From: Lytechinus pictus | Lineage: Eukaryota | Assembly: GCF_037042905.1 (NCBI RefSeq) | Contig: NC_087250.1 | Coordinates: forward strand, 4,652,001-4,716,000 | Direction: 5' to 3' | DNA: 64,000 nt | In this document: piece by piece, positions 1 to 64,000 of the stretch | Position numbering within the stretch: position 1 is the stretch's first letter | How the letters are laid out: every line of letters begins with the position of its first letter | Notes under the pieces: model-generated | What the model was told of the DNA's origin: nothing | Databases searched by the model: none | What the model saw: the letters and a program-made list of their open reading frames with translations, nothing else | Program-made: the position numbers and the translations under genes

Positions 1-15
1 CATGAAGTAATATAT

Positions 16-319
16 ACCGTGTTTACACTTGATCGGCTTTTGGTATACACGCTGTTCCTGATGCAAAAACCTGAAATGATACGCACAACAACAATATACG
101 TCATAATAAAGACAACGCTGGATCCGTGCACTTACAATTACGTCACAATGGAAAAGTAAATAAAATGCGCACCAATTGCCGATGCAGAATCGGCTTTCTG
201 TTTACACGTAGTAAAAAAGCTGATGCAAGTTAATCGCGTTTACACGCTATGAAAAAGCCGATGCTGCATTGGCTCGCGGTTCAGAACCGATGCAAAAGCT
301 GATTAAGTGTAAACACGGT
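16..319. mobile_element. MITE
   Basis: TIRs accgtgtttacactt / aagtgtaaacacggt. Confidence 0.65.
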
Positions 320-354
320 AATAGTGAATTTCTACATCTTTTGCTTTTATCTAG

Positions 355-516
355 AGCTTCAAGTCAAGCCCAGCTACGAAACAGATAGAACTAGATCTCT
401 TGAGGACCCTACCGACGAACAGACACTACGAGAAGATGGAATCACAAGGGGTTCCCAAGTTACGAAGAGTTCTACTCGCCTACAGCGTTCACAACCCTGC
501 TATCGGATACTGCCAG
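355..516 (+). CDS. TBC1D2B: TBC1D2/TBC1D2B-like Rab-GAP, first exon visible in window (gene starts upstream)
   Basis: tag|...|gtaa boundaries. Encodes SFKSSPATKQIELDLLRTLPTNRHY...AYSVHNPAIGYCQ with the TBC IxxDxxR and YxQ catalytic fingers. Confidence 0.9.
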
Positions 517-1122
517 GTAACAGGCGACCTTTGATAAATTTGCAGAAGCTGTATTGAATGATTACCGTATGTATGTATTGTGCCTTCCCAAATGAAGAAA
601 AACCATGTCAGAAATTGTGGATTGATGTTAGAAAATTACAATACCATATAGATTTAGATTTTTTTTAAGATTTATTGATTTATTTCATTTCTTTTCTTTC
701 CATTTTTCACATACAAGTCAAAAATACATAAATACAATTACAAAAATGAACAAAAGTAACGACCTTACATTTGCAAAGATTGCGTATTTATACGAACAAA
801 ATACGATACTTATATCCTCATTTTATAAAACTTAACATTCTTAAAAGCATGAGTATTCGTGTGTATGTTAAAAAAAGAAAGGGGTGAAATTAAAAGAGAG
901 ACCAGCTGAGAAGCTAGGCTTGTTGGACGCTGATCTCTCGAATTTGTAAATAATGTAAATAACGTAATATAATGTAAACTTGTTAAGTGATCATTCGAAT
1001 CAAGGGAACATAAATAGTAGGAAAATCGCTGAACATAAGGATTTATCTTTGAGTATTTGCCTCATGAAATACTGCCCATAGCTCATCCAATATTTTGTGT
1101 TAATTGTTTGCTTTCAATTCAG

Positions 1123-1181
1123 GGATTAAACCGAGTTGCTGCCATTGCGTTGCTGTATCTTGAAGAGGAGGATGCATTCTG
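1123..1181 (+). CDS. TBC1D2B: TBC1D2B-like exon
   Basis: cag|GLNRVAAIALLYLEEEDAF(W)|gtgagt; phase matches both neighbours. Confidence 0.9.
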
Positions 1182-1257
1182 GTGAGTTGGCTGTAATCTG
1201 GGCCCCCGTAAACATGAGGCTTAGCGATTGATCATTGGGCCGATTTCTATGATTCCT

Positions 1258-1526
1258 GGGCCCCGTTGTACAAAGAGTTACAATTGATCCGATCAATCGT
1301 AACTCTATGGAAATCCATCAGTTTCATAATTTTTTCTACAGGATATTTGCAAAATGTCCTTTGTAATCAAAGAACACCCCAAATTGTCAAGAAATCAATG
1401 AATTTATGGATATGCATTCATATCTAGAATTTTTTTTGAACAAACATGCATTTCATATGTTGACTTTGCTGGCTTTCCATAGTTGCGATTGATCGGATCA
1501 ATCGTAACTCTTTGTACAACGGGGGC
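1258..1526. mobile_element. ~270-bp GGGCCC-ended MITE (Harbinger-like); other copies at about 3530-3771, 11977-12240, 14236-14508, 38657-38923
   Basis: Long TIRs gggccccgt..caaagagttacgattgatccgatc; CWG flanks on some copies. Confidence 0.8.
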
Positions 1527-2695
1527 ATTGATTATTGTGTATGATCAATCGTAGAAGTCAGCCCCATAAACAATCACTTAGCTTTATGTCACAAGCCCTG
1601 TTGAATGTTCATAGATGCCACTATCCAGACTTATAAACATATTTTGGCCATTAAAAACACATTTTACATGTACATGTATTAACAGGGTCATTCAAAATGG
1701 TGTTTTTCAGGGGTGTGAGAGTTCAGATTTCTATCTGATTTCAGATTTTTTTTGTTTTGATTTTCAGCTTAATTTCAGCTTATTTTTGGCCTTCCTCTGT
1801 AAAAAAGTATGGGAGCTCTTTCTATTTCAGACTTTTTCAACACTCTTCAGCTTTTTTCAGATCTTTTTATTTGTGACCACTCACACCCCTGGTTTTTGTT
1901 TTTCCCCCTTTTTGTTATTGGCATCCATGAATATACATTTACTGTGTTGTACATGTATTATTGTGTTATTGCAAATTTCACTACTAATTAACTGTTAACG
2001 TGTCCCTTTTTGCTACGCCTGTACAATGTACATGAAAACTCAATAATACCACAAGAATAAAATCATGGATTTCCAGTTTAAGGCCCGGTCCCACTTGCCG
2101 ACGGACACAAAACGTATTCATAACGGATACAGCCGTCTAGCAAAATTTTGGGGTGGCTCCATCCGTTTTCATCCGCTCCAGACAATGGACAAAATGGCTG
2201 AACAATGAAATCACAGTGGACGGATGCTCGAAGGATATAGAGCGTATGAAACACGTAATATGCAAAGAGTACACAATGGATACATAACGTTTTACAACGG
2301 ATGGCAAGATTCTTTTCCGTTTTACATCCTCGCTGCATCCGTACATGCAGTGGGACCAAGCCTTTAGTTGTAAAATTGCAAGGGACAGTAATATAATTAT
2401 GTGAAACATACATAAAATAAATGTGCAATTAAATTTTGAACATGTTCTAAATTTCTTTCAACAAAAAACTATTTGCAGCAACGAACACTACATGTATTTG
2501 CGAACTTTCTTGCAACCATTTACGAACCCTGGCGATATCGTCACATTTACCGCTAAGTGAGAACCCCCTTTTGGAATATTCAAATTGATTCTTGACTGTT
2601 TATACATTGTAATGTTATCTAGAAAACATTTTAATACTTTTTGTATGGGTGTTTGATCCCTGGTTTTCTATACATTTTAATGTATAGAATGTATA

Positions 2696-2974
2696 GTGGA
2701 GCGTTGTGGCCCAGTGGATTAGTCTTCGGACTTTGAAACAGAGGGTCGTGGGTTCGAATCCCAGCCATGGCGTAATTTCCTTCAGCAAGACACTGATCCA
2801 CACTGTGCTGCACTCAACCCAGGTGAGGTAAATGGGTACCGGTAGGAAGTAATTCCTTAAAAAGCTGTGTGCGCTATGAACGCCTAGCTTAGCCGGGTAA
2901 TATAGGAGCGCCTTGAGCACCTAACAAGGTGGATATGTGCGCAATATAAATACCCTATATTATATTATTATTAT
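2696..2974 (+). mobile_element. tRNA-derived SINE, family A
   Basis: A box tggcccagtgg, B box ggttcgaatccc, core cccaggtg..aaatgggtacc, (tta)n tail; near-identical copy at 42597. Confidence 0.85.
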
Positions 2975-3004
2975 CAAGAAGACATTCTAATATTGTTTGT
3001 ATAG

Positions 3005-3148
3005 GTGCTTGATTGCCATTGTAGAGTACATCATGCCAATGGATTACTACAGCAAGACATTGATTGGATCACAGACCGACCAGAGAGTCTTCCGAGAGCT
3101 TCTGGCAGAGAAAATCCCAAGACTCCACGCCCATTTCGAAGAGTACTC
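3005..3148 (+). CDS. TBC1D2B: TBC1D2B-like exon
   Basis: tag|CLIAIVEYIMPMDYYSKTLIGSQTDQRVFRELLAEKIPRLHAHFEEY|gtacgt; phase 2 to 2. Confidence 0.9.
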
Positions 3149-4974
3149 GTACGTATTGGTCAAAGATCGACCACCCTCCCCCCCCCCCCCTCCTCCTGTT
3201 ACAAACTTGATCATTTTCCTCAAGTCTTTCTGACAGAGTCTGATTTTATAGACTAAGTTAGGGCAGTCTTTGTGTTATGGTAATCAGGGGGGGGGGAGGT
3301 GTTTCATGAAAGTTTTTTTTGTCTTTTGTATTTATATGTTTTATTGGGTCAACACAGACCAAGTATAAACAAAAATAACAAATCAAACATAATTAAACTA
3401 TTTCATGAAAGTTGTCAGCACTGACTAAATCACAGCGCTGACAATTTCAGTGAAATCCTTGGTTTTGATTGGCTGACAGGCTCTGTCCCCTGACTGTTTC
3501 TATGGTAACTGTCATGGAACGTTCCCCAGGGCCCCCGTCTTACAAAGAGTTAAGATTGATCTGATCATCTTAAACTATAGGGAAATCCAACATTGTCATA
3601 ATTTTTTTTCTCCAGGAAATTTGCATGCTGTCCCTTGTAAACAAAGAGAAGCACACTAAATTTTCAAGAAAACAATGAATGTATGATTCTACATCACATC
3701 TAGAAAACATTTTGAATAGTTGTACAATGTAGTTGATTGGTTCAATCGTAACTCTTTATAAGACGGGGCCCTACTCTGTAATGAAGCGAACTATTCCAAA
3801 GTGGAACTACATGAAACAAGAACAGTAATTCTCTAAATTTCAGATACTTTCTTTCGGGATTTTAATTTTCAATACTGAATTCTGAAAAATCATTCATATA
3901 CTCTTAGAAATTATGTCGAGTAATCATTATTTGTTTTGTTCATTTTAATTTGTTATTTCAGGATAGATTTGTCATTGGTCACTTTCTTGGGGGATATTAA
4001 TTTTCTATACTGAATACTGAAAAGCAATTGATATACTCTTACATGTAGACATTATGTTGAGTAAAACATTATTTGTTTTATTCTGTTTAATATGTTATTT
4101 TAGGATAGATATGTATTTGGTCACTTTATTGCATGATTTTATTTTTCAATACTGAAAAATCATTGATATACTCTTAGAAATTATGTTACATAAAACATTA
4201 TTTGTTTTATTATTTTCAATTTGTTAGTTCAGGATAGATCTGTCATTGGTCACTTTCTTGGGGGATTTTAATTTTCAGTACTGGAATTTGTTTTATTATA
4301 TTTACTTTATTATTTCAGGATAGATTTGTCATTGGTCACTTTCTTGGGGGATATTAATTTTCTATATTGAATACTGAAAAGCCATTGATATACTCTTACA
4401 TGAAGAAATTATGTTGAGTAAAACATTATTTGTTTTATTCTGTTTAATACATATATGTTGTTTCAGGATGGATCTGTCTTTGGTCACTTTCTTTCTGGAC
4501 TTTATTTTTCAATACTGAATACTGAAAAATTATTGATAAAATCTTATAAGTATGTTTAGTAAACATTATTTTTTAATTCTTTTTAATTTGTTATTATAGG
4601 ATAGATCTGTTATTCGTCATTTTTGGGGGGGATTTTAATTTAAATACTGAATACTGAAAAATCATTCACATACTCTTAGAAATTATGTTGAGTGAAACAT
4701 TATTTGTTTTATAATTTTTAATTTGTAATTTCAGGATAGACTTGTCATTGGTCACTTTCTTGGGGGATTTTAATTTTCAATACTGAAAAAAAAACTTGAT
4801 ATTCTCTGAGAAATTGTGTTGAGTGAAACATTATTTGTTTTATTATTTTTAATTTGTAATTTCAGGATAGACCTGTCATTGGTCACTTTCTTGGGGATTT
4901 TGATTTTCAGTAATGAATACTGAAAAAAAATCATTGACATACTCTTAGAAATTATGTTGAGTGAAATATTATTT

Positions 4975-5141
4975 AGAAAGTCAAAAAGGGGCCTAAGCTT
5001 TCGATCCTACATGTAGCAGAATCTTCGTCGGAGGCGAAGATTCTGCTAGGATCGAAAGCTTAGGCCCCTTTTTGACTTTCTAATTTACTCCATTGGCTCT
5101 CTTTTATTAGATAAGCAGTTTTCAGCAGCTTCTTTTTGCCA
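4975..5141. mobile_element. Penelope-like inverted terminal-repeat fragment with degenerate hammerhead
   Basis: Hairpin at about 4975-5083; tgaaatattattt duplicated on both sides; minus strand reads ccgacga..gaaagctta. Confidence 0.55.
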
Positions 5142-6328
5142 TTGAAATATTATTTGTCTTATTATTATTAATTTGTAATTTCAGGATTTACCTGTCATTG
5201 GTCACTTTCTTGGGGGATTTTAATTTTTAATACTGAAAAAAAAATTGATATTCTCTGAGAAATTATGTTAAGTAAAACATTATTTGTTTTATTATTTTCA
5301 ATTTGTTAGTTCAGGATAAATCTGTCATTGGTCACTTTCTTGGGGGATTTTAATTTTCAGTACTGGAATTTGATTTATTATATTTACTTTATTATTTCAG
5401 GATAGATTTGTCATTGGTCACTTTCTTGGGGGATATTAATTTTCTATACTGAATACTGAAAAGCCATTGATATACTCTTACATGACGAAATTATGTTGAG
5501 TTAAACATTATTTGTTTTATTCTGTTTAATACATAAATGTTATTTCAGGATGGATCTGTCTTTGGTCACTTTCTTTTTTTCATTTTATTTTTCAATACTG
5601 AATACTGAAAAATTATTGATAAAATCTTATAAGTATGTTTAGTAAACATTATTTTGTATTCTTTTTAATTTGTTATTATAGGATAGATCTGTTATTCGTC
5701 ATTTTCTTGGGGGATTTTAATTTAAATACTGAATACTGAAAAATCATTCACATACTCTTAGAAATTATGTTGAGTGAAACATTATTTGTTTTATTATTTT
5801 TAAATTGTAATTTCTGGATAGACCTGTCATTGGTCACTTTCTTGGGGATTTTGATTTTCAATAATGAATACTGAAAAAAAACTTGATATTCTCTGAGAAA
5901 TTGTGTTGAGTAAAACATTATTTGTTTTATCATTTTTAATTTGTAATTTCAGGATAGACCTGTCATTGGTCACTTTCTTGGGGATTTTGATTTTCAATAA
6001 TGAATACTGAAAAAAATCATTGACATACTCTTAGAAATTATTTTAAGTAAAACATTATTTGTTTTATTCTTTTCAATTTGTTATTTCAGGATAGACCCGT
6101 CATTGGTCACTTTCTTGGGGGATTTTAATTTTCAATACTGAATAAAAAATTGATATTCTCTGAGAAATTGTGTTGAGTAAAACATTATTTGTTTTATTAT
6201 TTTTAATTTGTAATTTCAGGATAGACCTGTCATTGGTCACTCTCTTGGGGGATTTTAATTTTCAATACTGAAAAAAAACTTGATATTCTCTGAGAAATTG
6301 TGTTGAGTAAAACATTATTTGTTTTATT

Positions 6329-7274
6329 GTCTCACCTGCATAGCAGAGTGAGACTATAGGCGCCGCTTTTCCGACGGCGGCGGCGGCGTCAACACCAAAT
6401 CTTAACCTGAGGTTAAGTTTTTGAAATGACAGCATAACTTACAAAGTATATGGACCTAGTTCATGAAACTTGGCCATAAGGTTAATCAAGTATTACTGAA
6501 CATCCTGCCTGAGTTTCATGTCACATGACCAAGGTCAAAGGTCATTTAGGGTCAATGAACTTAGACCATGTTGGGGGAATCAACATCAAAATCTTAACCT
6601 AAGGTTAAGTTTTTGAAATGTCATCATAACTTAGAAAATATATGGACCTAGTTCATGAAACTTATACATAAGGTTAATCAAGTATCACTGAACATCCTGC
6701 ATGAGTTTCACGTCACATGACCAAGGTCAAAGGTCATTTAGGGTCAATGAACTTTGGCCGAATTGGGGGTATCTCTTGAATTACCATCATAACTTTGAAA
6801 GTTTATGGATCTGATTCATGAAACTTGGACATAATAGTAATCAAGTATTACTGAACATCCTGTGCAAGTTTCAGGTCACATGATCAAGGTCAAAGGTCAT
6901 TTAGGGTCAATGAACTTTGGCCAAATTGGGGTATTTGTTGAATTACAGCCATAAATTTGAAAGTGTGTTGGTCTAGTTCATAAAACTTGGACATAATAGT
7001 AATCAAGTATCACTGAACATCCTGTGCGAGTTTCAGGTCACATGATCAAGGTCAAAGGTCATGTAAGGTCAAAGAACTTTGGCCACGTTGGGGGTATTTG
7101 TTGAATTGCCATCATATCTCTATAAGTGTATTGGTCTAGTTCATAAAACGTGGAAATAAGAGTAACCAAGTATCACTGAACATCTTGTGCGAGTTATAGT
7201 AGTTTTCAAAATCAGCACTGCTGCTATATTGAATCGCGTGATGCAGGTGAGACGGCCAGAGGCATTCCACTTGT
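6329..7274 (+). mobile_element. Helentron-associated (HINE/DINE/Tsp-like) non-autonomous element, copy 1
   Basis: 5' subTIR gtctcacctgc with nearby IR gtgagac; 3' gcaggtgagac; internal 160-190 bp repeats; sits in a T-rich site without TSD. Confidence 0.75.
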
Positions 7275-7672
7275 TATTTTTTATTTGTAATTTCAGGATA
7301 GACCTGTCATTGGTCACTTTCTTGGGGATTTTGATTTTCAATAATGAATACTGAAAAAAATCATTGACATACTCTTAGAAATTATTTTAAGTAAAACATT
7401 ATTTGTTTTATTCTTTTCAATTTGTTATTTCAGGATAGACCCGTCATTGGTCACTTTCTTGGGGGATTTTAATTTTCAATACTGAATAAAAAATTGATAT
7501 TCTCTGAGAAATTGTGTTGAGTAAAACATTATTTGTTTTATTATTTTTAATTTGTAATTTCAGGATAGACCTGTCATTGGTCACTCTCTTGGGGGATTTT
7601 AATTTTCAATACTGAAAAAAAACTTGATATTCTCTGAGAAATTGTGTTGAGTAAAACATTATTTGTTTTATT

Positions 7673-8618
7673 GTCTCACCTGCATAGCAGAGTGAGACTA
7701 TAGGCGCCGCTTTTCCGACGGCGGCGGCGGCGTCAACACCAAATCTTAACCTGAGGTTAAGTTTTTGAAATGACAGCATAACTTACAAAGTATATGGACC
7801 TAGTTCATGAAACTTGGCCATAAGGTTAATCAAGTATTACTGAACATCCTGCCTGAGTTTCATGTCACATGACCAAGGTCAAAGGTCATTTAGGGTCAAT
7901 GAACTTAGACCATGTTGGGGGAATCAACATCAAAATCTTAACCTAAGGTTAAGTTTTTGAAATGTCATCATAACTTAGAAAATATATGGACCTAGTTCAT
8001 GAAACTTATACATAAGGTTAATCAAGTATCACTGAACATCCTGCATGAGTTTCACGTCACATGACCAAGGTCAAAGGTCATTTAGGGTCAATGAACTTTG
8101 GCCGAATTGGGGGTATCTCTTGAATTACCATCATAACTTTGAAAGTTTATGGATCTGATTCATGAAACTTGGACATAATAGTAATCAAGTATTACTGAAC
8201 ATCCTGTGCAAGTTTCAGGTCACATGATCAAGGTCAAAGGTCATTTAGGGTCAATGAACTTTGGCCAAATTGGGGTATTTGTTGAATTACAGCCATAAAT
8301 TTGAAAGTGTGTTGGTCTAGTTCATAAAACTTGGACATAATAGTAATCAAGTATCACTGAACATCCTGTGCGAGTTTCAGGTCACATGATCAAGGTCAAA
8401 GGTCATGTAAGGTCAAAGAACTTTGGCCACGTTGGGGGTATTTGTTGAATTGCCATCATATCTCTATAAGTGTATTGGTCTAGTTCATAAAACGTGGAAA
8501 TAAGAGTAACCAAGTATCACTGAACATCTTGTGCGAGTTATAGTAGTTTTCAAAATCAGCACTGCTGCTATATTGAATCGCGTGATGCAGGTGAGACGGC
8601 CAGAGGCATTCCACTTGT
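7673..8618 (+). mobile_element. Helentron-associated element, copy 2
   Basis: Apparently identical to copy 1, offset 1344. Confidence 0.75.
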
Positions 8619-9018
8619 TATTTTTTATTTGTAATTTCAGGATAGACCTGTCATTGGTCACTTTCTTGGGGATTTTGATTTTCAATAATGAATACTGAAA
8701 AAAATCATTGACATACTCTTAGAAATTATTTTAAGTAAAACATTATTTGTTTTATTCTTTTCAATTTGTTATTTCAGGATAGACCCGTCATTGGTCACTT
8801 TCTTGGGGGATTTTAATTTTCAATACTGAATAAAAAATTGATATTCTCTGAGAAATTGTGTTGAGTAAAACATTATTTGTTTTATTATTTTTAATTTGTA
8901 ATTTCAGGATAGACCTGTCATTGGTCACTCTCTCTTGGGGGATTTTAATTTTCAATACTGAAAAAAAACTTGATATTCTCTGAGAAATTGTGTTGAGTAA
9001 AACATTATTTGTTTTATT

Positions 9019-9964
9019 GTCTCACCTGCATAGCAGAGTGAGACTATAGGCGCCGCTTTTCCGACGGCGGCGGCGGCGTCAACACCAAATCTTAACCTGA
9101 GGTTAAGTTTTTGAAATGACAGCATAACTTACAAAGTATATGGACCTAGTTCATGAAACTTGGCCATAAGGTTAATCAAGTATTACTGAACATCCTGCCT
9201 GAGTTTCATGTCACATGACCAAGGTCAAAGGTCATTTAGGGTCAATGAACTTAGACCATGTTGGGGGAATCAACATCAAAATCTTAACCTAAGGTTAAGT
9301 TTTTGAAATGTCATCATAACTTAGAAAATATATGGACCTAGTTCATGAAACTTATACATAAGGTTAATCAAGTATCACTGAACATCCTGCATGAGTTTCA
9401 CGTCACATGACCAAGGTCAAAGGTCATTTAGGGTCAATGAACTTTGGCCGAATTGGGGGTATCTCTTGAATTACCATCATAACTTTGAAAGTTTATGGAT
9501 CTGATTCATGAAACTTGGACATAATAGTAATCAAGTATTACTGAACATCCTGTGCAAGTTTCAGGTCACATGATCAAGGTCAAAGGTCATTTAGGGTCAA
9601 TGAACTTTGGCCAAATTGGGGTATTTGTTGAATTACAGCCATAAATTTGAAAGTGTGTTGGTCTAGTTCATAAAACTTGGACATAATAGTAATCAAGTAT
9701 CACTGAACATCCTGTGCGAGTTTCAGGTCACATGATCAAGGTCAAAGGTCATGTAAGGTCAAAGAACTTTGGCCACGTTGGGGGTATTTGTTGAATTGCC
9801 ATCATATCTCTATAAGTGTATTGGTCTAGTTCATAAAACGTGGAAATAAGAGTAACCAAGTATCACTGAACATCTTGTGCGAGTTATAGTAGTTTTCAAA
9901 ATCAGCACTGCTGCTATATTGAATCGCGTGATGCAGGTGAGACGGCCAGAGGCATTCCACTTGT
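9019..9964 (+). mobile_element. Helentron-associated element, copy 3
   Basis: Apparently identical to copy 2, offset 1346. Confidence 0.75.
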
Positions 9965-10477
9965 TATTTTTTATTTGTAATTTCAGGATAGACCTGTCAT
10001 TGGTCACTTTCTTGGGGATTTTGATTTTCAATAATGAATACTGAAAAAAATCATTGACATACTCTTAGAAATTATTTTAAGTAAAACATTATTTGTTTTA
10101 TTCTTTTCAATTTGTTATTTCAGGATAGACCCGTCATTGGTCACTTTCTTGGGGATTTTAATTTTCAATACTGAATAAAAAATTGATATTCTCTGAGAAA
10201 TTATGTTAAGTAAAACATTATTTGTTTTATTATTTTTTATTTGTAATTTCAGGATAGACCTGTCATTGGTCACTTTCTTGGGGATTTTGATTTTCAATAA
10301 TGAATACTGAAAAAAAATCATTGACATACTCTTAGAAATTATGTTAAGTAAAACATTATTTGTTCTATTCTTTTCAATTTGTTATTTCAGGATAGACCCG
10401 TCATTGGTCACTTTCTTGGGGGATTTTAATTTTCAATACTGAATAAAAAATTGATATTCTCTGAGAAATTATGTTAA

Positions 10478-11063
10478 AGGAGAATGAAACTCTTGGAGCA
10501 AGTTAGCTTTTGTGAAAGCAAAAAAATCAAAGAATAAGATCAACAAAAGTTTGAGTAAAATAGGACGAGCAATAGAAGAGTTATGAGCATTTGAATGTCG
10601 AGATCACTAATGCTATGGAGATTCTCCCATTGGCAATGCGACCAAGATCTACGATGTCACAGATGAACAACTCTCCCCTTTTGGACACTGAAAATATACC
10701 CCAAAACATCTCTTTTTTCTCATTCTAATCATATGACAAACGATTCATCAATTATATAATGTTGTGAAACCTCTGCACTTGTCCTCTCATATAAAGAGAA
10801 CACCTCACCTTGTGATAGACTCTATAAAAGTGAGAATATAAGTGAAATAAGTACTAAAGTAATGAGGGAGTTGTACGTGTGTGACATCACAGATCTTGGT
10901 CGCATTGCCAATGGGAAGATCTACATGGCATTAGTGATCTCAATATTCAAATGCTCATAACTTTCTTATTATTCATTCAATCTTCCTCAAACTTTCAACA
11001 ATATGTTTCATTGATTTTTCTCTTTGATATGGATTCAGCTGGTTTCAAGGGTTTCATTCTCCT
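10478..11063. mobile_element. TTAA-TSD MITE with AGG termini (Kolobok-like)
   Basis: ttaa|aggagaatgaaac...gtttcattctcct|ttaa; the empty site atgttaagta is seen in other array units. Confidence 0.85.
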
Positions 11064-11098
11064 TTAAGTAAAACATTATTTGTTTTACGTTATTTTAG

Positions 11099-11345
11099 GA
11101 TAGATCTGTCATTGGTCACTTTCAACTGGTTTGTCACCTGTTTCTGTGATAACATCCCTGCCGAGACCATGCTACGGATCTGGGACACCTTCCTGTCGGA
11201 AGGGAACAAGGTCCTCTTCCGCTACTCGCTGGCAGCGTTCAAGTTCTTTGAAGAGGAGCTGCTGAAACAGAACGACTATCTGAGGATCTTTGCCTTCCTG
11301 CGTCGAATGCCGGAGATGTTGACGGATGTCCAGAGACTAACCCAG
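11099..11345 (+). CDS. TBC1D2B: TBC1D2B-like exon
   Basis: tag|IDLSLVTFNWFVTCFCDNIPAETMLRIWDTFLSEGNKVLFRY...RLTQ|gtatcc; contains the TBC RIWD motif. Confidence 0.92.
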
Positions 11346-11357
11346 GTATCCAAATGT

Positions 11358-11525
11358 TGATGATGGTGATGATGGTGATGATGATGGTGATGATGAGGGA
11401 GATGATGATGATGATGGTGATGATGATGGTGATGATGATGATGGTGATGGTGATGATGATGGTGATGATGATGAAGAAGATGATGATGATGATGATGATG
11501 GTGACGGTGATGATGATGATGATGA
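11358..11525. repeat. (GAT/GGT)n microsatellite
   Basis: Direct reading. Confidence 0.95.
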
Positions 11526-11618
11526 CAGAAATAGAAATCCTCAAAAAATTCATTTTACCCAATTGATAGTATTTGAAATGCTAGCATCAATCAATGATGT
11601 TATTTTGGTTTCTATCAG

Positions 11619-11696
11619 ATTGCTTTTGATGAGCTGAATCCGTTTCCAAGGAGACATATCAACAACAAGAGAACCATTCATAGAGCACACGTCAAG
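11619..11696 (+). CDS. TBC1D2B: TBC1D2B-like exon
   Basis: cag|IAFDELNPFPRRHINNKRTIHRAHVK|gtgagt; resembles the IAFxxLNPFP segment of TBC1D2B as recalled. Confidence 0.88.
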
Positions 11697-12756
11697 GTGA
11701 GTCACGGAGCAGGTTTCACAAAACTGTGAGTTACAAATGACATTAGTGACTTTACAAATGTCTTAATACCCCTTATGTGCTATGATATATCCCTATACAG
11801 CTGACTACCTAAGAACATGTTTCAGTCATACATGTATGTAAAGTCGTGCTTAACTTTATGAACTGTTTTGTGAAACACCCGCCAGGGCCCTGTGACTTAA
11901 AACTTAGAGATTGATCAAGGGGCTGATTTCACGATTGATAACATTGATTAATGTGTATGATCGATTGTAGAAATCAGGGGCCCGTCTTGCAAAAAGTTGC
12001 GTTTGATCCGATCAATCGCAACTATGGAAAGCCAGCAAAGTCAACATATGAAATGCAAAAAAAAATCTAGATATAAATGTGTGTCCATAAATTCATTGAT
12101 TTCTTTACAATTTGGTGTGTTCTCCTTTGTTTACAAAAAGACATTTTGCAAATGTTCTGTAGAAAAAATTATGACACGGGTGGATTTCCATAGAGTTACG
12201 ATTGATTGGATCAATCGTAACTCTTTGTAAGACAGGGCCCAGTTCTATGATCAATTACGTTTAAGTTGATGTTATAGGGCCCTGCTTGTTGTTACACTAT
12301 TTAAGGAGGGAATTAACCTTGGACGGTTTCTCATATAAGTGATATCAATAATTTCATTTCATTTCGTTTAATTCAACAGTTGTACTGAAAATTGTCAAGT
12401 TATTTCCTATTGATTGTTTGTCATTAGATCTGTCATTTTTTATTGAAAAAGCTAAAAGACAATGAGAAAAATTTTGGTTTGAAATAATAATGAATTATGA
12501 GTTTACATTTATTTCCAATGATTTCTTTGATAAATTCTTTTTTTATGAATGGTAAATAAGTAATGATGAAGAGAACCGACTACCGTAAAAGGAGAGTTTA
12601 TCTAGGATGCAATATGTTGATGTGTAGTCTCATAATTCATACTCCATACAATGATGAATAATTCCTTTCTATTGATAATCTTTACAATATCCATACCATA
12701 TTATTTTCAAAGAAACTATGGTTTAATGTGCTTCCAGTCATTCTTTCTTTTAATCA

Positions 12757-13154
12757 GGGTTCCCAGCCCATCAGGGAAATCAGGGAAAATTATTTTACTT
12801 TTTCCCAGTCGGGGAAAAATCAGGGAATTTGATAAAAAATACCTCAAATCAGGGAAAAATGCCTGAAATGAGGGAAAAATCAGGGAATTTTGATCAGCCC
12901 AAATGTCGAAATCACGGTAGTCAGTCAGACTCTGTTATATTTTGTTGCATATCAAAACAACATCCATTGAATGACTGGTTATGGTGGTACTAATTAGTTT
13001 TACATTATTGTTTTTATACTGAAAATGTAATTCACTGCAACAACTTGCGAAAACACGCGAAACTAGGAAATGGTTTAAATAATTATCAGGGAATTTTTAA
13101 ACTTCATCAGGAAAAATCAGGGAATTTTGTTTTCTTGAAAAGCTGGGAACCCTG
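12757..13154. mobile_element. MITE with CAGGG termini (hAT-like)
   Basis: TIRs cagggttcccagc / gctgggaaccctg; internal tcagggaa repeats. Confidence 0.7.
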
Positions 13155-13300
13155 TTAATAGAGATCAAAAGACTACCATATGTTAAGTAAAATATATATC
13201 TGATTGTTTTATTTAAAAAAGTTTGAGTATCAAGACTACTCTAATGTACAGTGACCTATGGGAAGAGATTTACTGAGTTTGTTGACCCTTTCCTTTTCAG

Positions 13301-13432
13301 CAACAACTTGACGAGCTGGAGGCCATCAGAGCAGAGTTTGTTCCTCGTCATTCTCAGAACGGGGATGAGCTCGCAAGCGACGAGGAGGAGGATTACGACC
13401 AAGTGGAGGCGCTGTTGACAGGAACTACATGA
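13301..13432 (+). CDS. TBC1D2B: TBC1D2B-like terminal coding exon
   Basis: cag|QQLDELEAIRAEFVPRHSQNGDELASDEEEDYDQVEALLTGTT*; ELEAIR...SDEEED resembles the TBC1D2B C-terminus as recalled. Confidence 0.87.
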   Translation, partial: QQLDELEAIRAEFVPRHSQNGDELASDEEEDYDQVEALLTGTT

Positions 13433-14900
13433 ATTCCTAATGAATCATGCGATGCTGTAATGCGACCTTTGACATTTGACCCTCGACTCATTGTCATATT
13501 CAAGATCTGCCATGATGTGACATCTTCTTTCGCAAGAAAGATTACGACCAAGTGGAGGCACTATTAACAGGAGCTATTTGAAATCATGAATGAACTTTTG
13601 ATTCAGAAAAGTGACCTTTGACCTTGGACTCGTTGCCTATCATGATCTGCTTTGACAAACAAAATTACGACCAGGTGGGGATGTTTTGAGGAGGACCTAT
13701 GTGAATTCCTGAGAGAAGTTGTGATGCAGAAGGTTGACCTTTATTTGACTCAAAGCATTTTATTTACGAGGAGGATTACAACTATTTAGAGATGCTTTTA
13801 ACAGGAGCAAGATAAAATCATGAATGAACTTTTGATGCAAAATATGACCTTTGACCCATGCCTTTTATAATCTGCTGACATAAAGGAGCATTATTACCAA
13901 GTGGAGGTGTTGTTAGGATGACCTTTGTGAAATTCTGAAGTAACTTATGATGCATAAAGTGATTGTGACCTTTGACCCTTGTCTCATTGCATTTTATGAA
14001 TTGCCGTTACGTCAAATCCTGGTTGGGGAGACGACCACTGCTCGAGGTCTGAACTGCGGTTATATATACCCCAACTACAAAAACCTCTTTAGAGGATCCA
14101 AGTTATTTCATTTGGAAGCTTTTTTAACCCTGCATGACCAATTTAATCCCTCCTGCATGTATATAACTTTTCACCTCGGCAGGCAAGCCTGAGCGCCAAG
14201 CCAGGGTTAAAAGATAAAACAGCAGCTTCAAATCTGGGCCCTGTCTTACAAAGAGTTACGATTGATCCGATCAATCGTATCTCTATGGAAATCCATCAGT
14301 GTCATAATTTTCTTTTATGAAAAATTTGCACAATGTCCTTTGTATGCAAAGAGAAGCGCAGTGAATTATCAAGAAAACAATGAATACATGAATATACATC
14401 ATAGCTAGAAAATATTTTGAACAAACATGCATAGTAGATGTTGACGTTGCTGGCCGTCCATAGTTGCGATTGATTGGATCAATCGTAACTCTTTGTAAGA
14501 CGGGGCCCTGGGGTATATCTCCTCTAATGATGATTTTTTCCTCATGCTCTGACAAGGAAGATTACAATCAGCTGGAAATGTTCAGAGAACCTACATGTGA
14601 CCCTGAAAGAAATTGCGATGCAGAAAGGTGACCTGTGACCCATCGCCATTCAAGTTCTGCTGTGACACAATATTTTTTTACAATGAGGATTTTCACCAGG
14701 TCGATGCATTAGGGGGAGCTTCTTGAACAACACTACAGGAAGTCACGATTCCATGTCTTGACCTTTGACATTGAACTCATTTAACTGCCATGGCATTACA
14801 TTTACTAAATGGGGATTATCACCAGATTGAAATGATCCATGGGAAGTCAAGATTCTGAACTATGACCTTTGACATTTGACTTCATAAATTCAAGATCTGC
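13388..14900 (+). repeat. Diverged tandem repeat (~8 units) beginning in the last TBC codons
   Basis: Recurrent gattacgaccaagtggagg...tgacctttgac at about 13391, 13540, 13664, 13773, 13890, 14560, 14688, 14814. Confidence 0.75.
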
Positions 14901-16774
14901 TATACGTAATCCATTGTTTTAGTTTATGAGATGGGCTGTGATCTAATTGATGCATGGACGAGACTCATGAAAATCACCTCGCGATGTCGTATCCAAACTG
15001 GTTTAGCGTAAGTGAGGACACAGCCTTTCTTCTGGAAGCAATCTTCGCGCATTTTGAGCGTGCTACTCCGCATGACAGGTGTAGAATGCCTACGCTGCGG
15101 TTTCAAATTTCCCGCGAAATGTGTCACCCCACTGAAAGTGTTTCCATATCGCAACAAGATCGCTTCACGTGAAGTGATTTTGAAAACCACTTTTGTGTCA
15201 TCAAGTGGGAACGCTAGCAAAGCGATCTTTCAAACTGGTTTCCTGAATCGGTTTTCGGTAAACTAGTTTTAGAATGCGTAATGAGAACGGTGTCTAAGAC
15301 AAATACACGGTTATGGGTGACTTGACTTCCCCCTTATGAAATACCTCAAATCATGAAATTATGACATTTCTTGCCAATTAAATCAAGTTCCGTTCCTGTT
15401 TAGATCAACAATGTAAGAATCTACAATATTTTTATGGTGCTTGCCAAATGTGGACACCTATCAATTTTCTTTGTTTTGTTTTTTTCCCAAGGGTTTGTAT
15501 AGTATTTGAACTGTTATTTTATGGGCCGTTATAATTCTGAATCATGCGACTTGTAATTCTGTTACCATGGTAAATCACACCATTAATTATGTAAGTAGAA
15601 TATGGTGCTACATAACTGTTTAGAAGCACTTGCCCAGTTGGGCAAGTAAATTTTTAAATAGTTGGAATATACTTGCCCAAAAATCTATTTCACTTGCCCG
15701 AAAAAATCCTTGAAGTTTTACCTCTTCGAAGGAAAGTTTTGCGGTTTTATTAACCATTGACCTTTTTCTCTCTTTTGACATGAACTGATCTACCTTATTA
15801 TTGCATTTTTTTTTCCAAGGTGATTTTATCATGCCTGCCATGACCAAAATCAGGGTCCCTAATTTTGGTCATTCTGTGAGAATTTTGCTTGCCCAATTCG
15901 GGCAAGTAGTTCTGGTCTTTACTTCAAAACACTTGCCCGACTCTAACTTTTACTTGCCCCGGGCAATCAGGCAAGTGCTTATGTAGCACCCTATATGAAA
16001 TAGAGGTAATACAAATACGAATGTATTTTTATATTGAATGGGAAAAGGAAAGCAGCATATGAAACAGGCACAGAATCATGAAAAAATGGCAATGAAATGA
16101 CACAATGGAATTAAAGAACTGTGGAAGAAATTCAGAATAATAAGAAGCATAAATAACCATGGCAACCTAATTCATCTACTAGTAATATATACATTTAAAT
16201 GACTACATGTATTGTAACCTTGTACAGTTTCATGTCACCTGCAAATGTTCTCATAGTTGAAAATAGATATTTGCTTTCTTGTGACTTATTCATAATAAGT
16301 TTCCACCCCCCCCCCCCCCCTCTCTCTCTCTCAGCCCCTATCAATTTTGTTTTATGTTTATTGGAATAATAAACATAATTTATGAATCTGGACCAAATTA
16401 TAATCAGAATGTTATAATTCTATTTTCAAATACATTGTCATCAGATCAGTTTACTTTTCTCTTCTTTGCATGTTATTTCAATTTAAAGCAATTATATATA
16501 TTTACAAAGATGTAAAGTTATTCAGATTATATTGCATATATCTTCTTTTCTATATAAAATATCAAAAACGTGCATATTCATGTATGTATTCTATAGAGAT
16601 GTCTGTTTTGTTATTTGTGTGTATAAGTGATTAGTGCGTTGGATAAATAGTTCTCTTAGTGTATCAAGGATTATTATGTACATTATAATCTATTTACCTA
16701 ATCTATTTAAAATGGGATGTTTAACCCATATGCCTAGGCTTATATTCTTAAATTATGGAAAGCCGAAAATGTTG

Positions 16775-17362
16775 TTAAAGGACAAGTCCACCCCAAAAAA
16801 AAGTTGGTTTAAATAGAAAGAGAAAAATCAAACAAGAATAACGCTGAAAATTTCATCAAAATCGGATGTAAGTAAGCCTAAGATATGAAGAAAGTGATGA
16901 CGTATTAAAATTTGGCCTAATTTCATGAAATAGTTATATTATACATATATCACTATTTCTTTTGTATTTCATTACATGGAATATGAAATATACCTTTCTC
17001 CTCATTGTCATGTGAAACAAAGTTTTATTCCTCCCTGAACATGTGTAATTATTATTGTTTCATCATTTTGCGGTAAAAACAAGGCGGTCCTTATTGGGAA
17101 AATCTATAAAAATTGAAATATTGTACAATTCAAACAATAAAAAAACAAAAGAAATAGTGAGTTAGGGATGTCATCAACTCTCTTATTTGCATATCACTGA
17201 GACGTGCATATAAATGTTTTATGAAAAATAAGCAAAACTTTGAAATGCCATTACTTTCTTATTTTATAATCCGATTTGGGTGAATTTTTCAGTTTTATGC
17301 TTCTTTGATTTTTCTCTTTCTTATTAAAATCAACATTTTATTGGTGTGGTCTTGTCCTTTAA
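16775..17362. mobile_element. TTAA-TSD MITE, second family; related copies at 22810-23426 and about 56310-56850
   Basis: ttaaaggacaagtccacccc...gtggtcttgtcctttaa. Confidence 0.75.
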
Positions 17363-18919
17363 TATTGTATTTTCCTTGTGTTCACTGTTCTTTTTCCATT
17401 GTGCTATGATGGCGAAGAAAAATAGTTCAGCTGGGGTTAATTTGAACTCTGATGATGTCATATCCCCACTTGTTCTTTTGTATTTTATTATATGAAATTA
17501 GGTTTATTCAAAAACTTTCTACCAAGAACTAAAACAATTGGATTGACAACTGATTAAGTGCATCAGTTACTTATTGCTGTAACTTATTTCATCATAATGG
17601 AGACACATCATTTACACATTTGTGAAGAAATGATTTCATGAACATTACAAACAGGAAAGTGGGGATGTGACATCATCGGCCCACCCAATGAATATCCATG
17701 AAGACATGCCTAGAACTATCTCACTGGTATAATTGCAAATCTTTAAAATTCAGTAACTTTGTTAATTGTTATCCGATTTTGATGAAATTTTTAGCATTTC
17801 GCTTTGTGAATTTTACTCTATTTATTTAGATATAAACATCTTCAGCCCGGAGTATCCCTGGGGAGTATCCCTTTAAAGGTGTTTGTGAGTGAAGGGCGTA
17901 GGGTGGAGGTCACGTGCACCCTCCCGCTGAGGTAGAGGAGTTCCGACACTGGCAAGCAAAACGAAATATGTACCCCCTTCTGCTTTCAACAGCTGATATT
18001 CCAAACTTTAGTTCCACTTCCCCCAAGATGTGCACCTCCCTCAGTATCAATCAGATATGATTATTTACGTCTGGGACCGACCATTAACGTCACCATCCGA
18101 AAGACGTACTGACCAGGGCTCGAACCTCTGCATACATTTTTAACTCGACCCACAATGTATTGGATGACAGGCGCACGCCACAACGCCCAGTAAAAAGGGA
18201 CGTTCAACCCAAAGAAAAGTTTTGTATAAGAATAGTTGAAAAATAATAAGAAAATATTGGTGAATTAGGTTTGATCAATATCTATTGAAGATTATGAAAA
18301 GATATTATTAGAATTTAAGTTCTGGATTTGTGACGTCAAAAACGAGCAGCTGCCCCATATGTTATGAAATATAAAATGCATTCAGGTTCGCATGGGCGGA
18401 AATCTCTCCCCAAGGGCTGGAAAAATTGACAAGCAAAATATAAAAAAGAAGTATCACACCAAAAAGTAAGGTCAAACTTGTCCAAACTACATGTTTTATT
18501 TCGATTTTGAATGATGTATTTCTTTCCATCTTAAAAGGCAAAAAATAGTAGAGGGACATTTGATATTGTGTCACCCTACTATTTTGGGTAGGGGGGCGTC
18601 CCCCCCCCCCCCCCCCTGGGATTTCCGTCCATGCAGGTTCGTGATGACTTAATTTTGTTTTCTTTTAGGAACGGGTGTGAAATGATTTTGCAGCGTCACT
18701 CTTCGGTACATTGCCAAATTCGTCTCCTGCCAACTCGTCCATTCACCACATGGCCTAATTTCATTGAGTCTATTGCCATTCCGTCCATCAACATTTCGTC
18801 TTTCAATCATTAGTTCCAAAAACCATTTAGTCCAATCATCACTTAGTCTAATCACCATCTCGTCTCTTACTACTTCGTCTCATAACCAGTTGGTCTAATA
18901 TTCATTTCATTTTGCACAA

Positions 18920-19340
18920 TAATAATAATAATAATTAGACTTATATCGCGCCAAATCCACTCTGTAGAGTGCTCAATGCGCTTTTTAGGAAATTATAAAA
19001 GAAATTAAGAGGAATTGAACAGAAACGTTTTGAGGTAATGTTTGAAAGTTTCAAAAGACAGTTGAGGGAGGCTATTCCATAGCTTAGAGGATGAGTAAAC
19101 AAATGATCTTTCACCCCAGGTTTAGGACATTTTGGGATAACAAGAGAATTGGAGAAGGATGAACGTAAGGATCTTGAAGGGGTATAACTTTTGATAAGTG
19201 AAATAAGGTACTGGGGAGATGAGCCATGAACACAATGAAAAGTTAACAAAAATAAAAAAAAACAAAATCTTGAACATAATGCGCTGTTTTACAGGGAGCC
19301 AATGTAATGATCTTAAAATAGGAGTAATGTGAGTGCGCCT
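18920..19340 (-). mobile_element. CR1/L2-type LINE 3' fragment
   Basis: HITPILRSLHWLPVKQRIMFK...PQYL...YTPSRSLRSS with a frameshift and (tta)n tail. Confidence 0.85.
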
Positions 19341-20069
19341 TAGTCCAATTAGACCAGATGGAATATGGACTAAATGGCTATTGGACCGACTGGTTATTAG
19401 ACGCAATGGTGAGTGGACGAAATTGCAATTAGACCATGTGGATAATGGATGAATTGATGGTAGACGAAATGATAGGGGACGAGTTGGCAATTGGACGAAT
19501 TGGACTGAGCCGACTCTTCTAACCTTAATGGGAATCATTATCCTTGGTTAGCGGATATTGGGTGAAATCGTCATTTTTTGTTTTGGAGTTATGACGTCAT
19601 CATCATGGAATGGTTTTCCGTAGGCCCTGCACAACATTGTGGGGGCATTGCCCCATGACCCCCCCCCCCCCAAGAAAAAATAAATAAATAACGAATAAAT
19701 GTATGAATAATAAATCAATGGAAATAAATAGTAACCGACCAATAAAAAAGGCGCCATTATAGGAAATAAAAAGTAGTAAAATAAATTTGTTGATTAATAT
19801 GTCTTCTCTACCACCAACAATTGATTTTATTATAAAAATGTCAAAATTTTCGCACGCGCTCTTCCCTCACTTAAACCCCTTTTTATTTTTTTAAATACTT
19901 GGTAATAGATTTTGAACAATGCATACTCTATACCCCTCGAAATTGTTGACTCGTTATACCGCTCCGGTTGCGGTGTATAACCGATGTCCTGAAACCTCAT
20001 TTTGTTGCGGTTTGGTTTTCTTCCTTTGTTTTCTTTTTAATCTTTTTCTTTCCTTTTGCTTTACTGCCT

Positions 20070-20620
20070 GGATCGGCGCACTAAAATCGATACCCAAATC
20101 GATACGCCAGTTATCTTTCTCAATCGAATGTGCACCTCGTCCTATAATAGCTCCTACATCATAAAAGATTATATCGGTCTCGATTTCACCTTTTCATTTC
20201 GATTGTTGTATAATTGCTTTGCAAATCATTTTCACGAGTCATCCCAATCGCTCAAGCATTGACATCGCACTGAAATCAATACCCAAATTGATACGCCAGT
20301 TATCTTTCTCAGTCGAATGTGCACCTCGTCCTATAATAGCTCCTACATCATAACGAGAGATCAGGTCTCAATTTTACCTTTTCATTTTGATTGTTGTATA
20401 ATTGCTTTGCAAATCATTTTCACGAGTCATCCCGATCGGTCAAACATTGAAATCGCACTGAAATCAATACCCAAATTGATACGCCAGTTATCTTTCTCAA
20501 TCGAATGTGCACCTCCTACATCATAACGAGAAATTAGGTTTCGATTTCACCTTTTTATTTCGATTGTTGTATAATTGCTTTGCAAATCATTTTCACGAGT
20601 CACCCTGATCGCTCAAGCTA
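20070..20620. repeat. Three ~190-bp tandem units just upstream of the calmodulin-like TATA/ATG
   Basis: cgcact(a/g)aaatc(g/a)atacccaaat at about 20076, 20266, 20454. Confidence 0.9.
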
Positions 20621-20702
20621 AACTTTTATCAAGGAAAACGCCTGATCGAAATTTGGTATTCGAGATCCTATAAGGGCAGCCGATTGAAACATAATCAAGA
20701 AA

Positions 20703-20705
20703 ATG
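20703..20705 (+). CDS. Calmodulin-like gene exon 1 (ATG only)
   Basis: aaaATG|gtaagt with a TATA-like tataag at about 20669. An ATG-only first exon followed by a 31-nt exon is the calmodulin-superfamily layout. Confidence 0.65.
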
Positions 20706-21167
20706 GTAAGTTACAACAATTTTACTAGAATAAACAATTGTCTTTCCATAATGATAATAATGATAATATTAGCATGCTGATATAGCGCATATCACTGTCA
20801 AAAGCCTCCCGATTCGCTCATTGGAATGATGGGATATTAGTATATTGGTATTCTGGAACACTGTCATAACTTTTGTACACAGTTTTCTTTGAAATAAAGA
20901 AATTATTACAATCAATTTTTCTTTCTTTTTTTAATCTCTCTTTGTATTTCTTTATTTTTTCTTTCATTTTTTCTTTCTTTCATGCTTTCTTTTCCTTTTG
21001 TTATTTTCTTTCTTTCTCTCTCTGTATTTCTTTCTTCCTTCCTTTCTTTCCTTTCCCCCCTTTCTTTATATCTTTCTTTATTTCATGCATTCATTCATTC
21101 TTTCTTTCTTTTTTTCTATTAACAGTATTTTCTTTTTATTTCTATTTTCAACAATTAAGATTCTTAA

Positions 21168-21938
21168 CCCTAAAATGGCCGGGGGGGGGGTTGAATCAAC
21201 CCCCCCCCTCAACATTTTCTGCGATCATTCTGACGCGCGAAATTTTTTGACCGCGCCACTCGCAGAGTTTATACTTTTAAGTCTTGCGCATCTTTTGAGA
21301 CCAAATTTGTGACGCCCGGGTACACGGTTCCGAAATTACGCAACATTTTGTAAGTGCATGTCAGACCAAAAATTGTTCCAAAACGTGATTTTGTGTACAA
21401 AGTCAATGCAAATTGAGTTTTCTCATCTTATTCATAAAGATATGATTATTTTTACTTTAAACAGCTGAAAGCAATTGATTTTAGCATAATTATGCTTAAA
21501 AAAGGTTGTGCAATAAATCTGGTGAAAAAAACAAAGAAAAACAAAAGGTTGAAAAACAAAGAAATAGATAAGAAATTCATAAAACAATAAAATACATAAG
21601 AAATTGATTTCCAAACCGAAGTTTTTTTCCATTGCCATTGTTAAGAATGCTACAAAGAATATTTTCACCAAAAATTAGCATTCTAGGAGCTTTATTTAGT
21701 GAATTAGAGCAAAAAGTATGATTTATGCATAAATTAGCATAATTAATTCATATAAAATAAAATCTCATTATTTTTGAAAATTTTACCATACAGCCTTGTA
21801 GATTACATCGCACACTACCAGCGTGCAAATTTTTGCGGCGCTCGCGCGATCGGCGGCCGAGATCTCAGGGGGGGGGTTGAATCAACCCCCCCCCCCCCCC
21901 GGCCACAGAACAGCCAAAAAAGCCCGGCCTAGTTAGGG
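21168..21938. mobile_element. piggyBac-like MITE
   Basis: ttaa|ccctaaaatggccggg...cccggcctagttaggg|ttaa. Confidence 0.82.
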
Positions 21939-22766
21939 TTAATCTCACAGGATTATTTTGCTCACGAACAATTATATTTCAATCTAAATGTAAAACCTTA
22001 TTTGATATCTAAGCTATTTAGATAAACCATGATTCGACAGTTATTGTATTACATGTAAATAAAGGATATATAATTATGTTGTATGAGGCCTATTCTTATT
22101 TCCTTTTTTAGATACGAATTTCTTTATGTTTTCTCTCTTGCTCCTTGTAGGTCTAATTCATTTGAGAAATGAAGTAACATTTCAAATCAAACTATAATTT
22201 CTTATATTTTTTATTTCTCAATGTCACCACGATCAAGAGGCAAAATCCTGTTTCGAGTTCTTTATATATTATACTGACTTAACTACATTAATTCTGATGA
22301 TAAAAATGTTCTCTTTTAATCGGTAATATTCATTTCACAGTATAAACTTCGGCCTCAAAACAAATAATTTGTGAAGATTTGTTCTTCTTTGATGAATACG
22401 CAATAACGCAATCACAAAGCGGACAAGAACCAAGCAAAAAATGATAATAGCTTGCATTTCCGCAAAACCAAATCGTTATTTTCTTTTGTTTTTATCTATT
22501 CGTTTGATTTTTTTGTTTGTTTTTGTAAATGACACAATCCCACTTCCGTCTTACGTGTGTAATAGAAGGATATTGAAACGGATCTATAATTTGTGAATCC
22601 CGAGATAAAATGGAAATTCCAAATGTATTACAGTATGTGTCATTATGGTTTCATTTTTCTATAACAGTTATAGAAAAATGAAACCATAGTGACACACATT
22701 CCCCCCCTTCGCAAATGTTTAACTCTTAATTGTTCAGTTTTTCAAACGATCTTATTTTGTCCGTAG

Positions 22767-22797
22767 GAACGCTGCGTGAAGACAGAGGAAGATAACG
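22767..22797 (+). CDS. Calmodulin-like gene exon 2
   Basis: tag|ERCVKTEEDN(G)|gtaaag; 31 nt, phase 0 to 1. Confidence 0.72.
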
Positions 22798-23879
22798 GTA
22801 AAGTAGCATTTAAAGGTCAAGTTCACCCAAGAAAAATGTTGATTTGAAAAAAATAGATAATTGTCAAACTAGAACAACACTGAAAATTTCATCAAAATCG
22901 GATATAAAATTTAAAAAAAAGTTATGACATTTTAAAGTTTTGCTTATTTTTCACAAAGGAAAGTGATATGCACAACTCAGTAACATACAAATTAGACAGA
23001 CGATGATATCCCTCACTCACTATTCACTTTTTTTTTATTGTTTGGATATTATACAATATTTTATTTCTATTTACATATTTGACAATAAGGACCAAATTGA
23101 CTGAACCAAATGGTATGGAACAATTCTAATTCAAAATGTTCAGGTAGGGATTAACCATTGTTTCACTCGACAATGAGGATATAATTAGAATATTTCATAT
23201 AATGTAATAAAAGAGTAATAGTGAGTGGATGACGTCATCAGTCTCCTCATTTGCATACCGACCAGGATGTGCATATAACTGTTTTGTAAATTTAAGCGAA
23301 ACTTTAAAATGTCATAACTTTCTTATTTCACATCCGATTTTCATGAAATTTTCAGTGTTATGCTTGTTTGAAATTTTCCTCTTTTTATTCAAATCAACTT
23401 TCTGTTGGGGTGGACTAGTCCTTTAATGGTTTCTCATTAATGTCGGTTTAATAAATTTCAATTAAATGAACAGTGTGAACATTTTGATGACTAGGCTTTT
23501 CTTACTCTCATCGATGCTATACTACAAATGTAATGAATATAATAACCGATAATATAATAACATATGAATGATTAAAAGTTAGGATAATAATGATGGAATT
23601 TTATTCAAATAGAGGTGATTTAATCATAGAGCTATTACAGCTCTATGATTTAATAGATATTACCCCATGCACCCACACACACACCCTCACACATACATTA
23701 AAATAAAAATAGATTCGCTGTTCGAATCATCGATCAGTGACAATGGTACCATGAAAATAATAGAGGAAGACGTTTTGACTTTTCAAAGTAAAACTTTATT
23801 GAGAATCAAAATTTTACAAATAAGAAGAAGAAGAAAAAGGAGAAGAAAAACAAGAAGGGATGAGGCAGAAGTAATAGCA

Positions 23880-23926
23880 GCAGTAGCATTAGTAGTAGTC
23901 GTCGTCGTCGTCGTACTAGTGTAGTG

Positions 23927-23962
<36 letters not shown>

Positions 23963-23991
23963 TAGTAGTAGTAGTAGTAGTAGTGGTAGTG

Positions 23992-24054
<63 letters not shown>

Positions 24055-24077
24055 TAGTAGTAGTAGTAGTAGTAGTT

Positions 24078-24120
<43 letters not shown>

Positions 24121-24170
24121 CAGTAGTAGTAGTAGTAGTATTAGCAGTAGAAGTTGTTGTCTTGGTAGTA
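23880..24170. repeat. (TAG)n microsatellite
   Basis: Direct reading. Confidence 0.95.
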
Positions 24171-24358
24171 GTCATGGTAGTATTACAAGAAGAAGTAAGA
24201 CCATAAAGACGAAGACGATGATGATGATGTGGAGGACGACGATGAAGATTATGTAGTAGCAACAGCATCCAGTTGATAGTATTCGTATCATTAGTCGAGG
24301 TAGGAACAACTAAGGTCATATAATTATCTTGTAATTCAAATTTTCTCTCTCTACCCAG

Positions 24359-24505
24359 GGCTAGAAAATGTCTTCTCACTTTTTGCCAATGAATCAACCG
24401 GAGAGATAGGAGTTGATGACGTCAACAGAGCATTGAGGTCATGTGGATTCTTACCAACAGAAGAAGAAATCATAAACATGATTCATGAAGTTACGGGAAA
24501 TAAAG
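24359..24505 (+). CDS. Calmodulin-like gene exon 3 (degenerate EF1)
   Basis: cag|LENVFSLFANESTGEIGVDDVNRALRSCGFLPTEEEIINMIHEVTGNK|gtattt; resembles calmodulin FSLFD...RSLGQNPTEAEL. Confidence 0.88.
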
Positions 24506-25028
24506 GTATTTACACATTCATGCGATTATTGAATTCAATAATTTTATTTTTTTTCTTTTCACTAAGGAGTAAAGGACGTAATTTTTATACGTTTGGTATT
24601 ACGTATTTTTAAGATAATTAATTTACTTGTAGCAAAAGACAATTTTATTTGTTGGAGAGCATTTTGGTTATGCCTATTAATTTTATATATTTTTTGTTTG
24701 TATTATCATATCACTATTATATTATTATTATTACTATTATTATTATCGTTATTACTATTATTATTATTATCATTATTATTATTATTATTATTATCATCAT
24801 CATCCTCGATCACCATAACCACCACTATCATCAACATCATCGTCATTATCATCAGGAATCATCATCATCATCTTCATCAACATCATCATCTTCATCATCA
24901 CCATCATCATCATCTTTGTCATCATCATCATCAGGCATCATCATCATCATTACCACCATTTTCATCACTTGCAGCAGTGGCATCGATGACATCATTATTT
25001 TTATTCTTCTTTTCGTACAATTTTTCAG

Positions 25029-25143
25029 AGAAAACTTCCCTGACCTACTCAGACTTTTTATCACTGATGAAGGAGGAAGATTCCGAGCCCGACCTGAAAG
25101 ACATGTTCAAGGTTTTCGACAAGCACAACAGGGGAGCCATCAG
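25029..25143 (+). CDS. Calmodulin-like gene exon 4
   Basis: cag|EKTSLTYSDFLSLMKEEDSEPDLKDMFKVFDKHNRGAI|gtcagt. Confidence 0.88.
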
Positions 25144-25717
25144 GTCAGTTACCCGTAGAGGGCGTCAGCAACTCTGCTTATGGAAAGTGTGTGTGGAGGG
25201 GGTGGGGGTGGGGTGGGGTGGGGGTGGTGGTGGTGGTGGGGTGGGGAGGGGGCTGCTGGGCTGGTAATAATTAAAGCAATAGATGAAATTATAATGATGT
25301 CATGTTAACTGTGAAAATGAATACTGCAATACCATAGCCAATTTACCAGCACATAGACATGTACAGAATAACTTATAACCACAGTTAAAAATATAATAAA
25401 AGAAATAAGTCCCAGAAAACGTTATCTTAGTTTGTTACCCCGAGCATGTTTCACATATATTTTGTAAGGGACGTTTGATTCTGTAGGGTCCATTAAAGTT
25501 TCGAAAATTATTTCCACAAATCCTTCTTCTTACTTGAACGTTGCATGTACGTTTTAAAACGTCCGTTTTAGACAGTTAACAAATGGTGCTGGACGTCATA
25601 AAAACGGTTAGGTATCGATTTGAAAATGTTCTGTTTGCTAGACCCCTTCTTAGCTCCTACGTTTAATACGGACTTGGGATTTTTTTTTAATAGACCCTTT
25701 AAGGGCATACGGACAAC

Positions 25718-28700
25718 TATGAGGCGCCGAATGTACCAATATTATATAGAACAATTATTTGTTATATAATCATTATTTATTAAATAATAACTATTATTTA
25801 TATATAATTTACATTTTATTTGTAAATAACTACTATTATATAAAATATCATTTCTAATTATTTATATATAATTCCAAGTAATACTTCATTATTTGTAAAT
25901 AATAATAGTTCGACATTCCATTATTTATAAATAATGATTATTTGTTTTTCATTATTTACAAATAATGATTATTTGTTTTTCATTATTTATAAATAATGAT
26001 TATTTGTTTTTCATTATTTACAAATAATGATTATTTGTTTTTCATTATTTATAAATAATGATTATTTGTTTTTCATTATTTATAAATAATGATTATTTGT
26101 TTTTCATTATTTATAAATAATGATTATTTGTTTTTCATTATTTACAAATAATGATTATTTGTTTTTCATTATTTATAAATAATGATTATTTGTTTTTCAT
26201 TATTTATAAATAATGATTATTTGTTTTTCATTATTTATAAATAATTTGTTGAGTTTTCCATTATTTATAAATAATGATTATTTGTTAAATAACGAAAACG
26301 TCTACTTCATTATTTATAAATAATTTTTTCGAGTCCACCATTATTCTCATTATTTATAAATAATCATTATTTAATGTTCGAGTTTTCCATTATTTATAAA
26401 TAAAGATTATTTGTTAAATAATGAAATATCTACTTCATTATTTATAAATAATAATTTTGTTTCAATATCCCATTATTTATAAATAATCATTATTTATAAA
26501 CAATTTTTACAGTTTGCCATTATATACAAATAATCATTATTTATATACAAATAACCATTATTTTTAAAATAATGCCATTATTTATTAAATAATGCCATTA
26601 TTCATTAAATAATGGAAAACTCGCTATAACATGCAAATGTGGGACCGCCCATGATATGAATATTCATGATGCGATTTCCTTTTTCGTGATTTTTCTTCAC
26701 AAATTTTTGTCCATTTCCTCTTCATAATGGCATTTCTTGAAGCAATTTTCTAGGGATATGGTCTGATTGTAATATTCTTCATTTTCTATATAACTTCGTC
26801 TTCGTAGAAATATCAAAAAGTGTAATTTTATACGATTTTTCCTACAGTTCACAATCCCCATAGGCGCGCGTGTATCGTAGGGACAACCGGTGAATCGACG
26901 GAGTGCTCTTCATCGAAATACTACGTTGGTTGGTCCCCGGAAGTGGCGGGCGGAATTTAGCCCGAATCCTCGATGGAAGTCGATCAAGTGCATATGAGCT
27001 GAGAGAGTGAAATATCAGTGTACTTGTACAGGCCCTTCTACTTTTTATAAATATTTCTTGTTGCTTTTTTTGTTAAGTTAATTTTTCCTGGTGTAGAGAT
27101 AAGTTTCAGTTCTAATAATGCACTTCAAATACATTTTGGAGTGTCTGTTTGAGGCGTTTGGGGCGATTTCACCCTGGCCCCAAAATGCTCGCAACGACAA
27201 TACGGGCAGACTTGGGCATGATGACCCCTAAATTTTTAAAAACTTATTTTTCTATTGAAAATTATCACAAAATTCACCAAAAGTGTGCACGAAAGCCTTC
27301 GTATTTCACTTTTAAAACTCCAAAAAGTGCCCAAAATGACAAGCTTGGTCGCTTCGCTGTGTCGCTTTCAACTTGAGAACGTTTACGCGTCTAGATCTGC
27401 TTCCCCCCCCCCCCGGCTCCTCCGAAAGAAATTCTGTATACGGCCATGCTCTAAAGAGCCTGGCCCATTGATTTATGTATACTTTCATTTTCATTATTTT
27501 TATCTCATTATCAACATGGCCTTACGCAGAATTTTTTCCAGGGGGGCCGGGGCCAGAGCATGACGCGCGTAAACTTTTTCAAAAAAATCTTGAAAGCGAG
27601 ACAGCCACGGGACCAAGCCCAAATGACAAGCTTGGTCGCTTCGCTGTCTCGCTTTCAACTTGAGAACGTTTACGCGCGTCTGCCCCCACCCCCCGAAAGA
27701 AATTCTGTGAACGGCCATGCTCAAAAGAGCATATGGCACATTGATTTATATGTACTTTTCATTTTCATTATTTTTATCACATTATCATCATGGCCTTACA
27801 CAGAATTTTTACCGGGGGGGGGGGGAGCAGCTAGGACGCGCGTAAAGTTTCTCAAAAAAAATCTTGAAAGCGAGACAGCGACGCGACCAAGCTCAAATGA
27901 CAAGCTTGGTCGCTTCGCTTTTTCAAGATTTTTATGAGAAAGTTTACGCGCGTCCTGCTCCCCCACCCCCCCCCCCCCCCCGGAAAAAATTCTGCGTAAG
28001 GCCATGATGATAATGAGATAAAAATAATGAAAATGAAGTATACATAAATCAATGTGCCAGGCTCTTTAGAGCATGGCCGTATACATAATTTCTTTCGGAG
28101 GAGGGGGGGGGGGGGGAAGCGAAGCGACCAAGCTTGTCATTTTGGGCACTTTTTGGAGTTTTAAAAGTGAAATACGAAGGCTTTCGTGCACACTTTTGGT
28201 GAATTTTGTGATAATTTTCAATAGAAAAATAAGTTTTAAAAAAATTAGGGGTCATCATGCCCAAGTCTGCCCGTATTGTCGTTGCGAGCATTTTGGGGCC
28301 AGGGTGAAATCGCCCCAAACGCCTCAAACAGACACTCCAAAATGTATTTGAAGTGCATTATTAGAACTGAAACTTATCTCTACACCAGGAAAAATTAACT
28401 TAACAAAAAAAGCAACAAGAAATATTTATAAAAAGTAGAAGGGCCTGTACAAGTACACTGATATTTCACTCTCTCAGCTCATATGCACTTGATCGACTTC
28501 CATCGAGGATTCGGGCTAAATTCCGCCCGCCACTTCCGGGGACCAACCAACGTAGTATTTCGATGAAGAGCACTCCGTCGATTCACCGGTTGTCCCTACG
28601 ATACACGCGCGCCTATGGGGATTGTGAACTGTAGGAAAAATCGTATAAAATTACACTTTTTGATATTTCTACGAAGACGAAGTTATATAGAAAATGAAGA

Positions 28701-29737
28701 ATATTACAATCAGACCATATCCCTAGAAAATTGCTTCAAGAAATGCCATTATGAAGAGGAAATGGACAAAAATTTGTGAAGAAAAATCACGAAAAAGGAA
28801 ATCGCATCATGAATATTCATATCATGGGCGGTCCCACATTTGCATGTTATAGCGAGTTTTCCATTATTTAATAAATAATGGCATTATTTAATAAATAATG
28901 GTTATTTGTATATAAATAATGATTATTTGTATATAATGGCAAACTGTAAAAATTGTTTATAAATAATGATTATTTATAAATAATGGGATATTGAAACAAA
29001 ATTATTATTTATAAATAATGAAGTAGATATTTCATTATTTAACAAATAATCTTTATTTATAAATAATGGAAAACTCGAACATTAAATAATGATTATTTAT
29101 AAATAATGAGAATAATGGTGGACTCGAAAAAATTATTTATAAATAATGAAGTAGACGTTTTCATTATTTAACAAATAATCATTATTTATAAATAATGGAA
29201 AACTCAACAAATTATTTATAAATAATGAAAAACAAATAATCATTATTTATAAATAATGAAAAACAAATAATATTATTTGTAAATAATGAAAAACAAATAA
29301 TCATTATTTGTAAATAATGAAAAACAAATAATCATTATTTATAAATAATGAAAAACAAATAATCATTATTTATAAATAATGAAAAACAAATAATCATTAT
29401 TTATAAATAATGAAAAACAAATAATCATTATTTGTAAATAATGAAAAACAAATAATCATTATTTATAAATAATGAAAAACAAATAATCATTATTTGTAAA
29501 TAATGAAAAACAAATAATCATTATTTATAAATAATGGAATGTCGAACTATTATTATTTACAAATAATGAAGTATTACTTGGAATTATATATAAATAATTA
29601 GAAATGATATTTTATATAATAGTAGTTATTTACGAATAAAATGTAAATTATATATAAATAATAGTTATTATTTAATAAATAATGATTATATAACAAATAA
29701 TTGTTCTATATAATATTGGTACATTCGGCGCCTCATA
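25718..29737. mobile_element. 4.0-kb foldback element with ~1.8-kb inverted arms and 6-bp TSD
   Basis: gacaac|tatgaggcgccgaatgtacc...ggtacattcggcgcctcata|gacaac; outer ~31-bp tandem repeats. Confidence 0.92.
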
Positions 29738-30395
29738 GACAACAGCCTTAATATCACTACCGCAAGTCCTAAACTACTCATAACTGGTCAAAACCATTAC
29801 CCATAATGCAACATTCGGAGCAGGGTATTCATGTAGTCTTGTCATATGGACACAGTCGAATGATAACAGATTAATTGAGAACTCGATACATTCAGTGATT
29901 TCAAGTCCGGTGTTGGCGTTGATGTTGGTGTTAGTGTTGGAATTGATGTTGGTGTTAGTGTTGGAATTGCTTCCCCTAGCTCCAAAACTTGCATTGAGTT
30001 TGTAAAACTGATCCAGATCACATTATTGACATCTCAACAACCGGTGAGTGACTTCAGGAGCATCTTTATTCTATGTTTGGTGTTATACTCATGTAAGAAT
30101 TGACCTAACACCATCACCAAAAGGTCAACACTGAACTTGAAATCACCCATTCATATCGCAAGAATTATGGTATACCAAGCAGCAAACAGGTACTTTTCCT
30201 CGCAAAAACATCTTAGTGTCCGAGTCTACACAAATAGAATATGAGGATAATTCGTTCTCGATCTCAAAAAGGTATATATATTAAGACTAGCCAATTATAA
30301 CACACAGTCAACGATTTACAAAAAGTGCTAAATAAAGACCTTTTTACACTCCCCCCCCCCCCCTCCCAAACTCAAACTCCCATTTTGACCAGTAG

Positions 30396-30511
30396 TGCAT
30401 CGGATCTACAGGAGGTCTTGGTCGATTTCGGAATCAAAGCGAACGACCGCGACGTCGACGAGATGATCGAAGAGGTCGATGAAGATCTGAACGGACACAT
30501 CACGCATTCAG
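30396..30511 (+). CDS. Calmodulin-like gene exon 5 (EF4); alternative NAGNAG start at 30393
   Basis: cagtag|ASDLQEVLVDFGIKANDRDVDEMIEEVDEDLNGHITHS|gtaatt. Confidence 0.88.
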
Positions 30512-30660
30512 GTAATTTAATCACGTATCTAAATTTCCCCACAGTGTCTGCCACAGTGTGGAACACAATGTAAAATCACCTTTACATTGTTAAATTTGAG
30601 CATTTCAACAGTGTGAATCACATATTCACAGTCGACCATGTGAACACGCTGTGAACAGTC

Positions 30661-31223
30661 CCCGGGGGGGGGGGGGCACTTACATTGACGAGTGGATACC
30701 GCGCGCGACCCAAAAAACACGTAAAAAGGATGTCTTTTTCACGATAGGGCACGTTACGTACGTAACGTGATAAGGGTCTCAAAAACACAAAAATAATGAA
30801 AAAAGGGTATCTATTTTGCTAGGAAAATTACGTGTTTAGGGTCGAATTCGCGGGGATGATAAAACAAAATTAAAATGTTTTATAAAGGATGCCCTTTTTG
30901 CCCCAACACTTCGTGTTTAGAGTCCGATTTGCGCGAGGTGTAGAAGGTGGGGTCGTACTAAACCAAATAAGGTAAAGCCGACGACCGAAGGACCCGTAAC
31001 AATAAAAAATTCCTGTACTTGTTTAGGGGTTCATTTCAGGGAACATTTGCCAAGAGTATCGTTTTGTTACCAATACTTGTTAAGGGTAGGGTTTCACACG
31101 CCAATACTTGTTAAGGGGCGCATTTTCAGAATAAGGAAATTACGTGTTTAGGGTGCTTTTCGAGACCCCATGGTCGCGCATGGTATCCACTCGTGAATGG
31201 AAGTGCCCCCCCCCCCTCCCGGG
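30661..31223. mobile_element. MITE with 8-bp TSD
   Basis: gaacagtc|cccgggg..gcactt..gagtggatacc...ggtatccactc..aagtgccc..cccggg|gaacagtc. Confidence 0.85.
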
Positions 31224-32379
31224 GAACAGTCACACTGTTGAAGTGTCCACAGTGTGGAAATTTCTTCACATTGTTGAATGTGAGCATTTTAACAGTGTGT
31301 ATAATATGTTCACATGGTCTACTATGTGAACACACTGTGATCACAGTGTGTTCTTTCCAGCATGTCCTTGAAAATGTACCCCCAGAAATGTTCTTTCCAG
31401 CATGTCCTTGAAAATGTACCCCCAGAAATCACCTATCATTTTTATGACTTTCAAAAACATTTCCAAATGAATTTTACTTTTTGAAAACCCTTTTCAACTT
31501 GTTAAAAGGCTTTCACTTTTTCTAGACGCCATAAAAACATATCAAATGTTCAAACAAATCCTTTCTAATCTTATATATGTAACCAAAGCGCTTGGAATGT
31601 CCTGAAAATGTTTTCACATCCTTTATACTTTTTGAAAATGTTTTAACGTTCTGAAGAAGTTTAGAGGATATGAAACTTGTATATATAAATCCGACGTTGA
31701 GAAAATGTTTCCATATCCTTTTCGTAAATATTTTGAACGTTGAGAATATGTTATAAAATCCTGTAAATGTTACAAAGGAATTTGAACGTTTGGATGACAT
31801 GTATTTTTTGTTTGTTGTGTTACAACACACTTGAAGCCTAGGGGGAAGTTCACACTGAAAAAAGTTTGTTTATAAAAAAATAATAATAAAAAAAATACAA
31901 AATATTGATGAAGGTTTGAGGAAAATCCATTATAGAGTATTAAGGAAGTTATTCGAATTTTAAGTTTTGGATTTGTGACATCGTGAACGAGCAGCTGCCC
32001 CATACGGTATGTATCCTAAGAAGAATAAATTAATGGTTTGTGATGTCTTTTTCTTCTAGAAACGGGTGTGGATATGATTTGTCTATAGATTTATGTACTG
32101 AAAATACAGTAAAGTTTTCAATTTTCTTAGAAAATGACAATTCATTGATTTTCCCCATACGATATGTAGTAAAGCTGCTCGCATATGACGTTCCAAATCA
32201 AAGAATTAAAATTCTAATAACTTGTTTATTCTTTGATGTATTTTTCTTAAACCTTTGCAATTTTTTTTATCGTTAGTTTTGTCCGCTATTTTACGATAAA
32301 CTTTTTAACAGGGTGAACTTCACCTTTAAAGCCGATGCATTTCCCTTTGCCTAATATTGAAGACGGTAGGCCATAATGT

Positions 32380-32620
32380 ACACAGCAAAAACTGTGGTGT
32401 TAACCGTTGTGCATAGAGGACCACATCAGTTATTTTACACCGGTGTTAAATTGGTGGTGTTAGTTTTACACCTATAGGTGTTATTACAGCACCTATGGTT
32501 GTTACATTTACACTCTTTGGTGTTATGTTCAATTTCTAGGGTGTTATTTTAACACCTTAGGGTGTGGTCCTCTATTAACGCCAATTGGTGTAAGTTTTAA
32601 CATCACAGTTTTTACAGTGT
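32380..32620. mobile_element. ~240-bp MITE; other copies at about 43334-43500, 58304-58540 (reverse), 60320-60556
   Basis: acagcaaaaactgtggtgttaa...ttaacaccacagtttttacagt. Confidence 0.8.
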
Positions 32621-33344
32621 ATGAAATTACTAAGTGTCACCCCGCCCCTCTTCCAGAGGCGTTAATTCATTAAAACAAATCATAATTTTATTCTGCAATA
32701 GATTTCTCCACAAAGTACAACGCCGATCAACCATGACTGAATAAAACGTTTCGAAAGATGAAATCGCAGAGATGTAATTGTTCGGGGGCCCGTAACACAA
32801 AGCTTAGCAATGATCGTAGAACATTTGTCTACGATTGATTGCATAGACTACAATGTACAATCAGTCGTAAAAGCCAAGCGTACGATCAATCAATAACCTT
32901 TGTGTTACGGGACCCCGGACATTTCGGGAATTCCCCTCCCGAGATAACATGGTTCGATAAGGATTTTGTTTAATGGAAAAATGACTCGTGTGAAATTTGA
33001 GTAGCTAGCATTTGTATAATTGTAAAGTATTATGAAAAAAAAATTTGTTTGACTTAAATCCCCACCCTCGATCATCCTCCTCGTCCTACATCCTGCTATT
33101 CTTTTCTCCCCCCCCCCCCCCCGTCCCCTCCCTTCTTCTCTCTGGGTTTCTCTCCGTTTAGTCAATCTCCGTTCTTTCTCGATCTCCCACCCCCCCCCCC
33201 CCCCATTCTCTCTTTCTCCTTGCCCCTATCCTTCTCCTTTATACTGTATCCCTATTAGATCTCCTTTTATCGCTTACGGTCACACCTCCTTTATTTTTCT
33301 TCTCTTTGACACCCCTCCCCCCCCCCCCTCTCTCTCTCTCTCTG

Positions 33345-33690
33345 GTGGAAGAACCGTGGTGTAGCGGTTCTGACTCTCGCCTTGTAATCAGAGGGTCGTG
33401 TGTTCGAATCCCATCATAGCCAAATGCCCTTTGGTAAGGCGCCAATCCACCATTTGCCACTCTCCACCCAGGTGTTTAATGGGTACCCGATAGGATGCGA
33501 AAGCCTATGAAGTATGCCTAGCAATTGAGTCTTGGGACTCTTGTTGGAATGCTCCCCAGGGAGTGGATAAGGTGCATACATTGTATGCGGGCATGCAAGG
33601 ATCCGATGACCACCGGGGTAATAATATATATGTTAAGTGCTTGGAGACGTCGTTCCGATGTTTTAAGCGCTATATAAATGCGGAATATTA
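33345..33690 (+). mobile_element. tRNA-derived SINE, family B
   Basis: A box tggtgtagcgg, B box gttcgaatccc, core cacccaggtg..aatgggtacc; reverse copy at about 50120-50467. Confidence 0.82.
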
Positions 33691-33791
33691 CTCTCTCACA
33701 CATAAACACAAACTTAGTCCATCGACTCCATGCAATCATCTCATCCATTCTAATTTAATTTCCTCTTTCCTTTCTTTTTGTGTCTCTACAG

Positions 33792-33820
33792 AATTCGAGA
33801 GAATCGTGACATCCCCGTGA
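33792..33820 (+). CDS. Calmodulin-like gene terminal exon
   Basis: cag|EFERIVTSP*; 29 nt like the last calmodulin exon. Total spliced CDS is 441 nt. Confidence 0.82.
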
Positions 33821-34273
33821 ATCCTTCTTTACATTTGACAAGTGAACTTGATATTGGACGGAATATTAAAACAACTAATTACCAAAATTACATAAGAAAA
33901 CTTGCGCTTTTTCACAATTATGAAATTTTTCCCGTTTCTGTATGGGTTCACTTTAAAAACACTGAGTAAAATTTTACCCAATATTAAGTAAAAAGGGAAC
34001 ATGCATGTTTGCTCGGTATTTGTTTTTTGGTTACCCCATATTGGGCTATTTCACCGCAACATAAAATTGCGTAAATTTACAAAACATCACCCAACATGCA
34101 TGTTCCCATTTTACCCAATATTGGGAAATCAACCTTTTTGTTTTTTAGTGTTCACTTCGGAGGCTGGAAGCATCATCAGAACTTCACCGTAGATGGCGTA
34201 GTTGTTGTTGCAGGGCGACAGGTAAAACTTCATGATTGTGAAAAAGAGATTTTTTTTCTTTAAATAGAATTAA

Positions 34274-34861
34274 AGGAGAATGAAACCCTTGAAACCAGCT
34301 GAATCCATATCAAAGAGAAAAATCAAAGAAACATATTGTTGAAAGTTTGAGGAAGATTGGATGAATAATAAGAAAGTTATGAGCATTTGAATATTGAGAT
34401 CACTAATGCCATGTAGATCCTCCCATTGGCAATGCGACCAAGATCTGTGATGTCACACACGTACAACTTCCTCACTACTTTAGTACTTATTTCACTTATA
34501 TTCTCACTTTTATAGAGTCTATCACAAGTTGAGGTGTTCTCTTTTAATATGAGAGGACAAGTACAGAGGTTTCACAACATTATATCATTGATGAATCGTT
34601 TGTCATATGATTAGAATGAGCAAAAAGAGATGTTTTGGGGTATATTTTCAGTGTCCAAAAGGGGAGAGTTGTTCATCTGTGACATCATAGATCTTGGTCG
34701 CATTGCCAATGGGAGGATCTCCATAGCATTAGTGATCTCGACATTCAAATGCTCATAACTCTTCTATTGCTAGTCCTATTTTACTCAAACTGTTGTTGAT
34801 CTTATTCTTTGATTTTTCTGCTTTCACAAAAGCTAACTTGCTCCAAGAGTTTCATTCTCCT
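34274..34861. mobile_element. Kolobok-like MITE, reverse copy of 10478-11063 (older copy at about 53988-54576)
   Basis: Same TIRs and TTAA flanks; reverse-complement body. Confidence 0.85.
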
Positions 34862-34905
34862 TTAAATAAAATTAATGTCACCGCACCAATCTGCTCAACT
34901 TTTTT

Positions 34906-35600
34906 TTTTTTTTTTTGGAAAATTATTTAATAACAGAGTTAAACAATATAATTTCAAATTGCTGCATCGGATTTTGCCGTATAAAGAGAATTTAGTTCGA
35001 TGGAATATCACATCAGACATGACTTGTAACCATTGTAAACAAATTGAAACTCTAGATCATGTTTTGTTGCATTGTCCACATGTGAATTTATTTTGGCAAA
35101 AACTACGGTATTTCATTAAGATCCAGTTTAATGTGAATATTCAGATTAATGAGAAAACATTATTGATTGGCCACGATGTTGAAAATGAAAACATGGCTTT
35201 TCTTAATGTAATTTTGGTTTTCGCACAATATACGATTTATAGAGTCTATATGTTGGCTCAGTTCACTTCAAAAAAATTCAGCTATTTTTCTATGTTGTCA
35301 GATTTCAAGAGAGAATTAGTCATTAATTTAAGATTTCTTGAAAAGAGTAATAAGATAAAACTAACAGAAAAACAGTACAACGAAATCAAAAGCCTGTGAA
35401 ATGTGAAACTAATTGTATATATTGTTTGTGTTTGTTTATTGATTTCAATGTAAAAGAGTAACATGATAAAAATATCAGAAAAACAGTATATTGAAATCAA
35501 AAGGTTGTGAAATATGAAACTAATTGTATATATTGTATGTGTTTGATTATTGATTTTAATGTAATAAATACCTCTGATGAGGACAAAAAAAAAAAAAAAA
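34906..35600 (+). mobile_element. 5'-truncated L1/Tx1-type LINE (C-terminal zinc-binding region), polyA and TSD
   Basis: FKLLHRILP...CNHCKQIETLDHVLLHCPHVNLFW; polyA 35585-35600; aatctgctcaactttt on both sides. Confidence 0.85.
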
Positions 35601-35735
35601 TCTGCTCAACTTTTTCATAAAACTATTTACCAAAATATCACATGCAGAGCCATAATCAAGGGCAAATCATAAATTCAAATAAGTGGTTATAATAATACTG
35701 TGTATAATTCAGACTAAAGACGAGAACATAACCAC

Positions 35736-36002
35736 GGGTCGTGTGGTCCAGTGGTTAGAGCATTGGACTCATAATTGCAAGGTTGTGAGTTCGAATCCCG
35801 ACTCTGCCATTGTCTCCACTTTGATAAAAAGGCCCAAGAGTGATATCTGTCGTCTATTACGTCAGCCACTATGACTGATTAACCTAGACGTAAAATGTTT
35901 CCAAGGTAATTGGTTGTATACCAGCTTGGCGTTTACCAGCAAAAAATGCTGTCCTGCCGAGTTCCTACGGGAGTTACCACAAACAGAAACAGAAACAGAA
36001 AC
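35736..36002 (+). mobile_element. tRNA(Met)-like-headed SINE, family C
   Basis: tggtccagtgg, ctcataat loop, gttcgaatccc, body and (acagaa)n tail. Confidence 0.7.
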
Positions 36003-37229
36003 ACGATTACAAATAATTGTTTTAATTTACAATAATCAATCATTTCATTTTAAAAAAACATCTGTTCATGAGCAATTTTGTTTCCTCTTCAATAATGAAG
36101 CTCTGCTCATTAGGTTGAATATTTCGAAAGAAACATTGTCACAGGAATTTAAAAAAATGTTACAATATAATGGAACGAGTAAATAAATACTGAATGATTT
36201 TTGAATTACCAAAATGCCTAGAAGTCCACCAAAACCAAATACAATCACCTTCGAACTTATTATTTTTCACCTTATTATTATCATGTTTTGATTGATAAGA
36301 TAAGTGGATAGCAAATAATGGAAATGACTATTCTCTGTAATTTCTTCCAGAATGTTCTTCCTATTAAACCTCGTTAATCTCAATGATTGTCTTCCTTGTT
36401 CTTGCTATTTATTCCTTTTCACTGACTATACTTGGAAAAAATAAGAACATGATAGACACTTCATTCATTGCCGAAATGAAACTGTAGTATCGCCCATATC
36501 ATACCTCTTTCAGTAACTCGCTGATCCGCAGTCCAGTCTCGGCCTCTCGGGCTACTTAAGTCGTTAAAAAAATGAGTTTATGAATGGCCCGAGCTAAAAA
36601 TAGCCCGCGCCAGGACCCGGGCTATTTTGAAGCTGCTTTTATTAGCACCAGAACGGCAATAGACTCGCGTGCCCGTGTTGTTTAATGGGTGATCGTAAAA
36701 AATAGTGCGGCTCTGCGAAAGTTACTGAGCGCAATTGTTACACAGACACTGTAAAAAATGAAGTGATATTTTAGCACTTAAAGTGCTTGTGTAGTGACTG
36801 CACTACGAGTGCTGATTTTCTAGTTCAAATTTAAACAGAGCATTTTACAGAGTATATGATAAATACAATTATATCTATATATATATAGTGTGATGATATA
36901 TATGTATATATATGCAGTCATAAATCAAATACAGTGATGTCAAACATGTGCTGCTCGTGTTAACACATGTCTCATGAATAATAATAATAATAATAATAGC
37001 GGTATATTTACCCAGGGTAGCCGCTTCAGTTCCGAAAACTGTTCTCCCAGCGGGCCCTGCTATTATTAATGAATATTGATTCAATTCCGATATTTCTGTA
37101 TGGTACATTGCCCTGTATTACGTTCGTTTAGAACTGATAACCTGGGCCCATTATTGTAATTGTTTCCCCTTTTTTATGAATAAAAGGTGATTTATAAAAA
37201 TCTGTAGAGCGCGTTATTATCCTCTTTTT

Positions 37230-37366
37230 TTACATCACGAGGGTGGGGGTTTCTTCGGTGGATTTACACGCAGAACCGCCTTGAGGTACGATTCGAAACT
37301 CGGAGGCTGTTCGACCAAGACTAGCAATCCATTCCCTGTTCATGTTCTCAGTCGTCATGTAGAGAT
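37230..37366 (-). CDS. PDZ + IL-1-like gene, terminal exon 7
   Basis: cag|(D)LYMTTENMNREWIASLGRTASEFRIVPQGGSACKSTEETPTLVM*; acceptor and phase are conserved in the paralogue at 63.6 kb. Confidence 0.8.
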
Positions 37367-40300
37367 CTGTGATGGGGTAAATGGACAAGATACGGTTACA
37401 CGGGCCTAATTACAACTGGCAGGCAAAAGATATTCATTCGAGCCAACCCATTCTCAATTTTTAAACATGATACTGATTGACACAAATGCATACGATTGAC
37501 AATCTAACACTGATTCTAGGGAGGGTACCTACTGAACTTCTTTTTTCCAAATTGGAAAGATGTATCACTACTTTGGAACTATTTTTTACTGGCGGAAGAA
37601 TTAGGGCCATTTTACTCTCTCAAGTGATAAATTGGATCCTGACAGGTGTAGTCTTCATAACTGCCGATTTATTTTTAAAATGAGCCGGTCGAGATACCCT
37701 TTTCTGGTCAGATATGGAATGTCTTACCATATATCCTGTCCACTGGTAGTAAACACTCAACCCGCGAATTTCCTCCTTATTTTTTATGATTTTTTTTTAA
37801 ATGCCACTTTAACACACGAGATCGCTATTTGGGTACGCTTCCCACCGCTCTATATTTACACACAACTTGAGTGTATTTTTTTTTCCAATATGAAACGGTA
37901 TGAAAGGATATTTATAAGGAATTAATTATCTTGACCGGAACGTCCCCGGTTGATCGGTAAACTGTAATAAAAAAAAATCCTCAAAAGAAGGTCATTACAG
38001 GCTCACACACGCACACTGAATCTGATATTCGGTTTTGCGCCATTGAACCCTGCAGTATATTTAGCGTTCCCGGGAATTGTCCCGTCTTGTAAAGTCAAAT
38101 GAGTTTAGCTGCAGCCAGTAGCGTACGTAGGATTTTCCAAAGGGGGGGGGGCAAATTCTTCCGCCCAAAAATTTGATAAGCAAAAAAAGGTTTTCAACCA
38201 CAAATAACGGATTTTGTACCAAAAAAGGTCTTCAAGTTCAATTATGGCTCGTCAGGGATCAGTTGTAACTCGTCAGGGGGGCAGACAATAATGAAGACAG
38301 TTTTTAGGAGAAACTGTGCTACAATAATGATAATAGAGGGGTTTTTTTTGCACCGCGACGCAGAACGCTTTCAGTAACACAGCAAATGTATTGTCAAATG
38401 TCCTTTGTGACAATTTAAAGAACAACCAAGTAGTCTTTGTGGAAAATTGGTAAATAAAATCAGCATGACCTGGAATCGGGACAAACGACATATTTGTAAT
38501 TTTTGTCGGCTCCAATATTTAGGACGAAACTCCTGTTCCGGTTCACCGATTTTCTTTTTTTTTTCGACAAAGTCCTCCCCAGCTAGTCTACAAATGTAGA
38601 CCCACATCTGCAGTGTGTGTACCACAACTGATTCAACGAGTCTGCATAGCAGACTAGGGCCCCGTTGTACAAAGAGTTACGATCGATCCGATCAATCCTA
38701 ACTCTATGGAAATCCATCAGTGTCATAATTTTTTCTACAGGAAATTTGCAAAATGTCCATTGTAATCAAAGGAGAACACTCCAAATTGTCAAGAAATCAA
38801 TTAATTTATGGATATGGATTCTTTAGAACTTTTTTTTAACAAACATGCATTTCATATGTTGACGTTGCTGGCTTTCCATAGTTAGACTGATTGGATCAAT
38901 CGTAACTCTTTGTACAACGGGGCCTATGTCTATTATGGCTGAAGATGTGAAATGGCTCGCTTCGATTGTCCTTTCAGGCTGGTGTGCTTCACAAACCAGC
39001 ATCAGCGTGCGCGCTGAGATCCCACCATATACGAACCTTTCAGAGTCTGCATAGCAGACTACTCCCCAGCTGTGCTTTGTCATTTGTCAGGCATTTTCAA
39101 TGTATTTACCCTGTTATTGAATCCTCCGTATGTCACTGAGCGAAAAAACCTTAATCTTAATAATAATAATAACCACTACACTTTAAAGCAGATACGAACC
39201 AATAGCGCCATCTAGAGTCCTCAACTATACTCATACCTTGCCAGTTTCCTTTCCCATAATGCTAGTGTAGTCTAGTAATATAGACCAACTTGAATGATAA
39301 CATGCTTATTAACTACTCAATAAATTTATACCGCAATAATTATGTTACCAAGTAGCAAAACAATTACTTTTCCTCTCAAAACATTTGTAATTATAGGTCC
39401 ATTTATCCTCTGTAGTATTAGTAGATATCTGAAAACGTATATTTGAAGACTATGTATTTATAACACACAGTCAATGAGAGACCACACACAGTTCAATCCA
39501 CCTTTAAGGAGAAACTGTGCTATATCATAATAATGATAATTGTTCTTTGAAGGAGAGGGAACATAAAACAAAGCAAAAATGGCACAACACATGCCCTAAG
39601 CTATATAGATCACTGCCTGGATATCCGACATTGATATTTGACACTGTTTTGAAAAATATTTTGAATATTTGATATGGGGGATGTATCACAAAGGTTTAGT
39701 ATGACTTAAGGCCACCGCACACCTTACGACTGTTTGCGATCCGATTTTGGAACAAATCGCATTTTGCTCATTTTCTGAAAATGTGAATGGAACATATCAT
39801 TTTATGTTAGGTTAAAATTAATTGAAAGAATACTAATATAACCATTTTGAAAGATTGCAAGCCTTTATTTTGGAGTAAAGGCCAAATTAGTTTCAAATCG
39901 TAGCCAATCGTACGACTGCTATGACGTCATTACGACTAGATATTAAATTTGCTTTTATTCTAAGAAGGATGATAGCATAGTCACAGATTTGAACAGAGGT
40001 ATTCGTACAATGATTTCAAACATTACGCAGTAAGATATTCCGTCTCAATATTAGCATCAAATTCTACTACGTTTTATTCCAAAATTGAGTCGTAGACCAA
40101 TTGTAAGGTGTGCGGTCGCCTTTAGGGTCGCACTTAAATGCCTAGTTGCGCGCGGTATAAAGTGAGATCATGCGAAGAGGACCTCCTACTGCTGCGTGAT
40201 GATCAATATACGATTGCCCGTTGCATATCATGTACACAGTAAAAACGCTGTTTAAGATTTTATAAAACGCTGTTTACTATAATTATGAAGCTTACAGTAT

Positions 40301-40634
40301 TTGTTTAACTGTTTAAACAATTATGTTTAATTTATTGAAGACTAGATATTGAAAATTAGACTTTGTTACTTAAGATTTAAACACTGGAAATAAGCTTTCG
40401 AGCTTTCGTGGGTCATCCTGTGCAAGCCTTTAGTTTTAATGCTACTGTATATATATTATGGTGACTTGCCAAATAAAATCAATCAATCAATCAATCTTGT
40501 TTAAACTGTTTTTATAAAATATAGTAATATAGTAAACAGCGTTGTATATTTTTTTTACTGTGTACGCGTCGGCATTTAAGTGCGACTTAAGTAAGTCATA
40601 CTTGAATCTTTGTGAAACAGCCTCATGGTCTTAC

Positions 40635-40752
40635 CGTCGTTAGTGTTGGCTGCCTTGATGACGGTTGAACCGGTAGGACGCAATGTCACGAAAAAGAACA
40701 TGTTATTCTGTGGTATCTGCGTACGGGGATCTCTCATCCAACGAGGAAACGC
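40635..40752 (-). CDS. PDZ + IL-1-like gene, exon 6
   Basis: Strong pyrimidine tract, cag|AFPRWMRDPRTQIPQNNMFFFVTLRPTGSTVIKAANTND|gtaaga; phase 0 to 1. Confidence 0.82.
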
Positions 40753-40799
40753 CTGACAAGAGAGATAGAGAGAAGGATTAGTGGAGACGGCTACGTATA

Positions 40800-40968
40800 T
40801 TTTATTTATTTATTTATTTATTCATATATTTATTCATTTATTCATTTATTCATTTAATTATTAATGTATTTATTCATTTATTTATTCATTCATTTATTTA
40901 TTTATTTATTCATTTATTTATTATTTATTTATTCATTCATTTATTCATTTATCTATTCATTTATCTAT

Positions 40969-41019
<51 letters not shown>

Positions 41020-41171
41020 TTCATATATTTATTTATTTATTTATTCATTTATTTATTTATTTATTAATTTATTTATTCATTTATTTATTCATTCATTTAT
41101 TTATTTATTTATTCATTTATTTATTATTTATTTATTCATTCATTTATTCATTTATCTATTTATTTATCTAT

Positions 41172-41210
<39 letters not shown>

Positions 41211-41223
41211 TCTATTTATTCAT

Positions 41224-41314
<91 letters not shown>

Positions 41315-41340
41315 TTCATTTATTTATTCATTCATTTATT
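40800..41340. repeat. (ATTT/ATTC)n microsatellite
   Basis: Direct reading. Confidence 0.95.
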
Positions 41341-42596
41341 CAAAAACAGGGAAGCCCATTCAACAAAGTGTTGGTCTCCCATGGGGCCCAATGACAGTGT
41401 ACATAACATAACATAACAATTATAACAAATTAATTTACATAGCAAAGAGGCATAAATAAATTAGTAAGTACATGTGAAGGAAATAAGGAAACATATAATC
41501 GACAATAAAAGCACAATGATTTAAAAAGCAGATGACGTGAAAGTAATAAGACGTGTATTATATACAATTACAATTAGCCAAAATCTGTCAAATTAAGAAA
41601 GTAAGCTGAAGTTGTGAGTCGAGGCTGTACAGTGTTTTACTTTAAAAATAACGGAAACCAGGATTCCCAGTTATATTTCTCAATATAGCCAAACGATTTA
41701 TAGTATTTCATTTTTCATTTACATCATCATAACATTTAGGTTTTCTTCTTTATTTTGATACCAACTATAATATTAATATTTAACGTCAGGACTAGCAAGA
41801 ACAGTTTGAAAATTCAATGTCAAAACCAAGTTGCGTAGGAAAAATGGGTCGAGGTTTGTTAAAATCTTTAGTTTTTTTTTTTTGAAAAAGTTTATTTCAT
41901 TAAAGATGGGAGTGGGTTCAGATTCACAAGTGAGTTTCTACGCAAATCGATTCCGACAAGCTTCCGTGTTCATTTGTATTCATCCAACGTCTGAACAGTT
42001 CACTTAGTAATTGGTCTCGAATCAAATTAGAGATTCCACTCTTACTATTGGTGTTTAATTTATTCATTTCATTTCTTCTTTATTTCACAATCGGACTAAA
42101 AAGTCAGGCTATGATAAAAGAATATTCAATTGTTATTAAATTATCTCTAAAGACACGTTTCGTATTCTTTTGGACACACTATACAATATGACAACCATGA
42201 GTGTAACTATTAAATAAGGAAAATTTGAGTTTGATGAATTTATGAAATATTGACATTTCATTTAACAAAAATACGCACAAGTAAAAAGATCAATGGAAAT
42301 TCGACAACCCCATAAACAGATTAAATTAAAAGCAAGCCATAGGAGGTATTAGACAGTGTGCTAGTTCGACCAACACAATGATGATGATGATGATGATGAA
42401 AATGATTATGACGACGAAGAAGATGATGATGATATGATGAAGATGATGATGGTGGTGATGATGATGATGATGGTGGTGATGATGATGATATGATGAAGAT
42501 GGTGATGATATGATGAATATGATGGTGGTGGTGATGATGATGATGATGATAATATGATGAAGATGATTATGGTGATGATGATGATGATGATGATGC

Positions 42597-42873
42597 GTGG
42601 AGCGTTGTGGCCCAGTGGATTAGTCTTCGGACTTTGAAACAGAGGGTCGTGGGTTCGAATCCCAGCCATGGCGTAATTTCCTTCAGCAAGAATCTGATCC
42701 ACAATGTGCTGCACTCAACCCAGGTGAGGTAAATGGGTACCGATAGGAAGTTATTCCTCAAGAGGCTGTGTGCGCTATGAACGCCTAGCTTAGCCAGGTA
42801 ATATAGGAGCGCCTTGAGCACCTAACAAGGTGGATATGTGCGCAATATAAATACCCTATATTATTATTATTAT
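42597..42873 (+). mobile_element. tRNA-derived SINE, family A, inserted in a (GAT)n tract
   Basis: Near-identical to 2696-2974. Confidence 0.85.
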
Positions 42874-43163
42874 ATGATGAAGATGGTGATGATATTATGA
42901 TTAAGATGATGGTGGTGGTGATGATGATGAAGATGATGATGGTGATGATGATGATGATGATGATGATGGTAATAATAAGATGGTGATGATAGTGATGATA
43001 ATAATGATAGTGATGATGATGATGGTGATGGTGGTGGTGATGACGATCACGATATATGGTGACTTTTTCGGCGTTGAAAGCGATGAATAATGGCAGTGGT
43101 GTTGCAAACATTTTCGATTATTATGACGACATCAAAGACAACCACGGAGGGCGATGAACTTAC

Positions 43164-43300
43164 TACCACATCAAGGGGGCCCGCGATGACACCCTCAATG
43201 CACATCGGTCTGCTGGATGACACGGGTTGGGAGATGGCGATTGGATTTCCAGGAGGGTTTCCTCCACCTACAACCTGGTAGTAGTTCAGGGTCACGTTTT
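43164..43300 (-). CDS. PDZ + IL-1-like gene, exon 5
   Basis: cag|NVTLNYYQVVGGGNPPGNPIAISQPVSSSRPMCIEGVIAGPLDVV|gtaagt; phase 1 to 0. Confidence 0.8.
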
Positions 43301-43820
43301 CTGTTGACAAAGTCACAAAGAAAAGAAAAGATGTACAGCAAAAACTGTGGTGTTAACCGATGTACATAGAGGACCACACCAGTTATTTTACACCGGTGTT
43401 AAATTGGTGGTGTTAGTTTTACACCTATAGGTGTTATTACAACACCTATGGTTGTTACATTTACACTCTTCGGTGTTATGTTCAATCTCTAGGGTGTTTC
43501 AGTTTCAGTTTTATTTTTTCTCATTTCCAACAAAACAATATACAAAATCCATCATAAATACATTTATAACAATTGAAATGTATAAAGAAACATGTAACAC
43601 AATATATTTATTTATTATGGCATCACCAATTTTTCCAAAGGGCAGATAGCTTTAGGGAACCTTGATTTAAGCTACGCCTACCATTGTTCTCTTCACCCAT
43701 TTCTTTCACAAAAGAGTTGCCAAAGCTTCACAATATATATATATATATATATATATAGGTAGGTAAGTATATAGTGATATACTGCAATATCTAATAGTGC
43801 TCGACTGTGTAGGAGCTGAG

Positions 43821-43972
43821 TATAAATAATTTATTGGTTGGATTGCTTAACTAAGCTAGTCGTACAGACTGTTTCACCCTAAGGCTCATCAGCGACCCCT
43901 GATGAGTCGCTGATGAGCCTTAGGGTGAAACAGTCTGTATGACTAGCTTAGTTAAGCAATCCAACCAATAAA

Positions 43973-43980
<8 letters not shown>
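43821..43980. ncRNA. Inverted pair of minimal hammerhead ribozymes (Penelope-like repeat)
   Basis: gtcg CTGATGA gcc ttag ggt GAAA cagtctg TA (c/t)gac on both strands. Confidence 0.7.
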
Positions 43981-44010
<30 letters not shown>

Positions 44011-44027
44011 TTGAGGCCGAAAGTTTA

Positions 44028-44770
<743 letters not shown>

Positions 44771-44993
44771 GTATATATGTATATGTAGTGATTCCCGACA
44801 GAGACATTTTTTCGGCATCACCAATTTTTCCAAAAGGGTCGATAGCTCTAGGGAACCTTGATTTAAGCATGGACCTATTAATAGGTCCATGATTTAAGCT
44901 ACGCCTACCATTGTTCTCTTCATCCATTTCTTTCACACAATATTTAAATAAAAGAGTTGCCAAAGCTGTAGTACATGTATAACTTCACACATA

Positions 44994-45025
<32 letters not shown>

Positions 45026-45046
45026 ACTCGCAAGTAATAAACTTAC

Positions 45047-45287
45047 GGCTGGTCGAAACGTACGTTGCCCGTGTTCTACCGATCTCTGTGAATCGATCCA
45101 GTCTCCTTTCAATGAGTTCAACTTGTGCCGACCTTCTGTATTGATAGGTCGGTGTCACGTCAAATGCAGTCTCGACCGGAAGTAATTCAATGAAAGAATT
45201 GTCCTCACTTCCGCTGTCCAACAGATGCCTTGAAATGGTTTCCACATTCGGTCGTCCATCTATCAACATGAAGCACAACAGAAGCTC
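45047..45287 (-). CDS. PDZ + IL-1-like gene, exon 4 (linker and start of trefoil); 5' boundary uncertain
   Basis: ELLLCFMLIDGRPNV...LLDSGSEDNSFIELLPVETAFDVTPTYQYRRSAQVELIERRLDRFTEIGRTRATYVSTS|gtaagt. The acceptor TAG has a poor pyrimidine tract. Confidence 0.68.
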
Positions 45288-46014
45288 CTATCCACATTTG
45301 TTTTCTTCATAAATTCGACTCGTCACATTAAATATTTGTAAATAGTTGTGGCACATATAATTTGTTTGTTTTTTTTTTTCTGTGTGTAATCGTTAGTTTT
45401 TAATTTTTAGTATTCTTTTATATTTATGTATGTATTACATATATTCATAGCTGTGACAACAGCTCAAGCATCTGCTTATATTGTCATACCACTGCATGTC
45501 TGCAACCTTGATATAATCAGTTATGTAAATGATCATAATTATACATTATTATAATGTAAAATTTAATGTATTCAATGTCTTGATGGTCATACTATGTACA
45601 TTGTCAAGACATGCAGATACGAATGAATGAATAAATAAATAATTAAATAAGACTAATGTGAGTCATATACTGTATCCTCAACAATAACTGACTATCTGAA
45701 TATAAAAACGGCCCAAGTCCAATTTTGGGTGAAATTGGGTTAAATATGGGGAATTTATCCTTATACAATGACTCATCTTGTGTATAAATGATAAATCTGA
45801 AATCATCTCAAAAACGCCTTCGCTTCAGGAGGAAAATCTGGTAGGAGTGTAAGAAAAGCCAAATTCCAACTCCAGGACTTGGACTTTTCTTACATCCATA
45901 TCATAGCGCCCTCTCTCATTACTTCTACTACTTACTACAGAATTCTACCATTTATATGAATGTAAGGGCCCGCCTACAAGGAAAGTGGATATTAATGTTC
46001 ATAAAAATGTACAC

Positions 46015-46617
46015 TTAAAGGGGAATCCAGCCTTGGCCATAAAATGTTGTGATGGGAAGGAGAAAAATAAATTAAACAGAATGGTGAAAGTTTGAAAGAA
46101 ATCCGACAAGCAATAAGAAAGTTATAGCTGCTTTAAAATTGAGATCACTAATACTATGTAGATTTCAAATTGGCAACTGGGTAAGTAAATTATGACAAGG
46201 GGCAAGGACAACTTTCCCATAGGCCATGTACTTTATTATCAGGGATTTGTGGTTTTCTTCTAAGTACCCATTCCCCTGGGGCAGTAATTTAAATATAACC
46301 CAGGTAGTATATTGTTTTATGTCCTCATGAAAGAAAAATATGATTTGAAATAAAACTTTTGGGAAAAATGACATTTTAGCCATAATATGTATTGGAGTAC
46401 ATGGAAGAGTAGTCCTTGCCTTACATCACTATGACATCCCATATGCGGCCAATTTGAAGTCTCCATGGGTATAGTGATTACCAATAATTACAACTTTAAG
46501 AAATTCATAACTTTCTTATTGTTTGTACAATATTATTCAAACTTTCACCTATCAACTTGTCTGATTTTTCTTTTCCTTATAAAAACAAGTTTTTATTTGG
46601 GTTGGATTCCCCTTTAA
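46015..46617. mobile_element. TTAA-TSD MITE, third family; copy at 50745-51346
   Basis: ttaaaggggaatccagcc...ggttggattcccctttaa; nested in an older element at about 45691-46786. Confidence 0.82.
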
Positions 46618-47899
46618 ATTTATTTCATGATGTTCTCTGATGTCTTTTGGCTAAATAGACTTTAATTGCCCAAATAAAAAGATTTTCTCGAAATGACCTC
46701 CAACAGAGGGTAAACGCCACCGCTGTTTAAAAAGATTTTCTCGAAATGACCTCCAACAGACTTGGGCCTTTTTATATTCATATACTCAATTGTCTAGCGT
46801 ATAATGTGGTTAAGACAAAAACAAAAACAAATGAGCATCAAAACATTTTAATTACTGGTTCTGTCTAATACCAGAGAAGTTCAACGCTCTTCAAATCTTC
46901 GGGTCAAATTAATACTAAAATTAGGAATGTTTGGTCACACTCAGTAAATGAAGTAACATAAATGTACCAAAAAAAATGATTATAAAACTTTATGAGTGCT
47001 ACATCTGTTATCAAAATGTTAACTCCATCATGTCCATGGGCGTAAATACATACTCTTGATATTTTCTGACTATGAGCGATATTATGACTGTTTAAAAAGT
47101 AATCGAGCTCAAATTAATACCGATTGTCTATTTTTTATCCCTCAGTTTTGGCTTGTGCAATTAAGACACCCATTTTGGCTATTTATAATTTCCATCCTTC
47201 GTAAAGGACACGAAACTGGACTTGAAGTCGTGAGGTCCTACACAACTTTTCGAACAGTTTATTTGAAACGCCTCTCTGTCTTCTACAATGGCGTAATGAC
47301 CCAAAACATTTGAGGGGGCTATAGATATGGCGTATCGGGGAAAACTTGTCAAAAAGTTGCGAGCGATCCAAAATTTCGATATTTTCAATACAATATCAAT
47401 TTTTCACCCTTCCTTATTTTTCTCGCCTGTTTTCTTTTCTGGGTCGTATTTCCTTTTCTCTTTTTTCGTCTCGGTTGTTTATTTTTGTTGGGGGGATGGG
47501 CAAGCGCACCAAGCCCCCCCCCCCTTCCCACATCTCTACGCCACTGGTCATATATTTATGAGAAAAAAACAAATATCACACCTTTTTCGTTGAGATGGAA
47601 AGCATATAACCACTTCTGCTCGTCTTGGCCCTCTTTCCGTTTGATAACCTACAATTCAAAAAAAGTTGAGCAAAACACTTTTTAGGGCTACAGTAGACTT
47701 AGGCCTTTCGGAACTCATATTTCGAGTCCTAATCCATTTGTCTCTCTAATTACTATTCTTAATTTAATTATTTATATTTGGGGGCAATTTTATGCCTCAA
47801 ATACAGAAAAAATGTTGATCATTAGAAATACTAGATATATCAATATTATAACTGCTTGTAAACTTAAAGTATGCATATATTACCATGCCCTTTCTTTTA

Positions 47900-48520
47900 T
47901 TATCAGATACAATACTACGTTCATTGACAATAAATGACATTTGACCTTGATCATGCGACCTAAGACTTGTCAGTGATACCTGATTACCCCTATATCCACA
48001 TTTTACAAACTATGTCTATAAACTTTGAAAGTTATGACAGCAATCTAATAATTACCTCCAAAATGGCCAAAGTTCAATAACCTTAAATGATCTTTGACTT
48101 TTGTCATGTGACCTGAAACTCGCATGAGATGTTCAGTGATACTTGATTACTGTATACACTTTCAGAGTTATGATGGTTATTCAAAAAATACCACCAACAT
48201 GGCCAAAATTCATTGACCTTTGACCTTGGTCATGTGACCTTAAGTTAGCACTTGTTCAGTGCTACTTGATTACTCTTACGTCCTTGTTTTATGAACTATA
48301 CCAATAAACTGTCAAAGTTATGATAGTAATTCAACAAATGCCCCCAACTTGGCCAAAGTTCATTGACCTTAGTTATGTGACCTGAAACTCGCACAGGATA
48401 TCTAGTGATACTTGATTACTCTTATGGCCAAGTTTCATGAATCAGATTCATAAACTTTCACAGTTATGATGGTAATTCCATAGATAACCTCAACTTGGCA
48501 AAAGTTCATATAAAGTTCAA
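47900..48520 (-). mobile_element. Degraded relative of the Helentron-like internal repeats
   Basis: Repeated tgaccttggtcatgtgacc / cagtgatacttgattac, reverse complement of the 6329 element core. Confidence 0.7.
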
Positions 48521-48734
48521 ATGAAAATAAATGAATACATATTATCAACAGAGTGAGAACAAATAAAATAAATTAATTCTATTTTTTTCATCTTTCAATA
48601 CCTATTGAATATAATAAATCAACATCAGTAATTAAAAAATAGGTACAGATACAAAATTACAAATCATGTAAAAAAAGACAATCAAATACACAGGAGTGAA
48701 ATATCATTGAAGTTAGGTATTCAGATCAATATTT

Positions 48735-49663
48735 GCGATAGATTGTAATTATCCAGAAAATATCTTCGACTTTATTTATCCCTATACTATCTTCATTTCA
48801 TATAATTTCTTGTACATGTCATTTAGTCCCCTTTTTCGGTGTCGCTCGTAGAAGCTTTTTTTTTTTTTTTGGGGGGGGGGGGTGGAGAGGTGGGGTGGTG
48901 CACCCAAGACCTACACCCCCCCCCCCACCTGTGTTTGCCTTATATTATTAGAATTAGGCATTGGAATCAATTTTGGCAACAGATTGTAATTATCCAGAAA
49001 ATATCTTTGAATTTATTCAACCCTTTACCATCTTCATTTCATATCATTTCTTGTACATGTCATTTAGTCCCCCTTGTCGGTGTCGCTCGTAGAAGCTTTT
49101 TTTTGGGGGGGGGGGTGGAGAGGTGGGGTGGTGCACCCAAGCCCACCCCCCCCCCCCACTTGCTCGCCAGTGTTTGCCTTACATTATTAGAATTAGGCAT
49201 TGAAATCAATTTTGGCGACAGATTGTAATTATCCAGAAAATATCTTCGAATTTATTCAACCCTTTACCATCTTCATTTCATATCATTTCTTGTACATGTA
49301 ATTTAGTCCCCCTTGTCGGTGTCGCTCGTAGAAACTTTTTTTTTTGGGGGGGGGGGGTGGAGAGGTGGGGTGGTGCACCCAAGCCCACAATCCCCCCCAC
49401 CCACACTTGCTCGCCAGTGTTTGCCTTACATTATTAGAATTAGGCATTGAAATCAATTTTGGCGACAGATCGTAATTATCTAGAAAATATCTTCGAATTT
49501 ATTTAACCCTATACCATCTTCATTTCATATCATTTCTTCTAACATTTAGTTCCCTTTCTCGGTGTCGTTCGTAGAAGCTTTTTTTTTGGGGGGGGGGGGG
49601 GGAGGGTGGGGTGATGCACCCAAGCCCCCCTCCCCTCCCCATGCTCGCCTGTGTTTGCCTTAC
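48735..49663 (-). repeat. Four ~245-bp tandem units anchored on the exon-3 donor site
   Basis: gtgtttgcctta(c/t) at about 48931, 49169, 49417, 49651. Confidence 0.88.
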
Positions 49664-49772
49664 CAATCCAATACGAGTACCGATATCTGCCAAACACTCT
49701 AGGACTGCTAACTGGATTGTATTGGTCAAGTCAGTCTCAATGTTGTTGATACTCAACAATTCATCATGATTT
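49664..49772 (-). CDS. PDZ + IL-1-like gene, exon 3 (PDZ C-half)
   Basis: cag|NHDELLSINNIETDLTNTIQLAVLECLADIGTRIGL|gtaagg; PDZ D.IL.IN motif; phase 2 to 0. Confidence 0.82.
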
Positions 49773-52027
49773 CTGTAGCAAAGAAAACAAAATGAAACGT
49801 TTTTTTTTATAGAGCTGAAAATAAAACTAACGGCAATAATAATTACAATAATACTAATAATAACAGCAATAATGATTATAATAATTAAAATAATAATAAC
49901 GATAATAATAATAGCAATAATGAGTATAATGATTATAATTTTAACTCTAATAATAAAAGCAAAGATGATAATAATAATAATGTGCTTATATATACAGTGC
50001 TATTCAAGTCTCTAAGTGTTAACCAGAAATTATAATAGTGAGAATAATAAAAGTAATAATAATAATAGTAGCGATAATGATTATAATACTACTATTACTA
50101 CTACTACTAATAATAATAATAATAATAGCAAATTTTTATAAAGCGCTTTTCCCAGAATGGCCCAAAGCGCGTTACAGCATATTATTACCCCGGTCATTGG
50201 ATTCATTTCAATCAAGCACGAAAAGTGCACAATTTCCACTCCCTGGGGAGCATTCCTTGCATTCGTCGCAGCCACATTATGGCGCTGGCAAAATCAAACG
50301 TACAATATCTTTCGCATCCTACCGGGTACCCATTTAGCACCTGGGTCGAGAGTGGCAAAGTGTGGATTAACGCCTTGCCAAAGGACGCTAGACCGCGGTG
50401 GGATTCGAACACACGACCCTCTGTTTACAAGGCGAGAGTCAGAACCACTACACCACGGCTCTTCCACTAATAATGTGCTTACATACAGTACTCGACAATA
50501 ATTTTGCATAATTACCCTGGCTTGAGCAGGTTTAGCAGAGCAGCTGTTACGCGCACTTCATTTCAAGGAATCAATTCCTGCCATGTACCATTTTACCTCA
50601 ACTGGGGGCCGTTTCATAAATCTGTTCGTAAGTTAAGAGCGACTTTAAGAACGACTGGTGAACCTTTCTTACGTGCTGAATAATCGTCAATGAACATTTA
50701 ATTGTGAATATCATTTACCACAAGAAATTGATCACTAGCCGTTCTTAAAGAGGAATCCAGCCTTGGCCATAAAATGTTGTGTTGGGAAGGAGAAAAATAA
50801 ATTAAACAGAATGGTGAAAGTTTGAAAGAAATCAGACAAGCAATAAGAAAGTAAATAGCTGCTTTAAAATTGAGATCACTAATACAACGTAGATTTCAAA
50901 TTGGCAACTGGGTAAGTAAATTATGACAAGGGGCAAGGACAACTTTCCCATAGGCCATGTACTTTATTATGAGGGATTTGTGGTTTTCTCCTAAGTACCC
51001 ATTCCCCTGGGACAGTAATTTAAATATAACCCAGGTAGTATATTATTTCATGTCCTCATGAATGAAAAATATAATTTGAAATAAAACTTTTGGGAAAAAT
51101 GACATTTTAGCCATAATGTATTGGAGTACATGGAAGAGTAGTCCTTGCCTTACATCACTATGACATCCCATATGCGGCCACTTTGAAGTCTCCATGGGTA
51201 TAGTGATTACCAATATTTACAACTTTTAAAAATTCATAACTTTCTTGTTGTTTGTCCAATATTGTTCAAACTTTCACCTATCAACTTGTCTAATTTTTCT
51301 TTTCCTTATAAAAACAAGTTTTTATTTGGGTTGGATTCTCCTTTAAAGTTGCTCTTAACTTACGAACAGCTTAATAAAACACCCACCTGGGTTGAGTGCA
51401 TGCAGGCTGTGCTGCACAGGGTGAATCAATTTCTTGCGAAGGAAATAAGACGCCATGGCTGGGATTCGAACCCAGGATCCTCTGTTTCAAAGACCGATGA
51501 CTAATTCACTGGGCCTCGATTATACATGAGTTCTTTTACCAACCCTTCGTCCATAAATCCATATAAAGTGTTCTTTATCCGAAACGCACTTTTCTGTTTT
51601 GTGCCCTAGGGTATACCCAGTTCAATGTGCCTTTTGAATACCGCATAACATTCCACAAAATATTTTCTCGTTGTATGGAAACAATGAAAGCTATTGTCAT
51701 GAATCAATGACTATCTTTATGGTTATAGATGCCTCGATTGTATGTCTTTTCAATGATTTATTGGCCTACCCTTATTGTGTTGTATTCATGCATGAAAACC
51801 AGTATTCTTTCTGCTCCGAAAATGTAGAATTAGTTGGTATTTTCTAATTAAAGGTAAATTTCAGTTTTGGGAACGATCTCAAAATGACTTTTTACAGAAT
51901 TTAATATAATGATCACCAAAGTGTCTGTTTGTATGAATAAAAAATATGTGCCAAAGGATTCTGGAAGAAATTGTGTAATTGCTGAGAAATAAGCAAAATA
52001 AGCGCGGATTCGGTCACTGATCCGTCG

Positions 52028-53259
52028 CACAGTGGGCCAGAATGAGTTGAAAGTGCGCCAAAATTATATTCCGTGTTAGATTTTTACTTTAACATGTTGA
52101 CTATGGGTAATTTTGGGCGTAGAATCGACTGAACATAATCTAAAGCCGATTTGACGTCACCTTGATACCAAATTTTGATTGGCTACTTAAAACATATCTG
52201 TGAAGACAAATTACGCTAGACAATGTGTAGTATATAAATTTTGTGTTATGTGCTACTTTAAGATTGACCAGAGTGAATGTTGGTTTAGGCTTCTCACATG
52301 CCTAAAAAGTGTGTATGAGATCCTGAAAATAATTTTATAGCATCAAAATGATCATTAATTAGATTTATAAAAAGAAAAAATAAAATCTGAAAAATATTAA
52401 CCGTGCTTTATGAAGCTGTGTTTACTTGTGTAAAATGCAGTGTATTTAGCACCAAGAATGTATCACTATGAGGAGGGTTTTTGGCTGAAATTATTCTACA
52501 AGTAAGTTTTAACTCTGGAAGAGTTGTGAGTATAGCCCTTATTTGCGTTAGCAACCTTTATTTTGTTTACTTTATTTTGCCCGGAATTCATGTCATTTTC
52601 ATGGAATGGAAGGGGAATCGTCCTCGCCCTGCAAAAGCGAGCGGCAATTAATGTACACCCATACGGTGCGCTACGATGACTGCGCGGTATAAAATTACCG
52701 TTTTTGAACAGGTTTTGGGGGTGTTGTGTCAAGTAAAATTGGCTCTCACATGGCAACGGGCAAAAACGGGCAGCTGAATTTGGTATCGTCTTAAAGCTTA
52801 GACATCAGAAAAAATGATGATGATAAAAATTAGACGGAAATCCACGGAAATCCAAACGTTTCTAATGTAAATGCAAAAAACATGGATTTTCAGCCTATTT
52901 CGAGGAATAATCATACTATAAACCTCCTGAAAGGTGTCTTTTATCTACTTTGAGCCCTTTCACACACAAAAAAGAATATATCAGGATTATGTTGGAGCCA
53001 TTTCAGATTCCTGCATGAAAAACCTCCTGGGAAATTGTCTGTTTTTAACTAGGTTGTCATATACGCGACATTTCGCAAAATGTCACATTTTACGATTTGA
53101 GGTTGGAAATTAACAACCTTTATGCAAATTTCGGAATGAAATATTTTGCTGAAGTATTCTTCAAAGTGTTGTCTTTCAGCTGGGCATAACAAAAAATAAA
53201 AATCAGAAATTGCCCAAAATGACTTTTGGCGCACTTTTGTTTCGCCCCGGCCCACTGTG
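52028..53259. mobile_element. Non-autonomous Transib/RAG-like transposon
   Basis: cgtcg|CACAGTGggcc...ggccCACTGTG|cgtcg; bipartite TIR; nested in an older element at about 51848-53480. Confidence 0.85.
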
Positions 53260-55681
53260 CGTCGGGTCTTTATTCCAGCAAGAATGATACACTGTCCCAC
53301 GTGTGCCTATCTGTGTTCAGTGTGATCGTTTTTTTTAGCTAGATATTATGATTTCACAAAGTTCAGTTTATGTAACTGTACAAGATCTAGATCCACGATG
53401 ATATATCAATACTTTACCTTGGTTTTACAGACTTTCTCATGAAATCAATGTTTTACTGCAACTACGTTCATTTAGCTTTGAATGTAAGACATGTCTGCAA
53501 TAAAGTAATTCAGTATCTATAATGAATTTCCCTTTAAAAGTGCCATGAAATTCATTTGCAAAGTACTTTTTTTTCAATTTGATTAATGTGAGGATTGACA
53601 TTAAAAAAAAATAAATTCTTATGTTAATTGAATTTAAAAGGTATTGCAACTAACGAATTCTACTGCAATTCCTGAGGATATTAGCTTTATGGACCGTGAA
53701 TACATTCGAAGTAGTCATGACATTCATTGGCGGAAATAATATTTCATATCATTATGATATCCTTTGATTAAATCCAAGCGTAGACATAAACCACGGAAAG
53801 ATGTTATCACATTGTTTGAGAGAATATGTTCTTTCAGAGCCCAATAAAAGACTTTCGTTCATGACAGAATTTCTCCATCAATTGTGATTTTTTATTTATT
53901 TATTTATTTTTTGGTTTAGGTTTAAAGTATTTCTCATTCAAAATGTCATTCCATGTTTGTACGAGCGTAAGTCGTCGTGCATAGTTAAAGGAGAATGAAA
54001 CCTTTGGAACAAAATAGCTTGTGTGAAAACAGAAAATTGAAAGAAACAGATCAACGAAAGTCTGAGTAAAATCGAACAAATAATGAGAAAGATATGAGCA
54101 TTTGAAATTTTCGATCACTAATGCTATGGATATCCTCAAATTGGCAATGCGACAAAGATGTGTGATGTCACTTGTGAACAATTACTCTCCCCATTACTTT
54201 AGTATGTATTTCACTTAAATTGCCTTTTTTATCACATCTATCAGTAGATCAGTGTTCTTTCTATTGGAGGGCATGTAATACAGATTTTTGAAAAATACAT
54301 CATGGATAAAAAGTTTGTATCACCATTTAAGAAAAAGCAAAGAGACATTTTGAGGGTATTTTATGGTCCATCAAAGGGAAAGTTGTTCACATGTGACATC
54401 ACACATCCTTGTCACATTGCCAATGGGAGGATCTCCATAGCATTAGTGATTGCTATATTCAAATGCTCATAAATTTCTCATTATTTGTCCGATTTTTCTC
54501 AAACTTTCTTTGTTCTTATTCTTCGATTTTTCTGTTTCGACACACCCCTACTTGTTCCAAAGGTTTCATTCCCCTTTGAGATATGGGCCTATTTCGAAAT
54601 TATGGGAAGGGTCAGAGGGGAAGGGCTTATGCGATTTGAACAGGGGCGGCGATCTTGGGGGGCTGGGGGCACAGTACCCCCCCCCCCCACACTTTTTGAA
54701 GCACTGAAAAAGTGCCCTTTTAACGCAAGAAAAATGACCCCTTGCGAACGTGTTCTGTGCCCCTTTCACCTGAGAAGGACCCGTTTTATGTCTTCTTGTA
54801 AGTGCCCTTTCTCGCATCAGTGCCCCTTTTTACCGCACAAAAGTGCGGCAAAGAAGTCCTGTGCCCCTTTCACCTGAGGAGGACTTGTTTTGTGTGTCAA
54901 CGAGTGCTACTTTGCCTTCTCATATAGGTGCCCGTTCTTTATAATCAGATAAGTTGTCCTGAAAAACACATTTTCCGTGCCCGATGTGCGCCCGGTTTCT
55001 CTATTTAGCGCCGTTCTGCTCCCTTCTGCAAGTGCATAATAAATGAAAAAACTTGTAAAAAATAATCCTACGTGCCTTAAGTATCATGAGTCATGTGAAT
55101 GGGGTAGATGGGTGGGGCAGGGGGTAGTTGCCACCCCCCCCCCCGAAATTTTGAAAACTCACATTTTTTTTACTGCAGATTTTCACAAAATTCACCAAAA
55201 GTATACAAAAAATCATTCAATTTCACTTAACAAAATGCGAAAGCACCTATATGATAAACTCGGTCGCTTCACTCCCTCGGTTTTAAGCTTTTTTTTCCAA
55301 ATGGTTTACACGTGCTGCCCCCAGCGAAATTGTTCTGCATACGGCCATGTTTAATATAGCGCCCTTTTTGAAAGAAACGGTGCCCTTTTTTCCCTGTGTG
55401 CCCCCCCACTTTCAAATTCGCTCCGCCGCCCTTGGATTTGAACTTGAATTGAACCAAAGATGCGAAATGGCAAGTTGATCTGAAGGAAAAGAAAAATTTG
55501 GATAAAATCGAACGAGGCAATAAGACTCTCCCACATCTAGCGGCAAAAAAATTGAATACAACAGACATTCAATTCAGTTTGTACTGTGTAGGATTCCTCG
55601 CATCGTTCCATGAAGAATATTCATGAGTTCTTTTTTCTTTTTTTTTGGCCTTGTTTTGTTTAGTTTTGTTTGGTTGCTTAC

Positions 55682-55800
55682 CTTAGTCCGACCTCATATG
55701 CCAATCCGGAGCCATCGATATCCCTGATCACGTGACGACAATCATGAGAGTGAAGGCGAGCTCCAAAGTAAGTGACGGCGTAGGGTTTGTCGGTGACGTA
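55682..55800 (-). CDS. PDZ + IL-1-like gene, exon 2 (PDZ N-half)
   Basis: cag|YVTDKPYAVTYFGARLHSHDCRHVIRDIDGSGLAYEVGL(R)|gtaagc; PDZ FGxxL...G.A...GL pattern. Confidence 0.82.
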
Positions 55801-57503
55801 CTGTACAAAAATATTCCTAATATTCGGAAGCTGAGTGTAGATTGAATTTTCAAAAATGTGAATTAAAAACTATACATAAAGATTTACAAAGTTATAAAAA
55901 AAATATTAAGTAGAAAAATATATCGATATGTATATTCCTAATAATATGAATTAAGCTGCATACATATGAATATATATAACATTGAGCAGATAATGTTATC
56001 AAAAATATTAAATAATAAGATGTATTTAACATTATTATGTATATATACGTATAATATTGTGCAGTTAAAACCATTGAAGATATTACAAATATCAAATTAT
56101 TATATGTATATGTTTATACTGTGCATATCAAATAAAAGTTTACACTTTGAAAATGTCCTTGTAATTATAAACAGGGGCGTGGTTACTGGGGGCGGGGGGC
56201 ACGTGTCCCCATGCCCCCCCCCCCAGAAATAAAAATTGGCGGAGCAAAACAAAAGAAGAAAAGGGAGAAATAAAAAAAAATGAAAGATAGAAAGAAAAAG
56301 AGACGAGGAAAGATTTGAATCAATAGAAAAAAAATCAGACAAGCATAATGCTGAAAATTTCATCAAAATCGAATGTAAAATAAGAAAGTTAATTGAAATT
56401 TTTAAGTTTTGCTTAGTTTTCAGAAATGGTTACATGCACAATATTTAGTCACAAGTAAATTAAAGAATTGATGATGTCCCTCACTCACCATTTCTTTTGT
56501 TATCGGTTTGAATTATACAATATTTCAATTTTTACCGATTTGGCAATAAGGACCAACTTGACTGAACCATAAAATATTAAATAATGGTAATTTTACATGT
56601 TCAGGGAGAAACTTTGTTTCACAGGACAATGAGGACAAATTTAAAATATTCTATATTTCATATATTAAAATAAAAGGAAATAGTGAGTGAGTGATTGCAT
56701 TTAACTGTTTGGTGAAATTAAGCGAAACTTAAAAATGTCATAGCTTTCTTTTTTTTACATTCGATTTTGATGAAATTTTCAGTGTTATGCTTGTCGGATA
56801 TTTCTCCTTTTATTCCAATCAACTTTTTGTTGGGGTGGACTTGTTCCTTACATAAGCACATAAGATTAAGAAATAAGAAATTAACATTTTCATAAATTAC
56901 TAATAACTAAATTGGCCCTTTTTCAAAATGGAATATCGGCAAGTTTCATCTCACGCTTAGGAATAATTGGAAGATATTCATCATTTTTATATGATGACAA
57001 ACTGTCCTTAGAATGTCCCGGTCCTTGGTCAAAATAATAAAAATATCAGCTCGCGCTTCGCGCTCGCATCTTTTATAAAGTGTGATCCCCTCCACTTAGA
57101 AATTTTCCTACACAGTGCTTGAAATAGTGCTTAAAGATATTTAAAACATTTAGTTCAGAGTTAGGGTTTTCGATCCATATTTCGGATTGAGGGCTGGGTT
57201 CACTTCTCCCCGGCCCGGCACCACATTCCTCTTGAAAATAGGAATTTTACGTTATTTGATTAGGCTCACTCCTGTCAAGTTAAGTAAACGAAAAGCCTTG
57301 AAAGTGTAACATTGCACGCCATCTTCTTAATCGTTGTCCCTCTTTTCGTGAAGTGAAATCATATGCCCTCATCTACATTATATAACACCAATCAGTACCT
57401 GATGGGTGTATATAGAAATAGATGAAATAGTTATGAAATAACTCTGTTGACGTGCCTAATTAAAACATTAAATTTTGTGTGTCTTAATTACCCCGGATCT
57501 TAC

Positions 57504-57758
57504 CCGATGTTCGTCATCATTAAGTTCATCTGGTGATTCCTGCGGTGAAGCGGTGTTTACCGCCGCGGTTCCTTGCCCTCCAACCGCTTCCTTCTCTACC
57601 GCCCGCTTCACGCGTGTTTCTTCTGGGCTCGCCCCATCACTTACGCCAACGTCGCGTTGGACTTGGCCTTCCGTTACCGGTGATCCTTCTGCGGTAACCC
57701 TACCCGTTCCTCGGCTTTTAGAGGCTGAAGCCATCCCTTTTGAAGCGTGTATTCCCAT
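57504..57758 (-). CDS. PDZ + IL-1-like gene, coding exon 1 (MGIHASK..., low-complexity N-terminus)
   Basis: ATG with an upstream in-frame stop; ends DDEHR|gtaaga in phase 0; GC-rich coding-like composition. Confidence 0.7.
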
Positions 57759-59258
57759 TGTCGAAGCCACGATTTTGATGTGCAGGGAAAATATTTATTG
57801 CAACGTGTGTACGAACGCTTGGTCGACCACGGCCCGTTAAAAATCAAGTTTATATAATTCAATGGCGTAGCATGCTTTGAAGTTTGGCATTTATACAAAT
57901 TTTGATTTCGAAAGAACCATGGGTCGATGGATGGAGATAATACGCAGGCATAAACTTTTGTAAAATATTGAAAGGAATTCCATGTAACAAAATAAATGGG
58001 TTTCAATCTGTTTAGAGAGAAAATATAGTTTCGATTTCATTTTGAGTTATAAAATATTAGTGTCCTAGTTTATTTGACGAGGGAGGCAGTTCGTGGTAGC
58101 CACACCCTCTAAACATAAATGTTTATTGTAAATTTGTGTCTGTCTGTCTGTCTCTCCCCATCTGCCTCCATATCCTCTAGTTCAATCTCTCTTGATCTTT
58201 CTGCCAGAATCTGATAATAATAATTGTTCCATCTTTCTTTTCATATCTGTATTCCACAACGCAGCTACATGCATGTAGGCCTACAATTTATTAGTTATAC
58301 ATACACTGTAAAAACTGTGGTGTTAAAACTGACACCAGTTGGTATTAATAGAGGACCACATCCCGAGGTGTTAAATTTAAACCCTAGAGATTGAACATAA
58401 CACCAAAGAGTGTGAATGTAACAACCAAAGGTGTAATAACACCTATAGGTGTTAAAATAACACCACCAATTTAACACCGGAGTAAAATAACTGGTGTGGT
58501 CCTCAATGTACACCGGTTAACACCACAGTTTTTGCTGTGTACATGCTAGCCTGTACTCTCCTCCATACCCCACCCCCACACACTCTCGCCCCCCCCCTTC
58601 TCTCCCTATCTCCCTGTCTAACCCACCCTCACACACACACACGTCCAAGGTCGGTCCCAATTTTGGGGACAAAACAATCTCAATTGACGCCCCCCCCCCC
58701 GATTATCAATGCGTGGATTATACATTAGGCCCTAATATCATTGTTTTCTTAGTTCGTCTCTCTTTTTTTTCCAACTTCTTGAACAACCATATAGGGACAC
58801 TCACACCCAGCCTGCCCTACCCGTCACCCATGCACATCGCACCACGAACACTGTTTCACAATATCACATCCAATAACATCCATTTTCATCCCCTTTCCTC
58901 CGCCCAGGCTAGCCGAAAATAAATCATCACCCCGATCTCCCCCCCCCCCACCAAGATGTATTCAATATAAAATAAAGAATTCAAAAGGGGAAGTTTGAGC
59001 CCCGGTACATTTATCACTGATCCGTGACTGTAGAAATCTCGTTACAGAGCGTGACGAGTAAAGACTAAAACATTCCATTTAACTATTCCAGATATTTTTT
59101 TTTCTATTGCACACTCAAGCCGGATGTTTTCAAAAGTAATATCACAGAATAAGGGCCTTCGTCTATTTTATGGGCGTCGGTTAAACTAAGTTTATGATTT
59201 CATCGAGTTTCTGAGAATATCATTGCCTCAAAAAATTATTGACCCTATAATATGTTTT

Positions 59259-59268
59259 GGGATTTCCC
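59259..59268. promoter_or_regulatory. Candidate NF-kB site
   Basis: GGGATTTCCC, 1.5 kb upstream of the ATG at 57758. Confidence 0.35.
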
Positions 59269-60057
59269 GGTTTTTTTCCTTTTGAACCCCATTTTGGAAA
59301 AGCCACTTAAGGGCATTTGAAATCCGTGTAATTCTCGAAATTAGAATAGAGGTGAAATGCTATATACACATAATCGTTTGGTATATCGCCAATATACTCA
59401 AATATGACAACTATATATATATTTAATTGGTTTAATACATTCAGCCAAAACATAGATTATGCATTTACATGAAATCAAAAGAAATTACATTAAAATGTTC
59501 TTCCTAAAGAAATAACTTCATTAATCACAAAGGTACATGTCTTCCTTATTCTTGCCATTTTATTTTTCACTGACTGTACTAAAACTAAGATTATGATAGA
59601 CACTTCATTCCTTGCCGAAATGAACATGTATTATCGCCCATGACACACAGATTAACAATTTTGTACCGCTTTCAGTAACTCGCTGATCCGGACCAGTCTC
59701 GGCCTAAATCGTTAAAACAAATGAGTTTATGAATGGCGCGAGCTAAAATAGCCCGCCTGGATTCGTCAGGTACACTGGAGGGCTTATAATTCACTTTAGC
59801 CTGTAATAACATTTTTTTACCCCTAGACCATGGATTATGAACCGAAATAGGATTCTAGGGTGGATGAGTCAGTTGTATCCATTTTCAGTTAATGGCGGCC
59901 ATCTTGGACGCCATCTTGAAAATAACCACTTTCCCGGATGCAGATTTTGGTAGATTTTTAGTATGTTATTCCTGAGGTCAAATAGTACAAAAACCGTTAA
60001 AATATCATTTGTTCCGGGTAAGGGTATTTTTGGTCGTAAATTGACCAGTCTATGAGA

Positions 60058-60068
60058 GGGGAATTCCC
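60058..60068. promoter_or_regulatory. Candidate NF-kB site
   Basis: GGGGAATTCCC, 2.3 kb upstream of the ATG at 57758. Confidence 0.35.
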
Positions 60069-61182
60069 GAAACGTAGAGAGTAATTACATCTCTGCGCAA
60101 GTGCTATAAGCCCGCGTGCCCGAGTTTTTTAATGGGTGATCGTAATAATAGTGCGGCTCTCCTATAGTTACTGAACGCAATTTTTATGGTGCGGTGCGGA
60201 CTATTTTTTGTAGCACTGGCCTGATGCGGACTATTTTTTTTTGGCACAGGCCTGATGCGGACCAAAAAAAAAAAAATCATGAGTTACTGAAAACAGTATT
60301 ATAATAATGTACAAGACTACACAGCAAAAACTGTGGTGTTAACAGGTGTACATAGAGGACCACACCAGTTATTTTACACCGGTGTTAAATTGGTGGTGTT
60401 AGTTTTACACCTATATGTGTTATTACAACACCTATGGTTGTTACATGACACTCTTTGGTGTTATGTTCAATCTCTAGGGTGTTATTTTAACACCTCAGGG
60501 TGTGGTCCTCTATTAACACAAATTGGTGTCAGTTTTAACACCACAGTTTTTACAGTATACAACATATCAGAGCCCTAGAAATGATTTGTTGACTGGGGGA
60601 ACTGATGTAAAAAAAAAAAGGGGGGGGGTCACTAAAAAATGGAGATCAAATAATTGGTGCCCTCAATTCCCAGGGCTATGTAACCAATATACCTACACTC
60701 TAAAAACAAATCAGTGAAAATAACTAGTTAATCGGGTCAGCTGGGTGCAGCTGCTTTTCTAGTCATCTTTGACTATTTTCTAGTCGTATTTTACTGGAAC
60801 ACAGTTATTTCTGACTAGAATATATTATGTTAGAAATATGACTATCAGTGATTGCCATATCACTTGCACCCAGATGACTACTGGTCTAGTCAATTTGACT
60901 GATTTGTTTTAAGAGTGTATACATATACCGTGATATTATGATGTCGTTGGTACACTACAAAAGCTGCAAGCCACTACTTTTCTCAGTCTATTTCTGTCCT
61001 CTACATCTCTCTGTGATTTTAAAACATCATAAAACATAGTTTATATACATATATAATGTGTGACTTTACCTTTCCTTTTTTATTTGAGCTATGCTCCTTT
61101 TAAAATCTACGATTTTATTTCCACGGCATTTTCTAAACCTTTTGTGATTATTTTATTCCATATGCCGAAGCAGACTATTTCT

Positions 61183-61225
<43 letters not shown>

Positions 61226-61329
61226 TTATATGCACTTAGTTATTATATGCACTTATAAATCAAATACAGTGATGTCAAATATGTGCTGCTCGTGTAAACA
61301 CATGTTGTTACTTGAATGTTGATTAAATT

Positions 61330-63486
61330 GGGCGATTCCACACTAGAACTGCAAAAATATCATAAATTTCAACATGCTTTCAATAAGTCATAAGTAGTGT
61401 AATATTTTACAATGATACCTAAATTTTATGAAAATTATGAGTTTTAACCAAAAGTGAAGTCAGATACAGTCAGAATTTTAGATTTTCAATAATTTTGCTA
61501 ATTAAATAGTCAAGTACAAAGACTGAAACAATTATTGGCAAAGCACGAGAAGATTGAAATATTGCAGGTCAATGGAATAATGTATCATTGATGGTTCCAA
61601 ATAATATATACATCATTTTCAGGATCCATAATAGGGGCAGCCCTGATTTTTCCGAACCTATTTTTGGCAATGTCCCGTACGACACGTGAAAATGCAAAAG
61701 TTTTTTCTACAAATTTATTTTTGATGATGCAATTTATATCAGTTTCTCTTTCTTTGACCCATGGGTGATCGATTTTTCCCATAAGGATCTTATCACTGCC
61801 CTTCATTTTCCAATGATTGTCCTATTAAAAGTTGTCCCGTACGACACACAATATATAATGCATTTAATTGCAGGATTTGGATTCAGAAACTATAAATAGT
61901 AGGCCTATTTTAATTCAAGTAATTGATTTGACATAAAGTGAACTGAAAAAATAGTTTTTTTTATCTCCATAGAACATGAAATAGGTGATTCTAACCATTT
62001 TAATTGATTTCATGTAGGTGTATTCTGAATTTGTGAATCCATGAATCCCTTCAGCTTAACTGGTGATTTTCACTGGTCAGAGCAGGTTAATTTCTTTGTC
62101 ACTGAGCATGAAAAGAAAAACTTTATAATTGATTCACCCTAGCCTGGAAGATGACTTCCTCTTGCATGCTAATGTGGAATTATTATAAGATGTAAAAAAA
62201 AAATTACATATCAATCAACTATTTGGACTTCCCTTGATGATCACTAATTTTTTTATTTTGAAACTCCTTTTTTTTTTTAAGTTGTAAAAAAAAATCTGGA
62301 AAATAAGACAAACCATGTTGTTCAAAAAAAATCTGGAAAATAAGACAAACCATATGGTTTCATGAAATGCAGAAAGGTTTGAAAAAGTAGAACCGCATTT
62401 CTTTAGAAAAAAAATTATTTGTGGAATTACAAATGAGAGTTGTGACATATAATATATATAGATACATTTTATATGAAAAATTATAACATTTTACTGAGCC
62501 CCATAATTGACACAAACAGTTTCATTCATTCATTGTTTAAAAAGTGTATTGGAAATCATCAGTTAATTAACTAAGATATAACTTCACACAAAACCTCAAG
62601 TTTTTCAGCTCGTTAAAATGCTGTGAACCCTTGTTCATTTCCCATCATGAAAAAAAATGATAACATATTGCTCCCGATTGTATATATTGAGGTTACTTAA
62701 TTATATTGTCCTGAATGACTACTTATTAACAGACTTTCATGAAAAGGGAAGAATTTAGTGGGCAATGCTCCCCTTCTGATTGATAAAAAGTTCATTGTTT
62801 TATTCAGGCTGCCCAGTACAACACGCAAGTGTCCTGTACGACACACAGGTGTCCCGTACGACACAGAAGTGTCCTGTACGACACACAAGTGTCCCGTACG
62901 ACACATTATTTTGTTTGTGATATATTGACAGAAATATTCAGCTAATAGCGGTTTCTAACATATGAATGTCTTTAGTTTGATAGGATTATCATTATCATCA
63001 GCCAAATAAAGTGATTGAAGAAGTCAAAGAGACATGAAGTAAGAAAGTTTGGCTTCAATTTATAGAGATGTCCCGTACGACACATTTTGAGTGTCCCGTA
63101 CGCCACAATGTTCTCGAAAATTGTAATTTGCTTTATTTATTCATGAATTTTTATTTTGCTTTCTTTCATAGATGTGTTTGTTCTTGGGTAATTGAATATC
63201 AATTTGAGTTCAGTTTCTATGAAAAATATCTGTCGAACTCACAGACTTTAGAGTACAAACTTGAGGTTTCGAAAAAAGCAACTTTTTCTGCGTCCGTACG
63301 ACACATTACTATTTTAAATCTGTATTATACAGGATGTGAATTCAAGTCATGTTAAGTCTTGGTTTTTCTAACACTCTGGTAGTACTTGATGATCACCTTT
63401 AGTTACTGGAATATTTTTAGTTTTTCTGGTAAAAAAAACTGTCAAATGTTCTCTAAATGTCCCGTACGACACGTATGGAATCACCC
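61330..63486. mobile_element. 2.2-kb non-autonomous DNA transposon with AATT TSD (Sola1-like)
   Basis: aatt|gggcgattcca...tggaatcaccc|aatt; internal tgtcccgtacgacac repeats; empty site in the paralogous block at about 37083. Confidence 0.75.
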
Positions 63487-63548
63487 AATTCCGATATTTA
63501 TGTATTGCACACATCTGTAGAGCGCATTATTATTTTCTTATTTTTACA

Positions 63549-63673
63549 TCACGAGGGTGGGGGTTTCTTCGGTGGATTTACACGCAGAATCGCCTTGAGG
63601 TCCTGTACGATTCGAAACTCGGAGGCTGTTCGACCAAGACTAGCAATCGATTCCACGTCAGTCATGTAGAGAT
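63549..63673 (-). CDS. Terminal exon of a tandem paralogue of the PDZ + IL-1-like gene (rest lies beyond the window)
   Basis: cag|(D)LYMTDVESIASLGRTASEFRIVQDLKAILRVNPPKKPPPS*; near-identical DNA to 37230-37366 plus flanks. Confidence 0.75.
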
Positions 63674-64000
63674 CTGTAGGGGTAATTGGACAAGATAAGG
63701 TTAAACGGGCCTAATTACAACCGGCAGGCAAAAGATATTCATTTGAACCAACCCATTCTCATTGTTTTTTTTTTATTTAATATTGCTGATTGACAAAAAT
63801 GAATGAATATGATTGACAATCTAACACTCATTCTATAGGGAGGGTACCTACTGAACTTCTTTTTTCCAAATCGGAAAGATATATCACTACTTTGGAACTA
63901 TTTTAAATGAAATGAAATGAAATTTTTTTCACTGGCGGAAGAATTAGGGCTATTTTACTCTATCAAGTGATAAATTGCATCCTGTCAGGTGTGGTCTTCA

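Follow-up and report, generated by a model that had tools for sequence, protein, structure and literature searches.

In the sea urchin Lytechinus pictus, intron 23 of a TBC1D2B-like RabGAP gene is 7,950 nt long and carries 27 extra copies of its own 3′ splice site, arranged in tandem ahead of the authentic one. Positions are given for the window, the whole stretch of 64,000 nucleotides of contig NC_087250.1 that was analysed. The array is probably a locus-specific "mirage" minisatellite in which splicing goes to the last copy, and which is tolerated as a neutral sequence rather than serving as a regulator. By analogy with known cases, its neutrality as a by-product of minisatellite turnover appears most likely. 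The array is unusually large for a mirage minisatellite.

Tandem copies of the 3′ splice site

Motif counting and repeat finding place the array at 3843..11123 on the + strand, with the authentic copy last and with interruptions by transposons. Each unit of about 130 nt comprises a pyrimidine tract, an AG, and the 25 nt with which exon 24 begins. When GATAGATCTGTCATTGGTCACTTTC was searched for with at most 3 mismatches, 26 matches were found on the + strand and none in 100 shuffles. With at most 5 substitutions there were 28 matches, consisting of 27 decoys (3962-10391) and the exon start at 11099. Thus, the first-pass annotation, which had proposed about 27 decoys, gave the right number. It had also recognized the unit as a copy of the real 3′ junction, with the true exon last and marked by TAG while most decoys have CAG, and this holds as well. 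The triplet before the motif is CAG in 23 of the 27 decoys and TAG at the true site; TAG also precedes decoys 4104, 4600, and 5682 (3/27), while the remaining one, 5817 (1/27), is preceded by CTG and is therefore not an acceptor. Past base 25, the decoys continue with TTGGGG and the exon with AACTGG. The leftmost copy, at about 3843, is degenerate and has an internal deletion.

The motifs are mostly spaced by 129-148 nt, apart from two short units of 86 nt, and TRF reports periods of 129-135 nt across 3846-10445. The copies are thus arranged head-to-tail in the manner of a minisatellite. As in a mirage, each unit reaches across a real intron-exon boundary, with a splice signal and part of an exon, and the authentic copy sits at the edge and runs on into the exon while the others are intronic. 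The true junction aligns with the decoys at 49-57 of 60 nt; indels account for 12-23 gap positions, and the best alignments have 12. This homology extends upstream as far as a MITE and picks up again past it. The unit is confined to this locus: a 24-mer across the duplication junction has 21 matches in the 812-Mb genome, all of them here (reversed control, 0), and a 261-nt query also has 21 genome matches, all inside C6:4655846-4663123. Neither search revealed a second haplotype of the locus in the assembly.

The authentic junction

Exon 23 (3005..3148, + strand) is defined by exact spliced mapping of the public protein X1 (P0016), by a Pfam RabGAP-TBC match (E 4e-07, profile positions 113-158), and by an RNA contig piece covering 3004-3148. 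Its donor at 3148, CTC/GTACGT, has the lowest score among the 25 donors of the gene (matrix 2.18). The authentic exon 24 (11099..11345, + strand), which encodes IDLSLVTFNWF...RLTQ, is likewise found by protein mapping, Pfam and the RNA contig; its RabGAP-TBC match (E 4.4e-14) covers profile positions 161-216 of 216. On the same-gene matrix, its acceptor TTTTAG/G scores 6.5 and its donor CAG/GTATCC scores 4.77. Exon 25 (11619..11696, + strand) and exon 26, the last coding exon with the stop codon included (13301..13432, + strand), follow from exact mapping of the public protein, and RNA contig pieces extend to about 13879. The X1 protein maps exactly over 26 exons, through the junction 3148/11099. 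The same junction was found in one RNA contig (run X1; 2,928 nt, depth 21.8), in which 3148 is joined exactly to 11099; the pieces 3004-3148 and 11099-11342 abut at record positions 724/725.

Mobile elements and block duplications

It had been suggested that the decoys fill about 7 kb. The array itself does extend that far, but of its 7.26 kb only some 50% consists of units; the remainder is made up of three copies of a 947-nt element, a palindromic element, and a 586-nt MITE. The older and more diverged part of the array (3843..6327, + strand), delimited by motif count, repeat finding, and alignment, has 17 decoys. A higher-order duplication lies within it, 4233-4974 being identical to 5315-6061 in 711 of 750 aligned columns. 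One unit here received a palindromic, MITE-like insertion with perfect inverted arms of 37 nt (4973..5083), which sits in a non-unit stretch of about 165 nt (about 4975-5140).

Alignment further revealed a 1,344-nt block present three times in tandem (5953..9986, + strand), with 3 decoys and one 947-nt element per block. Blocks 1 and 2 agree at 1344/1344 positions, and block 3 has 2 extra bases and no substitution, which is an indirect sign of recent change in the array. The transposon-like 947-nt element (6328..7274, + strand; further copies at 7672-8618 and 9018-9964) has internal repeats of 163/192 nt, and its boundaries were placed from reads with loose ends, at 6327 and 7275. It is inserted in the pyrimidine tract of a unit and bears the donor-like sites AGA/GTGAGA (6347) and CAG/GTGAGA (7246). 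A MITE of 586 nt (10478..11063) splits the last array unit at a point 35 nt upstream from the true AG. Its terminal inverted repeats, 29 nt long, are 86% complementary, and the TTAA flanking it is duplicated. This MITE belongs to a dispersed family, as indicated by its high unstranded read depth.

The array probably originated when about 130 nt was duplicated in tandem, comprising the last 105 nt or so of intron 23 together with the 25 nt that open exon 24. Unequal exchange in multi-unit blocks would then have raised the number of extra copies to 27. Three kinds of mobile elements would have inserted, one of which was apparently re-duplicated along with three adjacent units.

Splice signals and the consequences of decoy use

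Scored with a matrix built from the same gene's own sites, which number only 24-25, and with branch points ignored, 23 of the 27 decoys reach at least 6.5, the score of the true TAG acceptor. The first-pass annotation had called them near-perfect acceptors, and by this measure those 23 indeed equal or beat the true site. Besides the true site and the 23 decoys, position 3616 is the only one of the 372 AGs in the intron to attain 6.5, which makes 25 in all. An in-frame stop codon follows within 15-31 codons of use of any of the 27 decoys. Thus, as had been predicted, decoy use would cut the TBC (GAP) domain, and loss by NMD or a TBC-truncated GAP is to be expected.

The real site is the last copy because no other copy is continuous with the remaining exon. 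Exon definition may explain how it is chosen, since it alone leads into an exon body with a usable donor, 247 nt downstream; the decoy units are AT-rich and practically free of donors. This explanation, already proposed in the first-pass annotation, is a reasonable one, as no donor scoring at least 2.18 (the weakest real donor) was found in the pure array units except for marginal sites at 3919, 4549, and 5632 (2.3-2.7). It does not exclude decoys 6220, 7564, and 8908, because these have a mid-strength donor, borne by the 947-nt element, 128-130 nt downstream. The best candidate for a poison pseudo-exon is 6220..6347 (+ strand), predicted from a decoy acceptor (8.6) and the transposon-borne donor (6.55) 128 nt downstream, and absent from the RNA evidence. 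The pair is repeated at 7564-7691 and 8908-9037.

RNA evidence and alternative explanations

The only spliced RNA contig seen uses the true acceptor 11099. Exclusive use of the true site is thus seen in a single assembled contig, and contigs drop rare variants. No decoy junction was present among the RNA junctions listed, the gene being too thinly covered in the raw runs for them to be counted: the three raw RNA runs have a depth of 0-0.06 in the 3′UTR bin 13501-14000. RNA depth within the array is 3.65 in the bin 4001-4500 and 6.73 in the bin 5501-6000, against 0.57 in a plain intron bin.

One predicted isoform, X2 (P0017, 998 aa), ends exactly as splicing from 3148 to decoy 4233 predicts (4233..4322, + strand), with the stop codon TAG at 4320-4322. 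This isoform more likely results from misplaced short-overhang reads than from real splicing, since decoy 4233 is the sole decoy that matches all 25 exon bases (25/25). It may leave room for some genuine decoy use. Mirage arrays can thus generate false isoforms in automatic annotation, because a junction read with a short overhang matches a decoy no less well than the exon.

It is possible, if rather doubtful, that decoys are used at a low level without function, so that X2 or the transposon-adjacent poison pseudo-exons represent splicing noise. The annotation of X2 and the scores of the three pseudo-exon pairs (8.6 and 6.55) are consistent with this, and a second predicted isoform, X3 (P0019), points to sloppy acceptor choice: it is frameshifted by use of an alternative AG 5 nt downstream of the true one, inside exon 24 (GATAG/ATC; 11099..11103, + strand). 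Low-depth RNA contigs were also found within the array. However, the array depth in run X1 can be explained as a pre-mRNA signal summed over near-identical units, the array contig 4525-4712 is unspliced at decoy 4600 because it is colinear with the genome there, and X2 is possibly an alignment artefact.

It seems unlikely that the decoys are used meaningfully, as a sink toward truncated or NMD products through which copy number tunes TBC1D2B output. Such a role would accord with the strength of the 23 decoys, the early stop after each decoy, the end of X2 in decoy 4233, and the weakness of donor 3148; the first decoy also lies 7 kb upstream of the true site and is therefore transcribed earlier. 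On the other hand, none of the RNA junctions listed for this thinly covered gene leads to a decoy, and neither AATAAA nor ATTAAA occurs on the + strand at 3398-6140, where a terminal exon of the X2 type would end. Decoys 3962, 4319, 4600, and others score higher than 4233, so the choice of the latter fits read misplacement and not site strength. The comparable repeats of amphioxus and of human F7 are reported as silent or tolerated (PMC3087553, PMC3902484, PMC1557585). With these precedents, and with the true site used in the sole spliced contig, the earlier proposal that copy number tunes expression is unsupported.

The assembly itself may be questioned. It is improbable that the array is partly an artefact with a lower true copy number, for example with the 1,344-nt block being single. 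The 100% identity of blocks 1 and 2 would fit, and an amphioxus globin mirage was misassembled in a genome draft according to the legend of Additional file 4 (PMC3087553). Nevertheless, block 3 has its 2-nt insertion, the units past block 3 differ from the block units, and 21 decoys are left even without two blocks. Repeats are, moreover, more often collapsed than expanded by assemblers, which counts against this explanation.

That the array came first, with the exon acceptor and first 25 nt recruited from a unit by exonisation, is hardly tenable: it would account for the 60 nt common to array and exon, but those 25 nt encode IDLSLVTF, a conserved stretch inside the Pfam TBC match, the derived variants are in the decoys while the exon state is kept by array edge copies, and the conservation of DLSLVTFNWF contradicts it. 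Among 12 listed proteins, which come from echinoderms, one hemichordate, and one EukProt entry, 9 have this sequence exactly, 4 of these 9 with IDLSLVTFNWFVTCF, and the other 3/12 differ only at V/T. Thus, the exon start is ancestral and the decoys are derived.

Comparison with known systems

The founding paper on mirages is reportedly that of Canestro et al. 2002. As later reports describe them, the amphioxus mirages (Adh3, troponin C, the globins BflGb6 and BflGb9, and PGBD5) are intron-exon boundaries that have been duplicated in tandem, with units of 150-160 nt, and regular splicing is undisturbed (PMC3087553, PMC3902484). The sea-urchin gene shares with these descriptions the minisatellite-like boundary duplication with a splice signal and part of an exon in each unit, the authentic copy at the array edge, the involvement of both 5′ and 3′ boundaries, a comparable unit size (150-160 nt in BflGb6), and signs of unequal exchange and homogenisation. 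Regular splicing, kept in the amphioxus cases, is known here from the one contig joining 3148 to 11099. Length polymorphism is a feature shown for the amphioxus mirages. The present host is an echinoderm instead of a cephalochordate, the extra copies number 27 here but 3-6 in BflGb6 as reported, and the array spans about 7.3 kb with three kinds of mobile elements and a block triplication. Mirage minisatellites are thereby extended from amphioxus to an echinoderm; literature searches retrieved no report of a sea-urchin mirage.

Intron 7 of human F7 has a 37-bp VNTR that starts with a unit lying across the exon 7/intron 7 boundary. Its pseudo-sites are reported to be functional yet silent, the exon-contiguous copy is chosen, and a scanning mechanism is proposed for the choice among donors (PMC1557585). 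At both loci, a minisatellite carries numerous copies of an authentic splice site. However, the units are 130 nt here and 37 in F7, and F7 repeats the 5′ splice site while this array repeats the 3′ splice site; therefore, the copy chosen here is the last one instead of the first. With 23 equal or better acceptors upstream and a message seen to use the last, the locus offers a natural experiment on how a 3′ splice site is chosen. It thus suits a test of exon definition versus first-come-first-served pairing, and it is a mirror image of the well-studied F7 donor repeat.

I also found a second mirage in the same gene, upstream of the window, over the exon-3 donor (160 nt × 3.0, 96%). Here, the 5′ splice site is repeated and the first unit spans the boundary, which matches exactly the F7 geometry. 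It is conceivable, though a long shot, that tandem duplication of splice junctions, seen in this gene at one acceptor and one donor, is systematic in this genome, with 6220, 7564, and 8908 acting as poison exons and a rapidly changing copy number setting how much TBC1D2B mRNA escapes decay. If so, such arrays could over time seed new exons or introns.

What defines poison or decoy exons is inclusion that has been observed and is usually conserved and regulated; the likeness of this array to them, decoy acceptors followed by early stops, would apply if the decoys were included. A recursive splice site requires a donor regenerated at the AG (AG/GT). Strong acceptors deep in a long intron are a shared feature, and the decoys are not recursive sites because they read CAG/GATAGA and rebuild no donor. 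With tandem acceptors of the NAGNAG type, the true site shares close alternative AGs (TAG/GATAG/), which lead to a frameshifted predicted isoform.

Decoy acceptors in intron 23

The nearest public matches are sea-urchin proteins named TBC1 domain family member 2B-like, and the best-match protein cluster includes Lytechinus pictus isoform X1 (P0016, 1120 aa). With 38 kb upstream of the window added, P0016 maps as 26 exons with zero mismatches. The last six lie inside the window: exons 21 (355-516), 22 (1123-1181), 23 (3005-3148), 24 (11099-11345), 25 (11619-11696), and 26 (13301-13432). The peptides of 3006-3146 and 11100-11345 match Pfam RabGAP-TBC at profile positions 113-158 (E 4e-07) and 161-216 of 216 (E 4.4e-14), respectively. 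Intron 23, which separates them, is 7,950 nt in length and is the longest among the 25 introns of the gene.

The first-pass annotation described this intron as filled with about 27 copies of its own 3′ splice site, each carrying the first 25 nt of exon 24. This observation is confirmed, and the anatomy is richer than first described. The 25-mer of the exon start has 26 plus-strand matches at up to 3 mismatches (0 in 100 shuffles). At up to 5 substitutions there are 28, namely the exon start at 11099 and 27 intronic decoys (3962-10391), which are named here by their start positions. As had been noted, the true exon is the last unit and follows TAG, while most decoys follow CAG (23 of 27, the others being TAG at 4104, 4600, and 5682 and CTG at 5817). 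The true exon 23-24 junction reads ...GAGTACTC/GATAG...CACTTTC and then AACTGG, whereas the decoys diverge beyond base 25 into TTGGGG. In alignments of the true junction (60 nt, 11064-11123) with the decoys, 49-57 of the 60 positions are aligned, with 12-23 gap positions due to indels; in the best alignments, the 12 gap positions lie within the pyrimidine tract.

Between 3846 and 10445, Tandem Repeats Finder detected arrays that overlap one another, whose periods are 129-135 nt and, in addition, 86, 268, and 357 nt; blocks with 163/192-nt internal repeats break them up. The leftmost copy, at about 3843, is degenerate and has an internal deletion. Mobile elements make up about half of the 7.26 kb, the array units the rest. 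AWTAAA hexamers are distributed asymmetrically in 3840-11098, with 5 on the plus strand (all in one unit type) versus about 70 on the minus strand, because the plus strand is T-rich.

Splice-signal strength

Log-odds matrices were built from the gene's own sites, using 24 other acceptors (-20 to +3) and 25 donors (-3 to +6), and real sites were scored leave-one-out. With so few sites and no account taken of branch points, the matrices give a ranking of sites and not a forecast of their use. Scores range from 2.2 to 12.7 for real acceptors and from 1.0 to 10.2 for the decoys; the true exon-24 acceptor has 6.5, a value reached or exceeded by 23 of the 27 decoys. Only 25 of the 372 AGs of the intron reach 6.5: these 23 decoys, the true site, and an AG at 3616. 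The last is the top acceptor-like AG of the intron (13.5, TTTTTTTTCTCCAG/G) and lies outside the array, 468 nt past the donor.

The donor of exon 23 at 3148 (CTC/GTACGT, 2.18) is the weakest among the 25 donors, and that of exon 24 (CAG/GTATCC) scores 4.77. A 172-nt (ATG/GTG)n microsatellite (11354-11525) begins 9 nt past the weak exon 24 donor. In pure array units, GTs scoring at least 2.18 occur only at the marginal positions 3919, 4549, and 5632 (2.3-2.7). An in-unit donor, TTGA/GTAAAAC, was considered and rejected, as it falls below the weakest real donor and does not figure in the list of sites scoring 2.18 or more; a GTAAAA donor is in use elsewhere in the gene (exon 17). Recursive splicing was ruled out, since the AG has no following GT.

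The first-pass annotation presumed that the decoys are skipped by exon definition. The scarcity of donors in the units fits this idea, and exon definition would account for the choice of the last copy. The proposal would cover the units proper, which are practically devoid of donors, but would not exclude three decoys with a downstream donor. A 947-nt element inserted in the array brings AGA/GTGAGA (6.55) at 6347, 7691, and 9037, which is 128-130 nt past decoys 6220, 7564, and 8908. These decoys alone have both halves required for exon definition and are the best candidates for poison pseudo-exons. The same element also has a strong donor-like CAG/GTGAGA (11.85).

Reading frame and RNA

It had been claimed that the decoys run into near stops and that their use would truncate the GAP domain. 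Both points are borne out by the reading frame: read in the frame of exon 23, all 27 decoys meet a stop after 45-93 nt (15-31 codons), so that decoy use would leave a TBC domain ending near profile position 160 of 216.

A total of 21 RNA runs were found. The contigs of run X1 (a sequencing run, distinct from isoform X1) and three raw rRNA-depleted runs (X19-X21, about 6% of each) were compared with window positions 1-15000. A run X1 contig of 2,928 nt (depth 21.8) consists of pieces matching 353-513, 3004-3148, 11099-11342, and 13299-13699. The second and third pieces abut at record positions 724/725; thus, the true junction is used and the contig has no decoy sequence. Exon 23 is spliced to the last copy of the array in this transcript, and the AG at 3616 is likewise skipped. 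In the same run, depth is 3.65 in 4001-4500 and 6.73 in 5501-6000, compared with 0.57 in a plain intron bin. This depth can be pre-mRNA summed over copies, since the units share words. The only array contig displayed (4525-4712, depth 3.35) follows the genomic sequence without a break through decoy 4600.

In the raw runs, the gene itself is nearly uncovered: depth is at most 0.5 in the bin of exon 25 (11501-12000) and 0-0.06 in the 3′UTR bin. The absence of reads from the two bins of pure array sequence, 4001-4500 and 5501-6000, is thus uninformative. Neither the canonical nor a decoy junction appears for raw reads among the 15 joints listed, out of a set with 174 more. The suggestion that decoy copy number tunes expression found no support. 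A repeat at about 2696-2840, shortly before exon 23, reaches more RNA depth than any other part of the stretch (over 1,100, strand-specific); reads end at 2696 and 2840. This repeat is without an Rfam match, and an Rfam search of window positions 1-15000 gave zero family matches.

Public isoforms ending at alternative acceptors

The protein cluster of P0016 also has the predicted L. pictus isoforms X2 (P0017, 998 aa) and X3 (P0019, 983 aa). The true acceptor is a double AG, 5 nt apart (TTTTAG/GATAG/ATC, 11099-11104), and the double AG is present in every decoy. The end of isoform X3, ...HFEEYSSVIGHFQLVCHLFL, results from use of the second AG (GATAG/ATC), 5 nt inside the true exon; it starts at 11104, is frameshifted, and stops early. 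Isoform X3 is not explicable by misplaced reads and shows that acceptor choice is somewhat loose at this junction.

Splicing exon 23 onto decoy 4233 and translating as far as the TAG at 4320-4322 gives precisely the end of isoform X2, ...HFEEYSIDLSLVTFLGDFNFQYWNLFYYIYFIISG. Decoy 4233 is the only copy matching the exon over all 25 nt. Therefore, junction reads with an overhang of up to 25 nt fit 4233 as well as 11099, and isoform X2 can arise through such misplaced reads; placement at 4233 requires a much shorter intron than placement at 11099. Choice by strength or by order would put 3962, 4319, 4600, and others ahead of 4233. Moreover, AATAAA and ATTAAA are absent from the plus strand between 3398 and 6140, so there is none to end an X2-type terminal exon. 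Among the 26 proteins compared, only P0017 has a decoy-type end. None was found in the 4 matches among 11 candidates from public assemblies (P0017 residues 925-998, shorter proteins). Isoform X2 is probably an annotation artefact, and a real isoform is the less likely reading.

Origin and growth of the array

The array is a mirage minisatellite, a minisatellite made by tandem duplication of an intron-exon boundary. That the unit comes from a dispersed satellite or a mobile element was ruled out, since a 261-nt unit query against the 812-Mb assembly gave 21 matches, all within C6:4655846-4663123 (C6 being the contig that carries the locus), and a 24-mer over the duplication joint also gave 21 matches, all at the locus (reversed control, 0). 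The start of exon 24 encodes IDLSLVTF. Among the 12 proteins displayed (echinoderms, one hemichordate, and one EukProt entry), DLSLVTFNWF is exact in 9, 4 of which have IDLSLVTFNWFVTCF; the other 3 deviate solely at the V/T positions. This conservation indicates that the exon is old and that the decoys were copied from the exon, not the reverse. In the simplest history, some 130 nt across the junction would have been duplicated in tandem and then amplified. With this geometry, only the downstream-most copy would remain joined to the remainder of the exon.

Divergence is greater on the left of the array (3843-6327), where 4233-4974 and 5315-6061 are the two copies of an older duplication of several units, identical in 711 of 750 columns; a palindromic element (4973-5083), whose 37-nt arms match perfectly, lies in the same part. 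Farther right are three copies of a 1,344-nt block made of the 947-nt element and three units; the first two agree at 1344 of 1344 positions, while the third has 2 additional bases. The element (6328-7274, 7672-8618, and 9018-9964) has inverted termini of 13 nt as well as 163/192-nt repeats in its interior, and it interrupts one unit at the pyrimidine tract. Its RNA depth in the raw runs is very high (about 500-1000, strand-specific), evidently from a dispersed family.

A 586-nt MITE (10478-11063), with 29-nt terminal inverted repeats (86% complementary) and a duplicated TTAA, directly adjoins the true 60-nt junction, 35 nt upstream of the true acceptor. Since the unit sequence resumes upstream of the MITE, the last unit is whole and only interrupted, at a point 35 nt ahead of the true AG. 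The MITE end, or the sequence just past it, may hold the branch point used by the real acceptor. Read depth over the MITE points to a dispersed, transcribed family.

The edge copies 3962, 4233, and 4319 retain the GATAGAT of the exon, while the central and right-hand copies share derived GACCTG or GACCCG. This is the pattern of edge-sparing homogenisation described for amphioxus mirages (PMC3087553).

Known mirages and a second one in the same gene

The paper on the amphioxus BflGb6 mirage reports 150-160-nt units, 6 and 3 in two haplotypes, describes mirages at both 5′ and 3′ boundaries with regular splicing by RT-PCR, and cites the Adh3 locus for length and somatic instability (PMC3087553). 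The human F7 intron-7 37-bp repeat is the donor-side mirror case of the Lytechinus acceptor array. Its pseudo-sites remain silent although functional, and the exon-adjacent site is the one chosen (PMC1557585). Literature searches turned up no sea-urchin report of mirages or of minisatellite repeats of splice sites. The Lytechinus array brings mirage minisatellites to a new phylum, at an unusual scale.

Upstream of the window, I found a second mirage, at the donor of exon 3 (C6:4622751-4623232; 8751-9232 of the fetched upstream sequence L009). The last 53 nt of the exon, the donor (ACTCGG/GTAAGG), and 107 nt of the intron are tripled (160 nt x 3.0, 96% identity), and the annotated donor is that of the first copy. 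This triplication has the geometry of the human F7 intron-7 repeat. Two of the three independent large-unit (at least 100 nt) arrays of the gene span a junction, with a chance of overlap roughly estimated at 14% per array. Enrichment of such arrays at junctions is suggestive but not significant when allowing for the choice of gene. The large-unit array off junctions is 864 nt long with a 154/462-nt period (C6:4628630-4629493) and lies in intron 6, more than 1 kb from coding exons.

Follow-up and report, generated by a model that had tools for sequence, protein, structure and literature searches.

Two collinear gene copies on the minus strand

The window, by which we mean the whole 64,000-nt stretch of Lytechinus pictus DNA analyzed here, carries one complete gene and the 3' end of a second, both on the minus strand. 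The complete gene, LOC129263531 (copy 1), consists of eight exons running from 57758 to 37230, all joined by GT-AG introns, that translate letter for letter to the LOC129263531 model protein. Among genes in the window, its neighbors encode a TBC protein and an EF-hand protein, and its other flank falls beyond the window. Two kappa-B-like sites lie 1.5 and 2.3 kb before its ATG, at 59259 and 60059; the enrichment of such sites across the window is too weak to rely on (10 strand-matches, with palindromes counted twice, versus 4.6 on average; 10 is reached in 3 of 100 shuffles). The features of copy 1 are as follows.

57504..57758, minus strand: exon 1; ATG, Met-Gly myristoylation-type N-terminus, residues 1 to 85 disordered (pLDDT <50)
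55682..55830, minus strand: exon 2; start of the PDZ domain, then a phase-2 intron
49664..49772, minus strand: exon 3; PDZ, then a phase-0 intron
47582..47648, minus strand: exon 4; end of PDZ and beta-hairpin extension, then a phase-1 intron
45047..45259, minus strand: exon 5; linker and trefoil strands 1 to 3, then a phase-1 intron
43164..43300, minus strand: exon 6; trefoil, then a phase-0 intron
40635..40752, minus strand: exon 7; trefoil with the FES-equivalent position (IKA), then a phase-1 intron
37230..37366, minus strand: exon 8; last trefoil strands, tail, and TAA stop
37367..37657, minus strand: last-intron segment common to copy 2, mostly interspersed repeat
36351..37229, minus strand: putative 3' UTR (blocks 1 and 2 and the start of block 3, below), AATAAA at 36408-36413

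The beta-trefoil is encoded by four exons with intron phases 1, 0, and 1, and phases 1 then 0 are those of IL1B.

A preliminary description of this DNA had reported blocks recurring in the same order and orientation, and self-BLAST of the window indeed returned four collinear, same-strand pairs.

36351-36608 and 59494-59756: block 1, first part; 74%, E = 7e-47
36666-36740 and 60113-60186: block 1, second part; 88%
36853-36970 and 61187-61305: block 2; 82%, including a TA run
37200-37657 and 63513-64000: block 3; 82%, E = 5e-144

The repeats are real, although block 1 begins ~100 bases before the start first given for it. Block 3 comprises the last coding exon and part of the last intron, as had been proposed, and blocks 1 and 2 belong to the putative 3' UTR, each copy carrying an AATAAA at the corresponding site (36408 and 59559). 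We ruled out that the blocks are merely shared repeats, given that the exon is unique and corresponds to a gene model. The exon and UTR piece 37200-37367 has a single other significant match in the window, 63513-63654 (92%, E = 6e-55); the next row, 63661-63674, is the 14 bases beyond a deletion in the same exon, and all others have E values of at least 0.35. Within block 3, the intronic portion (~63684-64000) consists of a high-copy interspersed repeat, whose summed contig depth reaches ~3e5 in DNA run X1. It therefore counts as evidence only because it lies next to the unique exon in both copies; the repeat was inserted before the duplication. Read coverage from 4 of 24 runs (X5, X11, X2, and X1) was confined to repeats, left 63516-63683 bare, and is silent on expression or presence. 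None of the 24 runs is recorded as RNA, and none contains more than 0.16 of the sequence words.

The features of copy 2, including the insertions private to it (no strand assigned), are as follows.

63674..64000, minus strand: last intron; AG acceptor intact, high-copy repeat from ~63684, runs off the window
63549..63673, minus strand: last coding exon; TGA stop at 63551-63549
59494..63548, minus strand: putative 3' UTR, ending 1.8 kb before the copy 1 ATG
61330..63486: 2,157-bp TIR-type insertion; 4-bp AATT target duplication, empty site in copy 1
60687..60926: second TIR element, 41-nt arms
60318..60559: MITE; three more copies in the window at ~32370, 43335, and 58300
59757..60110: ~350-bp segment splitting block 1, from the block comparison

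The putative 3' UTR spans ~4.0 kb to the AATAAA in copy 2, versus 0.8 kb in copy 1. A 23-nt motif occurs 11 times inside the largest insertion, and three sequencing runs show loose ends at the right end of that insertion (63486-63488). The proposal that independent insertions of transposable elements set the copies apart held for copy 2 only (61330-63486, 60318-60559, and 60687-60926); the segments private to copy 1 (~36741-36850, 36977-37066, and 37108-37198) could instead be deletions in copy 2.

The second gene extends past the window edge

The 41 residues encoded by the copy 2 exon in the window (63674-63552) are the exact C-terminus of the NCBI model LOC135154474 (XP_063956717.1, 303 amino acids), which shares a 4-residue deletion and a frameshifted tail that are private to copy 2. 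The 262 residues upstream of the last exon are not encoded in the window, where tblastn matches them to copy 1 exons 1 to 7 only. With the copy 2 exon as its C-terminus and with upstream exons present, the second gene runs past the window edge, as the preliminary description had expected, and its upstream exons may follow immediately. We judge that LOC135154474 and LOC129263531 are on the same contig, as the contig of each model is 28,517,652 nt long.

The last exon of copy 2 has a 12-nt in-frame deletion, a Trp-to-Ser change, and, near 63600-63604, an insertion of 5 nt that puts the sequence past the last trefoil strand out of frame. This frameshift is derived, because L. variegatus P0005 and an older version of LOC129263531 both retain the copy 1 frame and the original frame can still be read in copy 2. 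For the more upstream exons of copy 2, the automatic model is the only source. In that model an 11-residue gap coincides with a cryptic GT donor site, which is present in copy 1 exon 5 too, a 2-residue insertion coincides with a shifted acceptor, and exon 1 is absent. Some copy 2 lesions may therefore be annotation choices.

Both copies are PDZ and beta-trefoil proteins of the IL-1anc family

The AF2 model of copy 1 has a pLDDT of at least 90 at 212 of 394 residues. In Foldseek, the top 27 among the matches listed were IL-18/IL-1 chains, with IL-18/IL-1beta first. In the wide VIA search, the copy 1 trefoil (residues 228 to 380) matched IL-1alpha best (Z = 16.0, rmsd 2.4, 138 aligned), followed by IL-33 (Z = 14.7); the best non-IL-1 trefoil scored 14.6, an IL-1 margin of only ~1.4 Z. 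FGF, ricin-B lectins, and fascin share the fold (Z = 12 to 14.6) but fall below IL-1alpha and have neither the PDZ-trefoil architecture nor a sequence link to these proteins. The vertebrate IL-1 superfamily (IL-1alpha, IL-1beta, IL-18, and IL-33, with its tandem clusters) provides the best matches to the predicted structure; identity is 10 to 17%, and the sea urchin proteins differ in having a PDZ pro-region. Language-model neighbors (IL-18/IL-1/IL-33 at 0.83 to 0.88) are a lead only, and Pfam IL1 gave no match for copy 1, copy 2, or either last exon. In the copy 2 model the trefoil is still IL-1-like (Z = 15.2, 123 aligned) and lacks the segment forming strand E257-261 of copy 1.

Support for the PDZ region comes from the confident strands and helices at residues 89 to 177 of the copy 1 model and from alignment to the PDZ of published IL-1anc members; the fold searches covered models that include the trefoil. 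Pfam PDZ_6 and PDZ scored E = 0.017 and 0.046, under the curated cutoff, as does the published LpicIL-1.4 (E = 0.024).

The IL-1anc family was described by Fontenla-Iglesias et al. in 2026 (PMC13736523). Both copies are PDZ and beta-trefoil proteins homologous to its published members. A profile of their clade retrieved five listed or near-identical IL-1anc entries, including LpicIL-1.4 (E = 7e-25), PminIL-1.3 (7e-15), AplaIL-1.6, and PminIL-1.7. BLASTP to listed proteins gave E values of 2e-22 and 4e-14, the former at 24% identity over 307 columns spanning both domains. Together with the fold matches, this homology bears out the label "IL-1-like" that had been given to the gene. The nearest listed members are LpicIL-1.4 (LOC129260728), LvarIL-1.3 (LOC121416031), PminIL-1.3, PminIL-1.7, and AplaIL-1.6. 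Like them, the clade proteins have a PDZ followed by an IL-1-type trefoil, fewer than 500 amino acids, four trefoil exons, and homology over both domains; the published trefoils have 3 to 5 exons and two central introns with conserved phasing (PMC13736523). Unlike them, they form a separate clade at ~24% identity and lie on contigs that differ in length from those of LpicIL-1.4 and LvarIL-1.3. Linkage to ESD/EIF2A is reported for only one IL-1anc paralogue per species, and IL-1 genes outside those loci are noted (PMC13736523).

Two motifs also set the clade apart. The (F/L)ES motif in strand 9, called largely or partially conserved in IL-1anc (PMC13736523), is IKA in both copies and FKA or FEA in most paralogs in the alignment. 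Since the listed LpicIL-1.4 likewise has no literal FES, the motif is not an absolute criterion for IL-1anc. Most intact clade members begin with Met-Gly-x-x-x-Ser-Lys, a myristoylation-type motif, which suggests a membrane-anchoring signal, predicted from sequence, that is absent from the published discussion ("myristoyl" has 0 matches in the text and seven supplements of PMC13736523).

The trefoil of copy 2 diverges faster than its PDZ

Between copies 1 and 2, the PDZ region (residues 86 to 219) differs at 5 of 134 positions and the trefoil (residues 220 to 376) at 38 of 141 (Fisher P = 4e-8). Copy 1 and L. variegatus differ evenly, at 13/134 and 20/157 positions (P = 0.46). The trefoil changes are mostly private to copy 2 (27, versus 6 in copy 1; P = 3e-4), while the PDZ region has 1 or 2 private changes versus ~15 expected if neutral. 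Counting substitutions only, the non-coding blocks differ at 73 of 704 columns (10.4%) and the last exon at fewer (4/125; P = 0.007). A near-identical PDZ and a little-changed last exon would be unexpected in a whole-gene pseudogene and call for conversion, selection, or a chimeric model. In phylogenetic trees, the two copies and the L. variegatus genes join in an open fork, so that the duplication may precede or follow the L. pictus/L. variegatus split; 21 of 28 alignment rows were offered, with near-duplicates and fragments omitted, and the length filter kept 19, 20, and 21 of them.

Copy 2 could be an uncollapsed second haplotype that the assembly set in tandem. The near identity of the PDZ exons and last exon would fit, as would the difference between current and older LOC129263531 versions at 6 of 39 exon 7 residues and the presence of two ~97% alike L. 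variegatus models, perhaps a similar case. This is very improbable, because the copy 2 trefoil differs from that of copy 1 twice as much as the L. variegatus orthologue does, the copies carry 10% non-coding substitutions and at least three private insertions, and the older version, presumably another haplotype, matches copy 1 in exons 3 to 6 and in the tail frame.

Within exon 5, the difference between the copies switches sharply from ~4% to ~44%, with 15 of 34 residues changed in the second half. Such a switch might mean that the tandem copy is real but that LOC135154474 is a chimera of neighboring copies or a conversion mosaic, perhaps with three or more copies nearby. The older LOC129263531 version shares some copy 2 residues in exons 2 and 7, and automatic models fuse tandem units elsewhere in the family (P0018 and P0019). 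We consider this doubtful: had two models been joined at an intron, the switch would not fall inside one exon, although a conversion tract could place it there. Among four candidate short protein fragments, none resembled the copy 2 trefoil.

Alternatively, after the same duplication, copy 2 may be a functional, diverging paralog whose receptor-facing trefoil was remodeled by positive selection (as a decoy, an antagonist, or a ligand of another receptor) while PDZ localization was kept. Its reading frame is open in the model, the frameshift lies past the last strand, the predicted trefoil remains IL-1-like, and the changes in exon 5 contrast with the conserved PDZ. Whether the trefoil changes exceed the neutral expectation turns on the assumed rate, with P = 0.006 at 5.2% and 0.19 at 7.5%; the excess favors selection at the lower rate and vanishes at higher ones. 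The losses look like damage: the missing strand segment is found in all other full-length clade members, the lost Trp is kept in 7 of 8 other clade rows reaching that site, and the model has no exon 1. On balance, we regard a functional paralog as unlikely.

Our preferred reading, with a probability of roughly 0.6, is a head-to-tail tandem duplication of an IL-1anc gene, followed by birth-and-death evolution with the copy 2 trefoil released from constraint. The PDZ and IL-1-type trefoil gene would have duplicated most likely by unequal crossing-over. Copy 1 is intact, with a putative lipid-anchor-type N-terminus, a PDZ, and a full trefoil, and by analogy to IL-1anc proteins that have been tested it may be a leaderless pro-cytokine from which the trefoil is freed to signal in immunity. 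Published criteria for the family are induction in immune challenge and caspase cleavage before the trefoil, the latter shown for one protein only (PMC13736523). Copy 2, lying 5' of copy 1, would evolve asymmetrically, its PDZ exons held by purifying selection or gene conversion and its trefoil drifting or decaying, as part of birth-and-death in a small echinoid-specific IL-1anc cluster. The result would be a young gene pair, in a laboratory model species, whose trefoil and PDZ evolve at very different rates.

An unlisted echinoid clade

Invertebrate IL-1 was first described in 2025-2026, and five genes were listed for each sea urchin species. A lineage-specific IL-1anc expansion in sea urchins has already been reported, as have tandem copies in lamprey (PMC13736523). 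Tandem expansion of an immune family is ordinary by itself. None of the rows of Table S2 of PMC13736523 (5 each for L. pictus, L. variegatus, and S. purpuratus) is a clade gene, probably because the PDZ scores are subthreshold and the FES motif has drifted. Literature searches found no mention of six LOC numbers and, for "IL-1anc" with "PDZ," nothing beyond that paper and its preprint. The clade now comprises at least three L. pictus, two L. variegatus, and six S. purpuratus gene models, so published counts and knockdown designs are incomplete. A bolder proposal, which we hold to be a long shot, is that an N-myristoylated, tandem-expanding IL-1anc branch approximately doubles the sea urchin IL-1 repertoire and that copy 2, with a nearly unaltered PDZ and a rapidly remodeled, strand-deleted trefoil, is a newly arisen natural receptor antagonist or decoy; if so, it would be an invertebrate parallel to the IL-1/IL-1RA pair.

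The suggestion that the gene is part of a cluster stands as far as the tandem pair, and the third L. pictus model, LOC129263514, sits on a contig equal in size to that of LOC129263531. The six S. purpuratus models, among them LOC105447172 (739 amino acids), which joins two tandem units in one model, are on a scaffold of one size, a parallel local expansion.

The IL-1-like gene has a tandem paralog

Of 45 candidates in a protein search with exon 45260-45048, 3 matched. The top match, 100% identical, was LOC129263531 of Lytechinus pictus (copy 1; protein P0001, 394 aa). Copy 1 has eight minus-strand exons, 57758 to 37230, all GT-AG with intron phases 0,2,0,1,1,0,1, and its translation equals LOC129263531 letter for letter. 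The search also found LOC135154474 (copy 2; P0003, 303 aa), whose final 41 residues correspond exactly to exon 63674-63552, which carries a 4-residue deletion and a shifted-frame tail, both exclusive to copy 2. None of the remaining 262 residues is encoded in the window. A second gene had been predicted past the right edge; since P0003 ends in a window exon and has 262 further residues upstream, outside the window, upstream exons of the second copy do exist on this automatic gene model. The genes are arranged head to tail, each on a contig of 28,517,652 bases, with the putative poly(A) signal of copy 2 lying 1.8 kb ahead of the copy 1 ATG. Unequal crossing-over may have produced this arrangement; that copy 2 is a haplotig is highly improbable.

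Window self-BLAST and targeted comparison of both regions gave four collinear blocks.

Blocks shared by copy 1 and copy 2
36351-36608 / 59494-59756, same strand: block, 74% identity
36666-36740 / 60113-60186, same strand: block, 88% identity
36853-36970 / 61187-61305, same strand: block, 82% identity
37200-37657 / 63513-64000, same strand: block 3, 82% identity, E 5e-144

The last exon diverged less than flanking sequence: 4 of its 125 columns differ between copies, and 73 of 704 in the non-coding block parts (gaps ignored). Piece 37200-37367 has only one other significant match within the window. Reads mapped on 63300-64000 showed 63684-64000 and everything left of 63487 to be high-copy repeats, while 63516-63683 had zero read cover in all four runs mapped, as expected for unique sequence absent from those runs. 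Part of block 3 is therefore repeat, yet in each copy it occupies the same position next to that unique exon. The block recurrence noted in the preliminary description thus stands on four collinear same-strand blocks and a unique exon, with the reservation that part of block 3 is high-copy repeat. The tandem paralog is real.

The putative 3' UTR is about 0.8 kb in copy 1 versus 4.0 kb in copy 2, growth that derives largely from a 2,157-bp element, a MITE with three further copies in the window, and a second TIR element.

61330-63486, copy 2: 2,157-bp element with AATT target duplication; empty site in copy 1

Independent transposon insertion, also proposed earlier, is borne out for copy 2 by the target duplication and empty site; copy-1-only segments could be deletions in copy 2. 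Perfect kappa-B-type palindromes at 59259-59268 and 60059-60068 lie 1.5 and 2.3 kb upstream of the copy 1 ATG, the latter inside a copy-2-private segment; in a shuffle comparison, such palindromes in the window were not clearly above chance.

Copies 1 and 2 belong to an unlisted IL-1anc clade

In copy 1, residues 1-85 are predicted to be disordered, residues 89-177 give weak PDZ scores (Pfam), and residues 228-380 are predicted to form a beta-trefoil whose top Foldseek matches were IL-18 and IL-1beta. Against 48,161 structure representatives, IL-1alpha ranked top (Z 16.0, rmsd 2.4, 138 aligned) and IL-33 reached Z 14.7; the highest unrelated trefoil reached Z 14.6, so the IL-1 margin is modest.

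In the available part of PMC13736523, IL-1anc is defined by a PDZ domain combined with an IL-1 trefoil, and S. purpuratus is said to have five such genes; Table S2 has five entries per species for L. pictus, L. variegatus, and S. purpuratus. As available, that table contains neither LOC129263531, LOC135154474, LOC129263514, LOC121416645, and LOC121417426 nor any S. purpuratus model found here in the clade, the echinoid IL-1anc branch holding copies 1 and 2. A profile of 11 clade sequences searched against 1.84 billion representatives gave 27 matches at E <= 0.001, at least four of them unrelated or partial (P0023 and P0033; P0037 and P0038 by length and repeat number). The matches include LpicIL-1.4 (7e-25), PminIL-1.3, AplaIL-1.6, and PminIL-1.7; P0001 is 24% identical to LpicIL-1.4 over 307 columns spanning both domains. 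The clade has IL-1anc architecture and is absent from the published list. According to the available text, the published search relied on PDZ profiles and the F/LES motif and, by its own warning, possibly missed divergent members (PMC13736523). Clade PDZ scores fall under the Pfam cut-off, and the F/LES position reads IKA, FKA, or FEA. Six LOC numbers have no mention in the searched literature, which lay mostly outside subscription journals.

By analogy with tested IL-1anc proteins, copy 1 may act as a leaderless pro-cytokine. A PROSITE-type myristoylation pattern occurs in 14 of 19 clade rows (including isoforms and old versions; exceptions P0003, P0008, P0009, P0017, and P0020) and in 5 of 11 more distant rows. 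This N-terminal pattern is common to Lytechinus and Strongylocentrotus, and the remainder of exon 1 is not conserved. N-terminal myristoylation is thus a candidate by motif match only, and could anchor clade proteins to the membrane. The available text and supplements of PMC13736523 do not contain "myristoyl".

P0004, an older version of LOC129263531, is identical to P0001 in exons 3-6 but differs from it at 19 of 85 exon 1 residues and 6 of 39 exon 7 residues, which would reflect strong polymorphism between alleles, an additional paralog, or a mosaic model.

Divergence of copy 2 is concentrated in the trefoil

Between copies 1 and 2, 5 of 134 residues differ in aa 86-219 versus 38 of 141 in aa 220-376 (p 4e-8). 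Comparing copy 1 with its L. variegatus orthologue gives 13 of 134 (aa 86-219) and 20 of 157 (trefoil part; p 0.46). Private trefoil changes number 27 in copy 2 and 6 in copy 1. The copy 2 PDZ region has 1-2 private changes versus about 15 expected if neutral, and this conservation, together with low last-exon divergence, argues against simple decay. The frameshift is derived, because L. variegatus has the copy-1 frame and copy 2 is still readable in the old frame. We favor birth-and-death, at a probability of about 0.6, in which the copy 2 trefoil would have been released from constraint.

The trefoil excess over neutral has p 0.006 at a 5.2% branch rate and p 0.19 at 7.5%. Because it is significant only at the lower rate, and the neutral rate is probably higher than the aligned UTR blocks indicate, positive selection is not a firm claim; functional diversification of copy 2 is conceivable though unlikely. 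An 11-residue segment that forms a strand in the copy 1 model is missing from the copy 2 model. This gap begins at a cryptic GT also present in copy 1, and P0003 lacks exon 1, so annotation choices may account for some of the lesions. That the copy 2 model is chimeric or converted is quite unlikely. The predicted copy 2 structure, which rests on an alignment of intact relatives, is still IL-1-like (Z 15.2, 123 aligned).

The clade expanded in both genera

Current clade models number three in L. pictus, on a contig of 28,517,652 bases, and two in L. variegatus; the six from S. purpuratus lie on a 52,437,917-base scaffold. One of these six, LOC105447172 (739 aa), holds two PDZ-trefoil units in one model, which points directly to a tandem array. 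In the tree, one group comprises the Lytechinus genes around copy 1 and another comprises four S. purpuratus genes; the expansions are therefore at least partly independent.

Neighboring features of the window
1-13430, plus strand: Rab-GAP TBC gene, 3' portion (exon 11097-11348, Pfam E 2.5e-14)
3846-11123: TBC intron with a ~135-nt tandem array, its unit resembling the next exon's acceptor and first bases (11063-11123), giving many decoy acceptors ahead of one exon; 1,344-nt higher-order repeat at 98-99%
13391-14634: end of the TBC last coding exon, repeated as several degenerate copies in the 3' UTR (68-74%)
About 24361-33820, plus strand: calmodulin/Spec-like EF-hand gene, facing copy 1 in convergent orientation; exons lie at 24361, 25025, and 30394, with a probable one at 33793; EF-hand scores in Pfam are under cut-off
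25717-29738: near-perfect 4-kb inverted repeat in an intron of the EF-hand gene; its arms span at least 1,642 bases with 98.3% identity, and AT-rich tandem units of 31 nt lie close to its ends; either a foldback-type element or a feature of the assembly
34866-35580: non-LTR retrotransposon 3' end (zf-RVT, E 3e-9) that carries a poly(A) tail and separates copy 1 from the EF-hand gene

Follow-up and report, generated by a model that had tools for sequence, protein, structure and literature searches.

The window (the whole 64,000-nucleotide stretch of Lytechinus pictus DNA analysed here) carries, on its minus strand, the gene LOC129263531 as well as the last coding exon of a tandem upstream paralogue. 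The 394-aa product of LOC129263531 (P0001), which is named 'uncharacterized protein', is reproduced letter for letter by an eight-exon model that runs from 57758 to 37230; all eight exons are open and all seven introns have canonical GT-AG ends. The features are as follows.

57758-57504, minus strand: exon 1, aa 1-85, with the ATG at 57758-57756; MGIHASK N-terminus and disordered region; next intron phase 0
55830-55682, minus strand: exon 2, aa 86-135; N-terminal half of the PDZ domain with its FGARL loop; next intron phase 2
49772-49664, minus strand: exon 3, aa 135-171; second half of the PDZ domain, where the family profile aligns the SHANK3 PDZ; next intron phase 0
47648-47582, minus strand: exon 4, 67 nt, aa 172-194; last PDZ strand and first strand of a conserved β-hairpin (VIKRKEGQDEQKWLYAFHLNEK); next intron phase 1
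45259-45047, minus strand: exon 5, aa 194-265; second hairpin strand, flexible linker (about 208-227) and first trefoil strands; next intron phase 1
43300-43164, minus strand: exon 6, aa 265-310; trefoil strands; next intron phase 0
40752-40635, minus strand: exon 7, aa 311-350; trefoil strands, with IKA at the (F/L)ES position; next intron phase 1
37366-37230, minus strand: exon 8, aa 350-394 and TAA stop; last trefoil strands and disordered tail
63549-63673, minus strand: final coding exon of LOC135154474 (P0003), the upstream tandem paralogue, 97.6% identity by tblastn; the rest of the gene lies beyond the window end

Structure of the LOC129263531 gene

The initial annotation had proposed a seven-exon gene here, and much of that model stands: each of its stretches is a minus-strand segment bordered by AG...GT, and spliced together they keep one frame over 1116 nt (371 aa), with five of the seven exons exact. 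Nevertheless, the 67-nt exon 4 was missed and two acceptors were wrongly placed. For exon 2, an acceptor at 55800 was chosen instead of 55830, and the segment LPNIRNIFVQ, which forms the first PDZ strand, was thus lost; the acceptor of what was then the fourth exon, placed at 45287, is actually at 45259, such that 28 nt of intron were translated as ELLLCFMLI. Because these errors amount to 30 nt and to 67-28 = 39 nt, respectively, the seven-exon model remained in frame only by coincidence. Exon 4 encodes residues 172-193 of P0001 at 100% identity (tblastn), and the corrected segments carry residues that are invariant in all nine homologues compared (I92, V94, Q95 and Y96 in exon 2; V172, W184, L185, A187, F188, H189, L190 and E192 in exon 4). 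These segments are also contiguous in P0012, a transcript-derived homologue of 388 aa whose contig, at only 1367 nt, is therefore free of introns; the invariant residues and this contiguity back the corrected exons independently of the NCBI model. An in-frame stop lies 13 codons 5' of the ATG, and candidate AATAAA/ATTAAA signals are found 543-816 nt 3' of the stop codon. Judged from its sequence, the PDZ plus IL-1-like β-trefoil gene at 57758-37230 is a real spliced gene.

The PDZ domain and the C-terminal trefoil

The encoded protein comprises a disordered N-terminal arm (residues 1-85, with pLDDT below 50 in the AlphaFold2 model), a PDZ domain (about 88-177), a hairpin (180-207), a linker (about 208-227) and a trefoil (228-380). 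The presence of a PDZ domain, as initially proposed, is borne out by two lines of evidence. When a 20-sequence family profile was compared with the PDB, 329 chains were matched at E<=10, and the best 60 of these 329 were nearly all PDZ-bearing; solved PDZ domains, including those of DLG4 (E 9.1e-10) and SHANK3 (E 5.1e-9), were aligned from β3 to β6, with listed matches extending to 1e-6. In addition, residues 89-177 of the AlphaFold2 model have the topology β-β-β-α-β-α-β, the succession of strands and helices expected of a PDZ domain. Single-sequence Pfam PDZ matches fell under threshold (E 0.017-0.046), the best being PDZ_6 (E 0.017; 15.3 bits versus a cut-off of 27). With regard to localization, the protein was correctly described as having no signal peptide, a verdict based on hydropathy (Kyte-Doolittle 15-residue mean, with a maximum of -0.09 over the first 60 aa); a hydropathy search of the protein for a transmembrane-like segment found none.

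Residues 228-380 are modelled as a 12-strand-type β-trefoil, and the nearest solved folds are IL-1α, IL-18 and IL-1β, in agreement with the initial proposal of an IL-1-like fold. In a Foldseek search (3Di plus amino acids), ranks 1 to 40 were all IL-1 family chains, and FGFs ranked below IL-1 family chains in both fold searches conducted; neither FGF nor ricin-type trefoils are thus the better structural match. IL-1 family chains aligned to the trefoil over 127-139 residues, whereas non-cytokine trefoils, lectins and FGFs among them, reached 107-130, apart from a single FGF8b row of 133 residues that extends across both domains. Every motif previously quoted as an IL-1 'strand' falls inside a predicted β strand of the AlphaFold2 model. 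At the level of sequence, by contrast with structure, there was no match at E<=10 to the Pfam IL1 family (PF00340) for P0001, P0002, P0003 or the seven exon translations, and IL-1 chains were absent from the best 60 of the 329 PDB profile matches.

These fold searches also bear on whether the C-terminal domain could be a non-cytokine trefoil, for instance a carbohydrate-binding one of ricin or CBM13-like type, with convergent likeness to IL-1, in which case IL-1anc, the name under which proteins of this kind have been published, would be a misnomer. We consider this scarcely credible, as IL-1 family chains alone occupy the first 40 Foldseek ranks and generally align over more residues than other trefoils do, save for the FGF8b row. 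Moreover, residues 228-380 show none of the Q-x-W repeats that mark ricin-type domains, and the protein appears cytosolic and leaderless, in contrast to secreted lectins. Fontenla-Iglesias et al. (Nat Ecol Evol 2026, PMC13736523) further describe intron phasing as conserved with human IL-1 genes. They also report that sequence methods fail similarly. Profile, fold search and homology together support the interpretation of the protein as a PDZ domain joined to an IL-1-like trefoil.

Placement in the IL-1anc family and an unlisted sea-urchin clade

IL-1anc has been described as a family of PDZ plus IL-1 trefoil proteins present across Eumetazoa (PMC13736523). The reports of PDZ-bearing ancestral IL-1 proteins that the initial annotation mentioned do exist, as that paper and its 2025 preprint, and LOC129263531 is hence not new in kind; the long-standing question of invertebrate IL-1 was answered in print in 2025-2026, and this gene does not open it. 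A 9-sequence profile (hmmsearch) matched LpicIL-1.4 (LOC129260728, P0015) at E 2.8e-25, PminIL-1.3 at 2.7e-15, AplaIL-1.6 at 8e-7 and PminIL-1.7 at 7.3e-5, the identities of these listed members being confirmed by accession and LOC id. By BLASTP, P0001 and LpicIL-1.4 are 24% identical over 333 residues that cover both domains (E 2e-23). Once the extra first exon of LOC129263531 is set aside, its intron phases (2,0,1,1,0,1) are the series found in the tandem paralogue and in an exact gene model of LpicIL-1.4; of the six introns shared with LpicIL-1.4, four occupy identical alignment columns and two are offset by 1-3 columns next to gaps. The (F/L)ES motif is absent, with IKA at the aligned position; this departure is not disqualifying, because listed members depart as well (LSN in LpicIL-1.4 and LQS in AplaIL-1.6, compared with LES in PminIL-1.7 and FES in PminIL-1.3) and because the motif, located in strand 9, is described as 'often' or 'partially' conserved and used as a search aid (PMC13736523). 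Based on domain architecture, fold, homology to listed IL-1anc proteins, shared intron phases and, as in most family members, lack of a signal peptide, we conclude that LOC129263531 is very probably a paralogue within the IL-1anc family that belongs to a sea-urchin clade unlisted in PMC13736523.

LOC129263531 does not appear in Table S2 of PMC13736523, as checked by LOC id and sequence words. It groups, together with its tandem paralogue and relatives from Lytechinus and S. purpuratus, in a supported ten-sequence clade that is wholly missing from that table, and this clade is separate from LpicIL-1.4 (support 96/95 in an 18-row tree). Clade loci number at least three in L. pictus, where a second cluster lies on the same contig about 1.1 Mb from the tandem pair, three in L. 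variegatus and five in S. purpuratus (LOC100892317, LOC105445920, LOC100893893, LOC100889353 and LOC105437773). The published list of sea-urchin IL-1anc genes is thus incomplete, which calls for a reassessment both of the 'five IL-1anc genes' counted per urchin and of the synteny arguments that rest on such counts.

The tandem paralogue P0003 has an exact 8-exon GT-AG model at C6 4740404-4715549 and differs from LOC129263531 by a dS of 0.128, with an overall dN/dS of 0.63. Between the two copies, dN/dS is 0.33 for the PDZ domain plus hairpin and, with 15 synonymous and 40 non-synonymous differences, a nearly neutral 0.81 for the trefoil, in which P0003 lacks an 11-residue stretch. These overall values and the P0003 deletion could also be read as signs of a decaying or silent recent tandem duplicate, with an ORF intact only through youth and an NCBI model that is a functionless prediction; among sequencing runs recorded as RNA, none contains the LOC129263531 stretch, and several S. 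purpuratus paralogues are reported as undetectable in unchallenged tissues (PMC13736523). We nevertheless regard decay as very unlikely. LOC129263531 retains all of its open exons and canonical splice pairs and, unlike P0003, has no deletion; in L. variegatus, a counterpart with a truncated model shows 88% identity wherever that model extends; S. purpuratus homologues keep the full architecture at 42-48% identity along with the trefoil motifs PMC.EG, GPL.VV.FP, QNN.FF and KAANT; and the homologue P0012 is transcript-derived.

The N-terminal motif and comparison with known systems

Clade members share a conserved N-terminal MG-x3-S-K motif (MGIHASK in LOC129263531), which also occurs in Diadema, sea-star (PminIL-1.7 to 1.9 and an Acanthaster isoform) and amphioxus-type N-termini. 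This MGxxxS motif suggests N-myristoylation, a term ('myristoyl') with 0 occurrences in the main text of PMC13736523. By analogy with characterised IL-1anc members and mammalian pro-IL-1, the protein would be produced as a cytosolic pro-form, which the N-terminal arm and PDZ domain would retain in the cytosol or at membranes, possibly via an N-myristoylated Gly2. An immune stimulus would then lead to signal-peptide-independent release of the trefoil, perhaps once a protease has cut at a linker Asp (D208, D213 or D227), and the freed trefoil would act on an Ig-TIR receptor. Among the 107 ORFs of >=75 aa scanned in the window, none had an Ig or TIR Pfam match; urchin IL-1 genes are described in PMC13736523 as unlinked to IL-1R genes. 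The functional data presented in that source come from clades other than that of LOC129263531, with induction, localization and caspase data obtained for S. purpuratus SpurIL-1 proteins: transcription of SpurIL-1.2 and 1.5 is immune-induced, and SpurIL-1.3 is cut by caspase upstream of the trefoil, the only one reported to be cleaved when urchin and lamprey proteins were tested.

A PDZ domain and a lipid anchor are just as compatible with a role confined to the cell, in which LOC129263531, although IL-1anc by descent, serves as a membrane-associated scaffold or adaptor that is never released as a cytokine; the PDZ domain and lipid-anchored arm would bind the C-terminal tail of a partner, and the trefoil would be a protein-binding module, as likened to the intracellular FGF-homologous factors. 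While this merits serious consideration, we judge it unlikely, as IL-1 family chains rank above FGFs in both fold searches, and a fast-evolving trefoil is expected of a ligand in an arms race with pathogens or receptors. Before release, mammalian IL-1α and IL-1β likewise reside in the cytosol and lack a leader, and family relatives are infection-induced (PMC13736523). Returning to a releasable pro-form, the combination of a myristoylation-type N-terminus, a constrained PDZ domain and hairpin, and a fast-evolving trefoil yields a testable idea on how leaderless PDZ-IL-1 proteins are held and released. More speculatively, and in our estimate rather improbably, the clade missed by the urchin census and its MG-x3-S-K members might represent N-myristoylated, membrane-tethered pro-IL-1 whose trefoil stays bound to the inner membrane face through the lipid anchor and PDZ domain until the Asp linker is cleaved. 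If so, leaderless IL-1 would have an ancestral means of release or surface display that depends on a lipid anchor and recalls membrane-associated IL-1α, and the presence of the motif in Diadema, sea stars and amphioxus-type N-termini would make it an old feature of the family. Tests of holding and release are feasible, since L. pictus is a genetically tractable urchin.

Among known systems, LpicIL-1.4 resembles LOC129263531 in having an N-terminal PDZ domain, a C-terminal IL-1-like trefoil, no signal peptide and a conserved hairpin between the domains; however, it lies on contig C20 rather than on C6, another chromosome-scale contig, and starts with MANSFRG, whereas LOC129263531 has an extra first exon that encodes its 85-aa disordered arm. 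SpurIL-1.1 to SpurIL-1.5 share architecture and phylum with LOC129263531, but are larger proteins of about 450-530 aa that never start with MG and in some cases carry nuclear localization signals; none of the five was among the 24 profile matches at E<=1e-3. Canonical PDZ scaffolds (SHANK, DLG4/PSD-95 and Scribble) are matched by the profile over β3 to β6 at E <=1e-6, and the F-G-A loop of LOC129263531 sits at the position of their carboxylate-binding loop; unlike these scaffolds, LOC129263531 has a single divergent PDZ domain fused to a trefoil. Teleost nIL-1F, the 'novel' IL-1 of lumpfish (PMC7144542, cited in PMC13736523), is likewise described as a PDZ-containing IL-1. Finally, members of the vertebrate IL-1 superfamily (IL-1α, IL-1β, IL-18, IL-33, IL-36, IL-37 and IL-1Ra) share 9-17% identity with LOC129263531, with no detectable sequence-profile match, and where they have an IL-1 propeptide as pro-region, LOC129263531 has a PDZ domain.

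Gene structure and genomic neighbourhood of LOC129263531

The window is free of N, has a G+C content of 34.8%, and corresponds to C6:4652001-4716000 in an assembly of 812 Mb (C6 being contig NC_087250.1). When the translation of the fourth of the seven minus-strand exons proposed in the initial annotation was used as a query, three echinoid proteins were found, the best match being the NCBI entry "uncharacterized protein LOC129263531 [Lytechinus pictus]" (P0001, 394 aa). A tblastn search of P0001 against the window gave an additional block at 47648-47583 (100% identical) and an altered block length at two exons, and a scan of boundary variants yielded a single model in which each of the seven introns has canonical splice sites and the translation equals P0001 letter for letter.

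Coding exons of LOC129263531 in the exact model of P0001 (window positions)
57758-57504, minus strand: coding exon 1
55830-55682, minus strand: coding exon 2
49772-49664, minus strand: coding exon 3
47648-47582, minus strand: coding exon 4 (67 nt)
45259-45047, minus strand: coding exon 5
43300-43164, minus strand: coding exon 6
40752-40635, minus strand: coding exon 7
37366-37230, minus strand: coding exon 8

The earlier observation is partly confirmed, in that the gene is real and the exon model imperfect. All seven proposed stretches exist on the minus strand, each with AG and GT at its flanks, and when joined they keep the frame over 1116 nt (371 aa); five of the seven are exact, but two acceptors were misplaced (55800 for 55830 and 45287 for 45259) and the 67-nt exon was missed. 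The proposed model looked clean because its errors cancel in frame. The corrected parts encode residues that are invariant in all nine aligned homologues, and the corrected segments are contiguous in P0012, a 388-aa homologue whose coding contig is only 1367 nt long and is therefore intronless and transcript-derived. On these sequence comparisons, the corrected boundaries are backed independently of the NCBI annotation. Among the 20 sequencing runs found to match window positions 36300-46299 (0.10-0.21 of words each; kind of run guessed), none was recorded as RNA. A 209-aa stop-to-stop open frame without a Pfam match lies within intron 6 (window 40782-41411, plus strand).

A tandem paralogue is located head-to-tail upstream of the window gene.

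Tandem paralogue
63549-63673 (last exon), continuing to C6:4740404, minus strand: LOC135154474 (P0003, 303 aa)

An 8-exon model with GT-AG introns reproduces this paralogue exactly. In the PDZ exons its identity with the window gene is 96-100%; its trefoil has diverged further and has an 11-residue stretch deleted. Between the two genes, dN/dS is 0.81 for the trefoil (15 synonymous and 40 non-synonymous differences) and 0.33 for the PDZ plus hairpin; the trefoil value is compatible with rapid evolution of a ligand or with relaxed constraint. At C6:4765759-4766049 (minus strand), a 156-aa open frame that is 79% identical to residues 1-87 of the window protein resembles exon 1 and lies approximately 25 kb upstream of the annotated first exon of LOC135154474; it could represent either a first exon of MG type that the annotation of that paralogue lacks or a piece of a third copy. 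Weaker exon matches (E 2.8e-9 to 3e-4) form another cluster approximately 1.1 Mb away at C6:5785598-5861963 (plus strand), which probably represents the genes LOC129263514-16.

The Pfam scan of 107 window ORFs used to examine synteny turned up just a RabGAP-TBC gene and a fragment of a retroelement. The former, downstream of the window gene and on the opposite strand, has two exons (window 2991-3230 and 11028-11357, plus strand; PF00566, E 5.6e-8 and 2e-14); the latter (window 34866-35396, plus strand; a 177-aa open frame, zf-RVT E 3e-9) lies approximately 1.8 kb downstream of the window gene's stop codon. The synteny markers named in the available text on IL-1anc, the published PDZ plus IL-1 trefoil family (Fontenla-Iglesias et al. 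2026, PMC13736523), i.e., ESD, EIF2A, GCC2, and IL-1R, were not among these 107 ORFs, a scan that short exons would escape. For hexacorals, a "GTPase-activating protein" that is not further specified is given in the same text as a neighbour in synteny.

PDZ domain, hairpin and trefoil fold

The seven exon translations of the initial model matched no Pfam family at E<=10, each piece being too short to inform. With full-length P0001, Pfam gave sub-threshold matches to PDZ_6 (E 0.017; 15.3 bits vs a cut-off of 27) and PDZ (E 0.046), and the IL-1 family was not found. By contrast with these sub-threshold values, a profile of A2, the 20-sequence family alignment, matched solved PDZ domains when compared with all PDB sequences, including DLG4 (E 9.1e-10) and SHANK3 (E 5.1e-9; 58 positions aligned, from beta3 to beta6), which bears out the PDZ domain initially proposed. 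An AlphaFold2 model built on A2 had a mean pLDDT of 75.2 and a pTM of 0.69, with pLDDT below 50 only at residues 1-85, 213-215, and 380-394 and at least 90 at 202 residues.

Structural units of the window protein in the AlphaFold2 model
residues 89-177: PDZ-type b-b-b-a-b-a-b unit
residues 180-207 (window 45171-45259 and 47582-47624, minus strand): long conserved beta-hairpin
between hairpin and trefoil: short flexible linker
residues 228-380: all-beta domain

Each of the strand motifs picked out in the initial annotation is a beta strand in this model. Directly after the PDZ domain comes the hairpin, to which the previously missed exon 4 contributes half; no other part of the family alignment is as well conserved, with W184, L185, A187, F188, H189, L190, E192, R196, and P197 invariant in nine of nine sequences. 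The protein's own C-terminus (LVM) was considered as a PDZ ligand, an idea that was dropped because the tail is unconserved among homologues and disordered in the AlphaFold2 model.

As modelled, the C-terminal domain is certainly a beta-trefoil. Foldseek against the PDB gave 35 matches at E<=1e-3; ranks 1-40 were all IL-18, IL-1beta, or IL-1alpha from human, mouse, or chicken, with target-normalised TM values of 0.65-0.78, a ryanodine-receptor trefoil at rank 41 (TM 0.41) was the first protein from outside the IL-1 family, and FGF, ricin, and fascin were not among the PDB matches listed. In a second fold search, lectin-type modules (14.6, 14.2, and 14.0), FGF18 (13.7), and fascin (12.7) came close behind IL-1. 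For the predicted structure, IL-1 is thus the best fold match by two methods, ahead of the FGF, ricin, and fascin alternatives; the margin is modest in the second, and fold alone is therefore no proof of common descent with vertebrate IL-1. The sequence methods used (Pfam and the PDB profile search) gave no link from the trefoil to Pfam IL1. Overall, the interpretation of the protein as a PDZ domain joined to an IL-1-like trefoil is supported.

Clade, N-terminal motif and candidate mode of action

In a maximum-likelihood tree of 18 rows, built without the chimeric P0011, fragments, or models that are truncated, the window gene fell within a ten-sequence clade (support 96/95) comprising three sequences from L. 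pictus, two from L. variegatus, four from S. purpuratus, and one unnamed transcript. Next to it lie the LpicIL-1.4/LvarIL-1.3 clade and one from Diadema, and the three sea-star IL-1anc rows stand apart from every urchin row (100/99); the deeper order is unsure because several long branches were flagged.

Residues 1-7 of the window protein, MGIHASK (window 57738-57758, minus strand), fit the PROSITE pattern for N-myristoylation. This pattern fits 18 of 34 relatives longer than 150 aa, among them six of the ten members of the clade (in the remaining four the first exon is truncated or alternative) and, outside the clade, PminIL-1.7, an isoform from Acanthaster, and proteins of both Diadema species; the remainder of the N-terminal arm is poorly conserved. 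PminIL-1.8 and 1.9, in the available Table S2 of PMC13736523, likewise start with MG, and myristoylation does not occur as a term in the main text of that paper. The MG motif points to putative membrane tethering.

The protein is leaderless, as initially claimed, and consists of a disordered arm, the PDZ plus hairpin, a flexible linker with three Asp residues (HLLD208, GSED213, and TAFD227), and an IL-1-type trefoil. By analogy with studied family members and mammalian pro-IL-1, a pro-form would be synthesised in the cytosol and retained by the N-terminal arm and PDZ domain; a stimulus would trigger release without a signal peptide, possibly with cleavage at a linker Asp, as in SpurIL-1.3 (cleaved at DEPD184 according to the available text of PMC13736523), and the released protein would act on an Ig-TIR receptor. 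All functional data are from proteins of other clades, and a role as an intracellular scaffold is a live rival to release as a ligand.

Relation to the published IL-1anc family

IL-1anc proteins are defined in the available text of PMC13736523 by a PDZ domain at the N-terminus plus an IL-1 trefoil at the C-terminus, are mostly leaderless, and are found throughout Eumetazoa. Five genes are listed there for S. purpuratus and five for L. pictus (LOC129278821, LOC129278820, LOC129260727, LOC129260728, and LOC129279149). The LOC identifiers of the window gene, its paralogue, and their L. variegatus and S. purpuratus relatives are absent from the main text and Table S2 as available, as are three sequence words, and none of the ten sequences in its clade is listed in these parts; in the literature searched, LOC129263531 and the LOC identifiers of five S. 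purpuratus relatives are mentioned nowhere.

A word-indexed homologue search with a 9-sequence alignment gave 10 matches, all close relatives, and no listed IL-1anc protein; it took an exhaustive hmmsearch, run with the profile of the nine sequences, to reach listed members, and this gave 24 proteins at E<=1e-3.

Listed IL-1anc members reached by hmmsearch
P0015: XP_054754655.1, LOC129260728 = LpicIL-1.4, E 2.8e-25
P0020: LOC119723835 = PminIL-1.3, E 2.7e-15
P0027: LOC110982596 = AplaIL-1.6, E 8e-7
P0029: LOC119719369 = PminIL-1.7, E 7.3e-5

In BLASTP, P0001 matched LpicIL-1.4 with E 2e-23 over 333 residues, covering both domains. Judged from sequence and gene structure, the window gene clearly belongs to the same family as IL-1anc. 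A protein of the PDZ plus IL-1 trefoil kind is already published, and the window gene and its clade are members that the published list lacks; the chief value of the finding is that it corrects the urchin IL-1anc census and offers a lead on lipid anchoring.

In the same genome, the LpicIL-1.4 gene (contig C20; exact model with seven exons) has intron phases 2,0,1,1,0,1. The window gene shows an identical series once its extra first exon is set aside, and so does the tandem paralogue LOC135154474; of the six introns shared with LpicIL-1.4, four occupy the same alignment column, and the other two lie within 1-3 columns beside gaps. Hairpin 180-207 of the window protein can be made out in listed IL-1anc proteins as well. 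The (F/L)ES motif of the family reads IKA in the window protein, and listed IL-1anc members deviate from it too.

Follow-up and report, generated by a model that had tools for sequence, protein, structure and literature searches.

A 64,000-nt stretch of sea urchin DNA (the window) carries an element that begins and ends with the V(D)J heptamer CACAGTG, which raises the question of what kind of transposon it is and whether a Transib transposase or the RAG1L-RAG2L pair of the genome moves it. Direct reading delimits a 1232-bp element at 52028-53259 of the window, with 36-nt inverted ends and CGTCG duplicated on either side. Each end consists of CACAGTGGGCC, then 11 variable nt, then AAAGTGCGCCAAAA. 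The left junction reads tgatc CGTCG CACAGTGGGCC AGAATGAGTTG AAAGTGCGCCAAAA TTATATTCC, and the right junction, on the forward strand, GAC TTTTGGCGCACTTT TGTTTCGCCCC GGCCCACTGTG CGTCG ggtc. This reading confirms the CACAGTG ends, bipartite inverted repeats and CGTCG duplication described by the first-pass annotation. The features of the locus are as follows.

51840-52027, unstranded: left half of a host repeat of about 410 bp (limits from BLAST)
52023-52027, unstranded: left copy of the target-site duplication, CGTCG (direct reading; a single CGTCG lies at the same point in the uninterrupted repeat copies L050 and L051)
52028-52038, plus strand: left outer box CACAGTGGGCC, in which an invariant GGCC follows the RSS-like heptamer CACAGTG; families A and B and the published Transib-N1_SP share it unchanged
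52039-52049, plus strand: left 11-nt variable spacer AGAATGAGTTG, unlike the right spacer, both family B spacers and the Transib-N1_SP spacer
52050-52063, plus strand: left inner box AAAGTGCGCCAAAA, with CCAAAA 23 nt past the heptamer, in a nonamer-like position
52064-53223, unstranded: non-coding internal body, longest stop-to-stop frame 102 aa
53224-53237, minus strand: right inner box, the reverse complement of AAAGTGCGCCAAAA (direct reading)
53238-53248, minus strand: right 11-nt variable spacer, GGGGCGAAACA on the minus strand (direct reading)
53249-53259, minus strand: right outer box, the reverse complement of CACAGTGGGCC (direct reading)
53260-53264, unstranded: right copy of the target-site duplication, CGTCG (direct reading; uninterrupted host-repeat copies)
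53260-53482, unstranded: right half of the host repeat; L050 and L051 match both flanks with an overlap of exactly 5 bp

Across the 64-kb window each box is present exactly twice, once per end of the element, and a repeat search recovered the inverted arms as 52019-52063 and 53224-53268 (45 nt, 78% complementary). One extra match to the inner box, with 2 mismatches, lies at 54840. None of the open reading frames of at least 60 aa that overlap the element matched Pfam; across the element region (51000-54200) Rfam gave nothing at E up to 0.1, no tRNA was found, and the only tandem repeat was a 21-bp one. The element had also been placed in an intron of an IL-1-like gene, a location that we could not confirm because no IL-1 domain was found: Pfam IL1 matched none of the 253 window frames of at least 60 aa, and a genome-wide search for the domain was likewise empty, a result that carries no weight. 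A TBC1D2B exon supports a sea urchin as host, its identity being 93% with Lytechinus variegatus, 85% with Diadema setosum and 70% with Asterias rubens.

The pattern of outer box, 11 free positions and inner box was searched with up to 2 mismatches in the 811.7-Mb genome, and it returned 457 + 463 = 920 matches, against 0 + 0 in a reversed control, and so exceeds chance. A full-length query gave 559 first-look candidates, 40 of which were scored and yielded 42 matches of 90-100% identity. The element is an ordinary member of a non-coding Transib family that numbers several hundred copies, here called family A (1.2 kb, roughly 330 copies). A sister, family B, is about 2.0 kb long and has roughly 130 copies (127 and 133 matches for its two ends), with the same two boxes, other spacers and another body; neither family has coding capacity. 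The CACAGTG heptamer recurs in the exact-end matches genome-wide. The 11-nt spacer varies between families while both flanking boxes stay constant, so that across A, B and Transib-N1_SP end positions 1-11 and 23-36 are constant, including an invariant GGCC at 8-11, and positions 12-22 are free.

The copies also speak to the mode of insertion. The first-pass annotation had proposed that the reading would fail if other copies lacked 5-bp duplications; when this was checked, 10 of the 11 simple A copies inspected carried a perfect one, all of the form CGNCG, the eleventh (L003) having lost its right heptamer. Identical 5-bp flanks were likewise seen by eye in 31 of 32 neighbouring plus/minus end pairs among the first 100 matches listed. 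Genome-wide, CGNCG precedes 563 of 745 exact ends, where chance would give about 1 in 256 by our own arithmetic; the exact motif is missing at the other 182, about a quarter. The host repeat (1542 first-look candidates; scored copies 95-98% identical) supplies the unoccupied state: two uninterrupted copies have a single CGTCG at the insertion point, and together with the 10 of 11 copies this makes the 5-bp repeat a true duplication.

Contigs of four public runs also show the joined form, with a joint from 52018 to 53260, and none of those listed spans the whole stretch. We considered these joints as an allelic empty site and rejected that reading: since the flanks on either side lie in a repeat of very high copy number, whose summed contig depth is very high in the four runs, the joints are paralogous empty sites and not a presence/absence polymorphism. 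The suggestion of recent mobility therefore holds in part. The insertion is young, judging by the 98.7% identity to its nearest copy, and 99.3% is reached by the youngest pair observed; the element is not demonstrably active, the empty joints being only paralogous.

These properties bear directly on the class of the element. Transib is described in section 8 of PMC1131882 as the sole eukaryotic DNA transposon superfamily with 5-bp duplications, and the same paper gives a heptamer consensus of CACAATG (section 9). A Transib terminus runs to about 38 bp and is composed of heptamer, variable spacer of about 23 bp and A-rich nonamer-like block. The element has the 5-bp duplication, the RSS-like CAC heptamer, the terminus layout of about 38 bp, the GC-rich target and the ends of a named family. 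Its CCAAAA occupies positions 31-36 of both ends, inside the conserved inner box, the first 8 nt of which correspond to the "spacer" of the Transib consensus.

The named family is Transib-N1_SP, a non-autonomous element of Strongylocentrotus purpuratus (Kapitonov and Jurka 2005, PMC1131882, Fig. S4g; in Repbase according to that paper), whose host appears to be a different species from that of our element. As printed there, it shares the outer box CACAGTGGGCC, the inner box AAAGTGCGCCAAAA, the 11-nt gap, 5-bp duplications of the CGNCG form (CGGCG or CGACG in the same figure) and the lack of a transposase. In contrast to the two unlike spacers of our element, its printed consensus has AGGGAGGAACC at both ends, a spacer absent among the 12 genome spacers with A at position 5. 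The printed copies are also shorter (about 0.56-0.91 kb against 1.23 kb), and with the body unprinted the likeness is one of ends only. Because the two boxes and the CGNCG target are both printed for Transib-N1_SP, family A is, judged by the printed ends, a sibling family of this known non-autonomous Transib. In the comparison of terminal repeats that had been called for, the boxes are identical to those of Transib-N1_SP, whereas ProtoRAG ends differ in their CACTATG start and A-rich block.

Taken together, the ends, the duplications and the published Transib-N1_SP boxes support the earlier claim of a Transib-type non-autonomous element, and we consider it very likely that this is a non-autonomous Transib-superfamily DNA transposon that is mobilised in trans by a Transib transposase and prefers CGNCG targets. 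The ends, 5-bp duplication, target motif, copy number, non-coding body and box identity with Transib-N1_SP were read directly; the enzyme and its chemistry we infer. A Transib transposase supplied in trans would bind both ends, nick at the CAC border and release the element by a nick-hairpin route, as in the Helicoverpa zea Transib (Hztransib), the member of the superfamily that has been characterised biochemically. The 3' ends would then be joined to target DNA with a 5-bp stagger and a strong preference for CGNCG, and the copy at 52028-53259 would have entered a CGTCG within the abundant repeat of about 410 bp. As reported in PMC4840297, Hztransib uses the nick-hairpin mechanism, has a heptamer-like CAC terminus similar to that of our element, and makes duplications in vitro that are invariably 5 bp and slightly GC-enriched; it differs in being an autonomous insect element whose ends have little or no similarity to the nonamer.

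We examined whether the two ends are equivalent. The first-pass annotation had counted the spacings correctly (ACAAAAGTG after 12 nt and CCAAAAGTC after 23 nt at the right end, CCAAAATTA after 23 nt at the left) and had read them as 12/23-spaced nonamer-like motifs. On such a reading the ends would be functionally asymmetric, a 12-type on the right and a 23-type on the left obeying a 12/23-like rule. In its favour, ACAAAAGTG stands 12 nt past the heptamer at the right end and not at the left, family B reads GCAAAAGTG at one end and CCCAAAGTG at the other in the same place, and some Transib families are reported with 12/23-like ends in the Fig. 4C legend of PMC1131882. However, the right-end "12-spaced nonamer" combines 3 nt of the variable spacer with the beginning of the inner box, and the difference between ends is confined to the 11-nt spacer, itself variable between families and, in the Transib-N1_SP of PMC1131882, identical left and right. 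AAAGTGCGCCAAAA, the one inner block that is conserved, occupies positions 23-36 of both ends of A, B and Transib-N1_SP, so the geometry is symmetric; because the inner box is equidistant from both ends, the 12/23 reading is unsupported, and ends are symmetric in most Transib families (PMC8289069). We therefore regard a 12/23-like rule as unlikely. The likeness to a vertebrate V(D)J signal lies in the exact heptamer CACAGTG and in CCAAAA, 23 nt downstream, which matches positions 2-6 of the consensus nonamer ACAAAAACC (as in PMC8289069). In contrast to such a signal, both ends are 23-type with no 12/23 pairing, the inner block is AAAGTGCGCCAAAA and no nonamer, and the element is mobile rather than a recombination site.

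With the Transib assignment in hand, the expected kind of partner for family A is an element like Transib1_SP, an autonomous S. purpuratus Transib given in PMC1131882 as 4132 bp with a CGGCG duplication and a 676-aa transposase in two exons; it resembles our element in its sea urchin host and in a 5-bp duplication of the same target form. The genome search with the terminal repeats that had been advised located no such counterpart, either among the end pairs opened or with RAG1-derived queries. No transposase was encoded in any long or odd end pair or solo end that was opened; what these enclosed was nested retroelements or nothing. Family A pairs held a LINE-like insert (L026) or other inserts (L028, L029). 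The family B pairs held frames resembling reverse transcriptase and GIY-YIG (L027), a reverse-transcriptase fragment (L052, 4.4 kb), no transposase (L048, 3.5 kb) or no frame above 125 aa (L047, 6.1 kb). Three solo ends lay within a segmental duplication (L044-046), and an end with the outer box only (L053) had no long frame. The pairs opened include one of the four family B pairs of about 6.1 kb, several of 8-9 kb being left out. Pattern searches designed to uncover a further end family gave, almost exclusively, A and B ends carrying mutations.

A genome search with Pfam RAG1 at E up to 10 gave RAG1L-type loci only, and phmmer with the RAG1L core gave 486 matches, the best 150 of the 486 all at E <= 7.5e-18. 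For three low-identity matches (P0093, P0106 and P0129) the best PDB match was amphioxus RAG1L (6b40), and no Transib chain in the PDB matched at E up to 0.001. A Transib transposase was thus not located through Pfam RAG1, the RAG1L core or the end pairs, which we take as weak evidence. Since these searches turned up no autonomous partner, the assignment to a Transib transposase rests on the anatomy of ends, duplication and target and on the published family, not on an element and enzyme observed together in this genome.

This leaves the proteins that the genome does encode. In an alternative reading, it is the RAG1L-RAG2L pair of the host (RAGL-B type), and not a canonical Transib transposase, that cuts or mobilises the elements, through cross-mobilisation or as an excising "guardian of the genome". 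A convergent pair with open frames is present at one locus (L039), where a RAG1 core frame of 612 aa matches Pfam RAG1 at E 5.9e-72 and the other strand carries a kelch/PHD-like frame; its RAG1L has an identical copy on a second contig, and a second open RAG1L lies on C4. The want of a located Transib transposase favours the same reading, as do the report that RAG1L of the purple sea urchin, combined with mouse RAG2, is able to cut RSSs at their CACAGTG heptamers (PMC4840297) and the statements in PMC9885083 and PMC8355894 that it is unknown which genomic sites echinoid RAGL proteins target. Yet no end of the CACAGTGGGCC type was found in the 10 kb around this pair or at the other RAG1-like loci fetched, and ends of this kind are already classed as Transib in PMC1131882. 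In PMC4840297, purple sea urchin RAG1L paired with the RAG2L of the same species produced no recombination, and according to PMC10462144 echinoderms have no known RAGL element competent for transposition but commonly carry Transibs with intact ends.

The ends themselves point the same way. ProtoRAG and RAGL-B transposons and their non-autonomous derivatives, as described in PMC7204232, PMC10462144 and PMC8289069, resemble our element in having bipartite ends, a heptamer that begins with CAC, and 5-bp duplications with a GC bias. All of them encode a RAG1L-RAG2L pair or descend from one, whereas the 10 kb around the RAG1L-RAG2L locus of this genome lacks the element's ends. ProtoRAG ends start with CACTATG, carry an A-rich block beside the heptamer and are asymmetrically spaced (27/31 bp; PMC8289069); our element has GGCC and is symmetric. 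RAGL-B ends, too, have an A-rich block directly behind the heptamer, on which their enzymes are reported to depend (PMC7204232, PMC10462144). The element has no A-rich block after its heptamer, and at the loci fetched the same ends do not flank a RAG1L-RAG2L pair, as a RAGL derivative would have them. End anatomy, as far as sequence can tell, favours a Transib transposase over RAG1L-RAG2L as mobiliser, and mobilisation by the latter appears distinctly unlikely. Less likely still is the specific proposal that Transib-type ends are the natural substrate of a domesticated sea urchin RAG1L-RAG2L that cross-mobilises them or excises them for genome defence; if true, it would explain copies up to 99.3% identical in a genome with no located Transib transposase, and would identify the genomic target that has long been sought for echinoid RAGL proteins.

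That the element is no Transib at all, but an inverted repeat arisen by chance or an element of a different cut-and-paste superfamily, has in its favour that no transposase is tied to the element, but is effectively refuted by the 920 matches to the end pattern where the control gave 0, the 5-bp duplications in 10 of 11 copies and the empty sites, the restriction of such duplications to Transib in section 8 of PMC1131882, and the end boxes identical to those of Transib-N1_SP, and its probability is negligible.

With the non-autonomous Transib as the preferred reading, the element itself is of little consequence, being a known kind of transposon whose end boxes are in print for another sea urchin. 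The comparison of A, B and Transib-N1_SP (fixed at 1-11 and 23-36, free at 12-22) offers a map for mutagenesis of Transib ends, and the strong CGNCG target preference is now measured genome-wide. Because it holds hundreds of RSS-like ends together with intact RAG1L and RAG2L genes, this genome is convenient for testing directly if Transib ends are substrates of echinoid RAGL proteins, which the literature has left open.

Direct reading of the window places a 1232-bp element at 52028-53259, each 36-nt end of which consists, read inward, of an outer box, an 11-nt spacer and an inner box.

Structure of the window copy, by direct reading
Start of both ends: outer box, CACAGTGGGCC
Left end: 11-nt spacer, AGAATGAGTTG inward, unlike the right-end spacer
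Right end: 11-nt spacer, GGGGCGAAACA inward, unlike the left-end spacer
After the spacer, both ends: inner box, AAAGTGCGCCAAAA
52023-52027 and 53260-53264: CGTCG target duplication, directly outside each end

A repeat search of the window yielded inverted-repeat arms of 45 nt that are 78% complementary, and a pattern search found each box only at the element's two ends within the 64 kb. The first-pass annotation described the sequence correctly, its spacings of 12 and 23 nt for the nonamer-like words were counted correctly, and its core interpretation is right: a bipartite-ended element of Transib type that is flanked by a 5-bp duplication. ORFs overlapping the element gave no Pfam match, and the element itself no Rfam match and no tRNA.

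The window copy belongs to a non-autonomous family of ~1.2 kb (family A). Among 11 simple A copies examined with their flanks, 10 keep the two ends and lie between perfect 5-bp repeats, CGNCG in every case; in the remaining copy (stretch L003) the right heptamer and the flank beyond it are gone. Exact CGNCG precedes 563 of 745 exact ends genome-wide. Among the matches listed, neighbouring plus and minus ends were paired by eye: in 31 of 32 pairs the five flanking bases are identical on the two sides, and in the remaining one, a tandem pair, the two outer flanks agree.

The duplication is proved most clearly by empty sites in the host repeat. The flanks of the window copy (51840-52027 and 53260-53482) are the halves of a very abundant ~410-bp repeat (1542 first-look candidates, scored copies 95-98% identical), which has no tRNA or Rfam match and over which summed contig depth is very high in four public runs. 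In two uninterrupted copies of this repeat, the left-flank and right-flank BLAST matches have exactly 5 bases in common, and the uninterrupted repeat reads ...ggtcacttc CGTCG ggtctttattcc..., with a single CGTCG. The joined, element-free form is also present in contigs of the four public runs. Since the host repeat is multi-copy, these joined forms are paralogous empty sites and have no bearing on polymorphism at the window locus.

An intron of an IL-1-like gene had been proposed as the setting. This was unconfirmed: a Pfam scan of all 253 stop-to-stop frames of at least 60 aa in the window contained no IL1 domain, and what the element directly interrupts is another repeat. The scan gave only the following.

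2991-3230, plus strand: RabGAP-TBC exon of a TBC1 domain family member 2B-like gene
11028-11357, plus strand: RabGAP-TBC exon of a TBC1 domain family member 2B-like gene
34866-35396: zf-RVT frame

The second TBC1D2B-like exon is 93% identical to a Lytechinus variegatus protein; identities for the TBC1D2B exon are 85% to Diadema setosum, 70% to Asterias rubens and 88% to S. purpuratus (over 37% of the query only). The host is accordingly a sea urchin, though apparently of a species other than S. purpuratus. Separately, three equal 77-aa minus-strand frames (7144-7374, 8488-8718 and 9834-10064), spaced ~1345 bp apart, suggest a long-period tandem repeat at 7144-10064.

Across the assembly (811.7 Mb, 368 contigs), the pattern outer box-N11-inner box with up to 2 mismatches gave 457 + 463 matches, against 0 + 0 for the reversed control. 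At least two families in the genome share both end boxes. The sister family B, ~2.0 kb long with spacers AGAATGAACCC and AGGAGAGAGCA, does not align with A outside the 36-nt ends; the 127 and 133 genome-wide matches to its two ends indicate roughly 130 B copies, while the ~660 ends left imply roughly 330 A copies. The full-length element gave 559 first-look candidates, 40 of which were scored, yielding 42 matches of 90-100% identity, nearly all full length. Pairwise identity among the 11 simple A copies is 91.4-99.3%, and the nearest relative of the window copy among them is 98.7% identical, figures in which a young subgroup is over-represented because the copies were selected for their closeness to the window copy. 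Neither family contains a long reading frame.

Because the boxes are common to A and B, whereas the spacers and, beyond position 36, all four end types differ, positions 1-11 and 23-36 are constant and 12-22 variable. In A as in B, the inner box lies at one and the same distance from either end. The right-end ACAAAAGTG, considered as a 12-spaced nonamer, turned out to be three variable-spacer bases plus the first six of the inner box. The end geometry is therefore symmetric, each end being 23-type and having CCAAAA at positions 31-36; the 12/23-spaced asymmetry first suggested is not supported.

According to the available portions of Kapitonov and Jurka 2005 (PMC1131882), Transib is unique among eukaryotic DNA transposon superfamilies in its 5-bp duplications, prefers GC-rich targets and has a 38-bp terminus of heptamer, 23-bp spacer and A-rich nonamer. 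There, the non-autonomous Transib-N1_SP of the purple sea urchin has ends composed of CACAGTGGGCC, AGGGAGGAACC and AAAGTGCGCCAAAA, flanked by CGGCG or CGACG (Fig. S4g). Both boxes, the gap and the target are those of the window element, and the spacer is a third kind, which a pattern search did not find among 12 genome spacers with A at position 5. The lineage of the window element has already been published from a sea urchin. The autonomous Transib1_SP is described in the same portions as 4132 bp long, with CGGCG flanks and two exons that encode a transposase of 676 aa.

The anatomy of the ends points to a Transib enzyme as the probable mobiliser. Mobilisation by the RAG-like proteins RAG1L/RAG2L has a low probability, kept alive by some published points. 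Paired with mouse RAG2, although not with its own RAG2L, RAG1L of the purple sea urchin is able to cut at RSS heptamers (PMC4840297), and what echinoid RAGL proteins act on in the genome is described as unknown (PMC9885083 and PMC8355894). RAGL-B ends, as described in portions of PMC10462144 and PMC7204232, have directly after the heptamer an A-rich block required for cleavage by the amphioxus enzyme, and ProtoRAG ends start CACTATG with 27/31 spacing (PMC8289069), whereas an invariant GGCC follows the heptamer in the window element. The accessible part of the preprint PMC10462144 knows of no transposition-competent RAGL element in echinoderms, and reports Transibs with intact ends in many. 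No CACAGTGGGCC end was found near the RAG1L-RAG2L pair or the other RAG1-like loci fetched.

That pair is convergent, with open frames, in stretch L039 (G000:C182:12000-21999), and a second open frame lies elsewhere.

L039 4397-6232, plus strand: RAG1L, RAG1 core E 5.9e-72
L039 7943-8815, minus strand: RAG2L-like, kelch-like and PHD-like sequence
G000:C4:15674907-15676589 (L038): second open RAG1L frame, 624 aa, E 4.0e-65

The L039 RAG1L ends in a C-C-GH-C zinc knuckle, an identical copy lies on a second contig (C233), and the 10 kb fetched around the pair contain no Transib-type ends. At least 12 decayed RAG1-like fragments occur on contigs C2, C5, C9, C10 and C13, with a tandem series at C9:18152611-18173215. 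Words starting with CACAGTGG occur close to such fragments in L036 near 3818 (G000:C9) and L041 near 943 (G000:C2), with AAGTTAATA in common ~15 nt in; they could be end remnants of another element, or chance.

In the search for an autonomous partner, the long or odd end pairs opened held nested retroelements or no frame. Ends with other spacer, inner or subterminal sequence gave 6, 12, 30 and 8 matches, nearly every one a mutated end of A or B, and the Pfam RAG1 profile matched the genome 17 times at E ≤0.001 and 22 times at E ≤10, always RAG1L-type. None of these three approaches (end pairs, end patterns, protein search) revealed such a partner, which is weak evidence that it is absent.

Some copies lie together. 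At G000:C6:2950781-2954235 (L042), two A copies stand head to tail as CGACG-A-CGACG-A-CGACG, one inserted exactly into the other's 5-bp duplication, as a CGNCG preference predicts. In a tandem A pair at G000:C2:39658985-39661450, the inner flanks are unlike their own partners and the outer flanks are both CGCCG. Recombination could have produced this arrangement, or the pair could be a composite mobilised through its outer ends. Four B pairs have ~6.1-6.2 kb between their ends (C4:18342549-18348620, C8:28732660-28738794, C8:38026588-38032720 and C19:12618723-12624923), and the insert of the one opened, L047, is non-coding. If all four share that insert, a composite B element would itself have been mobilised.
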